Source of the DNA: Octopus sinensis
Lineage: Eukaryota
Length of the DNA stretch: 64,000 nucleotides
Reading direction: 5' to 3'
Assembly: GCF_006345805.1 (NCBI RefSeq)
Contig: NC_043012.1
Span: forward strand, 36,208,001 to 36,272,000
Positions within the stretch are counted from its first letter, which is position 1, and every line of letters starts with the position of its first letter. Below, one piece after another: positions 1 to 64,000 of this stretch. The translations under genes were made by a program, and so were the position numbers. The notes beneath the pieces were generated by a model, which had not been told where the DNA came from, made no database searches, and saw only the letters and a list, made by a program, of their open reading frames with translations.

Positions 1-413
1 TTCTTTTTACCTATATTACTCTTACTTGTTTCAGTCATTTGACTGCTGCCATGCTGGAGCACCGCCTTTAGTCGAGCAAATCGACCCCAGGACTTATTCT
101 TTGTAAGCCCAGTACTTATTCTATCAGTCTCTTTTGCTGAACCGCTAAGTTACGGGGACGTAAACACACCAGCATCGGTTGTCAAGCAATGCTAGGGGTA
201 CAAACACAGACACACAAACACACATACGCACACACGTATATACATACATACGACAGGCTTCTTTCAGTCTCCGTCTACCAAATCCACTCACAAGGCATTG
301 GTCGGCCCGAGGCTATAGCAGAAGACACTTGCCCAAGATGTCACGCAGTGGGACTGAACCCGGAACCATGTGGTTGATTAGCAAGCTACTTACCACACAG
401 CCACTCCTGTGCC
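1..413 (-). mobile_element. tRNA-derived SINE, family A (near full length)
   Basis: Reverse complement matches the + copy at 14631-15040 end to end: tRNA-like head GGAGTGGCTGTGTGGTAAG...GGTTCAGTCC, internal (TG)n, and 3' end ...CAAATGACTGAAACAAGTAA. Confidence 0.9.
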
Positions 414-1210
414 TATATTCTAATAGCTTCTTTCCTTGAAATGCTGCTCTCTGGAACTCATTGCCATCGTCTTGTTTTTCTCTTTGCTTCTCAACTGTTG
501 GGTTTTTTTGTTCGTTTGTTTTTCGTTTTTGTTTTTGTCTTTCAACTCTTGGCTGCTATTTTACTCGGGGAGGGGGCACCCCATAGCCATTCAATGTTTA
601 CAAAAAATCCCCATATATTTTTATAATGAAATATTATTAGCAGTAGTATATAAAAAAATTTGTTAAAATATTTTGCGTATTGTAGGAATTTAAGCAATTT
701 GCTGCTGATAAACTTTAGCAACAAAATCTCTTATGGACCCCAATTGAGACCCCACTGTTCTAGGCTGTAATATTCAATCTTTTAAACTTTCTCTTAATCA
801 ACATCTTTTGAATTTGTAGGCCCTTCTTTTTCTTCTTTTTAGTCCCTTACGCTGCAGTGACCTCAAACCTTTCCTGAGACAAAATCTATGAAAAAAAGAA
901 GAAAAAATTATCAACACCCTTGATTATGTAATTAAACTGTCTCAACATCCATTTAAGACGGTGGGTTTCACAAAACCAAAAAGGATCTGGTTAATTGAAT
1001 AATAATTACAAGGATAAGCCATTCATGTTGCTGCGAAAATATGTTAATTATTCCAGAAGTGTTTTTGCATGTAATGAATGAATAAGTGCATATATGCACG
1101 GGTGGGTATGAGAAATGTGTTCGGGTGGATATGCGTTAAAGAAAATACAGGCATTAACATGTGGGATTATATTCATATATATGTATTTATATATATATAT
1201 ATATTATATG

Positions 1211-1255
<45 letters not shown>

Positions 1256-1280
1256 TTATATATATATATATATATGTATT

Positions 1281-1315
<35 letters not shown>

Positions 1316-1489
1316 CACACACACATATTATATATTGTGTGTGTGCATATTGTATATGCATAACTTTCTATGCATGCATGTGTGCGTGTATGTTTGTATA
1401 TATAATATTGTGTGTGTGTGTGTGTTTATATGTACATATGCGTGCACGTAAGCATACACATATTTGCATACATACATGCACATAACACA

Positions 1490-1803
1490 CACATACATAC
1501 ATACATACATACATACATACATACATACATACATACATACATACATACATACGTATATACATACATACATACATACGTACATACATACATACATACATAC
1601 ATACATACATACATACATACATACATACATACATACATACATACATACATACATACATACATACGTACGTACATACATACATACATACATACATACATAC
1701 ATACATACATACATACATACATACATACGTACATGCATACATGCATACATACATACATACATACATACATACATACATACATACATACATACATACATAC
1801 ACA
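1490..1803. repeat. long (TACA)n microsatellite, preceded by (TA)n/(TG)n tracts at 1175-1480
   Basis: Read directly; explains the YIHT/MYVC ORFs in the track. Confidence 0.98.
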
Positions 1804-2489
1804 CATACACACGAAGTTATATACATTTCACAGAGAGGTTATGGCTTCTGGTGGGGTCAACGAACGATGCTTTACATCTCCAGCGTTTTTGACGATCACC
1901 ACCAAGCTCCACCACCAATCTTCACCACCAGCCCTGAGGCAGTCTTCCTTCCCTTTCTTTGTCTCTCTATTGTGTGTGTGTGTGTGTGTGTATGATTGTG
2001 TACATGTATGTATGTACATGCGCAAATGTATACGTGTATGTGTGTACTTATGTGAATGTATACGTGTATCTATAGTTCAGTGTGTGTGGGGTGGGGTAAA
2101 CATAAATTTTCAGACTGCAGATGTTAAAATTATTATTAGTTTCATTGAAATAAATATCTTTCAATCAATTTTACATCACGAGATTATTTTTTAATTATCA
2201 ATTTTAATGAAAATTTGTTAATTGCTTGTTATTGAGTTAAACAAATACGCCATTTTGTTCCGTTAGTTGTTTTCCCGTTTCGAAACACCCACCAGTTGCA
2301 GGGGTATCAAAGGCAGAGTGCGTCCGCCCCAGACGATTTCGGATGGGAAGCACCTTTGAGTCTGCTGTATATGTTTGAAGATCCTGGGGCGGGGACAAAC
2401 TCAAGGGCTACCACGGGCCGCACACACACACTCTAGCTATGCCAATGTCACCCTCTCTCTTTCTCTATCTGTCTGTATGTCTCTCTCTC

Positions 2490-2529
<40 letters not shown>

Positions 2530-2799
2530 ACGCACACACCATCCATCTGCCTTGTTTTCCATCTCTGTCCATCTATCTGTCCGTCTTGCTCTCCCTTTCT
2601 CTCTTTCTCCATCCATCTGTTTTGCTCTCCCGCTCTTTGTACATCTGTTTCTCTCTCCCCTCTCTCCCTCTTTTACAACCAGCTCCCCTTTACCATTCTG
2701 GTTTATAGCTTCCTCCACCAACTGATGCAAGATCATTCTTATTCCATTAATCTATTAAATTGTTTCGTTTTGGGTTTTTTTTTTCACTTAATGATTCTA

Positions 2800-3190
2800 G
2801 AGGAAGGAGTCGGGTCCATGCTCCTTGGGAATTTTTGCAGTCCTTTCTCCAAAACCGGTGGGTTCTGGGATGCCATCAATGTTCTCGTTAAGTTGCTGCA
2901 AGTCAACATCCAGAAAAGACATGAAAAGAGGTAGGATGTTTCAAGGGGGTGGATAACATTCTAGAGAGCAAGGACTGAATACTAGGTGGTTGTGCAGATC
3001 CATGAAGGAGTGTTGGTCACAACATGGGTCGTGAGAGAAGCAGGAGTGGGAGGTGTCTGAGTGAATGTGGTATGGAACTGGCGAAGTCTGAGGAACAGAG
3101 GCCAACATAGTTGCAGTAGAAAAGCCAGACAGAGAAGACTGCATGCGTGTGGACCAGGGCCAATATGTGACGGTGATGTACCAATATGTC
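2800..3190 (-). mobile_element. decayed CR1/L2-type LINE 3' fragment
   Basis: Minus translation LVHTHAVFSVWLFYCNYVGLCSSDFASSIP...DVDLQQLNENI resembles the C-terminal LxHRRxVxSLSLFYRYYxGxCSSELAS...DLQxFK region of CR1-group ORF2; frameshifted. Confidence 0.55.
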
Positions 3191-3198
3191 ATGTGGCA

Positions 3199-3238
<40 letters not shown>

Positions 3239-3289
3239 CATTCATCCATCTATCAATCCATCCATTCATCTATCCATCCATCTATCTTT

Positions 3290-3447
3290 GTTTCTCTCGT
3301 TCTTTGCGTACCCAACGTTATTTTCGTATTTCATGTTGTTTACGTTTTGTGACGTCCTGTACGCATATATGCATACCTATATACATACATATGTATGTAT
3401 GTATATGTGTGTGCGTGTATGTATATATATATATATATATATATATA
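3290..3447 (+). repeat. pyrimidine-rich repeat 3' end running into (TA)n; direct copy of 4025-4160
   Basis: TTTCTCTCGTTCTTTGCGTAC...GTATTTCATGTTGTTTACGTTTTGTGACGTCCT is shared with 4026-4093. Confidence 0.85.
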
Positions 3448-4057
3448 GTATTTGATTGAACACCACGCATCCATTTCCAAGTAAGTTTTATCTTAATATA
3501 TTTGATGCGACTCACTCACTCCTTCCACTGTTCTCTCTCTCTCTTCATTTCGTTTTCTCTGTCATCCTTTCTCTAATTCTTTTTACTTCCCTTCACCGTT
3601 TTCTCTCTCTCTCTCTTCCTCTTTTATTCGCTCTCGTTTCTCACACATGACCATCGTCCATCTTTCTTCTCCTCACGTGATCATTATTCTTTTCCGTCAG
3701 ACTGTAGTGCAGTCCAGACGCATTCCTATCTGTCTCCTCTCCTACCTTTTCTCTTATCAAAGAATCTCCTTCAAGCATTCGCCACTTTACCTCGTCTGAG
3801 CCTAACAACCTCCCTGTTTGTTTTCGTTTCATTTTGTTTGTTGTATGTCCTGTTTTTGTTCCCAACTTTGGCCCTCCTCAAATCCCAAATTTTATTTCGG
3901 TTCGCGGGAGCAACTGCTTTCAAAGTTTTATCTTGACGTTCAATGTTCGAAATAAGGAGTAGAAGGACAGCCGACAACTGATGAAGGGTCGCTTTTTTCT
4001 TGTTACTTGTCTTCTTTTCCTTTTCTTTCTCTCGTTCTTTGCGTACCAAGCGTTATT

Positions 4058-4156
4058 TCCGTATTTCATGTTGTTTACGTTTTGTGACGTCCTATACCCA
4101 TATATGCATACCTATATATATATACATATGTATATATGTACATGTGTGTATGTATA

Positions 4157-4254
<98 letters not shown>

Positions 4255-4340
4255 TATACATACACACATGTACATAATGTATATAGGTATGCATATATAG
4301 GTATAGGACGTCACAAAACGTAAACAACATGAAATACGGA
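4058..4340. repeat. inverted repeat (tail-to-tail repeat ends) centred on a (TA)n tract
   Basis: TCCGTATTTCATGTTGTTTACGTTTTGTGACGTCCTATACC at 4058 recurs as its reverse complement ending at 4340. Confidence 0.9.
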
Positions 4341-4446
4341 TATATATATCATCTATCTATCTATCTGTCCATCTTCCTGCCTGTTGGTCAGTTAGTCTTT
4401 CTGCTTGCCTGCCTGCCTCTCTCTTTCTCTCTGTCTGTCTATCTTA

Positions 4447-4449
<3 letters not shown>

Positions 4450-4520
<71 letters not shown>
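4450..4520. repeat. (CT)n microsatellite
   Basis: Read directly. Confidence 0.98.
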
Positions 4521-4523
<3 letters not shown>

Positions 4524-5344
4524 TTTTCCCTCAGAAATATTTCCAATCTGTCCTGTCATGTTTGTTGACGACAGGACACACAACATTCTACTTTCACATG
4601 GCTGTACAATTAACACATCTACTTGGCAACTTAGTGGTTTGGGGTTCAAGCCCATTGCATAGCACCTTCAGTAGATGTTTTGTTCGTTTTTTGTTGGTTT
4701 TTTTTTTTGCCTTACACCTCAGATCAATGAAAGACTTAAAGACTTATGAGAGAAATTTGGAAGACTTAAACAGATCTAGACTTATTGACTTAATCATTCC
4801 CTTACCCCATCCACTTTAACACCACCACCTGGTCCTTGAGTACCTCTACAGTTAGACTTAATCTATCAACACATGGCACACCTGGACATACCTCTATAGA
4901 TAGACACATTACACACCTGTGCATATTGCACATTTCCACACATTACATGCCTCACCACATTGCACACAATCTAACCTATATAATCTCCCATTTATGAGAT
5001 TAAATTTAATCTTTGTAAACTTCACATTTCATGCAAGATAGCTTAGCCATAACTAGCAAGCAACTAGAAATGGGACCATAGAGTTTCCATAGTCATGTTA
5101 TGTTTCATAGTGTTTCCATAGAATGCTCTGTATTATGAAGACCATAGTGTGTTCCGCACTCATAGAGGCCATAGTTTGTATTATGACACCATTGTGTTTC
5201 CATATTATGTTCTGTATTATGGAATTTGCAGTATTCCATATTACGACACTATAGAGTTCTCATAATATTTCCATACTATGGAGACCCATAGAATAAAGGA
5301 TAAAGTTTATCTACCCTGTAATAAATTGTAAGTAGGGACCAGTG

Positions 5345-5700
5345 TAAGAAGTTTATTTACCAACCATATGATTCCAGGTCCAGTCCCAATGCAAGTAGAT
5401 TTGATAGGTGGAAACTGTAAGAAACCTGTTGCATATATATATATATATTTAAATACTGTTAAATACTGTTGGATTTTTCTCATAAGGTATTGGAATCTTA
5501 CATATATACCATTCTGCCTAAAAAATGGATCTACAAATTCAATGTGTGTGTGTGTGTATGTGTTTGTCCCCCCAACCATCGGCAAAAGAGACAGATAGAA
5601 TAAGTTCTAGATTTTCAAAGAATAAGTCCTGGGATCGATGTGTTCAACTAAAGGCAGTGCTTCAGCATGGCCACAGTCAAATGACTGAAACAAATAAAAG
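5345..5700 (+). mobile_element. degenerate SINE family A copy
   Basis: CCAACCATATGATTCCAGGTCCAGTCCCA head and GGCAAAAGAGACAGATAGAATAAG...CAAATGACTGAAACAAATAAAAG tail. Confidence 0.75.
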
Positions 5701-5785
5701 AATATATATACACATATACTCACCATGTTGGACCACTGAACTCAATATGTTTTTCCATTCTCTCTCTATTTATTTCCTTGTGTTC

Positions 5786-5821
5786 CTTTCTGTTGAAGAG
5801 CGTAGGCTCGAAACATAAAAG
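5786..5821 (+). ncRNA. variant minimal hammerhead ribozyme motif in a repeat 3' end
   Basis: CUUU-CUGUUGA-A-GAGC(GUAG)GCUC-GAA-ACAU-A-AAAG: stems I and II pair; core has A6>U relative to CUGANGA. Confidence 0.5.
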
Positions 5822-8800
5822 ACTTTCTCACTTTCCCGAGCGTCAAACTAATACACACCTGCTTGTCGTTCATACACCTGTCTTAATCTTTGTTTTTCTA
5901 TAAATCTGAACTATGTATATATATATATATATATACACACATACACATGTGTGTGTATATCTTTGTTCTCCAACACTGCTTGACAACCAGCCTTGGTGAG
6001 TTTACTTCCCTGTAACTTAGCAGTTTGGCAAAAGAGACCAATAGAATAAGTACTAGGCTTGAAAAAAAATGTCTTGGAGTCACTTCATTCAACTAAAAAT
6101 TCATCAAGGTGGTGCCCCAGCATGGCCACGGTCTAATGAATGAAACAAGTAAAAATTTTTTTTAAATAGATCGAAATTTTCTATTTCTGATTGTCAGCGA
6201 CAGTAAAACACTTGCCATATGGAAGTCCATACAACCATGGTTGCAGAGTGGCACAGTCCACCTAGTCACAAATACATACCATGTGAATATTAAGTTTACC
6301 TTGTTATGTAGGTACCATTAATAGATAAAGCTTAGCTTAAAACTATTAATATGCAGAGATATAGTCTACTTAACTGTATATAGGTACCACACTCAGACAC
6401 AATCCACCTAGTATATATATGTACCATAGTTGCATATAGGTACCACACTGTATATACAATTAGCTGTATTTACAGCATAGTCCACTTAGCTGTATATAGG
6501 TACCATACAGTAGGTACTATGCAGAGGGTACTGGCCACCTTGCTGTATACAAGTACCACACAGATACAGTATATAGGCATTATAACTGTATATAGATACA
6601 TAGGCTTAGAACAGCGGGTGCAGGGCAAGTGCACCCGCTAAACGTTTTAGTGGGAGTGGCCAATGAAAATGCTTTGAACATCCTGGGCTAGATCTGGGTT
6701 TGCACTCCCTAAACAAATTTTGTTCCCACATTTATGTAAAGGTGCCATGAGTAGGTACAGTTCGCCCTCAATATAGCAAATACTCCTCTAATTAAACTGG
6801 CCCTCTAATTAAGGACCAGAAAATGCTACAGCTCCCGACACTTATTAGCCTTATACAAGCACATATAAGGCCCACAACAGAGTACTTCCCCCAAATATGG
6901 AACAATGGTGCTACTACTACACATACAGACATCCTGAACCACAGCCAAGAAATAAGCTTCCCAACCAACTGGTATGAAGCCATTCCCCAATACCCTCCTG
7001 GTGTAGGGACTTGAATTCAGCACTGTTATATACCAAAACACTTGTTAATTACAAGATGCTCCCACTCCTTACAGCAATAAGCCAGCTGTAGGATGGAGTC
7101 ATAAGATAAATATCTATAGCAGTCTTGACTTCTTCAACCTCCTCCTCTTCATCATCAACTTCTTCTTCATCATCATCATCAGCTAAATACATTTCTCTGC
7201 ATATTCACTGTACACTACCAGGTTAGCAGGAGTACAAAGTTTTGGTATTAAGGGTTCACAGGAACAGAACAGGTATTGTAAAGTTTGAAGCTGTGTTACA
7301 ATCATACACGGTGACATCAGATGAGAGGTAAAGCCATTTCCTGAGTGCCACCTTGGCTCTGAGATACGTTGGGTTAGCAAGAGTTATGCATCTTCAATAT
7401 GATTTGACTTATAACAGTTGTATTCATTAATTAACATCTTTTACACACACACACACACCTACTCGTGTGTGCATACACATATTTATCCTCGTTTTAATGT
7501 CTGCTTTCCATGCTTGCATGGGTCAGAATTTACTGAGGCAGATTTTCTACAGCTGGATGTCCTTCCTGTTGCCAACCCTTACCTGTTTCCAGACAAGGTA
7601 ATATTTCCCCATGGTGAGACATGTTCTCGTAGATCATTAGAAATGAATGACACCGCTTGTATGACAGTGACACTCATTTACGACTAAGTCAAGTAGACCA
7701 GACATACACACACATACATACACGCATACACACACACATGCACGCATATACATACATACATGCAGCAGGCTTCTTTCTGTTTCCCCAACCAAACCCACTT
7801 TGGTCGGCCCAGCGTTTAAGTAAGAGACGCCCAATGTGCCATGCGTTAGTACTGAATCCAGAACCATGTGGCGGCTATCCATCCATACATACACACATAT
7901 ACTTTGTGTGTGTGTGTGTGTGTGTGTGTGACTGTCACTTCAATATCGTCGTTTGAAAATTTTTCTAAAAATAGAATGGTAATTAATTTTTTTTTTCTTT
8001 AAATTCTGTTCCATGAAGTTGAAAATAACATAAAAATTGACATTTAAAAAAAAAATAATAATTAAGGCACCTTTAACAAGCTAATTAATGAGGTCATTAT
8101 TGATGATGGTCTCGAATTTCAGTCGTCGTAGCTGTAGCAAGGTACCATTTCACATAAAAGCCATCACACCTCAACTATTTAATGAGCCTCAGCAGATGTC
8201 GAACCACCTTTCAGAGCGGACCACCTTGAGTGTTCACTCCAATTTTATTCATCACAAATATAAAACTTTACAATTTGTCGGCCTGCTTTTTCTAAGTGAG
8301 AAAAGTGCAGCTGCCCTCTAAGCGGTTATTAGCTATTTTCCTTGCTTCGTATGCTAAGTCTCAAAATATAGCCAACAGAGTCACAGCTGAGGCTCTCAGC
8401 AGAGTTTAGGTATTACTTGATATTATTTCATAGAAGAGAAGATGGGAACAAAACGCCAGCAGTTGCAGAAAATTGCGTAAGTAATGGAAGAAGCGATTCT
8501 AGGCAAGTCTCTCATTGAAAAGTTGTATTTGGAAAATTTAACGAAACGAAGTACATCTGGTTAAATTGCCAGATGAAGTGAAACAATCTCTTTGTTTCAC
8601 AAACAGCGTTTATTTTTATTATTAAAAAATAATAATTAAGAAATTCCTGTTTTTATTAATCAGTTTACAATATTTCTTCTTTTTTTTTTCATTTCCGTGA
8701 AACACTTGTCAAATTCTAACACCCGTTATTGTTTCTTCATTTTTCATTGAACCGGTTTATGTGATATTACAATATAAAAATTATAATAATAATGTTGAAC

Positions 8801-9139
8801 TTATTATATATATATAAAAACAGACTTTTAATAACATTTCATATATAAATATTATCTCGGTTTGTTTACAATAAAAAAAAAATAACAACTAAGAGAGATT
8901 TACATTTCTTTGTGAATGGTACCATCACATACAGACCGACACGGATAATTATCTTACATTAATTAATACCAGACTTTAATAAAAGCTCCCTCATATTAAC
9001 CAATCATTAGGTTTTTAGTTAGGAAAGCCGCATGTCTATCATTATTAGATACTTTTAGTATTTTTATTGTTATTGTTTATACATACATACATACACATAT
9101 ATATATATATGTATGTATAGTGATGCAGAATCCGACTTA

Positions 9140-9288
9140 GCCATTCCGTAGTTTAGATAAACTGTCTGTAGAACGGAATTCGTAATATGGCGGCTACTTA
9201 TTACAGATCGCTTTTAACGTCTCCTAGTAAATCTATCCTAACCTTTATGATAAAAAGTATAAAACTGAACTAAATCCCTCTCTCAAAG
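9140..9288 (+). promoter_or_regulatory. candidate housekeeping promoter / first exon
   Basis: YY1-like AATATGGCGGC (9184-9194), inverted ATTCCGT/ACGGAAT pair (9143-9149, 9173-9179), locally CpG-richer unique DNA, donor AAG|GTAACT after 9288. ATG 9187 opens only a 28-aa ORF. Confidence 0.4.
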
Positions 9289-9945
9289 GTAACTTCATAT
9301 TTATTTCACTCGTAGAAATATAAATGTTGTCTATTTTCTATTTAATCATCAGCCGTTTTCAGTTGCTATGTTGATGTGTTTGAAAAAAAAAAAAAAAAAA
9401 CTGTCTCTAAATTGAAAAGCTTTTGTATAAAAACCATTAAATATGTCATAAAGAAAGCCGAATATTTACAATTTATATACATTTATGATAATATTATACA
9501 CACATGTGTGCATATATGTGTGTGGATGCGAACGAAGAGGCTGGGATGTGTGCGAGAAGACGAAGGTGTTTTGGTGTGAATGGTTTTCGGGGTAGGTGTA
9601 CTTAAAAAAAAAACAAATATGTCTTGGTGTTGTGGAAGAAGAGTATTTCTGATGGTGTGTCTCTGCTTAAAAATACTAATCCTTTCTGTGTGGCGGCTCG
9701 AGGCTGGCCAGGGTAATTCGTGGTCTACTTCTGCTCTTGTCATAATAGTTTCTTTCCAACGTCTTTCTCCACATTTTCAAACAGGACGTGACGTAAACTC
9801 CAAGCTTTCCCATTCTTCTCCCATACTGGAACACTCCACACTTTTCTTTTAGTATTTTCACCCAGAAACAAATCGATCCGAGTTGTTGATACACACTTCT
9901 CTCTCTCCATTATCCTCCATCCGTCTCACTCCGAGTATGTGTGTC

Positions 9946-9977
<32 letters not shown>

Positions 9978-10144
9978 CACAAATTATATGTATTTAAACA
10001 TGTGCACACAATAAAATTATATTTGTGTGTGTGTATATATATATATACATACATGCGCAAATTAATATACAAATTGTGTGTATATAGACGTTTAATTTGT
10101 GTATGCGTATAAACATTTAATCGAAAAACTTAGATACAATTTAC

Positions 10145-10186
<42 letters not shown>

Positions 10187-10270
10187 ATATGTATATATAT
10201 ATGTGTGTGTATATGTATATATATATGTGTGTGTATATGTATATATATATATATTATATGTGTGTGTATG

Positions 10271-10301
<31 letters not shown>

Positions 10302-10303
10302 AT

Positions 10304-10334
<31 letters not shown>

Positions 10335-11525
10335 ATGTGCATAAAATGCATGTGTAAATATTACCACCACATATATACATGTATACAAATAAAATGAGCG
10401 CGTGTGTGTATATATATATAATGCTTCTTTTCCGGGTATATAATACACTGACGATATGTATGTATAGTAAACCGGATTATTTCCTCATACCTAAACGTGC
10501 CGTTAAGTCATTTTTTATATTTGTGTGTATATATATAACAGCTGGAGTTTCCATGCACGAATTGCTTTTGTTTTAACCAATTCTTGGGATAAAAATATTT
10601 ACCATGCTTTCATTCATAGATTCGTAACCACGCCATTTCGTTTTATATATACATATATATATATATGCATGCACACATACACGCAATCTTTTAGCTCTTG
10701 TCCCATTTTACTTTCTCTCCACCCCATATTTCACTTACACTAGCACACACATATATATATACCCACATACATACACACACACACAGGCGAGAGAGAAAAA
10801 GAAGTTCTAAGTGTATTTTGTTCGGTTAAATTTTTAAGGTCATTTGGCTTATATATTTTTGTGTGAGTGTTTATTGTGCTGGGGTGGCTACCATCAATAA
10901 AAGATACAGACTCTGCGATGCACTATGCATGATATTCTAGTCAGTGTGTGTGTTTTTGTGTATGTATATATATATGTATACACACATACGTATATACATG
11001 GAAAGAAAAGGCCGTGACCCGTAATAAACCTGTAGAACCACTTGGTTGAGATATCTGACCTCGTTTTTCTTTTACTTCTCCTGGGACACCCTGATACCGA
11101 AGCCAAAATATTGTTTCTGCTTATCAAATATTCGATAATCTATGTCTCTTCTAGAAGATTCCTTCTGCCCTAGTTATTATATAGTCTCCTCTTGTCACAC
11201 TTTTTTTTCTCGTGGTTGCACGGAATAACGAAAACAAAACAGCGTTTGGACTCGGAAACCCGAACACCATGTGTCCAAGATATTCCTGTTTTGACATCCA
11301 TTACGCAGAGAGACGCGTATATGCGTACATAGATACACACACGCGTATGTGCGGATGTATGTATGTATGTATGCACCCACATGTGTGCATATAAATATAT
11401 ACTTGTATATTATATACATACATATATGTATGTGTGTGTGTGTACATATATGTATGTGTGTGTGTGTATATATATGTACATGTATGTACACGTGTGTGTA
11501 TATGTAGACGTAATTACGTGTGTGA

Positions 11526-11564
<39 letters not shown>

Positions 11565-11633
11565 CATACACGTACACACCTGTGTGTATTTGTAGATACG
11601 TACTTGGATGGTTGTATACATATGCACGTGTAC

Positions 11634-11685
<52 letters not shown>

Positions 11686-11914
11686 GTTCATATACGTATG
11701 TATGTACATTTAGATGTATTTATATGCATGTATGTATATTTTAAGATTTATACACATATGCACGTATATGAAGACTAATTTGGCCTTGTGAAAGTGTTAC
11801 CTTGCTTGGAAAGGAGTGAGGGTTGGCAACAGGGAAACAATCTGCCCCAACAAATTCCATTTGATCCAGCCAAGCATGGAAATGTCTATCTTAAATGATG
11901 ATGATGATATATAC

Positions 11915-12235
11915 CATTGAGAGAGTAGTACATGTCATCAGAGTGCCCACCCGTCTGATAAGGGTGAACCAGGTACATGCAACACAACCATATGTGTGTG
12001 ACATGGTGATCTCACCAAGATAAACAGCATGTGACCTTGAAAGCGGGACCCAGTTAAAATTTTCTTCAGGTCAAGTATCCCATTCAAAATGTCCCTGACT
12101 AGGGGTTGTTTAAGGATGATGAATGAAACGCCCATGTTTCCAGAGTTGAATTATTATTCAAACCCCAAAGAATCCCTTCCAACACATAGCTATGGTCCCC
12201 CCCCCAATACTCCTGCTCCTGATCAGAGATATCAA
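11915..12235 (+). repeat. interspersed repeat, second copy at 25775-26060
   Basis: Shared GTCTGATAAGGGT..ACCAGG.ACATGC..CACAACCATA...CCCAGTTA.AATTTTCTTCAGGT...CCATGTTTCCAGAG. Confidence 0.8.
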
Positions 12236-12272
12236 TGTGTGTGTATGTATATATATATATATATATATAATA

Positions 12273-12570
12273 TATATATTAGAAGAAATGAGGTACTAAG
12301 AAGATCGGATGGTTTATATTTACAGATATTTATTTGTATATTACATTTTTTTATACATCATATAACTTAGATCATTAGCGCTTTCTCCCATTCTAGTGTG
12401 GTTTTCAAATCAAACTTCAAATGGGAGAAAGCGCTAATGATCTAAGTGATATATAAAAAATGTAATATACAAATAAATATCTGTAAATATAAACCATCCG
12501 ATTTTCTGAGTACCTCATTTCTTCTAATATATAATACCTGTACATCATCTCCAAACCTTCCAATATATAT
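12273..12570 (+). mobile_element. fold-back element with Penelope-like architecture
   Basis: About 115-bp inverted arms (12273-12392 and 12420-12533), 27-nt spacer, about 35-nt unpaired 3' tail, TA tracts on both sides. Confidence 0.7.
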
Positions 12571-12599
12571 AGTACAGACGCATGGCTTTGTGGTTAAGG

Positions 12600-13298
12600 T
12601 AGGGATGGGGAAAACCCCCCGCAAGCCCATTTTATTGCACCCGCAGGCTGGCATACTCGTATGTAGAAAATATAGTAAATTTTTCAATTATAAAGTTTAT
12701 ACAATCCTCATCTGCCTCTTTGCGACATAGGTCGTGTTTCCACTATGACTTAAAACGATTAGTCCCAAACAGAAAATCCTCTGGTAACTACTATTTGAAT
12801 GGAAATTTTGTTTTCACTATAAAACACATATTGCTAGGTTTGTACCACCCAACTACACTCTAGCTGAAAACTATAGAATATCTCATAGGTAATATAAATG
12901 TCCTAAATTCAGTGGTGGCGTTAATGAAGATGTTACGTGTTAATTTAATTTTTATTAATGTATATCAAATTATCAGCCTCGTCTGGCACCTGTGTCGGTG
13001 GCACATAAAATCACCCACTACACTCTCGGAGTGGTTGGCGTTAGGAAGGGCATCCAGCTGTAGAAACACTGCCAGATCTGACTGGCCTGGTGCAGCCTTC
13101 GAGCTTGCCAGACCCCAGTTGAACCGTCCAACCCATGCTAGCATGGAAAGCGGACGTTAAACGACGATGATGATATATATACAAGATTTACATAAATACG
13201 AGTTAGAACTTGTGATCCACCTGTGGACCCTTTTTTTTTTGTTTTTTTGTTTTGTTGTAACTTTTGCCTCCCACACTAAAAAGTTTCCCCCACCCCTG
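12600..13298. mobile_element. non-autonomous hAT-type element
   Basis: TIRs TAGGGATGGGGAAAAC / GTTTCCCCCACCCCTG; perfect 8-bp TSD GGTTAAGG (12592-12599, 13299-13306). Confidence 0.85.
12975..13173 (+). mobile_element. RTE-LINE-associated 3' end repeat nested in the hAT element
   Basis: GAGTGGTTGGCGTTAGGAAGGGCATCCAGCTGTAGAAAC...GGACGTTAAACGACGATGATGAT, same family as 34950-35585. Confidence 0.85.
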
Positions 13299-13306
13299 GG
13301 TTAAGG

Positions 13307-13580
13307 TGTTACACTCACCATTGCGAGGTCGTGGGTTCGATTCCCAGGCTACGCATTGCATTCGATTCTTGAGCAAAGCACTTCATTTCATGTTGCTCTG
13401 CGATCATTTCATCCTCTGACATGTGGCACCCGTTGCACCTGTACAGGTAATGTCAATCTCATGGAAGGAGTGAGCTTATGTCTACACAAACATTTGATCA
13501 CTATAAACAAATCATGTGTGTGGTTGTTTGGTTAGAAATTGTCAAATTCTCATATGTCATCTAATGACAGGAGAGTCCAT
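13307..13580 (+). mobile_element. tRNA-derived SINE whose head (12575-12599) was split by the hAT element
   Basis: Rejoined: GCATGGCTTTGTGGTTAAGGTGTTACACTCACCATTGCGAGGTCGTGGGTTCGATTCCC (A box and B box). Confidence 0.8.
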
Positions 13581-14317
13581 CTTTATATATATACACATAC
13601 ATATATGAAATATAATTAAGATTCAGATGAATTTGGTACCCCAACAATATTATTTGAATATTGAATACCAAGACTCTGTGCAGGGGTGTTTGTACCTGAT
13701 ATTCCTGCCATGTGTGCAGACAATGCAATCCAGCTAAGTGAAGATATCCGCTCTTGGTAATTCTTATGAATTAACTCTTAAATTGGGACCGATACGATAA
13801 TAACAGAATTTTTTAGAAATTTCTGTCAGCTTACTTCGAGACACGTGCTTATAGTGATAAATATATGGTTATTGAGGATTTGTCTATTTTCGGCATATTT
13901 GGCATTAAAATTTTTTTCTGTTGCCCTTGTTTATAAGTTATATATATATAGATAGAATGATAGATATGTCACATCTTCACTCATCTTTCTCTCTTCTCCA
14001 TCCACCTGAAGTATCCATGTCTTTCTTATAATGTAAGACATTTTTCTTGCCCCTCAGTACTACTCCCCTGTCCCTTGTTGAGGAGTCTTGTGTGGAAAAT
14101 TACTTGGTGACATCACTGCTGCTGGTGCCACATAAAAAGCACCCAGTGCACTCTGTAAAGTGGCTGGCATTAGGAGGGGCATAGAAACTGTGCCAAACTG
14201 ACAGCACAGCTTGGTGTAGTCTTCTGATTTACCGATTCCTGTCAAACAGTCCAATCCATGCCACCATGCAAAATGAACATTAAATGATGTATGAATGAAT
14301 CTATATACACATGCACA

Positions 14318-14417
14318 CGAGGGTGGGGCTGAAAAGTTCCTGGCTTTGAGTAAAAGAAAATACAGGAGGATCAGTTAATTATGATTTTATTTCCCTCTCA
14401 GGTTCACACACTTATTT
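14318..14417. mobile_element. possible mariner terminal fragment
   Basis: Begins CGAGGGTGGGGCTGAAAAGTTCCTGGC, a mariner-type TIR pattern; no partner TIR seen. Confidence 0.4.
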
Positions 14418-14630
14418 GGATAATGCTTTTTGCATGCTACAGGCACAGGAGCCAGTCGGGGTGGTGGGGTTGACATTGACCACGTTTGAATAGTGCTTTT
14501 TATGTGCCACCGGCATGGGGAGCCAGTCAGGCGGCATTAGTAACAGTCCATGCATGAATGGTGCTTATTTCGTGTCACCGGTACAGGAACCAGTCAAGCG
14601 GCACTATATATATCTGTATATATATATACA

Positions 14631-15040
14631 GGCGCAGGAGTGGCTGTGTGGTAAGTAGCTTGCTTACCAACCACATGGTTCCGGGTTCAGTCCCACTGTG
14701 TGGCATCTTGGGCAAGTGTCTTCTGCTATAGCCTCGGGCCGACCAATGCCTTGTGAGTGGATTTGGTAGATGGAAACTGAAAGAAGCCTGTCGTATATAT
14801 GTATATATATATGTATTTGTGTGTATGTTTGTGTGTCTGTGTTTGTCCCCATAGCATTGCTTGACAGCCGATGCTGGTGTGTTTACGTCCCCGTCACTTA
14901 GCGGTTCGGCAAAAGAGACCGATAGAATAAGTACTGGGCTTACAAAGAATAAGTCCCGGGGTCGATTTGCTCGACTAAAGGCGGTGCTCCAGCATGGCCG
15001 CAGTCAAATGACTGAAACAAGTAAAAGAGTAAAAGAGTAT
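14631..15040 (+). mobile_element. tRNA-derived SINE, family A (full length)
   Basis: A/B-box-like head, internal TA/TG tract, (AGTAAAAG)n tail. Other copies at about 5930-6150(+), 24170-24585(-), 24620-24965(+), 29855-30220(+), 53305-53590(-), 61700-61830(-). Confidence 0.9.
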
Positions 15041-15139
15041 ATATATATGTAATATATATACACACACACATACGGCAAAACCACTATAAACCAAGAACCA
15101 CAAAATACATAAGGTTCAGTTAGAAACACTTCAAACATA

Positions 15140-15980
15140 CAAGGCTGTATCAAAAAGTCCCCAAGACTAGTTCTGTTGCACACCAACAGGTGGCAGCGTA
15201 TGGTTGCATGCACAGTGAGAGCTAGCAGTGTTTACTTTGCAAGTTGTGAAAGTTATGTTTTTGTGATCACATGTATGCTGCAGTCTGCGATTTTGTCATG
15301 GAGGGGAACAAAGAGCCAATGTGAAATTTTGTGTGAAACTTGAGAAGTCTGCTAAAGAGACATTGAGCATGCTTACAGCAACAAGGCAATGGGTCATGTG
15401 CGACATTTCAAGTGGCACAGATGCCTCAAAAGCAGAACATCCTAGGAGACCTGCCATGAGCATCACCCCCAGAAATGTGTTATTGTGCATTGAGAATTGG
15501 TCCCCCTGGGCCAGACCATCAATCAAGGGTTCTACTGATGTTTTGAAACATTTGATGGAGGACATTCAGCGAAAGCGCCCGGATCTATGGAGGGCAAAGA
15601 ATTGGATTCTTCATGAAGACAACGCACCCTGTCACCAAGTCACCAAGTTTCTCCCCCAAAACAACATGGTATCACTTCCACACCCACCCTATTCGCCAGA
15701 TTCAGCACCTGCAGACTTCCACCTCTTTTCGAAGATGAAAATGCAGTTCAAAGGTCACCGTTTTAACACTGTTGGGAAGATCCAGGGCAAATTGCAGAAG
15801 GTCCTTGACTTGCTTACGGAAAATGACTTCCCAGACTGGATTCCAAAAGGGGCAGGAACACTGCGACCAATGTATTGGTGTGCAAGGGGACTATTTTGAA
15901 GGAGATGATGTTAAAACTTGGGTAAATAAGTTATTTCTTATTCAACATAACCTGTCTGGGAACCTTCTGATACCATCTCA
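15140..15980 (+). mobile_element. internally deleted mariner (DD34D) element with pseudogenised transposase
   Basis: TA-flanked imperfect TIRs (CAAGGCTGTATCAAAAAGTCCC / GGGAACCTTCTGATACCATCTCA); ORF 15321-15899 has WILHEDNAPCH and HPPYSPDSAPADFHLF but no recognisable first catalytic-D region. Confidence 0.9.
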
Positions 15981-16083
15981 TACCATCCATTGTCAGTTGT
16001 GTTATGAATATCATTATGGTTTAAACACCTGTGTATATATGCATATGTATGCATTTGTATATGTATACATGCATGTGTATATG

Positions 16084-16142
<59 letters not shown>

Positions 16143-16145
<3 letters not shown>

Positions 16146-16432
16146 AAATTTAGAGGACTGACCACTAAAAGTGGACAGCCTGTATGCTAGATATAGACGC
16201 CAAAATCACCATGTATTCTCAAGACAAAATTCAGCAAAAAAACTGCTGAATTTTGTCTTGAAAACACATTCTTTGTGGAAAATGGTGATTTTGGCGTCTA
16301 TATCTAGCATACAGGCTGTCCACTTTTAATAGTCAGTCCTCTAAATTTTGTATGTAAAAAATTTTTAATTTTCGGATTTTTTAAAATGGTTTTAATTGAT
16401 TAATATCAATTTCTACCCTTATTTAATTTTAT
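16143..16432 (+). mobile_element. fold-back element with 3' tail (copy 1)
   Basis: ACAAAATTTAGAGGACTGACCACTAAAAGTGGACAGCCTGTATGCTAGATATAGA... is inverted to 16351, followed by an unpaired tail of about 80 nt into TA. Confidence 0.8.
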
Positions 16433-16477
16433 ATATTATTAATATATATATATATATATATATATTAATAATAATAA

Positions 16478-16806
16478 TATGACAACAAAAGAATGAATGA
16501 GACCTCGATATTATGTAAAATAGAGGAATTTATCTATAAATATGTGACAATTAGTTGGTTGTCATAATAAAACTGTTTCAGATACCGGGGCTGAAGTCTG
16601 CTCTTATGTATATTATGTGTGCATATGCAGATTCTATGAATGAAGTCTTTCACCATGCCTATTGGAGTAATTTCCCTTTATTCAATGGGGTTTGTGTTTT
16701 TTCATAGCATTTTGTCTTAATAACTGATAAGATGCCGGTGCAGACTTCAGCCCCGGCATCCAAAACTCTGAGTTTTATTATGACAACCAACTAATTGTCA
16801 CATATT
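16478..16806. mobile_element. fold-back element carrying a decayed hammerhead
   Basis: Arms 16539-16601 and 16740-16806, tail on the left; hammerhead layout at 16719-16779. Confidence 0.7.
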
Positions 16807-16823
16807 ATATATGTGTATATATA

Positions 16824-17092
16824 TACAAAATTTAGAGAACTGACCACTAAAAGTGGACAGCCTGTATGTTAGATATAAATGTCAAAATTGCCATTTTCCA
16901 TGAAGAAAAATTTTTTCAAAATGGCGATTTTGACATCTATATCTAGCATACAGGCTGTCCACTTTTAGTGGTCAGTCCTCTAAATTTTGTAAGTAAAAAA
17001 ATTTTTAATCTTCGGATTTTTTCTTTTCAAATATGCTAGGCCACTGGTATTAATTGATTAATATCAATTTCTACCCTTATTTAATTTTATAT
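16824..17092 (+). mobile_element. fold-back element with 3' tail (copy 2 of the 16143 family)
   Basis: Same arm start and same tail (…TAATTGATTAATATCAATTTCTACCCTTATTTAATTTT) as copy 1, with a different turnaround point. Confidence 0.8.
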
Positions 17093-17864
17093 ATATCATC
17101 ATCATCATATATATATATATTGTTATAAATTTCTTATGAAACACATAGATAGCGTAGAAGTGCTAAAGTTGAATCTGAGGCGTTAGATAAGTACGGTGGA
17201 TACAAGAGAAGAAGTTCAAATCAGGCAGACTACGATTAACACATACGGGTTTCATTAAGATAAAACAAGAATTGTCGAAACTGAAATACATGTTGATATA
17301 TTAGAGATATTGGACATCGTTATCATCGTTTAACGTCTGTTTTCCATGCTAGCATGGGTTGACACACAAAATGTTTGTATATGCACACACATGCTCACTG
17401 AATTATTTTTAACAATAAAGCTTGAAGTTGATGAAGCTATATAAATAAGTAACCTGTAGAATATTCAGTTAAAAAACATCTTGAATGGAAAGAAGTCAAT
17501 CCATACCAACATGGAAAAAAGGATGTTCAGTGATGATGGTATGTGTGCATATATGTGTACACACACACAATGTATGCATATATGTGTGTGTGTGTATATA
17601 TTGTTTCCATATTTTTGTCAGGAAGTGGCCATATCCTCTGACAAGGCCTCCAGACATTTGGGGCAAAAGATGTTTTCCTCCAACCAAAAACTTGTCTCAT
17701 ATAAGTTTACCTTCTTTTGAGAGATTAGCTTGAATGATTACTCTTATGGCCTTCAGGCTGATGCTGGCTTCCTTACACTTCCATCTGTCCCCTGACTTTG
17801 AGATGATGGGATGCAAAGTTTACCTTGGTAGAATTAAAATCTTCAAATACAAAGATTTGGTACC

Positions 17865-18104
17865 TTATTTACATTATTTACATTTGACGGATATTTCTCC
17901 TCATCTTGTTTGTTGTTAACACAACATTTCGGCTGATATACCCTCCAGTCTTCATCAGGTGTCTTGGGGAAATTTCGAACCTGAGTTCTCATTCCTAAGG
18001 TATCTTTCAATGTTATTGTTATTATTATTCAGGTCATTGCCTGGAATCGAACTCGGATTCTTGGGGTTAGTAGCCCGCACTCTTAACCACTACACCATAT
18101 GCCC
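17865..18104 (-). mobile_element. tRNA-headed SINE carrying a hammerhead ribozyme
   Basis: Minus strand: GGGCATATGGTGTAGTGGTTAAGAGTGCGGGCTACTAACCCCAAGAATCCGAGTTCGATTCCAGGC (A and B boxes), (AAT)n linker, then GACAC-CTGATGA-A-GACTG..CAGCC-GAAATGTT-GTGTT at 17963-17918. Second copy at 56245-56500. Confidence 0.85.
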
Positions 18105-19750
18105 GTGGGCATATATAAATGACTGCTTATGTATGTGTATATATGTGTATGTACTTATTTGTATGTGTGTATATATTTGTATGTGTGCATATCTATGTAT
18201 ATATATGCATCTATTTATGTGTGTGTGTATACATGTACACGTGTATGTATATATACAAGTATATGTGCATTTGTGTATATGTATCCGTGTGTGTATATTG
18301 TTCAGTTTATATATGTGTGTATATATATTTTTGTGCATCTATGAATGTAAATAATGTAAATAATTCCTCATCTCTTAAATATAGAACTACAAAGGTTTGG
18401 AACTAACATTGAGAAGCATTCTACCTTATCCTGTTACAACTTGTGTATGTTTAGCTTATATACAGATGTATGAGAGTAGATGTATATACGTGTGTGTGTA
18501 TATATATATATATATAAAAATGGCTGTATGTGTGTATATATGTCTATGTATATATTTGTATGTGTCTATGTGAATGTATATTGTGTGTATATGTGTATAT
18601 ATATATTTGTGTGCATATCTGTGTATATATGCATCTATTTATGTGTGTGTGTGTATACATGTACATGTGTTTATATGTACACAAGTATGTGCATTTGTGT
18701 ATGTGTATCTATATGTGTATATTGTTCAGTTTATATATGTGTGTATGTATATTTTTGTATGTCTGTGCATGTATGAATATGTACTTTTTTGTTTGTTTGT
18801 TTGTATGTATGTGTGTATATTTGTGTCTTTATGTTTGTGCATGTGTGTGTGTGTATATTTGTGAGAATATATATGTGTATGCATGTATTTGTATATCTAT
18901 ATTTGTGTGTGTGTGTGTGTGTGTGTTAGATTGTGTTTCTGAGCAAGTCATTTCATTTCTCGTTATTGCAGTCGTCTCACCTGTCAATACGCACCAGCCA
19001 GTTGCTGGTGCATCTCTCCCCTTTCATCTGTCACCTTCTGAATGTGGGGTTGCTTGAAATATGAGGGACCTGAAAGAGCTTTTGTCTCTGCTCACAACTA
19101 CTTAGGGACCTAAAGCAATTAGTGTATCAGTGGTGCATGTTACCATGCCATATGAGCAATACAGTTGACACAACTTTTTCTATTTATAACAATGTTATGT
19201 ACATATTATCATCATCATCATCATCATCATTTAACGTCCGTTGTCCATGCTGACAGGGGTTGGACGGTTTGACCAGAGCTGGCAAGCAAGAGAGCCACAC
19301 CAGACCCCAGTCTGATTTGGCAAGGTTTCTACAGCTGGGTGCCCTTCCAAGCACCAACCACTTTACAGAGTGTGCTGGGTACTTTTGCATGGCACTGCAA
19401 GGGTGCTTTTATGTCGTGCCACACAGGCACTTTTACGTGGCACCATATGGGTGCTTTTACATGACACTGCCTCAAGTACTTAACACCACCAGAAGGATTG
19501 GTCTTAACACTTTTGCTGTGGACTTTGGGTCTTCTTGAGTACGGCAAGATGCTAAGCATCTTGGTCCTTTATTAGGTCTTCGTACGTACAGCATCTCAGT
19601 CCTTGTACATACATACATATATATATAGCCGAAATTGCGAGGATGATCTGGTTCTTGACTGAAGATTGAAGGCTTCGAATGTCCTGTCCGTGTTTTTTGT
19701 ATCGTCTTCTAAATGTTTTGCGTTCTTGTCCCAGTTTGTATTTTTTTTAC

Positions 19751-19782
<32 letters not shown>

Positions 19783-20774
19783 TTATATATTCATACATAT
19801 GTACATTGTGTGTGTGTATTTACATGTATAATCTCATTTGTTTGTTGCTGTTTATTTCCCATGCTCTCATGGCTTAATCAAATACATACTGAGTCCTCAG
19901 TTTGCTGCTGGACGCTGTTTCAGTTTTTAGCTTTTACATGTTTTTCGTTTGGAGATTTCATTTCATTTCCCCTCGTCTTTGAAAGTGCCAAGCTAGCAGA
20001 CAATTTGTAGACTGGGAAATGTCAACAAACCCCTCTGTTTGTAGTAAGTGGTTGGCATTAGGAAGGGCATCAGGTTGTAGAAACAATGACAAAACAGTTG
20101 GAGCCCTGGCACAGCTCTGCAATTTGCCAACTCCTGTTAAACCATCCAATCTATTCCAGGATGGAAAACTGACATTAAATGATGTGTACATGCACGCACA
20201 GACATTATTTGTGACAGGCTTTCATGCTGTTTCTGTCAATCAAATTCACTCACAGAGCATTAGTCAACACAGGACTTTAGTAGAAGATACTTGCTCAAGG
20301 TACCATGCTGTAGGAAAACCCATGTACATGTGTGTGTGTGAAGTCTTTCGTTCTGTTGACAACAAAGTGCTTAAATTCCAAGTCAGCCTTGATCTGTGCG
20401 CCACTTTTGGAACAACAGGAAGATTGCTGGTCAAGTACTCAGTCTTTTTGCTTTGAGAAACAAACCCACTTAAGCTGTACAATTCCCACAAGATGTCAAC
20501 TAGTCCTGTTCATCTTCACATTTGAAGATCCAAGAGGGCCAGAGAGATATAGACTCTGTCAATTGATTGTGAGGCTTTTATATTGGATGAGATCATGACT
20601 TTGCCTGTTGAGGTGGTTTACCAGAAAGGGAAAAGAAACTAAAGTGGCTCCTTGAAGAATTTCTGATTTTTGTTGAAAACTCTTTAATTGAACTGTCTGT
20701 GCTGTGGACAAAACTTGATGGGTTTTCATGCATGACAACAGCCTTGACCATCTGATCTAGGATTCTGTATAGGA

Positions 20775-21200
20775 CAATCCTAGAATGCCTGTGACAAGCT
20801 TCAAAGTTGACAAGGCTTGCCTTCAGCAGGGCATGTATAGGAAGCATTCTTTTCTCTGGAGCCGAAACCTGGGCTGTGAAGAAGGAGCTCCAAGATCATC
20901 TTGATGGTACCTACATCAAGTTTCTCACGATGGCTCAAAATATCCCATAAAACCAAAGAGGAAATCCATGGACACCAACCATCTCTACTCATATCGGAAT
21001 AGGTTTTACTGCTTACTGCTCTTGTGCTGGAGAACAGGCCATATCGGATGTCACCCTAACAGAGAACACAGATCACTTAACCACGTTCGTGTTATTGGCA
21101 CAGAGAAACCTGAAATTGAGGTCTTACCAAAGCTAATGGTGGGACAGACAAGGATTCCTGGCATGGCATTGTGAAATGCAGCTTGGTTTACAGCAACTTG
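20775..21200 (+). mobile_element. decayed RTE-clade LINE ORF 3' fragment
   Basis: ACDKLQS...RACIGSILFSGAETWAVKKELQDHLDGTYIKFLTMAQNI...EQAISDV...DKDSWHGIV matches the post-RT ESxLLYGxETW...LDGxYTRxLR...DRxxW pattern. Confidence 0.75.
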
Positions 21201-21702
21201 AAAAAGATATATATGATGTATATGCATGTATATACATACATGCATGCTTGCTATAAAATTCCTGTTGATTCAGCAGAAGCAATAATCGATAGAAATGTAG
21301 AGAATTCTTCAAGACATTCCAATTGAAAGGCTGTGATTTCCAGTCCTGAGAGTTGCTCTTTTCCAATCCTCAGTTGGTAATCCAGGTCTGGTTTCCTTTT
21401 GAAATATCCATTATCTGAATATCGTTTGAAGGAAATATTTCTCCTTAAGATCTTTTGTTTAAAAACCTCTTTGAACAGCAAAAATGGCTGCTTCAAGCTC
21501 ATACTTTCAGTTTCATTTCTGGTTGTCGTGGTAACATTATTGTAAACATCATAAGCTACATACAATCAAAGTCATGAAATTCTGTTGCTGTTTAAGCAAA
21601 GTTCCAAAATAATATTTTATTAGTTGTTTTTAAAAACAGTGAGTGTGTAAGCAGGTGTTCATTTTGCAAGCACCTGTGCAAATGTATTTATATGCATATA
21701 TA

Positions 21703-22943
21703 TTGGGGGTCATCCCATAAATAATGCGGTTTTTTTCAATTGCATGAACTAAAAGTCAGATTGAAATGGGATAAAGTACCTGCATCAATTTGCTATAAAA
21801 GCAGGTAGTAATTTTACCTTGTACTTATTCTTAGTGCAAGTTTTGAAGAGTGCAGTTTGATTTTAACAGTTATTGTTTCAAAGCTGTAATGGAAGTGACA
21901 AAGGAGCATATTCGGCATATTTTGCTTTCTGAGTTCAATAAAGGCTACAAAGTAATGGAAAGTACGAGGAATATTTATGCAGTATATGGGGATCAGACAA
22001 TAGGCTTAAGCCAGTGTCAATGGTGGTTCCAGAAATTACAGTCTAGAAGACAAACTTTGTCCTGAAAGATCTGTAGAACTCAACGAGGACGTACTGCAAA
22101 CCCTGGTGGAACAAAATCCCCATTGTAGCTGTTGAGGAACTAGCAGAGAAGCTTGGATTTGGTCACTCAACCATTCATCAACACCTGCATGTCATTGGAA
22201 TTGTCAGCAAGTTGGGTCAGTGGGTTTCTCACAAACTTTCCAAGTCTAACTGAATGCAGAGAGTGAATGTGTACTCTTACGAATGAACCTTTTTTGGACC
22301 GAATAGTAACTGGTGACGAGAAATGGGTTCTCTATAAAAATGTCAAGCACCAAAGACAGTGGGTGGGGAAAGGAGAAACACTGGCACCCCAGGCTAAAGA
22401 AGGTTCTTCACCCACGTAAAGTGTTGTTATCTGTTTGGTGGGATATGAAAGGGCTAGTCCACTTAGAACTTTTAAACCCAAACCAAACAATAACAAAGGA
22501 GATCTACTGCGAGCAGCTTGAGTGGCTTAAGTCAGCGCTAGAAGAAAACCAACCATCTTTGGTTTCAAGACAAAAGGTGTTCTTCAATCAGGATAATGCT
22601 CGACCACATACAACGGAGATGACATTTCAAAAGCTGAAGCAGTTTGAATGGGAAACGATGCCCCACCCACCATATTCACCAGACATTGCGCCATCTGATT
22701 ATCATTTACTCTGCAGTTTTCCAAATCATTTGGATGGAAAAAAATATGAATTCTGTAGATGAAGTCAGAACAGTACTGGAGGAGTATTTTTCATCACAGA
22801 CAAGTAAATTTTGGAAGAGGTGCTTTGCAAGTCTACCAGATAGATGGAAGAGCATTGTAGAAAATGAAGGAGAGTATATTTTAGATTAAAGAAGAACCTT
22901 ATCTTAATTTTGAAAACTAAAAGAAGTATATAAAACTGCATTA
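21703..22943 (+). mobile_element. near full-length mariner (DD34D) with frameshifted transposase (ATG 21889 to stop 22889)
   Basis: MEVTKEHIRHILL..., WVSHKL, IVTGDEKWVLYKN, QDNARPH, HPPYSPDIAPSDYHL, W..IVENEGEYILD*; left TIR TTGGGGGTCATCCCATAAATAATGCGGTTTT after TA, right TIR eroded to AAAACTGCATTA. Confidence 0.95.
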
Positions 22944-23110
22944 TATATATATGTATGTATATGTATAGTAAACCAGTAGGGATAAAATAATCCAGGCGTT
23001 GATCTTGGAAAGCACTCACACTGTACACTGCTATCTGAAAATTACAATAGGGAGATATCCACTGGGAAAACCAGGGAGTGTCCTTTCGAATAAACAGAAA
23101 ACATAGAATA

Positions 23111-23415
23111 TGAAATCTGATCAATAAGTATCTGGACTGTTGTCATAGTAACAAAGCTTAAGCATGCAAAGTAAAGCGACTTGGCACAAATTGACCTTGA
23201 ATTCTGTTGTGCATGTTCACTACATTTTAACGTTCTAGTTCACTTCCGCTGTTCATGGCAGTGCTTGGAAGGAAGGTGTGTTGCATGTGGTCGTCACATT
23301 GACCATGACAGAGAAAGTTGTCATGATACCTGCTCAGAGGCCTTCACAAAGTTGCAGAAAGTGTATGGAGAGGAGTGTATGAGTGGTTCAGACGTTTTCA
23401 AGATGGCTGAAAAAA
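23111..23415 (+). mobile_element. 5' fragment of a third mariner lineage
   Basis: TA + TGAAATCTGATCAATAAGTATCTGGACT TIR-like start; DTCSEAFTKLQKVYGEECM..EWFRRFQDG N-terminal HTH-type peptide. Confidence 0.75.
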
Positions 23416-25407
23416 AATAAGGTTGCTTATTTCTACTTAAAATAAACCTTACCCTGTTTTCCCTGGTTGAGGACACATGACCATATTGTGGACAGCAAGT
23501 CCAGAAATATGTTCTATCCCTTATCCAAACCAACTTATGTCTAACAACGATGTTAAATAACACTTGAATTTTTTTTTCTGACAAAATTGTTGTTTTTATG
23601 CTCCAATCAGAATTCGTTTTGTTTAAGGTTGTCTCCTCTCTTTGTCTTTTTGTGACCCCCTCTCTCCCTCCACTTCCCATTTTACTACTGTATTGAGATG
23701 ACTAAAAGTAAGTGCTGGACTATGTCTGGCTTTGCATATCTACACCCTGTGACAGGTATATATTCTGCTTAAAATTATTTACTGTTACAATTCATACAGT
23801 TGAAAATAATGCATCTTCCACCCATGGTCATTCTGTCAGTTTATAATTCATCATCATCATCATCGTTTAACGTCTGTTTTCCATGCTGGCATGGGTTGGA
23901 CGGTTTGACTGGGGTCTGGGAAGCCAGTAGGCTGCGCCAGGCTCCAATCTGATCTGGCAGTGTTTCTACAGCTGGATGCCCTTCCTAACACCAGTCACTC
24001 TGAGAGTGTAGTGGGTGTTTTTTACATGCTACCAGCATGCTGGTGGCACTGGCATCAATCCCATTCGGATGGTGCTTTTTACAGCCTGAATATGCTAAAA
24101 TTTTTATATCGTTTTGTCATCATCACCATTGCCACCCTTTAACATCCCGTTTCCCATGCTGGCATGGGTTTTCAATCATTGGACTGTAGCCATGCTGGGG
24201 CACTGCTTTGAAAGGTTTAGTTGAACAAATCGACCCCAGTCCTATTTTTTTAACCCTAGCACTTGTTATATTAGTCTCTTTGGCTGAATTGCTAATTTAC
24301 AGGAATGTAAACAAACAAACACCAGTTGTCAGGCTGTGGTAGTGGTGGACAAACACATACACAAAGACACACCATTATATATGTGTGTGTGTGTGTGTAT
24401 TAAGAAAATATATATATAACGTTCACAAATAGGATGTTCTTTCTGTTTTTGTCTACTAGATCCACTCACAAAGGCTTTGGTCAGCCTGGGGCTATAGAAG
24501 ACACTTGCCTAAAATGCCACACAGTGAGACTGATCCTGAAAGCATGTGGTTAGGAAGCAAACTTCTTCCGACACAGCCACACCTGGCCAATATGTATTCA
24601 ATTTATAAAATTGAACATGGGCCTAGCTGTGTGGTTAAGATACTCACTTGGCAACCACATGGTTGCTGGTTCAATCCCGCTGCTCAATACTTTGGGGAAA
24701 ATATCTTCTAATATAGAGCTGGGCCAGCCAATGCCTTGTGAGTGAATTTGGTAAGCAGAAACTGTGGAACCTTGTTATATGTGTATGCGTAAGTATGTCT
24801 GTGTTCATCTCTCACCACTTGCTAACTGGTGTTGGTTTGTTTGCATCCGTCCCTGTAGCTTATTGGTTCAGTTGAGAGACATAAAACAAGTACCAAGCTT
24901 GAAAACCAGCTGTGGTGTCAATTTGATTTACTAAACCCTTCACTGCCCCAGCCTGGCCACAGTCATTACATATTATATATATTAATATATTTACTGGATG
25001 GTCATACCTGGAATGTCTATTGCAGCTTGTTAAAGCCCCCCCCCCAAAAAAAAAATGTAACACACACACACAAGTAGCTGCCTATAAATTGAAACTAAAT
25101 GGATTCCATCATTATTTCTGTCTTTTCCATTTCGGTTTCTTTCTGAACCAGTCCAGCACATCAGTGAAACAGGAAACCACCTCAATCTGTGTCTGACTAA
25201 ATACAGCAAAATGTTGCTGCTAATTGTTGGTAGGAAGTAATCTGGAAATTAAATTGTCTTTGGGAGCAATGAAATGCTTTTGCTTCTATGTAGACAGAAA
25301 TTTGTGCTCTAAATAGAGATTATGGACTCTCGTCTCAACACAGTTTCTGTCCAATAAAATTACACAAGAAACATTGGGTGGATTGATTTATTTATATATA
25401 TATGTAT

Positions 25408-25720
25408 ATCACCGTGATCACCGTGACCGACCAGGCTATCAGCTGTTGTTACACATCGCTGGTCAAAATGCGCTTCGCATTGTTTTAGCCTTCAAATGAC
25501 ACCACCCCGCTGGCTAAGCGAGCAGGCCAACAGTAGAAAGAGAGAGAAAGTTGTGGCGAAAGAGTACAGCAGGGATCGCCGCCACCACCCTGCCGGAGCG
25601 TCGTGGTGCTTTTTAGGTGTTTTCGCTCAATAAACACTCACAACGCCCGGTCTGGGAATCGAAACCGCGATCCTACGACCACGAGTCCGCTGCCCTAACC
25701 ACTGGGCCATTGCGCCTCCA
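25408..25720 (-). mobile_element. tRNA-derived SINE, family C (young-looking)
   Basis: Head GGAGGCGCAATGGCCCAGTGGTTAGGGCAGCGGACTCGTGGTCGTAGGATCGCGGTTTCGATTCCC; (TCACGGTGA)n tail; related decayed copy at 63085-63335(+). Confidence 0.85.
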
Positions 25721-26094
25721 CATATATGTATATATATATATATATATATATTATTATTGTTGTTGTTATTATTGAGTGTGAGAGCAGCGCACACCATCAA
25801 AGTGATGCTGGGATACAAATATACGAAGCCCGGTATGTCTGTCGTGACTACCAGTCTGATAAGGGTACACCAGGCACATGCGTCACAACCATACTTGCGT
25901 GACATGGTGATAAACAGTGCATGACCTTGCAGGTGAGGCCCAGTTAGAATTTTCTTCAGGTTAATTAGTCCATCTCACTCAGAAGGCCCCTGAGTAAGGA
26001 TTGAGGATGAATGAAACATCCATGTTTCCAGAGGTGATTTATTCAAACCCTGAAGAATTTTGGACATTATTATTAGTACTATTTTTATAAAAAA

Positions 26095-26310
26095 TTGGCG
26101 ACGAGTTGGCAGAACCATTTGCACGCAAGATGAAATGCTTAGCGGTATTTCACCCGTCACTACGTTCTGAATTCAAATTCCACTAAGGTTGACTTTACCT
26201 TTCATCCTTTCAGAGGTTGATAAATTAAGTACCAGTTGCATACTGGGGTCGATCTAATTGACTGCCCTCTCCCCTCCCCAAAAATTTCAGTCCTTGTGCC
26301 AATAGTAGAA
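26095..26310 (+). mobile_element. SINE family B (Nin/Deu-like central domain)
   Basis: GAAATGCTTAGCGGTATTTC...GACTTTACCTTTCATCCTTTC...AAGTACCAG...CTGGGGTCGAT, shared with 37635-37865. Confidence 0.85.
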
Positions 26311-27134
26311 TGGATTTTTTTTTTTTTTTTTTTTTGCTATGAAAATTCAAGATGATTTGTTTCACTTTAAGATTCTGAATTAAGAAAATAAAATCTTTTG
26401 AATTTGAGCAAGGAAAACATTAATTGAAAAACTATTAAAGTATACTGTCAGATCTTAAATGTCTGATGTTCAGAACAACAAAAGACAAACATTTTGTTTG
26501 TTTTTATTTGTAAAAAAAAAAAAAAGTTAACTTACATTTAAAAAAAAAGAACCTCTCCTAAATGGTAGCAAGACCATTTGTGCACATCACTGTGCAAGAC
26601 TCACCAGTGAAGGTCACTTCCAAATTTGCTTTTTATTTTGCAATACAGGAATTGTTTTAGAAAATTGCTATTTGTAAATCTCACAATGAGAGATATTCAG
26701 CAACAATACTTTGGAGTAAAGATTGTTTGCCAACATAACATGGCAGTCCTGGTTTAGGACGAATGTTGCTGTAATTTAGCCCCAGGAGGCATCGGCTCCA
26801 GCTAGCTATACGACACGATCTGTGTCCTTATATTGTTTTATATAGCTGTTCCAGTAATTCTGGCTCTATATTATACGTGTACATGTGTGTGCATAAAAAA
26901 CAAGAGTAGCAGTACCCGTGTACATATCAGCACTTTATATCCACATTTCCAAGTTGACATGGTTTTGTGGCCTGTTGCCCTTCTTGTCAACTATCCATTG
27001 CTTCTCTTCTTAATGTTATACACACACACACAGATACAATATACCTATTCTAACGGAACAGACATGGGTGTGTCTGTTCAATAAAGAACACTGAAATCGG
27101 TTTGAGATTTTTGATTAAAAAAAAAAGTACTGCC

Positions 27135-27575
27135 TGATTGGCACTGGGACGTTAAAAGCACATCCGAGCATGATTGTTGCCAGGGCCAACGGATTGGCTC
27201 CCATGCTGGTGGCACATAAAAAGCACCATTCGAGCGTGATAATTGCCAGCATCGCCTTACCAGGACATGTACCGGTGGCACGTGAAAAACAACATTCGAG
27301 CGTGATCATTGCCAGTGCTACCGGACTGGCTCCCATGCAGGTGGCATGTAAAAACACCTTTTCAGTGTGGTCGTTGCCAGAACCACCTGACTGGCCCTCG
27401 TGGTGGTGTCACGTAAAAGTATCCACTACACTCTCAGAGTGGTTGGCATTAAGAAGGGCAGCCAGCTGTAGAAATTTTGCCAGATCAGATTGAGCCTGGT
27501 GCTGCCTCTGGCTCACTCAGTCAAACCATCCAACCCATGCCAGCATGGAAAGCAGGCGTTAAACAACGATGATGC
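27135..27575 (+). mobile_element. RTE-associated 3' repeat with about 66-bp tandem units
   Basis: GGCAC-type unit starts at 27211, 27277, 27343, 27407, followed by the family 3' end and GAT tail. Similar arrays at 14420-14605(-) and 33595-33875(-). Confidence 0.85.
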
Positions 27576-27830
27576 AGTGGGACTGAACCTGGAACCATGT
27601 GGTTGGGAAGCCAACTTCTTATCACACAGCCACCCAATGCTTATCATTGAGAATAGTTTTGGAGTAACTCTTAATTTTGTTATGTTCTGGTGAGGACTGG
27701 GTCCATGTAAATAATACATTATAAAACTAGTTATATACATTAGATCACTCATGGATTGTCTCTACAACTCTGGTTGGTGAAAAGCCCTTTTTTTTCTTAA
27801 CCAGTGGATTTGAGATCTTCCATTGTTTAA

Positions 27831-28045
27831 CCCTTCAGCATTCAAATTACTCCATCAAATCTGACGCTTATTTATGCACATTGTTTTGAATTTATCATGC
27901 ATTATTGTTATTTCACAATGTCGATGATGGGATTGTTTACTTTCTCAGTGACATTCCAGTGTAGGTGCAAGAGGTTGTGTCTGGCTAGTCTTGAACATAA
28001 AACAGAATATTTTGGTCAGATGTAGTCAGTTTAAATGCTAAAGGG
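27831..28045. mobile_element. piggyBac-type MITE
   Basis: TTAA-CCCTTCAGCATT...AATGCTAAAGGG-TTAA. Related copies at 42495-42934, about 53085-53670 and 56500-56785. Confidence 0.85.
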
Positions 28046-31000
28046 TTAACCAAACCTCTTGACCATTACTGTCAATAACGATGCCCTAATTACATCTTGG
28101 GGACAAGACAAAAGCTCAAACTACCAATAGTTTTGTTCTTTTCCCTCATCTCTGTTCACCGCCATTGTTTATACTTTCATCAATATTAATGTACTGGTAA
28201 CCGTGATTACTTCAAAGATGGCAGACAGAATTTATTGATTAATGTTGATGTTTCTCTGCTTCTGTTATGTAAATACAGCTCTATAGTGTGTCTTTGTAGG
28301 TGTGTAGGTGGTAAAAGAAAAAAAAGTATTAAAGATAGATCATTCTGTTTAACAATATTAGCTGTTCCATGTTGCCAAAGATAATCTCTTTAGAATTAGT
28401 GATGCCATTCTTGAATTCTGTGTCATTTCTGGATCGTTTCTTTTCGGTTATTTTCTGAAACCCCTTCAGGTAGTAGGTATGACCCTGGAGACGGTGTTGT
28501 TGTCTATTAGAGAACTCTTTAGGATATTCTGACGATCCTTCCACATACTTTGAATGCTCGCTTTTATACTGTTACATTTTTTCCTTTTTAACTGAGGTTT
28601 TTGTTTATATTTGACCTCAAATGTTGGGAAGAAACCAGAGCTATTTAGGCTGTAAGAATCCAGCTTTTCCTCTCGCAACCACTTTCTAGAATAAGAAGCA
28701 TGGTGGAGGAGTGTTTGGTGTAAAAGGGTAGACTTGTAGCAATGTGGTTGCCATGTAAGCCATCACCTCTCATTGGTCAGTCAAGAATATATAGCACTTA
28801 TCTTTGGAAGGACTGTACCGTTATTAAACTATGCTTATGTTAAATGTAGTTTCTCAGGAAACAGGGTCAAGACGTTTTTTTGTATGGAGAAAGATTGATG
28901 CTCACCCCTTGTTCTGCAAAAAGCCATTCCAACTATTTCAAGAAATCTAAACATTGACACATTGTGAAGAGAAGATAGAATTGAGTGTTGCTTTGGTTTG
29001 GTTTGGGTGTAGAGGCAGCTTTGGTCTTAGTAGTATAGAGACCATGTGATCAGTAAACTGTAGTCACACAAGTTAGAATCTGTTGTGACATGTGACCATA
29101 GCACATGGCTCTAAAAGCTTTTGTATCACAATTTGTGAACAATAACTGTCACCTTGTCACCAACATCTTTATTTTCTTTCCAGCTGCTCCTATTCACTCC
29201 CACATTAATGCAAGGTAGCCATAAGTTTCAAGACATCCATGCTTACCCCTCTATCATACTTTGCGCCTCTTGATACCTAGTATAAAGCCACCTCTTCCTC
29301 TACTAATACTCAGTTGTAGGGACATCTTATTTGGTCCTGCGAGTACTTGGTGACCTCATAGGTGCTGGTGTTGCATAAAAGGCACTCAATACTCTTTAGG
29401 AAGGAAACCATGTCAAAGCAAATATTGAAGCTCAATACAGCCCCTTCCCTCCAGCTTGTTAGATTCTGTCAACCCACCCAACCCATGCCAGCAATAAAAG
29501 ACGGCCACTAAACCCTCAGCGTGACCCCCAGGAGGAACATAAGTCTTGTCACCAATGTTTTTGTCCCTGAAATCCTTGTCATCTTAAACTTACCTAAAAC
29601 CATCATGTGGACAACATGTCTGCAGGTTGTTTACTTACATGGAGAGCATTACCAGCATTTTTGTGTCTACTTTTCCATACTTTTGTGGGTTGGATAGGTT
29701 TGCTCAGTCATCACATGTTACAGTCCTTTATTACTCCTTCTATTAAAACCAGCATCCTGAGATCAGGAGCCTCATTCCTTCCATATAGCTCACTTTTGTA
29801 TTGCTGTCAAAATCTTCATGCAGTCCTTGAAATTGAAATATTGGCTTTTCATACAGCTATGGATTTTTGTGTGGTAAGTAGTTTGCTTACCAACCATATG
29901 GTTCCAGGTTCAGTCCCACTGCATGGCACCTTGGGCTGACAAAAGCCTTGTGAGTGGATTTGGTAAACGGAAACTGAAAGAAGCCTGTCATATATATATA
30001 TATATATGTGTGCGTGTGTGTCTGTGTTTGTTCCCCCAACATTGCTTGACAACTGACGCTGGTGTGTTTACGTCTCCATGACTTAGCAGTTCAGCTAAAG
30101 AGACTGATAGAATAAGTACTAGGCTTACAAAGAATAAGTCCTGGGGTTGATTTGTTCGACTAAAGGCGTTGCTCCAGCATGGCCGCATTCAAATGACTGA
30201 AATGCGTAAAAGAATAAAGAGAGTTTCTAACATCACTCCAGTGACCGTACCAAGCTGGCTGTGTCCTAGTAAGGTGAGGCAAGTTCATACCTGTTCAACA
30301 TCGAAAGGTCACTTGTTCACAGCACAAGTTCTTGGTGTGAGATCTTATGTTGATTAAATGTCGGTTGGCCTTGTGTTTGCTTATCTAGCAGTCAGTATCT
30401 TTGTTAGTTTAGTGTGTAGTAAAATAGAGTCCTGCCTGCGGCAGTGGCAGTAGTTAAACCAAAAGCAGTGCTGCTGCCACTACAAGAATGGATCACTGCA
30501 TCAATTTGGTTATTTTTAGTTTTCCCAATTGTTGAATGGCTAAAGCATCATCATTGACAAGTAGAGTCTCCATTGAGCTCTCTGATATGGTGAGGTCACA
30601 TAATCATCATCATCATCATCATCATTTAACAACCATCCAACCCATACTGGGCTGGGTTGGATGGTTTGACAGGATCTGACCGGTCCACAGACTGCATTGT
30701 GCTCCAGTATTTTGTTTGATATGGTTTTTACGACTGCATGCCCTTCTTAACACCAACCACTTTACTGTGTGTATTGAGTACTTTTATTTATTTATTTATT
30801 TTGGGGCACCTGCACTAGTGAGGTTGCCATGCAGCCTGCAAGATTAAGATTTCTTTTGACTGATTGGAGCTGCAGTAGAGAGGGTGGCAGCTTTATGTTT
30901 GGAGATTCAGGGTTAAAGTGGGAGAATAGGGAACAGAACGGGGCGGGGGGGTTCTGACTGTAGAAGAGCTGCATGGCTGTTTACATTATAGAAAAGAGGG

Positions 31001-32174
31001 TGGGAGTGGTTGGGATGGCGCTGGTAAGAGATATAGTGGTGGTGAGGTGTCAGGGTGGATGCTGAGGGTAGAATATGAGTAGAAGTGAGTGGGAACAGAA
31101 CAACAGGGAAGATGATGTTGGGGAGAGTAGGTGACAGCTGTAGAAATTCAGTGGGGTTGAGGGGTGGATAGAGGTGATCAGTGAGACATAGGAGATGGGA
31201 GGAGGTGGAGGAGACGAGATAACTTAGATTTCTGCTTCACGAAAAGAAAAAATCTAGATTATATAACATGGTGACTCTTACAGTTTTTCCTTGAACATAG
31301 TTAACAATGGCCCAAAAATAAACTTGTAGGTCAACAGCTGGTAAGGTCACTTTTACTTGATTCAATCTGGAAGATAGAAAAAAAGAAAGAAAGAAACCCT
31401 GGAAAGCAATCAAAGAAGAGATCAGTTGTAAGCTTAATCAGCTTAAAATTCTCCAATTGAGGAACATTTTACTAAGTATTCAGAAAAAATGTAATTATTG
31501 CGAAATGGCAATTATAAATATTAATTAAAGAAATACAAATGTAAATTTGTTTTTAAATTGTCACAAAAATATCCATAAAAACATTGGTTTATTAGTAATA
31601 CTATATATTATACTGTATTTTGAATCCCTTCATGACAAAATTTCTTTGAAATTTACTGCCTTTGTTTCAATAAATTTTGAAAATAATGAATTTAGTAAAA
31701 TAACTTTATTTATCTGGTGTTTGGAATATAAATTAATGAAATTTTGATGGAAGATCACTTTATAACAGGAATTTTGTATCATAGAATCAGGATAATCTTG
31801 GGTAGGTTGGTATTAAAAGGATTAATTCAAAATTCAGGCTTCAAAACCTACTGGATCTCCACACCTGATGTAAGGGGGCTTTTGTTATTAAATATAGCCA
31901 AAAGTGGAAGTTGTGGTGTTGCAGAGACTGAAAAATTATCATGAACAACATTAAGAACAGTCTAAAAATATGGTAATGGAGCAAACCATTGACTAGATGG
32001 ATGGGTGTGTGTGGAGGGTGGGTCTGCTCACAATTGGCACTTGTAGAAGTTTGGAATGAAGTGGAATGGTCCTGTGAAAAATTGATAAGAATAAGGCAGG
32101 AAATGAAAGTTGTGAAAACAAAGTAACCCAGGTGTGAAGTTTTGAAGAAATGAGAATTATTAATTTTTAATTGG

Positions 32175-32495
32175 AACCCTGTCAGTTATGATGACGAGTG
32201 TCCCATTTGATCCAATCAACAGAACAGCCTGCTCATGAAATTAACATGCAAGCGACTGAGCACTCCACAGACATGCATACCCTTAATGTAGTTCTGAAGG
32301 AGATTCAGCATGGCACAGAATGTGACAAGGCTGGCCCTTCTTAAATTACTGGTACAACTCATTTTTATCAACCGAGTGGACTGGAGCAATGTGAAATAAA
32401 GTGTCTTGCTTAAGGACACAACGCATGGCTGGGAATTGAACTCGTTGCTTTATGATCATGAGCCAAATACTTTAACCACTAAGCCGTGCACCCTA
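32175..32495 (-). mobile_element. tRNA-derived SINE, family D
   Basis: Minus: CGGCTTAGTGGTT...GAGTTCAATTCCC...GTGTCCTTAAGCAAGACACTTTATTTCACATTGCTCCAGTCCACTC. Confidence 0.8.
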
Positions 32496-32579
32496 ACCAA
32501 ATTATTAAAGTTGAGCTGGATCCAGCAGCAGGGTCTGGTTGTCTCCTGATAATTTCGTCAGATACAAAATGACTTCAGC

Positions 32580-32815
32580 TGAATCACTACAGACATTTTT
32601 CCAAAGCCGCTGTGGAATTGGTAGACTCTGGGATAAAATGAAATCCAAAGGAAAAGGTAGGAGACCTGTTAGGTAACCTGATAAATTACTTCAAGGTCCA
32701 TCAAATGGGTCTCTCCCATAGGGCTCTGCACCTGGCCCTCTTCTCTCCAGTCTTTGTAGATGATCTGTTTAACACCTGTACACATCTGCTGTATACTAAT
32801 GATGGCTAGTCATTT
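32580..32815 (+). mobile_element. highly decayed non-LTR reverse transcriptase fragment
   Basis: GSAPGPLLS.VFVDDLF....LLYTND resembles GVPQGSxLGPLLFxIxxNDL...LYADD. Confidence 0.45.
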
Positions 32816-33417
32816 GACCGGCCAAGAGGAACTAAATCTTGTGAAACTTTCTGAATAGCACGACAAAAAATTACCTTGGATCTTTTTTTTCCCCTTTGTT
32901 TATGAGTAATATGGCCTGCCTGATGATGGAGCATGCCTCATGTGGCCCACTTCTCGGAAATGGTTGGCCAAGCCTGTTTTAAGCTATCAAAGAACAATGG
33001 TTTTTATTATTGACAAATAGAAGTCTGTGAAATCTTGAACACAACTTTGAGATGCTGTTGCAGTTGCCTGTGAAATTGCAGCTGAAGAGATTGAGTGTGT
33101 AAATCATGGTCAAGTTGATCTTGGCATGACAAACCACCACTATATTTCAGGTAGCCATGCAGAGGGTTGGAATGTTAGGTTTATGAGTGGTGTGATGTAC
33201 TGCTTTCAGGATTCCTGTTGGCACCAAAATATAACAAAATTGAAGGAAGAGTCTCTGTTTATAGAGCACAACTCTGAAACGTCATGCAGTATACCTATCT
33301 GTCTTGGACAAGAGTATCATGGCAAACTCACCTAACCAAGTTCACGATGGAACTAAGGTTACCAAAGTCTCAACTCCATCAATAGCTTACATCACAGGAG
33401 AGAATGGGTTGCTGTAA

Positions 33418-33875
33418 TAACATCATCATCATCATCATCGTTTAACGTCCGTTTTCCATGCTAGCATGGGTTGGACGATTTTGACTGAAGGCTGGCGAAC
33501 CAGATGGCTGCACCAGGCTCCAATCTTGATCTGGCAGAGTTTCTACAGCTTGATGCCCTTCCTAATGCCAACCACTCCGACAGTGTAGTGGGTGCTTTTT
33601 ACATGCCACCAGCACAGGTGCCAGTAAGGCGACATTGGTAACGATCACGCTCGAATGGTGCCCTTTTACATGCCACTGGCATAGAAGCCAGTTGGCTATT
33701 CTGGCAATGATCATGCTCGGATGGTGCTCTTGGCACCCTACTAGCACGGGCACAAGTGCCAGTAAGCGACGCTTGTAACGATCACACTCAAATGGTGCCT
33801 TTTATGTTCCACTGGCACGGAAGCCGGTTAGCCGCTCTGTCAACAATCACGCTCGTATGGTGCTCTTTGCACCGT
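33418..33875 (-). mobile_element. RTE-associated 3' repeat with tandem units
   Basis: (CAT)n tail, CTACAGCTTGATGCCCTTCCTAATGCCAACCACTCC and repeated ACGATCACGCTCGAATGGTGC units. Other family members at about 19205-19470(-), 23848-24085(-), 39490-39685(+), 43890-44075(+), 52205-52480(-), 55195-55442(+), 60515-60670(-), 63335-63560(-). Confidence 0.9.
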
Positions 33876-34949
33876 ATTCTATAAAATGCACATGTAACCA
33901 CAGATCATCCGAGATCACAGTGATGTTCCCACTGGACATACAAGAACTGGTATTTTCACATCTGTACATTCCTCTAAATACTTGACACATTGAACCGGAG
34001 CTCACTGCATTTGACTGTCAACATTTGGAATAAACTTGGGAAAGATTCAATTGGAACCAACTCTTAACAATACAAAGTTTGAAATGTCTTATCCAAAAAA
34101 CACCACTTAATCACTTCCACCTGTGTAATGAACTGATGGTCCACCCATGGCACCTCTCCAAATATTCAGAAAAGAACATACCTGCAAATGACATGAACAC
34201 TCATTAACTCATCTTGTGCTTAAATTTAAAATCAGCTCTTGTGTAATTTCTCATAACTGACGTGTTCATAGCAGCAGGTATCAGCCCCAGCTACGGCACT
34301 AATGTTAGTCAAACTTCCATTAAATCTGTTGTCTTCCTCCTTGATTTCCGTTCTGAAGAAATGCTTGAAATATCTGTCCTTGAACTCTCCTTTCCAATAT
34401 TTGAACCTGGATCAATATTGTCTTTTTCTGTGCAAGAGAAGTTCTTAGGGTGGACTAATTCAAAAATATATATTGTCCCAATATGTTTTATAAAAGGCAG
34501 CCATCTCTCATTTTTTGTTTTCCTAGAGCCTGGTCTCAGCAGTTTTAGCCTTTTCTTTATCACTACAGAATGACCTGTAGAGGAAGCCACTTTCATTAAC
34601 AACTGTACTGGCAAATTATTATAACAATCATTACCGTCTGGTTAACAGTGACACTACACCTTCATATTACAGTTTATATTAAGTTCACATATTTTATTTT
34701 TCTCCTTATCCTGAGTAAACCAAGTTCAGTAATTATCCTGAATATTGAAAATATATGAATGGATGCACAATTTACTGTTGCAAGCTTATTGCTGCTTAAA
34801 CTACTCTCTCACATAGTTCTAAGCTGCTTCTGCATGCAATTTTGCAGCTTACAATCTGTGTTCCACATCTTCCTTCTTTGCAGCATTGCAGCTTCTGCAA
34901 GCCATTTTTCATCTTTCAGTTTACAAACCATGCAGTTTTGTTATACATT

Positions 34950-35585
34950 CTTTGGCCTCAAAGAGGCAATGACAAAAGACCGAGAGCTCTGGAGGTATGC
35001 TGTGACTGAGAAGACCTGGCAAATAAAGTGAGTTCACAGCTGTAACCTACACCAGTGTCACATAACCAGCCAACTCAAAAGTACCTTGGATTGTAGGGCG
35101 ACATGCCATGCTTGAGGAAACCTATTGAGTCAAGTACATCAACATCAGGAATATCAAAATCAAATCAAATGGAAATTGTAGTTGTGAACCCCATGCTGGG
35201 AGCACGTAAATCATGGTTGATGCCAGCTCCTCTGGCCCCTCTGTATTGCTTGCAGAAAGTGTTGGTTGGGGGGTAGGCTGATGAGGGAAGGAGGGGGGAT
35301 TTGTTCTACACCCAGCAACAGCATGTGGTTGACAATACCATAAGTCAGTAATACTTGGGTACACAATCATGGTTGATGCCAGCTCCTCTGGCCCCTCTAC
35401 CGGTGGCACATAAAAAGCATCCACTACACTCTGAGTGGTTGGTGCTAGGAAGGGCATCCAGCTGTAGAAACACTGTCAGATCAGATTGGGGTCTAGTGCA
35501 GCCTCCTGCCTTCCCAGACCCCAGTCGAACTGTCCAACCCATGCTGCCATGGAAAGTGGACGTTAAACAATGATGATGATGATGA
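34950..35585 (+). mobile_element. RTE LINE 3' end (last codons, 3' UTR, GAT tail)
   Basis: GLKEAMTKDRELWRYAVTEKTWQIK* is an RTE-type C-terminus and is followed by the abundant AGGAAGGGCATCCAGCTGTAG repeat, linking that repeat family to an RTE. Confidence 0.8.
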
Positions 35586-37634
35586 GCCATTTCAACAACA
35601 AATCAAACTTAGAACAGACTTCGCCATTCAGTTAGTCTCCTCCATTAAGCATGTGTGCTTGGCTAAATGAATCTACCAGTTCCTAAAAATAGATTAATTC
35701 TGGTTCTTACCTTAGCAAAGTTTCTAACTCTGACCTTGTGACATTCAAAACTCCCTAACATTAATTGACTGTGTGGTTAGTGGTTAAGAAACTTGCTTCC
35801 CAACTACGAAGTTTCAAATTCAGTCCCTCTGCATGGTACCTTAGGTAAGTGTCTTTGTCCCAGGCTGGTCAAAGCCTTGGGAATAGATTTGGTCAATGGA
35901 ATCCAAAAGCCCATTATGCGTGTATGCGTGTTGTTTCCTTATCTTGGACATTGTGTGTTAGTTGTGTCACCATCATACAACCGGTATCCTTTGTTTGCCC
36001 TTGTTTGTGAAAACATCTGGCCTTGGAGAACTGTTGTGTTAGTTGGAAACGAGTGAAGCTTGATGACAGAAAGGGCACCCAACTGTAGAAAACCTGCCTC
36101 GTGTCGAACCCTTGCAAGCATGGAAAAATAGATGTTAAAACAATGATGATATGAGATTTAACTTGAGTAAATGCTTGACATTTTAAAGACTTTGATATTG
36201 CTGGTTGATTTGAATCAACACTAACAATCTTTGATACTGAAAATATATATATATATATGTGTATGTATATGGACTGTTGGGTATATGTTATTTGACCTAT
36301 TAATATTCCTGTTTAATGACCTGTTGTTATATTGCCTTTGAATCATATTATAATTAATTCAGTAATTTATAAACCTACTAATTAGATTGGATAAGTCTAA
36401 ATGCTTCCTATGAAAATAATAGGAACTTGTACATAATGTAAATATAATTGTGTATTTGTTTTTTACTGCATGTCATTTTTACAACATGGTAACACAAACG
36501 GTATTTGCAGTAGTTCAAATAAAACCAGTGTTTGTGAAAACCTGAACCAACAACTGTACACACACACACATACACTGCCAAAAATAACAGTACAGATGGG
36601 TTGGGTTCAGAAAAATAGAAAACCAAAGGAAATGAATGAAATTGTAACAATTTCCTGTAGACAACTGGTGAAGAGATTCTTTTATAGGAAAGTCCCTTAT
36701 CTATCTGTATTGATATTTTTACAGTGTTATTTGTAATGCAAACACACACACACACCTATCAAATATGAAGTTTATATCTAACTCATTTCTGTAATTCTTA
36801 ATCTTTCTGTTTCAAGACTTGCTCCACTTTCATGCATTGCTTGCTGGCTTGCTATTGGTTATTTCTCTCCTCTTCACTTCCTTATCTCTCTAATCTACCT
36901 CTCTCAGCAGAGCCACTACTTTCCCCCTTTACATTTCTACAACATGAGATAAAGAATAAGACTCAAGAATGGAATATGTGACTTAGTGTTTTATATGTAA
37001 TTATAATCAGAAGAGATGTCAGAGTCCATGCCTTTTGTAGCTTTTCTCAATATCATGTGACAGAACTCCATCAGCAACATGTTGCAGTCTGATAGGAAGC
37101 TTCCAAAGAGGTGATGTAAATCACATGCAGGAATCATAATAAAAAAGTTTCTCATACTACATGGTCAATGATTTGGCTGATGCCATTCAGGTATGGATGT
37201 ACTGTCAGCTTGGCTTGTTTGAGATGTGTGTAAGGTAGTGTGACTATTTTGCATCCATTTGTGTACCCAAGTATTACTGACTTGTGGTATTGTCAACCAC
37301 GTGCTGTTGCTGGGTGTAGAACAAATTCCCCCCTCCTCCTCTCATCAGCCTACCCCCCAACCAACACTTTCTGCAAGCAAATGGGGACAGGTTTTCTTAC
37401 CTGATGTCCATGACAAATGAAGATTGCTATGGTGACCACAATTTTCCCACTTGATTTTGTATGAGAAGCTCTCAAGATATCAATCAATGTAAAAGTTTAT
37501 GTGTTTGATTTCTGTGTGCTTGGCTCTGCTGCATCTGTTTGAGCTCTCAGTCAAGTGTACTGTAGCTCTCTACTCATCCTACACTGAATATAGAGTGAAT
37601 TAGTACCATTTGTTTTCTGTTTTTATATGCTAAA

Positions 37635-37865
37635 GGCGGCGAGGTGGCAGACACGTTAGCGCGCTGGGCGAAATGCTTAGCGGTATTTCGTCTGTCATTA
37701 CGTTCTGAGTTCAAATTCCGCCGAGGTCGACTTTGCCTTTCATCCTTTCGGGGTCGATATATAAAGTACCAGTTTCGCACTGGGGTCGATGTAATTGGCT
37801 TAATCCCTCTGTCGGTCCTTGTTTGTCCCCTCCATGTTTAGCCCCTTGTGGGCAATAAAGAAATA
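37635..37865 (+). mobile_element. SINE family B, intact with TSD
   Basis: TSD TATATGCTAAA (37624-37634, 37866-37876); CpG-rich; GACTTTGCCTTTCATCCTTTCGGGGTCGAT...AAGTACCAG Nin-like domain. Confidence 0.9.
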
Positions 37866-40730
37866 TATATGCTAAAGGGGTAATAAAAAATTTCTAGATT
37901 TAAAAACAATTCCTTCATTCCTTTGTGTCTTAACTGCTTTTTAATAAGAAATAGTTGAAGAAATTTAATGAAAATACTAAACAACGTTGATGAGAGACAA
38001 TAAAAACCCAAGAGTATTTGATGAGGGACAATAAAAACTCGGTGGTTTTATATTGATACAGTCTGAATATTTAATGTGAAATGTGCTTGGTGAATACTAG
38101 TTAACATTGTGTTATGGTTTGATTGGAAATTGGTGAGTTTTAGCCTTAAGTTACCCAATGCTCTTTTAGTTTTAGTTCTTTAATAATTCAGTGCCGTTAA
38201 TACTTGAAATATTTCAATTGTTTATCAACCCACTGGATAACCACACAGATCCCCCACCCCCCACCTGCCCCTGGTGGTCAGTGTTGACCACTTTGCCAAC
38301 CCCTGTTGTTAACCATTGACCTGTTACCATATTTCATCCTGCAATCCATCTTAGTGATATTTGTGAATGTATTACATCTTTTCTGTCACTGGTCAACCAG
38401 CCATACAATCAGGTGACCTGTGCTAGTCACTGTCATACTCTACATTTCTCGTTAACCTTCTTAATTATTTCTTCTTAGCTGACATCATTAGTCTTGTATA
38501 TCCAATGTCAGTTTCTGGTTCTAATCTAGAACTTCCCACAACATTGTAGACTTACATGTTGACCAGCACTGTCTGGTCCTGGCTTGATGTTTGACCAAGA
38601 GGGTCTGATGTATCTTTTTCAAAATTATTTTGCCTTTTTATCTATATTTTTTCTTAGTTTAATTAACTTTTTCTATCTATATTTTTTCTTAGTTTAATTA
38701 GCTTTTTTTATCTATATTTTATCATTGTGCCTTAGTGTGCCACCTTATCGTTGTGCCTTATTGTTGTGCCTTGTCGTACCAACTTATTGTTTTGCCTTGT
38801 TGTTGTGCCTTATTCTTTCTTGTATCTTACCATTTTACTGCATTCTTTACAACTATTCCTGCACTTTACTATCGTCTCTTATTGTTTATAATTCAATTTA
38901 TCTTCCTAATATTTTCTTGCAATTTACTCTATGTCCTCTGTTATTTGTACTCTTTTTCACTTATATTGAAAGGAAAGTCTTTCAGTCTCTCTTTCCAAAT
39001 TCCATTCTGCTCATTAAGCATTGTGGACTGATTTTGATGACTCTAAAATTGTTCCTCCTTCTATTCATGTCCGCCCAACCCCAATGTACGTATGTTCAAT
39101 AGTTTCTGAAGGCCTTCCATAATAGGGAACAACTGATGACATCCAAGGGGACTTCAGTTGCTAATGTGATCATGCATGTATGAGAGAGAAAGAAAGAGAG
39201 TATGAGTGGGTACTGAATGTTTGCAGAGAATTGCAGAGAAACCAGTTCCTCTGATTCGCTAAGTGTTTGTATTAATTGATGTCCAGGCAGTGGTGAGGGA
39301 GGGTGGGGAGTGAGACTGAAGAGGAAAGGTATTGTAAGATACGTACAGATTGATGTGAACAGATGGTGTGTGGTGGGTGAAGAAGGTGTTATTGTTTAGC
39401 CCTAGGTCAAAGCACATCAGACTGTGGTTGGGTAGAGAGAGCCTGCTGAACCCTTCATCCTGCAATAGACTGAACATAAGCAATCCAATTGTGGCGCCAC
39501 ATAAAAGTGCTCATGCAGAGCCATGCAAAAGTACCCAGCACACTCTGTAAAGTGGTTGGCATCAGGAAGGGCATCCAGCCGTAGAAACCTTGCTAAATCA
39601 GGCTGGAGTCTAGAACAGCTTGTTAGCTCGGGTCAAACCGTCCAACCCATGCCAGCACGGACAACAGGCACTTAATGATGATGATATGTAATATGTGTGT
39701 ACTTTTGCCTATGTATATTTGCAAAGAATACAGACCTTGTTGAGGAATCGAAAAGCCAGTTCTTGATAATCTATCGATTCTCCTCCATCACAAATGTTGC
39801 TAATCAGTAATTGGTCCTTAAAAATCCTTAATTAAGACCCTCTTGTAACGAACTGTGATATACTATCTTATGTGCCTTTCCTAGTTTTGTTTCCATTGCT
39901 CCAGGTCACCCTTAATTATGCAAACTTATGACTAAACACACTACAGCCATAACCAGGGTGGGGCAGGCAGGGCCTGGGTGACACTTTGAAGGGGGCACAA
40001 TTTTGGCTAAGATCAATTTCTGATAAGCCATTTAAAAAGATTTGGTGGAGGGGGTGGGCACAATTTTGATGCTTGCCCTGGGTACCATTTACCCTAGTTA
40101 TGCCCCTGGCCATAACCATCCTGTTTTTTTTTTTTTATTCAAGCAGTGTTTCTGTACTACATTATGCAATTTGTCCTTCCTTTTTTAAAATGGTGAAGGG
40201 TGGTTTAAGGGAGATTTAGCTGTTATTTCTAGCATTGAAGTGACAACACAGAGGCCTCTTATATTTTTGTAGTAAAAGGTGATAGCAGGTCGGCAAAAAG
40301 AATGGGGTGGGTGTAAGTAGAAGATACTGGAAAGGTTTCTGTTTGGAAGGTCATTATGTACACACAACTATTGTTAAAGACTGTCCACTTGGTAATGTCT
40401 TGGAAGAATGGTGGACATTAAAACACCGAGGATGACATGTGTGTGTGTGTACTTGTGTATAAGTGCAAGCATGGTTGTATGGTTTAGAAGTTCGTTTCCA
40501 AATCACATGGTTTGGTGTTCAATCTTACTGCATGGCACCTTGGGCAAGTGTCTAATACTATATCCCCAAAATCAATCAAAACTTGGAAGAAACCCCTCTG
40601 TGTGTGTGTGTGTCCCCGAGACTGTTTGCGTCTCACTTTGCTTTGACATCATGCAGTAGTTATAAACAAGTATTACCATACAAGTCATTTGTTTCCTCTA
40701 TGAAAAATGTGTCCAGCCATTGGGGAAGTA

Positions 40731-41104
40731 CACTACCGTCAGAAATTAATTAGCACCCTTGATTTGCTCTTCACTCAAGGTATGTGCTGTCACCTAGTGG
40801 CCATATCTCGAACTATTGCTTTGTTGCGAGTTCACTGTTGCGCAGAACGATGACGTAACTTGTTTGCAGAGCAGTTTGAGAGTCTACAGCCTTATGATGT
40901 TGACATAGCAGTGCAACAAATTGGAGTGCGGATGCAGACAAATCTCCTTTGTTTAATAGATATAGGTAGCGCCTCGCAAGGACCGAAATCACACCATACT
41001 AAGTTTTCTCATCGCGTAAGACGTTTTGAACAGCTCATAGTTAATTGATTTAACCTATTTAATGTAGAAATTTGAGAAGTGCTAATTAATTTCTGACGCA
41101 AGTG
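40731..41104. mobile_element. Tc1/mariner-type MITE (374 bp)
   Basis: 26-bp TIRs CACTACCGTCAGAAATTAATTAGCAC / GTGCTAATTAATTTCTGACGCAAGTG with TA duplication; the empty-site equivalent is visible at 44625-44660. Confidence 0.92.
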
Positions 41105-41532
41105 TATTACCTTGTTTGGAGACAGGTGAGGGTTGGTCACAGGAAGGGCATCCAGCTGTAGAAAATCTGCCTCAGTAAATTCTATCTAGCCCATGGAAAC
41201 CTGGAAAAGTGAACATTGAAACAGTGATGATGATGATGATAATGTGTGTGTGTTTCTGTAATAGCCAACAAATATTTGCAAATAAGTTTGTGTGCGTGTG
41301 TAATATTTATATAAACAATTGCGGTTGATATGAAAAAAGCTGAGAGCATCACAAGGGTGTGCTGTTGTCATCGTCATCACTATCATGTTTGTTGTCATTG
41401 TCATCACCATCAGCACCATCCAGTGTGACATAGTTTGGATTCAGAAAGTTTACTGAAACAGCATGTGTGGTCGTTGAAATTTGCAATTGTAATTAAATAT
41501 AACGAAGAACGGGCTCGTTTTGTTGTTTGCAG

Positions 41533-41606
41533 TTGATAACGACACAGACTATTGACACAAATGTTGGTGCTGTGTGCAGACCGAATATATTTGAAGAGCT
41601 ACAAGG
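41533..41606 (+). other. candidate internal 5'-UTR exon of the SON-like gene
   Basis: Acceptor TTTTGTTGTTTGCAG| and donor AGG|GTAGGG around 74 nt of unique sequence; splice signals only. Confidence 0.3.
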
Positions 41607-42494
41607 GTAGGGAATTGGTTTGTTTTCACAGTTGCGATGTTGATGAGGGCAGGGGTGGTGATGGCAGGTTGGGGCAACACTTATCTTTTAACAAGTGAAT
41701 TGTGGCAGTCGGATATATTGCAGTCTGAAAGGGTTGTGTTACCAAACTTGTTGATCTATTATGCATGTCTTTTTAACACACTCCCGAGACAACCATTGAC
41801 TTCTTTTCTCACCTCTGGATCTCTTCCTCTTTTTCTCTTCTCTCTCACTCATTCTCTCTCTCTATCTCTCTCTCTCTCTTTCTCATTCACACAAATACAT
41901 ATATGTATGTCTGAGCTAAAAGGGGTCACATATCCAAATCGAAGGTTTATTCACTGGTCCTTCAGCCAAGCAAACCTCTGGTTTGGCTGGGTTCCCTGTT
42001 TTTGTATTTTTTTTTCTATCTCCATACATAAATTTGACTCTACACACCTCCAACATACCTTAGTATTGAGTTTGTAACACAACAGAAATAAAAACGCCTA
42101 AGTGTGTAATAATAATCTATATTGAAAATGCAATTGCATTTTTTCTGTTGAAAAGTGCATTACTATAATGTGGCTCTGATTCTATGCTAGCCAAATCTAG
42201 AGATTCGCTGATTATCACTGAAGTACATCGTCAGGTATAGGAGTGGAGTGTGAGATTATCTATAGAATGCAAATGTTTTAGTGATATATATATGTGTGTG
42301 TGTGTGTGTATATATATATATTTACCATTCATCCTATGCTGGTATGGACAACAGCTGTTAAATGATAAAGATATATAGAACAAATAGTTAAGGATTATCA
42401 ATCTGGGCAAAATACTTCATAAGCTCTCTATGCGTGCACACACACAAACAAACACACACACATACACATGGATGAGCCAAATCCAAGTTATTAA

Positions 42495-42934
42495 CCCTTT
42501 AGTACTTAAATCCACCATATCCAGTCCCAAATATTCTTCTACTCTAGGCACAAGGCCCAAAATTTTGGGGGAGGGGTCCAGTCAATTAGATCAACCCCAG
42601 GACGTAACTGGTACTTAATTCATCAACCCCCAAAAGGATGAAAGGCAAAGTTGACCTCGGCAGTATTTGAACTCAGATTGTAAAGACAAATGAAATACCG
42701 CAAAGCATTTTGCCTGGTGAGCTAACGTTTCTGCCAGCTTGCCAATCCCAAGTATTTTACCTGTTTTACATTCAAACTGACTGGATCCAGCCTCTTACAC
42801 TTATTCTACAATGCCATGTTAAAAATAATGTCATAAAAATCTCAAAGTTACAAGATAATCCAGGATTAATTCAGGCCAATGTGAATGAATAAGCTTTGCA
42901 TTTGACATTCAGAATAATCTGAATGCTAAAAGGG
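42495..42934. mobile_element. piggyBac-type MITE with nested family B SINE (about 42535-42745, minus)
   Basis: TTAA-CCCTTTAG...CTAAAAGGG-TTAA; the SINE is flanked by the imperfect duplication CCCAAATATT/CCCAAGTATT. Confidence 0.8.
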
Positions 42935-43413
42935 TTAAACACAATGACCACATATATATATATATATATATATAGTTTGCATTCTTGAGCAGGGCATTTC
43001 ATTCCATGTTGCTCCAGTCTGCTCGGCTGAAAATGAGTACCACCCTTGCACTGGGGCAACATTTCTCATTCCTGCTGCCACACTCCTCTATGGTCTGCTG
43101 GGTCAAAAGGTGACTGGTTGGAGAAAGTGCCTGTTCATTCAAATCTAAACAGCGAAAACAATTTGTGAAAGCATGCTACAGGTATCATACAGGTATCATA
43201 CAGGTATCGTTCTCATTTGCATGTAACAGCTGTTTTATGCACATACACGTGTGTGTGTGTGTGTGATTATTTATTTGCATATTTATTTTTAACATGTCTA
43301 CACAGTTTTGGATGAAAAAATATACTGGTTGAAATACCAGTTTCTCATATCTTGCTGTACGCAGTGCCAATGTGTGTGTGTGTGTAAGAAATTAGAATGA
43401 TGAAGGAATAAAC

Positions 43414-43690
43414 AATTATGTTATGAATTTCATTGGCTTACAGCTGTTTCGGCTACACATACAATGTACTCCTAGTTGAATGCTTGTATATCACCCTATA
43501 GCTTCATCAGAGCTCCACTGAAGCTATAGGGTAATACACAAGGATTCGACTATGAGTGCATCACATCTGGTAGCAGAAACAGCTGTAAGCCAATGAAGTT
43601 CACAACATAATTTCTTATTATACTGCTCTGTACTCGACTGACACTTCATTCTGAAGCCTATGTTTATTGATATCTAACATCAGGTTATAA
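43414..43690. mobile_element. fold-back element with hammerhead (43436-43513, minus)
   Basis: About 95-bp arms 43414-43612 with a right-hand tail; minus strand GCT-CTGATGA-AGCTA...TAGCC-GAA-ACAGCTGT-A-AGC. Confidence 0.75.
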
Positions 43691-44190
43691 GTTTCACTGT
43701 GCTTAAGCAAAATATTAAAATATACAGACATATTTTGGTTGAGTCACTCTCTTGCTACTCTGAAGTTTTACCTCTGCATTCACAGTCATCAGGTGAGTCA
43801 TGCATCATGCTAGATGACCTATAAACTCAATGGTATTGAGTGCTCTTTCTCCCTGACAGTCAACACTACATATATATATACACACACACATCGTGCTGGT
43901 GGCATGTAAAAGCACCCACTACACTCTTGGAGTGGTTGGTGTTAGGAAGGGCATCCAGTGGTAGAAACTCTGCCAGATCAGATTGGAGCTTGGTGCAGCC
44001 ATCTGGTTCGCCAGTCCTCAGTCAAATCGTCCAACCCATACTAGCATGGAAAGCGGACGTTAAACAATGATGATGCATACATACATACATAAAATATATA
44101 TTTTATCCCAAGACGGTGACAAATTCAAAAGGAGCTGTGGTTGGCCACTTAGAATAATGTACTGGAAGATAAGGTTGAAGGCGAAAATGA

Positions 44191-44260
44191 AATATCTAAT
44201 CCATGATTGTTAGTCCAACAAAATATATTTTGTCAGACTAACAATTATGGTTTTAGATAG
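44191..44260. repeat. short imperfect palindrome
   Basis: ATCTAATCCATGATTGTTAGTCCAACAAAATA / TATTTTGTCAGACTAACAATTATGGTTTTAGAT. Confidence 0.75.
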
Positions 44261-46826
44261 ATAGATGTAACACACATTAATGTACACTCACTCTACTACT
44301 GGTTTCAGCCACTGGGCTGTGACCTTGCTGACAGCTGTCAGAATGTTTTTCATAGCCTTTTGTATGTTATGAGGAAGTTTAATGTCACTGCTTTTGTCTG
44401 TGTATCCACACTGCAGTGTAGATTCACCCAGGATTATACACAATTGAGTGCCTACATTTAAATTTGAAATGCTATGTATATATATCCCTTATAACTTGAA
44501 GCATTGTGTGTGTTTGTGTTAGAATTTGTCATTCATTAAGGTAATATGTTAGTGTCTCCTTGTCTTTTGCATGATTATTGTAAATGAATGTCAATCATTT
44601 CCAGTATTCTGCAAAAACATGTCTGGCCACGGGGAAATATTGCCTAGCTTGGAAACAGGTGAAGGTTGGCGACAGGAAAGGCATCCAGCTGTAGAAAATC
44701 TGCCTCAATAAACTCCATCCAGCTCAGATAAGCATGGAAAAGTAGATGTTAGATGTTAGAACGACAATGATGACAATAAAGTATGTCAGTGGCTAACATG
44801 TCCAAAGGCTGAAGAAAATGCTTATCTGTTTTGTATATGGTCAATGGAGAAAGGGACATTTGGACGGCCATCTTTGTCATGAACACAGCTTTGTTATATA
44901 GATAGGGAATGGGGGAAAAGCCAAGAAAATACTCTTTTTCATGTATATTTTAGAAATAACCATATAAGTAATTCTGGTTAATGAGTCAAAGCACTTTCAG
45001 CTGGTTCCCACTTACCCATCCTTTCACCTCCTCAACTAATCTCATTAAATGGTATCACCTTCTCATTAAATGGTATTACCTTCATATTTGGACTGATTCT
45101 GTTGTTGAACAACATTACATTGTCACTGGATAATATCAACATATTTCTTCATAGAAGTATTTTGTTATTGTCTATAACTAGAGTGTTGCCCATCATATTG
45201 GTAGATAATGCTGGGAATATACGTCTACCTCTGGGTCGTATCAGGTAATTACTGGAAATATAATAATTATTATTTTACTTTCTGTTAAGTTTGATGAGGA
45301 ATGACTACTAATTTTTGAAATATATTTGTTAAAATGAATAAAGTAAATTTTTCATTTGTGTACTTGTAATAGATATATGTTATTAATAACAATAATAATG
45401 TTTAACTATCAATTCACAACACGTGAAACATCACTTGATCTTTCCTACATTGGCAAAAGCATGTTCCTAACATTACCTTGTCATATGATAGGTAGCACTC
45501 TACTCAGTGTATAGTAAGTAACCAAGGGAAATAAACCCAATAGCATAAAGAGTTGTCTCCCATTTGGAGACAGCCAAACAGAGACAAAGGGAAATGAATC
45601 CAATATCAGAGTTAACTCTCTTTGAGAGACGGCTAAACAGAGACAGAGACACACTGTCAGTTTTATTAAGAGCTAGGTTTTAACTGTTTATAAAACCCAA
45701 ATATGCCTTGTGTTTTATCACACAAAGAAAGTAAAAGAAAAATCCTGACTGAAATTTAACAACAAAGTCTGGTCCATGTCAAACTTTGTCCTCTCTTAAT
45801 TCTTCTCTTCTGCTACAGCTTCTGTTTTTCTCAAGTTACTGACTGAATACTTCCTCCACCGTTACAAACCCAATGAAACAAACGTGTACCTCAGTCCTTC
45901 TTCTTTATTATAACCATGTCTCTCTGCTTGTGTTCCCATTCTGCCCATGCTCACCCACCAACCACTAATGTACAAACTTCAAACTGAAAACCTACTACCT
46001 TTAACTATTCCTGCACTTCATGTCTTTTAGTCGAGAAGGGGCTGAAAATACTGCAGGTATTATAGTCCCCGCTAAAACAAGATACTGTTGACAGTATTGT
46101 TTATGTTTTGCAAGGAATATCTGCTTCATCTAGAAAGCCTAACTTACCATTCTAACTGATCCTATTTTAATATTAACATATTGGTAAACTGATGCAATCA
46201 GATGCCCACTTAACTACTCTAATGAATGTCCTGCACCTACTGACCTTTAACTCTGCCAATGAAATGGAACTAGATCCTATTGTCCTGCCAGATAGAGGCT
46301 GAGATGGTTCTGGAAGAAATAGTGTTAAGAAGACAAGCCATCCAGGAGAGAGTGGACACATAAGATGAAGAGGCTGTCGACTCTGGAAGTACAAACATTC
46401 TCAGATGTTGGTCACTGAACTGTCTGTCCACACACCCCTATAGTTCTTGGTGAACTTGGTGACTCTTGGCTGTCTTTTACAAATTCAACCGGGTTATCGT
46501 TGCAACGAAGAAGTGACCACCACACCAGCTGAAGAGAGACTTTAAAAAAAAATTGCTACAGAGTAAGTTTTCTGGACCAAGGTTACTTCCTAATTTCTAT
46601 TGGTGAAAGAGAGAGAGCGAGAGAGAGATGCCAACACTAGCCTTCCTGATCCACAATCCATAAAAACCAATGGTTGTTAAACCATTGATGATGTTGATAA
46701 TATTGTTAACACTATTATCACGTCTTCATTGCTGTTTAGATTGTGAATATCGATTATTTGTACATGTCTAACAAAACATGTCTGCATTGCTTTCTTCTAA
46801 ATTAACTTGTCAATATTCTCTTTCAG

Positions 46827-47101
46827 AACCCAGTGGACCAGCAGATATCACACTTATATGATATTGCCCAGTAGACAGAAAGATATCGCTATATAGAAGG
46901 CATTCTTCTAAAAATAATGGACCACCAGTCTGTTCTCAACCAACGACTATGAAAGTTATTCTCTGCAATCTATTTCTCCATACGGTTCCAGTGTATTAAA
47001 AGACTCGCCTCTCCTCTTCACACTAGTTCTCTGAAATAGTTAGAGTTTATGTTGGCATTTCACTGCTACCACTATTGTTGTAGTAGTCAGTCATTTGAAA
47101 T
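46827..47101 (+). other. probable 5'-UTR portion of the first coding exon
   Basis: Acceptor ATATTCTCTTTCAG| at 46826; all three frames closed; in-frame TGA at 47096 precedes ATG 47102. Confidence 0.5.
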
Positions 47102-48030
47102 ATGATTTCTTTTGATAAAACCCCGGTCTCCTCAGAAACCTGCCATTCTGTTATGCAATCGTACCCTAATCAGTCATCTAATATTCCAGAAACAGCTATG
47201 TACTCCCCTTCATTTGCACTGCCTAATGACATGGGGTCTCGTTTACAGTATACCAAGCCTGCTGCCACTTTACCAAACAATTCTATACAAGAACAGGCCC
47301 CTTACTTATATTCAAGTTTTCAACAACAGACTACAATTCAATATCCAACCACTAATAACTCGCTAGTTGATAATAGCAATCTTGCTGTGCTACACCAACC
47401 AACGAGATCAGAACTACCAGTTTCAAATAACAATCTGATAAATGTATATTCAAATAGTGTTTCTCAGTCATTTTATAACCAGACATTACAGAGTGAAGAA
47501 AGTGTTAATCTAATGCGTGCTAGGCCTTCAGATGGATTATTAAAAGAGTCACCTCCCAAAGACCGGATTTATGAACACATATCCCATGCACATTCTATTT
47601 CCAAATCCCACAAAAAGATAACAGAACTCAGTGATGAAGATTTGTCTTCAAGATTCCCATCTAGCCCTCTGATAAGTTCCAAAATTAAGCCCTCATCATT
47701 AACTTTATACTCTAGTATTTGCAAGTCGTTGTCGTCGTCATCGTCATCATCTGTTGAAAACAAGAAGAGAAGGCGTTCGCGCTCACGTTCTTCTTCACCG
47801 TCTTACTCACGATCAAAGTCTCCTAGTTCCTACTCGAGATCCAGATCGTCATCTAGAAGAAAGTCTTCGAGAAGATCTCGATCTAAAAGCCCTTATTCAA
47901 AAGGCAGAGGTCACTCGGACAAACCCCGATACAGCTCTAGGTTGAATGAGAATGACAAGTCATCCAAGAGATCATCGCGATCGAGGAGTCGAGAGAAGGA
48001 CTACCATAGGGAGACATCCCAAGGTGATAA
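47102..48030 (+). CDS. SON: SON-like protein, coding exon 1 (S/Q/N-rich N-terminus and RS-rich tract)
   Basis: 310-aa ORF with KKRRRSRSRSSSPSYSRSKS...; donor AA|GTAAGT (phase 2) matches the next exon. The start codon is less certain than the exon end. Confidence 0.88.
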
Positions 48031-49650
48031 GTAAGTAGATAACCAGTTACATCTCTTCCTAGCAGCAGTTGAATATTGCCAGGATTACATCCGACTAAGA
48101 ATTCTATCTTTCTTCCTTTCTCTCCCTCTCTCTCTCTCTTTTTCTCTCTCTCTCTCTCCCTCCCTCCCCTTCTGTCTCTCACTATCTTTCTCACTCATGT
48201 CTAAGAGGTAGGCAAAGAGAGAAAGAGAGGGAGAGAGAGAGAGAGAGAGATAGGAAAAGAAGTAGCATCATAGTTTGGTACAGCGCCAAGTCTGTGACCT
48301 GACCATCAGTTTACCAATATCCTGGGACAAGCATGAAGATCACCTCTTCACCATGAACCCCTACCCCCTCTTCCTATGCAGTAAAACTAATTATATATTA
48401 ATAAAGTAAATATCAATGTTGATAAACGTATTTTTGATGTGGTCAGTATACTTGACTTGTGTGGGCAGTAGTTGTTTGTGTATGCCCCCTCCCCATCATA
48501 CATACATATACATACATATATAAAACTTTGAGATGGTTATGTCTTTAGCTGAGTAGAAATTGCTTTTCATAAAGTGGAATTCAAACATAGATGCATGCTT
48601 GTGTGTAATGTAATGCTTTGTCCCAGAATGGCCATGGTCCACTGATTAGAACCAATAAATGAGTAAAAGGCCTTTTATGTATATACATAGTTGTTTTTTT
48701 GTTATTTTGTGGTGCAAAAATATAAAAGTGCTCATCACCCCCTTGCGTAGAGTCTGGTATATGTTTAATCATGTGTAAAGTAAATAGGGTTCTGTATCAA
48801 AGGTTTTTGTTTAGTCCTGTGATTGGTTGGACTCACCAGTGAATGAAGAAGAAGAAATGACTGATAATGGTTGAGTGGTTTAAGTGGCATCTGGACATGA
48901 TCATGTGGTCTCTAACATCAATTGTTATCATATCCAGGAAGGTTTGTTTTATAGTTCTTGAGATTTAATTTAGGCTTGTGTTAGCAGACTGAAATAGGTT
49001 CTTTTTTGTTTAGAACTGGAGTGGTGCTAAATAATATAGAACTTCTCTGTAAAACATAGGCCACATTGTTGCAATCCATTCCTAACCGGTCAATGCCTTA
49101 TCTTGTAATGTTATCAACATGTTGTTGCTGATCTCTCTTTTTCGTGTCTTGATTTCCTAATAATATTGAGAAATGTTGTGGTGTCCTACAAGTCTCATTG
49201 TCAGAATGAATTGTTGCACTGCTTATGTTGGGGACTTTTGAATCTTTGCTCTGAATCAATCTTTTGTTGTTGTTTTTGTTGTTACTTGACACCCTCTTCA
49301 CACCTGATTGAGTACACATATGATCAAAGACATTCCATCTGTGACCAGATGGCTTTTATTCTTCTTCAGTCAGATTACATCTTGATCTGCAATATTGAAT
49401 GTGGCCTTTTTTTTTTTTTAAGATGAAGACTGTTGTTTGAGAGAATTTTGGCTGCTGTTTCTAGTAAGTTGAGCATCAAGCATCTGTGTAGAGGCTCCCT
49501 CCTTGTCTGGTTGAAGTGTTGTTGGGGATGGGGAGGTATCTGCACATTTATATGTTGTATTAAGATGTAAAATATCACTTACTCTTTTGCTTTTCGTTTC
49601 ATTATTGTAATATGATCACACACACACATACACAGACTGTGTGTATATGC

Positions 49651-49695
<45 letters not shown>

Positions 49696-50431
49696 GACTC
49701 ACACATATGCGTGTGTATAAAGTCTTTGCCTACCTGAACTTTGCAATAAATTTTACTCTACACTCAATGTTGAGTGCCTAAACCCCTTCAATGAATGTTC
49801 CTTTTTTATTTTGCTCTTACTATTTTAAAAATAATAACCATAACTTAACATATATGCGTATATAATCACTTTGTTTACACCAATCTTTTACTTCAAAGAG
49901 GGATAAAGATGAGAATACTCAGTGCCAAACGTAGAGTGTCTCCAAGTATGATTTGTTAAAGCTAAATCTTGGAATTTTGTGACTGAACCCCAACATTTGA
50001 AGGTTCAGCTTCTGTAAAAATGTTTGTGTGTGTTGATGGGGAAATCTGTGTGTCAAACACAAACACCTTGTAGTGTATGGTTATGTTGAAGTTACATCCC
50101 GTTATGCTCAGCTCAACTTTTTCTCTCTCTCTCCTCTCATGAGTAACGTGTACAATTAGAGCTTAAAGTTGGTGCCTCAGCATGGCTGCAGCTCAGTGAA
50201 TGAAACCACTGAAAGAGAAGCACACACACACAGCACATGTGTGCTGGAGAATTCTAGGACAAGCGAGGTATATACATGCACAGAGTAGTCCTCAGATGAA
50301 CGAGAACTTATAGTTCCTTCATCTAAGGCAAGTACCTCTGCTGTAGAAAGTTGGCTACAAGAACAATCTTTGTCAAGCAAATATGGAAGAAATAGAAAGA
50401 CAGATAAAGATCAGTAATCTGACTCTATTTA

Positions 50432-50860
50432 TTTACATGGAATACAAACTAGAGATATAAAATTAAAACAAAAGGAGTTACAGAATAGTTTTGACAGTTG
50501 TTTCAAACAAACCCTGGCTTATGCCGTAACCACATTCATTACATCACAAGGACCCATAATGTGATGGGTGTGCGGACTAGTACAAGTGCCTAGGATCTGT
50601 TAGGTAAGGCTAGGTCACTTCATCTGAAGAATGTGACAAAAGGGCTTGCTTAACAGATCAATAAGAACTTGTGTTATTCCATAGACCAACAACACCGTGT
50701 GTCTTTATTATGTAATGGACACGGTTATGGCATAAGCCATGGTTTGTGTGAAACAGCTGTCAAGACCAGACTATTGCATAACTCCTTTTGTTTATTTTGT
50801 ATTCCATGTAAACATTAAGCTTCCTTGTGTTTATCTGCCTTACAGATAAATATTATATAT
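50432..50860. mobile_element. intronic fold-back element with decayed hammerhead end
   Basis: TTTACATGGAATACAAA...GGCTTATGCC is inverted to 50812; GAAACAGCTGTCAAGAC at 50750; unpaired tail into TA. Confidence 0.7.
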
Positions 50861-50888
50861 CTGCCTGTGTATAATATGCACACACACT

Positions 50889-50931
<43 letters not shown>

Positions 50932-51103
50932 TATTTGTGATTTAATGAGGCTACCAAAGATGTCATGTAAAGAGGAATATCTTAACAATTATCAAGCAGG
51001 CTTGATAATTATTAAGAGGTTACTCTTTATATGAAACCATTGGTAGCCTTTTTAATCCACCAATGCATTGTTGAGCACTCATTTTTCACTGTTTGATCTT
51101 AGT

Positions 51104-51143
<40 letters not shown>

Positions 51144-51408
51144 CCATGTGTGTATATGTGTAAGTTGTTGAAATATAAATCTACACAGTTAGGGCTTAAA
51201 ACTCTTAATCCAAGCAGTATTGACACTTGAGATATGCTCTGTCCACCTAGATTTTAAAAAAAAAATACACTTCCGGACATAATATGCACATTCCATTATT
51301 GTATACTGATTATTTTTGTGATTTTTGTTGTTGTTAATGACGTTGTCATGGTTACGATAACCCATCTAACACCTAGATTTTTTTTTTCTTTCTTATCCCT
51401 ACTTTCAG

Positions 51409-51537
51409 ATACAGAGCATCAAGTAGACATAGGTCATATAACACAGACAGTAACCATTCCTCGACAACAGATAAATCTATCACATCAAAAGACGATCGAT
51501 TAGCCATCGACAAAGTCAAGTTACACAATATTGCAGT
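51409..51537 (+). CDS. SON: SON-like coding exon 2
   Basis: TTTCAG| ... |GTAAGT, 129 nt, phase 2/2; (K)YRASSRHRS...DRLAIDKVKLHNIA(V) corresponds to SON 'DKAQLLEIAKANA'. Confidence 0.92.
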
Positions 51538-51884
51538 GTAAGTATTCATTATACTCTCGGGTGCATCACTTTGCAGGGTATTCACAATGGGTATGTCTAG
51601 GATATCAATAATATGTGTATGTGTATCTAGGACGTGCGCAGTGTATGATCGGCTGTATACCCAGTGCAAGGACTGTTTCTGCTCTCAGTGCTGTGTATAT
51701 ATTTCTGGGGTGGCTGTTATTAGCTGTACATATGTCTGTCTGTCATCCTCTATGATATTAGCTACATGTGTTTCTGTTGCTACATGTATGGGGGTTGTCA
51801 GCGTCAGTTACACTGCATAACACCTTGGATGAGTATCTTCTACTATAGTTCCAGGCTGACCAAAGCTTGGGGCTATAGTAGAAG

Positions 51885-52140
51885 ACCGATTCATCCTGGC
51901 CCCTTCTCATCTTCTCTGTGACGTTCAAGGTCCAAGATCAGCATCCTTCACCACTTTGTTCCATGTCTTTCTGGGTTTCCTTTTCCGCAAGCTCCATCCT
52001 CCGTTGGTCATCGGCACTTCCTTACTCAGCTGCTCTCATTCTGCACACATCAGGCATCCATACCAGTGCACTCTTCTTTTTTGCAACACTACATCCGATT
52101 CCTCTTAATGCTCAGATTTTCTCTCAAGACATTTGTTCTA
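51885..52140 (-). mobile_element. decayed RTE LINE C-terminal fragment
   Basis: IRGIGCSVAKRRVHWYG...RKRKPRKTWNKVVKD matches the RRLRWYGHV...GRPRKTW motif. Confidence 0.75.
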
Positions 52141-52580
52141 TCTCATTCATACATACAGTGTATGTGTATGCATATGTGTGTATATATGAGCACTTGTTTG
52201 TGTATCATCATCATCGTCGTCATCATCATTATCGTTTAACGTCTACTTTCTATGCTGGCATGGGTTGGACGGTTTGACTGAGGGCTGGCAAGCCAGAAGG
52301 TTGTACCAGGCTCCAATCCGATCTGCTTAGCAGCATTTCACCTGTTTTCTACTGCTGGATGCCCTTCCTAATGCCAACTACTCCGAGGGTGTAGTGGGTG
52401 CTTTTTTATGTACCACCGACATGAGGGCCAGTCGGGTGGCATTGGCAGCAACCACGCTTGAATGGTGCTTTTTACATGCCATGTATGTGTGTGTGTGTGC
52501 GTAATTAACAGAGAGTTGTGTTTAACGACATTGTTATAGTTTTGTGTTGACCTTTTGTTGATCTTCTGTTCTGTTTGCAG

Positions 52581-52666
52581 TGAGAAACTGATCAAATCTG
52601 GAACTGCAGCCAAAGAAGATATTGCATCATTGCGAGCTGGTGGGAAAACTGTTGAAGAGTTAATAA
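52581..52666 (+). CDS. SON: SON-like coding exon 3
   Basis: TTTGCAG| ... |GTAAGT, 86 nt, phase 2/1; EKLIKSGTAAKEDIASLRAGGKTVEELI (SON-type GGKSIEEL). Confidence 0.93.
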
Positions 52667-54372
52667 GTAAGTACACAGGGGTGGTTTTATCGGGTGGAAC
52701 TTTCTACCCTGTTATTCAATTAGTTTAATAATTGTATAAATTCCGTTGTATATCCAGTACTAAGGTGAAGATGCTGTGGTGTTTATCCTTGTCTCTTTGA
52801 TAATTCCATTCTAAAGATCCTGATGATCTAGGGCATCTCAGTGGGAGCTATTTTTGCTTGTATATTGACAGCAGTGGTCATTTTGGATTGTCTGAATGAT
52901 GTCTTTTAGGAAATGCTTCAGAGGATTACAGACAATCTGGTCCCTTTCCCCTTGAACCTATCTTTTTGAGAGATTTAAGATCGTTCAAAGGACAAACCAC
53001 ACTGACCTTCCCTTAGTGGTCGGCTCAACATGTTGTCAGAGTCTGAGAGTTTGGGAAGGACCAGCTCTTACGAAGGGCTTGACCCTTTAGCATTCGATTT
53101 ACTTTGATTAATTTAACACAATGCAAATCAGTAAGCATTACATTTGACAAAGTAATCATCATCATCATCGTCATTGTCATCATCATCGTTTTTATCGTCA
53201 TTGTCATCATCATCGTCATTGTCATCATCGTCATCATCATCGTCATTGTCATCATCGTCATCGGACGTTAAACACTGATGATTATTTTGTCAATGTAATG
53301 CTTATTACTCTCTTTACTCTTTTACTTGTTTCAGTCATTTGGCTGCGGCCATGCTGGAGCACCGCCTTTTAGTCGAGCAAATCAACCCCAGGACTTATTC
53401 TTTGTAAGCCCAGTATTTATTCTATCGGTCTCTTATGCCGAACTGCTAAGTTACGGGGAACGTAAACACACCAGCATTGGTTGTCAAGCAATGGGGTGGG
53501 GGACAAACACAGACACACACATATGATGAGCTTCTTTCAGTTTTCCTCTACCAAATCCACACACAAGGCTTTGGTCAGCCCGAGGCCGTGTGAGAGTGTG
53601 GATCTGGCCAGTTTGAACCTAAAACCAGTAGGATATTTGGGTCCTGATTTGGCTGGTTTAAATGCTGAAGAGATAATAATATAAGGGCCTGAAATGAAGT
53701 GAGACTTAGTGGAAGGGAGAGGATTGTGAGTGCCGTGTGTATGGCAGTTTATTTCACCATATTTCTGTTTAAGTATGCTGTTATTTCCAAAATGAATTGA
53801 AACCAAAGTAAAGAATTTAGTAAAGTAACTTGGGAAATTCAAATCACTTAAAAGAACAGGATTTTTATATTTTAGAATCAGGAATGGTTTTTAAATAAGT
53901 TGGCATCAAAACAGTTAAACCAAGCAATTAAGAACTTATTTAAAAGCTGTGTATAAGACACATATTGGCATCTTTATTTAGCACTATTAGAATTTGGTTG
54001 TGCTTGGTTCCAAATTCCTACCCCAAAACAGAATTGTGATAATTCTAGCTGCAAACTGTGTCTATCTTAGTTTGATCTGTCTGTGATAAATTGTGTAATA
54101 ATATTTTGCTTTTAAGGGCCAATGGGCTGGTGGAATCCTTAGTCCACTGGTCAAAGTTCTGAGCAGCATTTCACATTCTGAGTTCAAATTCTGCTGAAGA
54201 GGTCCTCTTTGCCTTTCATCAATTCAGGCTCAATAAAATAAGTACCAGTTGAGCACTGGGGGTCAATGTAGTCAACTTAACCCTTCCCCTGAACTTGCTG
54301 GCCTTGTGCCAAAATTTGAAACCAATTATTTTGCTTTTATTTCTGATCTTGTTGTTGTTGTTGCTGTAACAG

Positions 54373-54539
54373 ATTATTGTAAACAGATATCACAAAAGGA
54401 ACACGAGTCCAGTTCTGATAATTCTTTGTATGATTCAAAGAAACCTGAAGAAGAAATTGAAATCACAAACCATCCTTTCAAACGACCAGAGAATAATTGT
54501 ATAGTCCAGGCTGTTAGAAGTGCTATTTTAAATATGAAG
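54373..54539 (+). CDS. SON: SON-like coding exon 4
   Basis: TAACAG| ... |GTAGGT, 167 nt, phase 1/0; YCKQISQKE...NHPFK (SON 'CKQIAQ...HHPFK'). Confidence 0.93.
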
Positions 54540-55700
54540 GTAGGTCTGTCTCACCAGCTGTTCTTTATTTAAATCATCGATGTTTCATACTTTATGGCCA
54601 GCAACATGCTGTCCTCACAATCTAAATGAAATACAGGTGGGAATTATTCCTTAATTCCTTTGCCAAGAAGAGGACATCTGGCTGTAAAATGCTGTCCTGT
54701 ATAACTTCACTTCATACGCATGCTAACATGGAAGATTGAACTTTTAACAAACAAGTGTGTTTATATAGACACACAGACACGCATGCACACACATGCCCCT
54801 TTAAAGTGGTTGGCAATAAGAAAAGCATTTGGCCATAGAAACCAATTCAAAAATGTAATTCATGAGTGAGATGTGGTCCTCTATCCTGTCTAGATAAACA
54901 GCAGCCTCAGACAACATCCAGGACAGCCTGTCCAACCCATTGTATCGAGGAAAATGAACGTAAAGTGGGATGGCTACATGATGTGTATGTGTGTGTGTAT
55001 AGTTTGATTAAATCCAAGTTTTGTGCATGTGTAGTACACATCCCTCATCACATCAGATGTTGCTCTTAGCATCTGATGAGACGGATATGTCCTACCCACC
55101 TACAAAACTTGTGGAACCGTGCCAAATTTAGAGAATATATTTAACTCCTAGCAAATGTGTTGAGTGCCACTTTCTCTTGTTTGTTCACTCTCCCATGCCA
55201 GTGGCACATAAAAAGCACCATCGAAGTGTGGTCAGTGCCAGTACCACCTGACTGACCCTCATGCCGCTGGCACGTAAAAAGCATCCGCTACACTCTCGGA
55301 GTGGTTGGTGTTAGGAAGGGCATCCAGCTGTAGAAACTTCGCCAGATTGGATTGGAGACTGGTGCAGCCTTCTGGCTTGCCAGTCCTCAGTCAAACCGTC
55401 CAACCCATGCTAGCATGGAAAGCAGACGTTAAACGATGATATGTGCACACACACACACAAACCCCCATTAATCTCAACAGTTAACGATTCAGTCCCATGC
55501 TACAAGGCAAGTGGGTAGCCTAGACATAACTTTGTTTCAATTCTTGGTTAAACCCAAGTCACTGCTTCTGTATCTCTAATGAACTTGGGAAAGGCATCAA
55601 CATCACATATTCCCCCCTCTCTTCCTCTTTCATAAATACATACAATAAACCATCCTTTTCCCTCCAATTTTAATGTTTTTCTTTTTGTTGTTGTTTTCAG

Positions 55701-55946
55701 AATAACAAACACCACCAACTGCCCTCCCCTCAAGATATGGTGAAAGATTCACCCTTAAGGCTTCAATTCCCGGTGTCCAGTGGCAGCCAACATCGTGCTA
55801 AAGAACTTCAGTCAACCACAGGTCAATTAGGCTTTCAGAAAAACTCTACAGCTCACTCTGTGTATGCTCCAGGAAGGAATGGTAAACTCGATTCCTTGGA
55901 TACAAACTCAAATTCAGACCAAGTATTTCCTGAAGACTGCCAACAG
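55701..55946 (+). CDS. SON: SON-like coding exon 5
   Basis: TTTTCAG| ... |GTAACA, 246 nt, phase 0/0; LRLQFPVSSGSQHRAKE matches the SON signature EFPVSSGSQHRKKE. Confidence 0.95.
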
Positions 55947-56244
55947 GTAACAAGTTTCAACCATCTGTAATTCTTTTGTTCACCTGTCCCTCACTCCTTT
56001 CCTCAAGAGTCTGTGATATTGTATACCTTAAGCAAATCTTTCCATTCCCTTTCCATAGTCTGTGATTTATAATAAAATCTTGATGCTTCTTCTATCTGCA
56101 ACAACTAATGCAAACAGGTGTAACAGTGGAATGTAGTTTCTATTTATTCCACTGTTTGTTTTTTTTTGTTGTTTTTCGACTGATATATATATATATATAT
56201 ACACATACACCCCTATGTTGTTGTTGTTGTTGTTATTATTATCA

Positions 56245-56500
56245 TTATTATTATTCAGGTCACTGCCTGGAATTGAACCGAGTTTGATTCCAGGCAGTGA
56301 CCTGAATAATAATAAGAAGAAGAATAACATTGAAAAATACCTTAGGAATGAAAACCCAGGTTTGAAATTTCCCCAAGACACCTGATGAAGGCTGGAGGGT
56401 ATATCAGCCGAAACGTTGTGTTAACAACAAACAAGATGAGGACAGATATATGTCAATTGTAAATAATGTAAATAATTCCTCATCACTTAAATATAGAAGT
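56245..56500 (+). mobile_element. tRNA-hammerhead SINE copy with 5' inversion
   Basis: Body matches the reverse complement of 17865-18055 and adds the tail TTCCTCATCACTTAAATATAGAA; 56245-56278 is an inverted copy of 56282-56315. Confidence 0.85.
56377..56422 (+). ncRNA. minimal type I hammerhead ribozyme (intact core)
   Basis: GACAC-CUGAUGA-A-GGCUG(10 nt)CAGCC-GAA-ACGU-U|GUGUU: stem I 5 bp, stem II 5 bp, palindromic stem III as in Penelope-type minimal hammerheads. Confidence 0.75.
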
Positions 56501-57318
56501 GTATAATCTTACATCATCTTGTAGCTTCAAGGTTTCAATGATGGGATTGTTTATTTTTACAATGGCATTGTAGAGTAGGTGTGAGAGACCAATTTAAACG
56601 CTTAACAGCTGACATTCAGGTTACTTTGTGAATAAACAGAACATTAGATTTTAACAGTTTTGAATTGATCCTGCATTCTCTCATAGTTTCAGGATTTTGA
56701 TGTTATGATTGTTTTATTATTAGAATGACATTGTAGGGTAGGTATGAGATGTTGGATCTGGCCAGTTTAAATGCTGAAATGTTAAACAAGTTTTGTTTTT
56801 TGGTTGTTTTTGTTTTCCCTGTTGCCTGTCATTTCTGAATAACCCAACATAATCAGAGTGGTTTGATGTTGCCTAGTAGTGTGTTAATGAATAAATCAGG
56901 ACATTGGTGGAGGAAAAGTGTGCATGGAATGATGACACCACACTTGCTCTCATCCCTCCCTGATGCCAAGGAAAAAGAGGCAAAGTTATTGAATGAGAAT
57001 GAGAGGGAGGGGGGGAGTTCCCCTAAGCAGACCTGATAGAAGACAAAGTAAAACCTGGCAGTGGGGACGACCTTAAGTAGACCAAGTGGTGGGAGAAGCT
57101 GTTGAGGTTGACACCTGGGCAGTCTGAATGGCAGTTAAAAGTATAAAGGTGACAAAAGCTTGTTGTTGAGAAGCTGAAAACACCTGCCAAGTGAGATTTG
57201 CACTAATTTTCTCACAGGGTGTGATGAGGTGTTATCATCGCCAATCACTGCCCTAGCTGCAGCAACAGCTGAAGAGAGGAAAGGAAATGTTTTAGAAAGG
57301 AGCAACTACAGAGATATT

Positions 57319-57549
57319 TATTTCTTTATTGCCCACAAGGGGCTAAACATAGAGGGGACAAACAAGGATAGACAAAGGGATTAAGTCGATTACATCGACC
57401 CCAGTGCGTAACTGGTACTTATTTAATTGACCCCAAAAGGATGAAAGGCAAAGTCAACTTCAGCAGAATTTGAACTCAGAACATAGCGGCAGGCGAAACA
57501 CCGCTAAGCATTTCGCCTGGCGTGCTAACGATTCTGCCAGCTTGCTACC
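57319..57549 (-). mobile_element. SINE family B with TSD
   Basis: CTACAGAGATATT duplicated at 57306-57318 and 57549-57561; reverse complement matches 37635-37865. Another copy at about 54120-54325(+). Confidence 0.9.
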
Positions 57550-59884
57550 TACAGAGATATTAAATTGATAAATAAAGTAGTGGATACAGCTGAGAGAGTT
57601 ACAACACAGCTAATTAGGAATGTAATTTGCTTAGGAGGAGATATAGTTTGGTTTCTGCAAGTACAGGGAACCACTGATGCCTGCTTTTAACTGAGGCACA
57701 AATAGAAGTTCTTTGCTATCTATCGATAAAGTATTTCACTAAGTACCATGCCTGTCACTAACAAAACTGAGCGTAGATGAACGGCCCTGGGAAGCCATGA
57801 AAGAACTGTGCAGGGTGGTGGTGGTGGTGGTGTAAATGAGGCAGCAAAGAATTTCTGTGCTTGGAAGTTTCCATCAAGGCACAGTTATCAAACCCTCCCT
57901 GTTTATAATAGATCTCTAGGCTGTAACGTGCTCAAGACTCCACCTGTCTGTGCTTAGCCCCTATATGCCAATGACCAAGGTTCTCATAAGTGAATCAGTC
58001 AAAGAATTAGAGGTTACATTCCAGATATGGAAGCAAGGCCTTGAATCAAAAAGTCTAAAATTCTTTCCTCTTAAGATTTTCGTCTTATGAAAACAGAACA
58101 CTGAACTTCACTGCCTTCTTGGAAGGAGCCATGTTCATTATGTAAAAAAAGGGTGTTGGTAGTAATTCTGTTGTGGGTCCTTAATGTAAACTGGTGAATG
58201 AGAGAATGATCATAGAGAACTCAGTGCAACGGGTGTAGAAGAGGGGTAGCCAGCAGTTGTGGGTCGTTGATGAAATATTTAGAACAAGGGGCCACAAATG
58301 GTGGAGGGGATCCTGATAGAAGAGGAATCTGTAAATCAGAATTGTCAGTTTTGTTAAAGCTTGTCTATTTGTTCTGGTTTTCTGCATTCTGAGTTCAAAT
58401 CCTGTCGTGGTCAGCTTTGAACTTGTGGCTGGGTGGGTCAATAAAATAAAACACCTGTCAAGGGCAATAGATCAGCAAAATTGTAAAAGGGATCAGATGT
58501 GGTACCTTACAATAACTTCAAGGTCTTTGTATTCAGAGTTGATGGAGTGGTAGACTTAAGCTGTTACTGTATTCAACACCAACCACCACCACCACCACCA
58601 TCTGGTCCTTGGGTGCCTTTAGTGGGGTTCGTCCCATTGCAGATATCTGCATCATATCTCAGGTTAAAGGGTAAACTTCCAACCATTAATCTCAAAGGTC
58701 CGGGTAAACAATACAAGGTTGGATTCATGAGTGCTGTCCTACCCACCTTGATTAAATGGAGAAAAATTTTTTTTAAAAAAACATACATGTCAGCATGGGA
58801 AAAAATGGACATAAAATGATAATGTTATATGTGTATACATGTAGGACCAACCAATGCTTTGTGAGTAAATTTAGATGGAAACTGTACGAAGATCACTTTC
58901 TGTGTGTTATGTGTTTACATTTGTGCTCCTGCAAAAATCATTAAGCTACAAGCAGTGACGTTGTCGTTTCCCCTGTTGACAAATTATCAACCGGCTCTGT
59001 GGAATAAAAGACCCCTTCATTGAATTTTTGTCTGACCCATACTAGCATGGAAAAAGGGATATTAAAAAAAAAAAAGACATTAGGCATAATCTAGCCAACC
59101 GGTTAATAAGTTTGCTTTCTCATCACAAGGTCTTAGGTTCAATCCTAGTGTCTTGGGCAAGTGTCATTTTCTGTAGCCTTGAGTCAACCCATAGCTTGTG
59201 GGTGAGATTAGGCTGACAGAAACTGTATAGAAGCTCATCAAGTGGATTGTACCTGAGAGAGACATGTCTGTGGAATACTCAGCCACTTATATGCTGTTTC
59301 AATAAGCAGATAATTCAGTTGATAGAATAACTGCTTCATTGAAAGCAAGATCCATCGTGTGTGTGTGTGTGTGTGTGTGTAATTAAAAATGAAGCAGATG
59401 TCAACATATTTAATGTATTGAGTAATAAAAAAGTGCATTAGAAGTAATTATGTGATGAGAAGGCATTAGCTTGACTCCTCCTCCTCATCATTTAGCATCT
59501 GTTCACCATGCTGGCATGGGTTGGATGGTTTATATGGCTGGATGCCCTTCCTAATGCCAACCACTTAACAGAGTAAGACTTGGGTGCTTTTCATGACGAA
59601 TATTACTTCAGTCGTTCTGATAAATATGGGGTTGGGGAACAACTGAACATGTTTCAGCCTTATTGGGACCTCTTCAGTAGAGCAAACTTCACTTGTTGTT
59701 ACCGAAGCAGTGATAAGAGAATCACTGAATATATGTACAATATTGTACATGATCAAGTGTGAATAAGTTAGCATGATTTAAATTCTAAAGCTGTATGTCA
59801 GAGAGTTGAGATGATTGGGTATGACCATCTCAAAGGGACTCCGTCTACCAGGCTAAAATGATGTGTGTGCGCGTGTTGTTACAG

Positions 59885-59995
59885 GATTTCAATATAACTC
59901 AAGTGATGACTGAACGTATGAATGCTGTGAAGAAACTGCAGAAGAACCCTCATGACACCCAAGCCTTAGGCACCATGTATCGAGCACAGAAAGAG
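59885..59995 (+). CDS. SON: SON-like coding exon 6
   Basis: TTACAG| ... |GTTTGT, 111 nt, phase 0/0; DFNITQVMTERMNAVKKLQKNPHDTQALGTMYRAQKE (SON 'SERALAQKRLSENAFDLEAMSMLNRAQE'). Confidence 0.93.
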
Positions 59996-62797
59996 GTTTG
60001 TGAAAACTACTTTACCCTATTTATTGTCAACCGTTGGATGGGGTTTGCAGGGGCCAGCAACAGTTTCTCGTGATCACAGCAAACCCAGATTGAAAAGGGG
60101 TTTCTTCTGGACCATCTTGTCTGTTTGAGAGAAATATCTCAGCTGACTTGCCAAGTGCATCTTTCCTGTTTGAGTAAGTTACAGCTGCTGTTTCTAACTG
60201 GCTGAGCAACCACGTTGAGGCTCATGTGGTTGCTTGTTGGTAAGGGATCGGTAGATGTTGTTTAACTCTGGGTCAGCACCACTCAAACACAACTATAAAC
60301 AAAAGGGTTCCAGCGATGACCCCTATCTTAATTTCCAGTATGTCCAGGGTTACGTTTACCTAATGTCCTTATTGATTTGAGGTAGTAAGGTGTGATGTGC
60401 AGCAGAATTCAACTGCTATGTCTAGCAGGATCAAATAAATAGATGTCTTCAGTTGTCATTACTGGCTGCTAGAGGCCTGCTCCTCCTCCTCCCTCTCTCT
60501 CACTCCCCCAACATATCATCATTTAGTGTCTGCTTTCCATGCTGGCATGGGTTGGACGGTTTGACTGGAGCTGGTAAACCAGAGAGCTGCACCAAGTTCC
60601 AGTCTGATTTGGCATAGTAGTTATGGCTGGATGCCCTTCCTAATGCCGACCACTCAATGAGTGTAATGGTTGTTTATATATATATATTTAAAATGTTATC
60701 TTTTAATATGCCTTCTTTGCTGGCATGGGTTGGATGATTTAAGAGGACCCAAGGTTCAGCAATTTGTGTCATGCTCCACTGCCTGCTTTGGCCTGGTTTC
60801 TACGGTTGGCTGCCTTTCCTAATGCCAACCACTTAATAGTGTGTGGATGTCTTAATTTTCTTGCCATGAGTGAGGTCACCTTGCAGCCTGCAAGGGCTAA
60901 GTTTCCCATCGACTGAGTTGAGGCTGCAGTAGAGAGGGGAGCTGGCTTTATGCTAGGAGATGGAAGGTTCGGGTATGAAGGGGTCACAACGGGTTTGTTG
61001 CTCTCTCTTACTCTCTATAGGGCTGTTCACATTGTGCACACCCTTCAGTTGGACCCCAGTCTGCTGGTTTAAGATGGTGAGACATGGTGTGTGGCAGAAT
61101 GCAGCTGCTGTGTCTAGCAGGGCCAAGTGAATATGTAGATTGATGTGCAGCAGAATTCAGCTGCTATGTCTAGCAGGGTCAAGCAAATAGATTTCTTCAG
61201 TTGTCATTACTGACTGGTAATGGGCTGCTCCTTCTCTCATTCTCTCTCACACACACACACACACACACACGTGTGTGTGTATATTTATATATATATTAGT
61301 ATATATGTATATATAATTTTTTTATAACTATTCTCTGCAATTTGAAGCTAGTTTCTTTTTGTTCATAGAAAGACTTCAATTCCAAATTGACATGTCCAGT
61401 ACTGTTTTAAGGAAATTTGTAGCACTCATTGACCCTTTAACGATGTATACAAAATATGTTTGGTTGGTGTTATCAGCATCATTTCATGTCCACTTTTCCA
61501 TACTTGAGTGGAATTTATTGAGGCAGGTTTTCTATGGCCCTTCCTGTTGCCATTTCTCATCCATTTCCAAGCAAAGTATTATTTCCCCATGATCAGATAT
61601 GTTTTTCACAGAAGACTGGATACAAACGACCTCGCTTGTATAACAGTGATGCTTGTTTACAAACATCACACACACACATCACACTCATGTACACGCATAA
61701 AACATGACTGACATCTTTCAGTTTCCATCTACCAAATCCACTCACAAAGCACTTTGGTCAGCCTGGGACTATTGTAGAAGACACTTGCCCAAGGTGCCCA
61801 CAGTGGGATCAGAACCCAGCACAACATGGTCGGGAAGTCATACATGTACCTCTGGTGTCATTTATTCAAAACTCTGACAACAGTTGGTGATCTTTCTGCC
61901 CTTGTGTTTGCATAAATTTGGTAGTCAAAGGGTTTGTGGGGTCACAACAGGATCACCCCTTTCTTGGTCATTCACATCACTTGTTCAAAGTATTGGGGTG
62001 GGGGTGGGGGTGAAATAAATTCGCTGTTTGATTACTACTACTACTACTTCTGCTCTTCTATGCATCACCCCCAAAGTTAGAAAAGTTGGCCTCCGTGGGA
62101 TTTGAACTCATTGCATGTGGAGGGTCTGAATAAAACCCACCAAACATTCTGACTGACACTCTATCAACTCTGCTTGTTTATTGTCTTGTTTTGATGATGA
62201 AGGTGTTGGTGGGGTCAGGGGTGGGGTCGGGGGTAATTTTTGTTTGTCTTTTATTCAACCTAGAAAAAAGATTGTACCTGGAGCTTCTTTAAGGTCATCC
62301 TTGATTGGATAATGAAGGAAAGGTTAGTGGGGTTAGGGGTTTGTTTTGGGGACAGGTTTGTGGAATATAAACAGTGGGGAAGAAAGGGTTTAGTTCCAGA
62401 AGGGATGTAACTTTAGAGTGTTTAAAATTAATTCAGAGAAATTAGATCTGGCAGGTTTGTTGTTGGTCTTTGGTCTTAATTTGGCCCTGATTGATACACC
62501 TGTTACCAAAGACATCCCATCTTTTATTCAGACATAGCATGTCTAGGACCCTAGAACTAAACTATGAAAAAATATTTGTTTTGTTTAATCAAGATGAGTA
62601 AAGTGTGTTATATCTAACAGATTAAATTATAAGATAGGGGCTGCCCTCGTTAACTCGAGTTGTGGATTTCAAACTGGCGCCAAAAAGCCAGCAGAGCTAA
62701 CCATTACAGTATCTGTCCTTAAAATCACCGTTGCGTGTATTTAATATGTTGTTGCTGTTGCTGTTGAATTCATGTGAAATATTTGTTTGCTGTTTAG

Positions 62798-62920
62798 TTG
62801 AATCGGTGGGCTCAGTCAAAGCAGTTACCTGGTTTATTTACTGGAAGTACTGGGGCCAAAGTGATGACGCTTGAGGAGTTAAATGGACCTGACAAAAAAT
62901 TACAAGCTTGGGCGAAAAAG
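62798..62920 (+). CDS. SON: SON-like coding exon 7 (not captured by the ORF track)
   Basis: TGTTTAG| ... |GTGAGA, 123 nt, phase 0/0; LNRWAQSKQLPGLFTGSTGAKVMTLEELNGPDKKLQAWAKK (SON 'AWAQLNSIPGQFTGSTGVQVL'). Confidence 0.95.
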
Positions 62921-63904
62921 GTGAGAATTATTCCATTTTGCATTTCTGTTTTACTTTGATAAAATGTTATTTTGTTACTTCATCTAGCTTTTGTCTTTTC
63001 ACTAATTTACTAATTCTACATTTTATATGGGCTCTTAGCTTCATGGTTACTCCTGCATTTATCTATTCCTATACATGTATACGCGAAGGAGTGTGGCCTG
63101 GTGGTTAGGTTGTTGCACTCATGATCACTACATTGTGGATTCAATTCCTTTATTGGGCGGTGCGTTGTGTTTTTAAGCAAAACACTTCCTTTCACTTTAC
63201 ATTGCTCCAGCCCCCCTTTCAATCAAGGGGGGAGTGTTGCCTGCTTGTCTGGCCAGTGAGGTGGCATCATTCGATGGCTAAAACAATGTAAAAGCACATT
63301 GTGGCCGGCAATGTTTAACATCTGACGGCCTAGTTCAACTGGGGTCTGGTAAGCCATGGAGGCTGCACCAGGCTCTAGTCTGATTTGGCAGTGTTTCTAC
63401 AGCTGGATGCCCTCCCTAACGCCAACCACTCCGTGAGTGTAGTGGGATTTTTTTTACGTGCCATCGGCACAGGGGCCAGAGCAGGCTGGCAAACGGCCAC
63501 GATCGGTTGGTGCTTTTACGTGTCACCAACATGGACTCCAGTCAGGCGGCGCTGGCATCTACCATATATATATATATATATTTCTGATATGATACTTCTG
63601 AATTGGGAAATTAGAAATATTAGCTACCCTTTCCTTGCTACTTCCCTTATAATATTTAGTTTCCACATATATCATTAAAATGATGATATATATAATATAT
63701 ACACCTCTCGTTTATTACTGGGAATGGTGTCTGCTTTGAGGTCCATTAACAAATATATTGCTGTAATATATACAAGTATACAGTATTTAATAGACATGTA
63801 TGTTGACCAGTTAGTGTGTGTGTGTGTGTGTGTCTGTTGTGTATTGAGCGTCCATCAGTTGTTGACCCACTAATGTCCATGCTGTGTGGTGTTGTTCATT
63901 CCAG

Positions 63905-64000
63905 CAACAAATAATCAATGCTGCTCCTGTGAAAGGTGGCATTGGTATGCACTTACTACAGAAGATGGGTTGGCGCGAAGGGGAAGGACTCGGCAAGAAC
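63905..64000 (+). CDS. SON: SON-like coding exon 8, G-patch domain start (runs off window)
   Basis: TTCCAG| QQIINAAPVKGGIGMHLLQKMGWREGEGLGKN, a canonical G-patch. Confidence 0.96.

What the first reader, a model, noticed from the sequence alone, without database searches (positions are those of the whole stretch)
3860..56500. Window-wide pattern: many unrelated hammerhead or fold-back families with no autonomous element
Seen: about ten asymmetric fold-backs or inversions (4058, 12273, 16143, 16478, 16824, 17865, 43414, 50432, 55035, 56245) and six hammerhead-like motif types with different stems but palindromic or near-palindromic stem III (5786, 16719, 17918/56377, 43436, 50701-50766, 55074), many abutting TA/TG tracts. 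No Penelope RT or GIY-YIG ORF is visible here. Inference: a diverse, probably under-annotated Penelope-like ribozyme retroelement system that seeds dsRNA hairpins in introns.
Basis: partly seen in the sequence, partly recalled or inferred. Interest (0 to 1): 0.7.

Follow-up and report, generated by a model that had tools for sequence, protein, structure and literature searches.

The report
Penelope retroelement stubs, one tRNA-headed
The fold-backs are decayed end-pieces of at least nine repeat families that carry the known insertion footprint of Penelope-type jumping genes; this is mostly ordinary, but one family is the end of a protein-coding element whose repeat starts with a tRNA-like head that likely acts as an RNA polymerase III promoter.

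Summary
The fold-backs are real (folding z -6 to -31). They belong to nine repeat families, eight of them common in this 2.7-Gb genome. Copies show the published footprint of Penelope-like elements (PLEs): variable 5' truncation, an inverted upstream arm, a tail on one arm, TA/CA tracts at the ends. Only 2 window copies still pass a hammerhead descriptor. The motif is established family by family: five families keep the full core with unrelated stems; others carry fixed variants.

'No autonomous element' holds only for the window. Two families (12273; 17918/56377) are ends of RT/GIY-YIG-coding PLEs elsewhere; two (4058; 16143/16824) are 550-735-nt non-coding tandem units. The MITE rival fails. 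dsRNA editing is untested.

The notable part is family 17918/56377. A tRNA-like head follows its ORF; 37 of 45 copies that reach the head's first bases stop there; its coding strand lacks shared T4 runs. Pol III transcription is likely but unproven. The scan noted this tRNA-headed PLE before on other DNA of this genome; I retested it here. I found no paper describing it.

The parts
3288..4135 (+). Family G: partial tandem of a ~735-nt non-coding unit; hammerhead-like core at 3978, family lacks the GAA of the core
   Evidence: Direct repeat 3288-3357/4023-4092; 2078 candidates; core columns in 13 of 13 copies; unit structure, longest frame 119 aa
4277..4344 (-). Family G inverted piece, tail-to-tail across a TA tract
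5750..5895 (+). Family C single stub; minimal hammerhead fold at 5790 with a family-wide A6-to-U change; positions 7 and 17 vary
   Evidence: 22 matches outside the window in 340 fetched loci, 2 of them re-fetched places; columns in 19 of 19 copies
12273..12568 (.). Family H fold-back: 3' end of a GIY-YIG-coding PLE; left arm short, right arm with ~35-nt tail; possible U3-A8 hammerhead core at 12408-12402 on minus, stem I only 2 bp
   Evidence: Found 1.15-1.67 kb downstream of the GIY-YIG domain in 9 of 40 PLE loci; sequences; columns
16143..16430 (.). Family I fold-back, cut off downstream of the family's hammerhead; one arm has a ~95-nt tail
   Evidence: ~550-nt tandem non-coding unit
16478..16812 (.). 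Family D fold-back; decayed hammerhead core at 16724; left arm carries the long tail
   Evidence: 2162 candidates; full core in 14 of 14 copies
16824..17030 (.). Second family I fold-back, with a different centre
17865..18112 (-). Family B stub: tRNA-like head (18112-18026), AAT/AAC linker, hammerhead core at 17958 with stem III decayed, short 3' end
18346..18386 (+). Inverted tail piece of family B upstream of the 17865 stub
43385..43725 (.). Family A fold-back; hammerhead with complete core at 43510 on minus, 8-nt palindromic stem III; plus arm has a ~100-nt longer tail
   Evidence: 939 candidates
44193..44259 (.). Small fold-back, family not assigned
   Evidence: no other copy in 340 loci
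46827..48030 (+). Host exon (Ser/Arg-rich frame), AG before and GT after; neighbouring fold-backs are probably intronic
   Evidence: One contig in each of 4 runs covers 46825-48030; boundaries
50432..50835 (.). Family E fold-back; decayed hammerhead, core at 50624, long stem II, palindromic stem III near 50753
   Evidence: 117 candidates; columns in 10 of 13 copies
50933..51064 (.). Fold-back between CA tracts, family not assigned
   Evidence: no other copy in 340 loci
55015..55111 (.). Family F: old low-copy fold-back; core at 55073, GAAA decayed and cut off
   Evidence: 3 candidates; relative L343 keeps the core, a palindromic stem III and a fold-back, stem II unclear
56240..56500 (+). Family B stub with partial head, linker, intact minimal hammerhead at 56382 and long tail; inverted arm covers only the head end and linker

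Best explanation
These fold-backs are 5'-truncated, decayed copies of several repeat families with the PLE insertion footprint, likely pasted in by the reverse transcriptase and GIY-YIG endonuclease of protein-coding Penelope-like elements. Inferred mechanism: the enzyme nicks both strands of AT-rich or microsatellite DNA and primes a cDNA on each end, starting at one of two internal sites downstream of the hammerhead. The two short cDNAs join head to head, giving an inverted pair with a tail on one arm. Shown: families H and B are ends of coding PLEs; families G and I are non-coding tandem units, presumably moved in trans. Coding partners of A, C, D, E, F were not found. Most hammerheads are probably passengers of the terminal repeat, with no role at these sites. 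In family B the repeat begins with a tRNA-derived head that likely gives a Pol III start, which would explain why most copies begin there and behave like SINEs.
For: Footprint: inverted upstream arm in 49 of 78 B loci. One long and one short arm in 18 of 21 scorable B fold-backs, p=0.0007 against 50%, and in 22 of 26 I fold-backs, a set partly selected on the tail. Junctions vary in position while outer ends are fixed. Either arm may reach further 5' (13 vs 9), which fits two independent cDNAs and not simple snap-back. Linkage: H in 9 of 40 GIY-YIG loci. B head in 29 of 30 and hammerhead part in 27 of 30 loci found by the ORF end; that ORF resembles PLE proteins. Hammerheads: A, B, D, E, I keep CUGANGA and GAAA with unrelated pairing stems and palindromic stem III. 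Pol III: B box in 26 of 30 and strict A box in 11 of 30 heads. 5' ends stop at 0.089 per nt in head positions -7..+11 against 0.006 and 0.005 on either side. T4 runs: none in 4 of 8 long B copies, one private run in the other 4; 6-8 in equal lengths of two other PLE families; 1.0-7.9 per kb in 11 control ORF clusters. Both-strand nicking, two internal RT starts and cleavage being dispensable in vitro are from PMC11167929.
Against: No activity, expression or cleavage was measured. No excess junction microhomology over blunt-join simulations, so the joining step is unsupported. Five families have no coding partner in my sample. The head is not called by ARAGORN at default (0 of 14 loci) or by Rfam, and relaxed ARAGORN calls are mostly misfolds (12 in 30 heads against 22 in 300 shuffles). 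The T4 deficit is one lineage: P about 0.02 against base shuffles but 0.14 against a dinucleotide model, with no head-less Poseidon-type control. A short palindrome at the head's start could also stop the RT. Genome searches scored only the best 40 candidates each.
Confidence: 0.88

Rival explanations
1. Family B stubs are an independent tRNA-derived SINE that borrowed a PLE 3' end and is moved in trans.
For: Most copies start at the head and carry no ORF: only 8 of 61 copies with a head extend well upstream. This was my reading.
Against: The same head, linker and hammerhead follow the stop codon of the coding element in 27-29 of 30 ORF-end loci, so the head is part of the coding element's repeat. 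Stubs may still copy themselves.
Confidence: 0.2
2. The pile-up of 5' ends at the family B head comes from a hairpin or palindrome that stops the RT, and the element is transcribed by Pol II; the head is a captured tRNA fragment without promoter role.
For: A near-palindrome sits at head positions 0-11 and many fold-backs centre on it. The A box is strict in only 11 of 30.
Against: The pile-up also holds in copies without an inverted arm (12 of 14 that reach +11, counted). The stem is only 5 bp. The body and repeat lack shared T4 runs.
Confidence: 0.3
3. The fold-backs are MITEs or other DNA-transposon derivatives with TA targets.
For: Family I has long inverted arms between TA tracts and no hammerhead in the window copies; mariner-type remnants lie in the window.
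Against: Ends are asymmetric and centres variable. Longer I copies extend into a hammerhead and form a ~550-nt head-to-tail unit. H and B sit behind GIY-YIG ORFs. It stays open only for 44193 and 50933.
Confidence: 0.04
4. The hairpins are kept because they supply intronic dsRNA for A-to-I editing or regulation of the host gene.
For: They fold stably and four flank a plus-strand exon.
Against: Arms are decayed (83% arm-to-arm identity at 43414) and follow from the insertion mechanism alone. No editing data were obtained.
Confidence: 0.1

Closest known systems
Minimal hammerheads of metazoan PLEs (Cervera and de la Pena 2014, PMC4209133; parts 1-2 of 4 read)
   Same: Many heterogeneous families per genome, mostly single motifs from truncated PLEs; opposite-strand pairs 100-700 bp apart; an unpaired base before stem II; palindromic stem III; U3-A8 variant; 2-bp stem I in D. 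virilis.
   Different: Family-wide A6-to-U (C) and loss of GAA (G) were not in the parts read; no tRNA-like head in a coding PLE.
Insertion units of EN+ PLEs: Penelope/Poseidon, Neptune, Nematis, Naiad (Craig et al. 2021, PMC8557442; abstract and 12 passages seen)
   Same: 5' truncation, partial tandems, inverted 5'-truncated copy, tail on one end, microsatellite bias, non-autonomous derivatives.
   Different: Tails of about 70-120 nt in A, D and I against 30-40 bp described; Naiads lack hammerheads and have an N-terminal endonuclease.
PAc, Poseidon of Anolis (Frangieh et al. 2024, PMC11167929; parts 1-2 of 4 read)
   Same: Two 3' ends downstream of the hammerhead, AT-rich targets, C-terminal GIY-YIG. 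The clade label Poseidon-type for family B rests on recalled motif likeness, not on a tree.
   Different: No tRNA-like head reported; promoter assumed in the pLTR.
Non-LTR retrozymes (PMC7229834, passages seen; bioRxiv 10.64898/2026.07.22.740005, part 1 of 5 read)
   Same: Non-coding tandem units with one type I hammerhead, proposed to derive from PLEs: fits I and G.
   Different: Units here are 550-735 nt against about 170-400 nt, mostly truncated fold-backs; G has lost part of the core; circular RNA untested.
Schistosome SM-alpha/Sj-alpha SINE-like elements (review PMC6765202, passages seen)
   Same: Pol III promoter followed by a hammerhead.
   Different: Those are described as non-coding repeats; here the head lies inside the repeat of a coding PLE, directly after the ORF.

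Membership tests
EN+ Penelope-like elements | Linked ORF with RT and GIY-YIG endonuclease | tested here: met
   B. H. A 781-aa RT+GIY-YIG frame in the genome. Met for these two families only.
EN+ Penelope-like elements | Linked ORF for families A, C, D, E, F | tested here: inconclusive
   No link in 40 GIY-YIG loci or in 1.0-1.5-kb flanks of A, D, E loci; one hit each beside A and D loci looked like separate insertions.
EN+ Penelope-like elements | Variable 5' truncation, inverted upstream copy, tail on one end | tested here: met
   B, I, A quantitatively; D, H, G by inspection.
EN+ Penelope-like elements | Clade by RT phylogeny | not tested
   Poseidon-type and Neptune-type labels are recalled likenesses.
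Minimal type I hammerhead | Core CUGANGA and GAAA, stems I and II, palindromic stem III, NUH site | tested here: met
   Families A, B, D, E, I; in the window only 56382 and 43510 pass a descriptor.
Minimal type I hammerhead | Complete core in families C and G | tested here: not met
   C has U at position 6 in all 19 copies; G lacks GAA in 13 copies. H is a U3-A8 variant with a 2-bp stem I; F has an unclear stem II.
Minimal type I hammerhead | Self-cleavage as dimer | not testable with these tools
   Needs an in vitro assay.
Non-LTR retrozyme | Non-coding head-to-tail unit with one hammerhead | tested here: met
   I: ~550-nt unit, longest frame 85 aa. G: unit shown but core incomplete.
Non-LTR retrozyme | Circular RNA intermediate | not testable with these tools
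   Only contigs were available.
tRNA-derived SINE | Internal A and B boxes in a tRNA-like head | tested here: inconclusive
   B box 26 of 30, strict A box 11 of 30; no Rfam or default ARAGORN call.
tRNA-derived SINE | Exists apart from a coding element | tested here: not met
   The head is part of the coding PLE's repeat.
MITE / TIR DNA transposon | Fixed symmetrical terminal inverted repeats | tested here: not met

The most novel reading that the evidence does not exclude
Family B is a protein-coding Penelope-like retrotransposon transcribed end to end by RNA polymerase III from a tRNA-derived internal promoter in its terminal repeat. Its ORF is purged of Pol III terminators, and the same promoter in a lone repeat produces thousands of SINE-like ribozyme stubs: a coding retroelement that is its own SINE source.
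Probability: 0.4. Interest if true: 0.78.

Novelty: new variant of a known kind. Interest (0 to 1): 0.48.

Why it matters
The window-wide pattern is a dense example of published PLE biology; it matters mainly for annotation, since such stubs can be misfiled as MITEs or SINEs (inference). The paired long/short arms give genome-scale support for two-ended priming, a step left open in the in vitro work. If family B is a Pol III-transcribed coding retroelement, it would show a direct route from an autonomous element to a SINE and raise the question of how an uncapped transcript is translated. It is testable with existing types of 5'-end data.

Tried and rejected
Rfam scan of the window: only low-score miRNA-like matches to microsatellites among those shown. 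Classical hammerhead descriptor: 0 hits, too strict for palindromic stem III. Relaxed descriptor: at chance level. Independent-SINE reading of family B: dropped. MITE reading of family I: dropped. A speculative U3-A8 core inside the family I arms: dropped once the real motif was found upstream. Simple snap-back of one cDNA: disfavoured, since the short arm reaches further 5' in 13 of 22. Junction microhomology: no excess, fraction with 3 or more bases 0.29 observed against 0.29 null in I (34 junctions, several of them TA artefacts) and 0.29 against 0.28 in A. For one search I dropped 8 family I rows (L172, L173, L182, L183, L193, L194, L197, L198) whose second arm was TA-only or too short to score. 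The head-selected sample is biased at the 5' end, so 5' ends were counted on samples selected by the 3' part; 17 of those 78 had no head match and are not in the hazard count. One search covered the wrong side of L209 and was reused as such a sample. RNA: no RNA holder on record was listed; contigs did not cover this locus's own fold-backs and cannot show editing. Pfam on 14 window frames gave nothing useful; the host gene is unnamed. Lunse et al. on hammerhead variants was not held. Repbase and Dfam were not available; no supplements were read, and the library behind PMC13282606 may already contain these families.
Full report
Setting. The window lies on contig C16 of G000, 2.72 Gb.

Observation. 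Local inversions exist at nearly all listed places, plus 44193 and 50933. All 11 regions folded are far more stable than shuffles, z -6.0 to -30.7. 17865 is a single copy with only a small inverted tail piece 230 nt away, and 4058 is tail-to-tail across a TA tract. Window-level hammerhead scans are weak: 0 with a classical descriptor; 1 with a minimal-type descriptor against 0.017 in shuffles; 3 with a relaxed one against 0.85, maximum 3. Rfam showed none among the best 150 of 225 matches. The case therefore rests on genomic copies.

Families. First-look candidate counts, of which 40 at most were scored: A (43414) 939; B (17918/56377) 1178 and, by its head, 2698; D (16719) 2162; I (16143, 16824) 1559 and 947; E (50701) 117; G (3978/4058) 2078; F (55074) 3. 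C (5786) was not searched but gave 22 matches in 340 fetched loci, 2 of them re-fetched places. H (12273) turned up behind PLE ORFs. Column counts show the full core, paired stems and palindromic stem III in A (39 of 39 copies aligned), B (78 of 78), D (14 of 14), E (10 of 13) and I (6 of 6), each with different stem sequences. C has U at position 6 in all 19 copies while positions 7 and 17 vary. G lacks GAA. H has a U3-A8 core with a 2-bp stem I. Cervera and de la Pena describe this kind of diversity, opposite-strand pairs and the U3-A8 variant (PMC4209133, parts 1-2 of 4).

Footprint. In B, 49 of 78 loci selected by the 3' part have an inverted upstream arm. One arm is long and one short in 18 of 21 scorable fold-backs of the first sample (p=0.0007) and in 21 of 24 of the second, which was selected for long arms. 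In I it is 22 of 26 after dropping 8 artefact or unscorable rows. In A, 17 of 40 loci scored an adjacent inverted arm. Centres vary and outer ends are fixed. This is the published PLE insertion unit (PMC8557442, passages), and the two 3' ends match the two internal RT starts of PAc (PMC11167929, parts 1-2 of 4). Either arm can reach further 5' (13 against 9). One cDNA folding back on itself could not give an inverted arm with the longer tail, so two cDNAs primed from both nicked strands is the better inference. Microhomology at the joins was not in excess.

Coding partners. No PLE protein matches the window. The genome holds 5029 GIY-YIG candidates, 147 matches among 150 scored, several in open frames of 762-883 aa; one carries RT and GIY-YIG. 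H lies 1.15-1.67 kb downstream of the GIY-YIG domain, same strand, in 9 of 40 loci, all of one protein family. For B, 5 of 30 head copies shared upstream sequence that reads as an endonuclease end. Searching with it gave the head in 29 of 30 loci and the hammerhead part in 27 of 30. The protein matches the PLE RT/thumb region, and copies share up to 1.85 kb upstream. I was led to this test by earlier notes. I is a ~550-nt head-to-tail non-coding unit and G a ~735-nt one; both resemble non-LTR retrozymes (PMC7229834, passages; bioRxiv 10.64898/2026.07.22.740005, part 1 of 5). Partners for A, C, D, E, F were not found.

The tRNA-like head of B. It shows a B box in 26 of 30 copies and a strict A box in 11 of 30; its arm-like layout is my reading of the sequence. 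ARAGORN at default and Rfam do not call it, and relaxed calls are mostly misfolds. Among 61 of 78 loci with a head match, 5' ends stop at 0.089 per nt in positions -7..+11 (37 events), against 0.006 downstream (16) and 0.005 upstream (5). Pol III stops at runs of four or more T (established knowledge). Eight long B copies of 1.2-1.85 kb have 0, 0, 0, 0, 1, 1, 1, 1 such runs, the single ones all at different places; five equal-length stretches from two other PLE families have 6-8. Eleven control ORF clusters have 1.0-7.9 per kb. This is one lineage, P about 0.02 against base shuffles and 0.14 against a dinucleotide model, and no head-less element of the same clade was at hand. It is suggestive only. 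A palindrome at the head's start is a live alternative for the pile-up.

Host context. Contigs from 4 runs, RNA by guess, cover 46825-48030, bounded by AG and GT, so a plus-strand gene crosses the region and nearby fold-backs are probably intronic. Editing was not testable.

Literature. Searches. None listed a paper on a coding PLE with a tRNA-derived promoter, or on twin priming in PLEs; most hits were seen as listings only. The nearest precedent is the schistosome Pol III plus hammerhead repeats (PMC6765202, passages). A giant squid genome paper counts 235 hammerheads (PMC6962438, passages). An octopus repeat annotation lists 31 recently active Penelope-like families and 893 unclassified SINE families (PMC13282606, parts 1-2 of 3); its library and all supplements were not seen.

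Verdict. The pattern is real and of a known kind: PLE end-pieces and non-coding PLE-type units. The variant worth follow-up is the tRNA-headed coding PLE, noted before by this scan on other DNA and retested here. Interest 0.48.

Noticed in passing
L026 upstream of 1501; L029 downstream of 1642: Ends of a restriction-like-endonuclease LINE (Dong/R4-like, label recalled) sit in or beside the AAT linker of family B copies.
   Followed up: no
window 15267-15899 and 22310-22762: Mariner-type transposase remnants: DDE_3 weak and Transposase_1 E 1e-19.
   Followed up: partly
window 35246-35366 and 37259-37380: 96% identical inverted pair 1.9 kb apart, with a 34-nt exact direct repeat at 35209-35242 and 35365-35398; looks like a local rearrangement. 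No other copy in 340 loci.
   Followed up: partly
   Followed up: partly
L168, about 1.2 kb downstream of the GIY-YIG domain: The 781-aa PLE family appears to carry a U3-A8 hammerhead variant near its 3' end (seen by eye).
   Followed up: no
window 3978 (family G) and 5790 (family C): Two abundant families amplified with fixed changes in the catalytic core, in line with cleavage being dispensable for transposition.
   Followed up: partly
window 12974-13174, 23853-24081, 27145-27574, 33428-33876, 43891-44093, 55190-55461 and others: A very abundant dispersed repeat in both orientations; it dominates depth in the RNA-like contigs at 43861-44174 and could form far more long-range dsRNA than the fold-backs.
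   Followed up: no
window 16143-17030: Three fold-backs of two families (I, D, I) are packed end to end, joined by TA tracts.
   Followed up: partly

What the first reader, a model, noticed from the sequence alone, without database searches (positions are those of the whole stretch)
17848..18403. Single TSD-bounded composite insertion that copied its own downstream flank
Seen in order: TACAAAGATTTGGTAC (17848-17863); inverted full SINE lacking the tail; snap-back ATATGCCC-GT-GGGCATAT at the SINE 5' end (18097-18114); about 230 bp duplicating the TG/TA-rich flank at about 18515-18778 (shared GCATCTATTTATGTG and TATATTGTTCAGTTTATATATG); 44 nt of the SINE 3' end in direct orientation with tail (18344-18387); TACAAAGGTTTGGAAC (18388-18403, 14/16 match). 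Inference: one integration event with template jumps between element RNA and local DNA, a mechanistic snapshot of Penelope-type insertion.
Basis: partly seen in the sequence, partly recalled or inferred. Interest (0 to 1): 0.75.

Follow-up and report, generated by a model that had tools for sequence, protein, structure and literature searches.

The report
Penelope insertion that copied neighbouring DNA
This is an old, dead insertion of the end of a Penelope-type jumping gene in that family's usual back-to-back layout, and its only unusual part is a 230-base copy of neighbouring DNA at the middle joint, likely made when a loose copy strand briefly read the adjacent chromosome during insertion.

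Summary
The filler is a true local copy: a 22-mer from it occurs twice in 2.72 Gb, both times here, and the flank scores 231 bits against 142 for the best other locus scored. Three corrections follow. (1) The 'SINE' is the terminal repeat (pLTR) of a coding Penelope-like element; the scan found this before on other DNA. (2) Duplication + inverted tail-less piece + tailed piece + duplication is the family's commonest layout: 41 of 89 position-sampled copies, 25 of the 41 with a significant duplication (median 12 bp). The firm duplication here is 13 bp. (3) Twelve of the 18 hairpin bases are encoded by the element, and fold-back there is frequent (684 versus 486 read-through matches). Only the long, same-direction flank copy is rare: 0 of 51 other inverted inserts. 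Filler divergence (about 10-11%) fits the age of the insertion. No empty allele was found. Best reading: one integration primed from both cut ends, with a locally templated insertion at the join, as known for human L1. Known parts in an uncommon combination.

The parts
17848..17860 (+). Left copy of the target-site duplication (13 bp; 12 of 13 match the right copy)
   Evidence: Score 9.5 versus maximum 9.0 of 600 random pairings; family median 12 bp
17861..17864 (.). Four ambiguous bases: extension of the duplication to 16 bp, or a worn piece of the element's own repeat unit
   Evidence: Many other copies match down to 17861 (loose-end tables); L024 has the same letters inside the element
17865..18111 (-). 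Inverted, tail-less terminal repeat (pLTR) of a Penelope-like element; positions -273 to -27 counted from the tail end; 11 differences in 247 from the family majority
17918..17963 (-). Minimal type-I hammerhead motif (5-bp stem I, CUGAUGA, unpaired A, stem II, GAAA); this copy has C>T at 17926 and G>A in stem II, so it is likely dead
   Evidence: Read by eye against the description in PMC4209133; a near-intact copy folds with both stems; no Rfam hit
17990..17992 (-). ATG that opens a stop-free frame through the tail, the likely start of the element's ORF
   Evidence: 51 codons open in the family majority; in-frame continuation past the tail in L237, L244, L250
18031..18104 (-). tRNA-like head with A-box-like (18087-18097) and B-box-like (18043-18052) motifs
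   Evidence: Motifs read by eye, box consensus recalled; ARAGORN 0 of 5 loci, no Rfam tRNA hit
18100..18111 (.). Element-encoded palindrome TGCCC-GT-GGGCA, a hot spot where copies end or fold back
   Evidence: In the master before the head; 684 fold-back versus 486 read-through exact matches
18112..18114 (+). TAT: 3-nt fold-back extension and/or microhomology with the (TA)n run at 18500-18516
18112..18346 (+). Filler: same-direction copy of the downstream flank 18512-18778, flush with element pieces at both ends; AAT at 18344-18346 is shared by source and tail piece
18344..18388 (+). Direct piece of the terminal repeat with tail (-46 to -2); overlaps the inverted piece by 20 identical nt
   Evidence: pieces starting at -42 to -48 recur (e.g. 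L018, L020, L023, L036, L043, L045)
18388..18400 (+). Right copy of the target-site duplication; first T shared with the tail
18512..18778 (+). Source of the filler, part of a longer TG/TA-rich tract (about 18480-18926); begins about 110 bp beyond the duplication

Best explanation
The insert is the terminal repeat of a Penelope-like RT-endonuclease retroelement in the family's commonest layout (duplication, inverted tail-less piece, tailed piece, duplication) plus a 230-base copy of the downstream flank at the join, and it likely arose in one integration in which both ends of a staggered cut primed a cDNA and one loose cDNA end briefly copied the neighbouring DNA before the two ends were joined. 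Steps. (1, inferred) The endonuclease cut both strands about 13 nt apart. (2, inferred; both-strand cutting and extension and two internal start sites were shown in vitro for another PLE) The right end primed at the tail end and gave 45 nt; the left end primed 27 nt further in and gave 247 nt, up to the element's palindrome. (3, inferred) The long cDNA left its template there, probably folding back by up to 3 nt. (4, inferred) Its 3' end (ATAT) annealed to the (TA)n run about 110 bp inside the right arm and was extended about 230 nt away from the cut, giving a same-direction copy. (5, inferred) It let go and annealed through AAT to the end of the short cDNA, and fill-in made the duplication. 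The polymerase of step 4 is more likely a host repair enzyme working on a resected end than the element's RT (about 2:1, judgement only).
For: Shown: the terminal repeat follows the ORF in 23 of 24 ORF loci. The 551-aa ORF of L141 has nearest Atlas clusters at 0.97 carrying RVT_1, HTH_animal and, in part, GIY-YIG. Of 89 copies taken in genome order by an exact tail match, 41 have an inverted partner ending 25-47 nt before the tail end. 25 of those 41 have a duplication above the 99th percentile of random pairings (8-18 bp, median 12), against 4 of 48 without such a partner. This locus fits that layout at both outer ends. The filler is flush with element pieces at both ends, matches only the adjacent flank and has 3-4 nt overlaps at entry and exit. 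Filler and source differ at 27 of 237 aligned columns, 3 of them in the element hairpin, so 10-11%. Twice the element's divergence gives 9% (this copy) to 13% (family median 6.3%, n = 85 pieces). From papers: cleavage and extension of both strands and two internal start sites bounding the tail (PMC11167929); same-direction templated insertions arise when one resected end copies the other (PMC7165422); 22 templated insertions in a set of 3,598 L1 insertions (10.1101/2024.08.27.596794).
Against: No empty allele was seen in 8 runs laid of 21 listed, so the pre-insertion state is not shown, and no listed contig covers the filler joints in any run. The entry and exit overlaps are short and lie in low-complexity DNA, so they are weak evidence. 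Pfam gave no hit for the 551-aa ORF or two shorter pieces, and none of 30 Pfam GIY-YIG loci carried this terminal repeat; the endonuclease assignment rests on the Atlas lead and motifs read by eye. The filler is far longer than single Pol-theta tracts (rarely over 10 bp) and further from the cut than typical L1 templated insertions (within 15 bp). Local duplications that are not junction fillers occur beside other copies (L162, L154, L124, L188), and L193 holds a 113-bp, 98%-identical local copy inside an old element arm, which likely came later. The age match is coarse because TG/TA tracts may mutate at another rate.
Confidence: 0.78

Rival explanations
1. An ordinary two-armed insertion came first; later the palindromic joint broke and repair copied the nearby flank into it.
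For: The joint carries a palindrome; L193 shows a likely later local copy (113 bp, 98% identical) inside an old arm; local duplications are not rare near copies.
Against: Filler-source divergence (10-11%) is not lower than twice the element's divergence; the filler starts exactly at the palindrome hot spot and ends at the recurrent -46 start, with no sign of loss from either arm.
Confidence: 0.13
2. A tandem duplication of target + spacer + flank existed first; two separate insertions then landed, one replacing the first spacer and one just before the second target copy.
For: Short local duplications exist in this genome (L162, where an element sits inside one copy of such a pair). The filler is slightly more diverged than twice this copy's own divergence.
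Against: Needs two insertions and an exact deletion of about 110 bp, with four boundaries that happen to reproduce the family's standard ends and a 13-bp duplication in the family's range.
Confidence: 0.04
3. The filler was already in the RNA: a read-through or antisense transcript from this or another locus carried it, as in trans-capture between pLTRs.
For: PMC3846280 reports host DNA captured between solo pLTRs inside a duplication (passages); the sense strand of the terminal repeat has no run of four T to stop a Pol III transcript.
Against: The filler matches only DNA 110 bp from the insertion site and occurs in no other copy; a donor elsewhere would not carry the target's own flank.
Confidence: 0.05

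Closest known systems
Endonuclease-bearing Penelope-like elements, Penelope/Poseidon type: PAc of Anolis (PMC11167929, parts 1-2 of 4 read), Adineta Penelope families (PMC3846280, passages), overview in PMC8557442 (passages)
   Same: pLTR that includes the ORF start, optional tail at one end only, inverted truncated partner, short duplication (8-10 bp in Adineta), palindrome at the inverted joint, minimal hammerhead, host DNA sometimes found between pLTRs.
   Different: Here the captured DNA is a same-direction copy of the insertion site's own flank, which I did not see in the passages read; the pLTR begins with a tRNA-like head rather than a TATA-type promoter; duplication median 12 bp.
Human L1 twin priming and templated insertions (10.1101/2024.08.27.596794, passages)
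   Same: Inverted piece flush with one duplication copy, direct 3' piece flush with the other, overlap at the inversion point, and copies of local DNA under 250 bp inside the insert (22 in a set of 3,598).
   Different: No poly(A); the second start is a fixed site 25-35 nt before the tail end rather than chance annealing; inversion is the norm in this family; the template lies about 110 bp from the cut, against typically within 15 bp.
Pol-theta locally templated insertions, direct-repeat class (PMC7165422, passages)
   Same: Same-direction copy of flanking DNA, short overlaps at entry and exit, AT-rich template.
   Different: Single Pol-theta tracts are rarely over 10 bp; this one is about 230 nt, closer to synthesis-dependent strand annealing.
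tRNA-derived SINEs (general definition recalled, not from a call)
   Same: About 270 bp, A- and B-box-like head, thousands of solo copies, most ending near the head.
   Different: The sequence is an integral part of a coding element and ends in a defined tail, not in poly(A) or a simple repeat.

Membership tests
EN+ Penelope-like element | Single ORF with a PLE-type reverse transcriptase | tested here: met
   L141 551-aa frame; Atlas top clusters 0.97 with RVT_1 and HTH_animal, 10 of 10 named hits agreeing; Pfam scan itself gave no hit
EN+ Penelope-like element | C-terminal GIY-YIG endonuclease | tested here: inconclusive
   VYSIPCSCG-x-LYKGET-x-RPLK-x-R motif read by eye at the C-terminus (motif knowledge recalled); GIY-YIG on 47% and 26% of members of two Atlas clusters; no Pfam hit
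EN+ Penelope-like element | pLTR after the ORF that also holds the ORF start | tested here: met
   Follows the ORF in 23 of 24 loci; open frame from -155 and in-frame continuation past the tail in 3 of 19 loci examined
EN+ Penelope-like element | [quoted passage not shown] | tested here: met
   Piece ends cluster at 0 and at -26 to -35, so the tail is 26-35 nt
EN+ Penelope-like element | Inverted, 5'-truncated partner copy and short target duplication | tested here: met
   41 of 89 inverted; 25 of 41 with significant duplication
EN+ Penelope-like element | Minimal hammerhead motif in the pLTR | tested here: met
   Core and stems by eye against PMC4209133; no Rfam match; cleavage not testable
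EN+ Penelope-like element | Clade placement by RT phylogeny (Penelope/Poseidon, Neptune, Nematis) | not tested
   No tree was built; no reference PLE proteins were on hand
tRNA-derived SINE | Non-autonomous unit separate from its partner's coding element | tested here: not met
   Same sequence is the ORF-adjacent terminal repeat
tRNA-derived SINE | tRNA-derived head with A and B boxes | tested here: inconclusive
   Box-like motifs by eye; ARAGORN 0 of 5; Rfam no tRNA hit
tRNA-derived SINE | Transcribed by RNA polymerase III | not testable with these tools
   Piece starts peak at -285 to -250, which fits either a transcript start or an RT stop at the palindrome
tRNA-derived SINE | Poly(A) or simple-repeat 3' end | tested here: not met
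   Copies end at a fixed non-repetitive tail
L1-type twin priming | Inverted piece and direct 3' piece inside one target duplication | tested here: met
L1-type twin priming | Poly(A) priming plus a second primer annealing at variable internal sites | tested here: not met
   No poly(A); second start fixed near -26 to -35
Locally templated insertion (direct-repeat class) | Insert repeats flanking DNA in the same direction | tested here: met
Locally templated insertion (direct-repeat class) | Microhomology at entry and exit | tested here: inconclusive
   ATAT and AAT overlaps, short and in low-complexity DNA
Locally templated insertion (direct-repeat class) | Pol-theta signature: short tracts next to the break | tested here: not met
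   About 230 nt from a template about 110 bp away, against rarely over 10 bp

The most novel reading that the evidence does not exclude
Penelope-type elements integrate as a rule by priming two cDNAs from the two ends of a roughly 12-nt staggered cut at two fixed internal start sites, and the element's own telomerase-related RT, released at a built-in palindrome, can jump onto chromosomal DNA and copy hundreds of bases lying more than 100 bp from the cut. This family would then be a source of local host duplications and a fossil record of thousands of events on which that model can be tested.
Probability: 0.25. Interest if true: 0.55.

Novelty: new variant of a known kind. Interest (0 to 1): 0.3.

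Why it matters
The later steps of Penelope-type integration are described as not yet validated (PMC11167929). This family gives genomic numbers that fit two-ended priming: two fixed start sites, a duplication of about 12 bp tied to the inverted layout (25 of 41 versus 4 of 48), and a palindrome where cDNAs stop or fold back. The locus shows what a failed first attempt at joining may leave behind, and extends templated insertions, known from L1, to a PLE. As a single dead copy with no sign of function it matters little on its own. For annotation, a repeat that looks like a SINE is the end of a coding PLE.

Tried and rejected
Empty allele: 8 of 21 listed runs were laid. Contigs run from the left flank into the element in X6 and X12 (organism C, 31 letters past the junction, 18 other letters and 9 gaps in 297). 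They run 24-25 letters past it in X15, X16 and the own-sample control X1, below the tool's 31-letter rule. X3 has one contig from about 18363 across the right junction (26 letters on the tail side, a hint only). X4 and X19 did not cover the flank. The filler region was skipped as repeat, so lack of cover there says nothing. Assembly error: rejected, the two flank copies differ by 10-11%. Rfam and ARAGORN: no tRNA or hammerhead match; the miRNA-family hits lie on TG/TA repeats and are below the gathering scores. Pfam GIY-YIG search of G000: none of the 30 loci fetched, of 147 matches, carried this terminal repeat. Pfam scans of the ORF: no hit. Folding energies of head and hammerhead were no better than shuffles (z -1.2, -0.9, +0.7). 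Sibling events: of 8 exact hairpin-to-TATATA matches in the genome only this locus has a copied flank. Apparent fillers explained otherwise: (AAT)n expansions, nested repeats, or element sequence beyond the tail (L011, L028, L032). L188, L162, L154 and L124 are local duplications outside the insert. The 20-nt identity between the two arms as proof of one RNA template: ambiguous, because a three-unit repeat variant explains it too. Rows dropped before counts: L055 (same cluster as L054); L049, L197, L200, L201 (duplicates, all non-inverted); 9 of 30 hairpin loci as duplicates. The 41 of 89 is a lower bound, because microsatellite expansions split some clusters.

Full report
Observation. The window shows, in order, a short repeat at 17848, an inverted element piece (17865-18111), a hairpin (18097-18114), a TG/TA-rich filler, a direct 45-nt element end (18344-18388) and the second repeat copy. 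The filler is a real copy of the flank at 18512-18778. Its local score is 265-270, against 145 for the best other tile of the window and at most 135 in 900 block shuffles. In G000 the flank scores 231 bits against 142 for the best other locus among 40 scored of 1988 candidates, and a 22-mer from it has exactly two matches in 2.72 Gb, both here. The copies differ at 27 of 237 aligned columns and the filler lacks 29 nt of the source, so this is not an assembly duplication. The duplication is best read as 13 bp with one mismatch; it beats all 600 random pairings of other copies' flanks.

What the element is. The body belongs to a large family (4637 first-look candidates; 5,226 exact matches to a 22-nt tail pattern). 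Several copies shared sequence upstream of the head, and a search with it led into a reading frame. In 23 of 24 ORF-bearing loci the 'SINE' follows the ORF end directly. The longest open frame (L141, 551 aa) has RT and GIY-YIG-like motifs by eye (motif knowledge recalled); its nearest Atlas clusters score 0.97 and carry RVT_1, HTH_animal and partly GIY-YIG, while Pfam scans gave no hit. The terminal repeat holds an ATG with a frame open through the tail, and three loci continue in frame beyond the tail, as in PAc, where the pLTR overlaps the ORF start (PMC11167929, parts 1-2 of 4). It holds a minimal hammerhead motif of the kind described in PMC4209133 (part 1 of 4), mutated in this copy, and a tRNA-like head that neither ARAGORN nor Rfam recognised. 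So it is a pLTR of a Penelope-like element, not a separate SINE. Earlier notes of this scan reached the same reading on other copies; I had reached it before looking, and they are not independent evidence.

How ordinary the layout is. I took the first 90 exact tail matches on contig C1 in genome order and kept 89. At least 41 have an inverted partner that stops 25-47 nt short of the tail end, mostly at -26 to -35. 25 of these 41 have a duplication above the 99th percentile of random pairings (8-18 bp, median 12), against 4 of 48 others. In 21 loci chosen for the hairpin joint, 9 of 10 inverted inserts had one. This matches the tail at one end and the inverted partner described in PMC8557442 and PMC3846280 (passages), and the in vitro finding that a PLE protein cuts and extends both strands and starts at two internal sites that bound the tail. 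I infer priming from both ends of a staggered cut.

The hairpin. Fold-back there is a family habit: 684 exact matches continue as a fold-back (some counted on both strands) against 486 that read on into the element, with fold-back lengths of 3-19 nt followed by jumps. Here only TAT can be fold-back, and it also fits the (TA)n run where the filler starts.

The filler is the rare part. Among the 51 other inverted inserts, ten inversion joints had a gap of 12 nt or more and none matched its own flank above background. One insert (L042) had run on by fold-back into 29 nt of its left flank. A self-comparison of 187 loci (selected sets included) gave further inverted candidates flush with an element end (L136, 67 bp; L008; L144; L205), none checked to the same depth, and no second long same-direction case. 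Of 8 hairpin-to-TATATA joints in the genome only this one has a copied flank. Against my reading, local duplications also occur beside copies without being fillers (L162, L154, L124, L188), and L193 holds a 98%-identical local copy inside an old arm, likely a later event.

Age and orthologues. This copy differs from the family majority at 11 of 247 sites, and the family median is 6.3%. Twice these values brackets the 10-11% between filler and source, as expected if both date from the same time. Contigs of organism C cross the left junction into the element at about 6% divergence, and those of B and D reach into it as far as the own-sample control does. No empty allele appeared and the filler joints were not covered. 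The insertion is old and shared.

Mechanism. Best reading (0.78): one integration. Both ends primed; the long cDNA stopped at the palindrome; its ATAT end annealed to the (TA)n run about 110 bp inside the opposite arm, was extended about 230 nt, let go, and joined the short cDNA through AAT. Same-direction templated inserts arise when one end copies the other resected end (PMC7165422, passages), but Pol-theta tracts are rarely over 10 bp, so a longer strand-annealing synthesis or the RT itself is needed. All these steps are inferred; only the anatomy, the counts and the ages are shown. Rivals: later repair into the joint (0.13), capture through RNA (0.05), prior tandem duplication with two insertions (0.04).

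Novelty. Templated insertions under 250 bp are reported for L1 (22 in a set of 3,598; 10.1101/2024.08.27.596794, passages), and host DNA between pLTRs for Adineta Penelope. Eight paper searches (listings, plus the passages named) showed no report of a PLE joint filled from its own flank, and a word search of the scan's notes found none; the library lacks most subscription papers. Passages of 10.64898/2026.07.22.740005 and PMC13282606 added nothing on this point. Verdict: a real, well-defined, uncommon variant made of known parts; interest 0.3.

Noticed in passing
G000, whole family (e.g. L012:1425-1730, L141:3564-3991): The pLTR starts with a tRNA-like A/B-box head right after the ORF stop, has no T4 run on the sense strand, and piece starts peak at -285 to -250; a Pol III-type promoter is possible. 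Already noted by the scan on other copies.
   Followed up: partly
L042:735-1524: Fold-back copy ran through its own start into 29 nt of the left flank (with an internal repeat), then joined a 47-nt tail piece: a second, inverted form of flank capture.
   Followed up: partly
L136:1086-1187, L008:1391-1457, L144:3586-3660, L205:1466-1500: Inverted copies of nearby DNA (35-110 bp, 82-97%) flush with an element end; possible captures or insertion-linked inversions.
   Followed up: partly
L193:1806-1918: 113-bp, 98%-identical inverted copy of DNA about 900 bp beyond the insert, sitting inside an old element arm in place of 14 nt; likely a later templated repair.
   Followed up: partly
L060:1704-1825 and L187:1709-1873: Both arms of an inverted insert share the same nested non-element sequence at 98-100% identity, suggesting conversion between arms or a donor that already carried it.
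   Followed up: no
L164:1403-1495: 93-nt filler at the palindrome joint that matches neither flank within 1.5 kb nor the mapped element; origin unknown.
   Followed up: no
L196, L197, L200, L201: Four near-identical loci within 0.9 Mb on C1, likely a segmental duplication.
   Followed up: no
window 56237-56502: Second copy of the family: short inverted piece broken at the (AAT)n run plus a tailed piece.
   Followed up: partly
window 15267-15899 and 22310-22762: Open frames that look like mariner-type transposase fragments (recalled motifs, no search run).
   Followed up: no
window 47099-48034: 311-codon open frame ending in an Arg/Ser-rich stretch, likely a host exon.
   Followed up: no
family pLTR, about -191 to -173: The (AAT)n run inside the repeat is often expanded and is a frequent site of nested insertions of other repeats.
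   Followed up: partly
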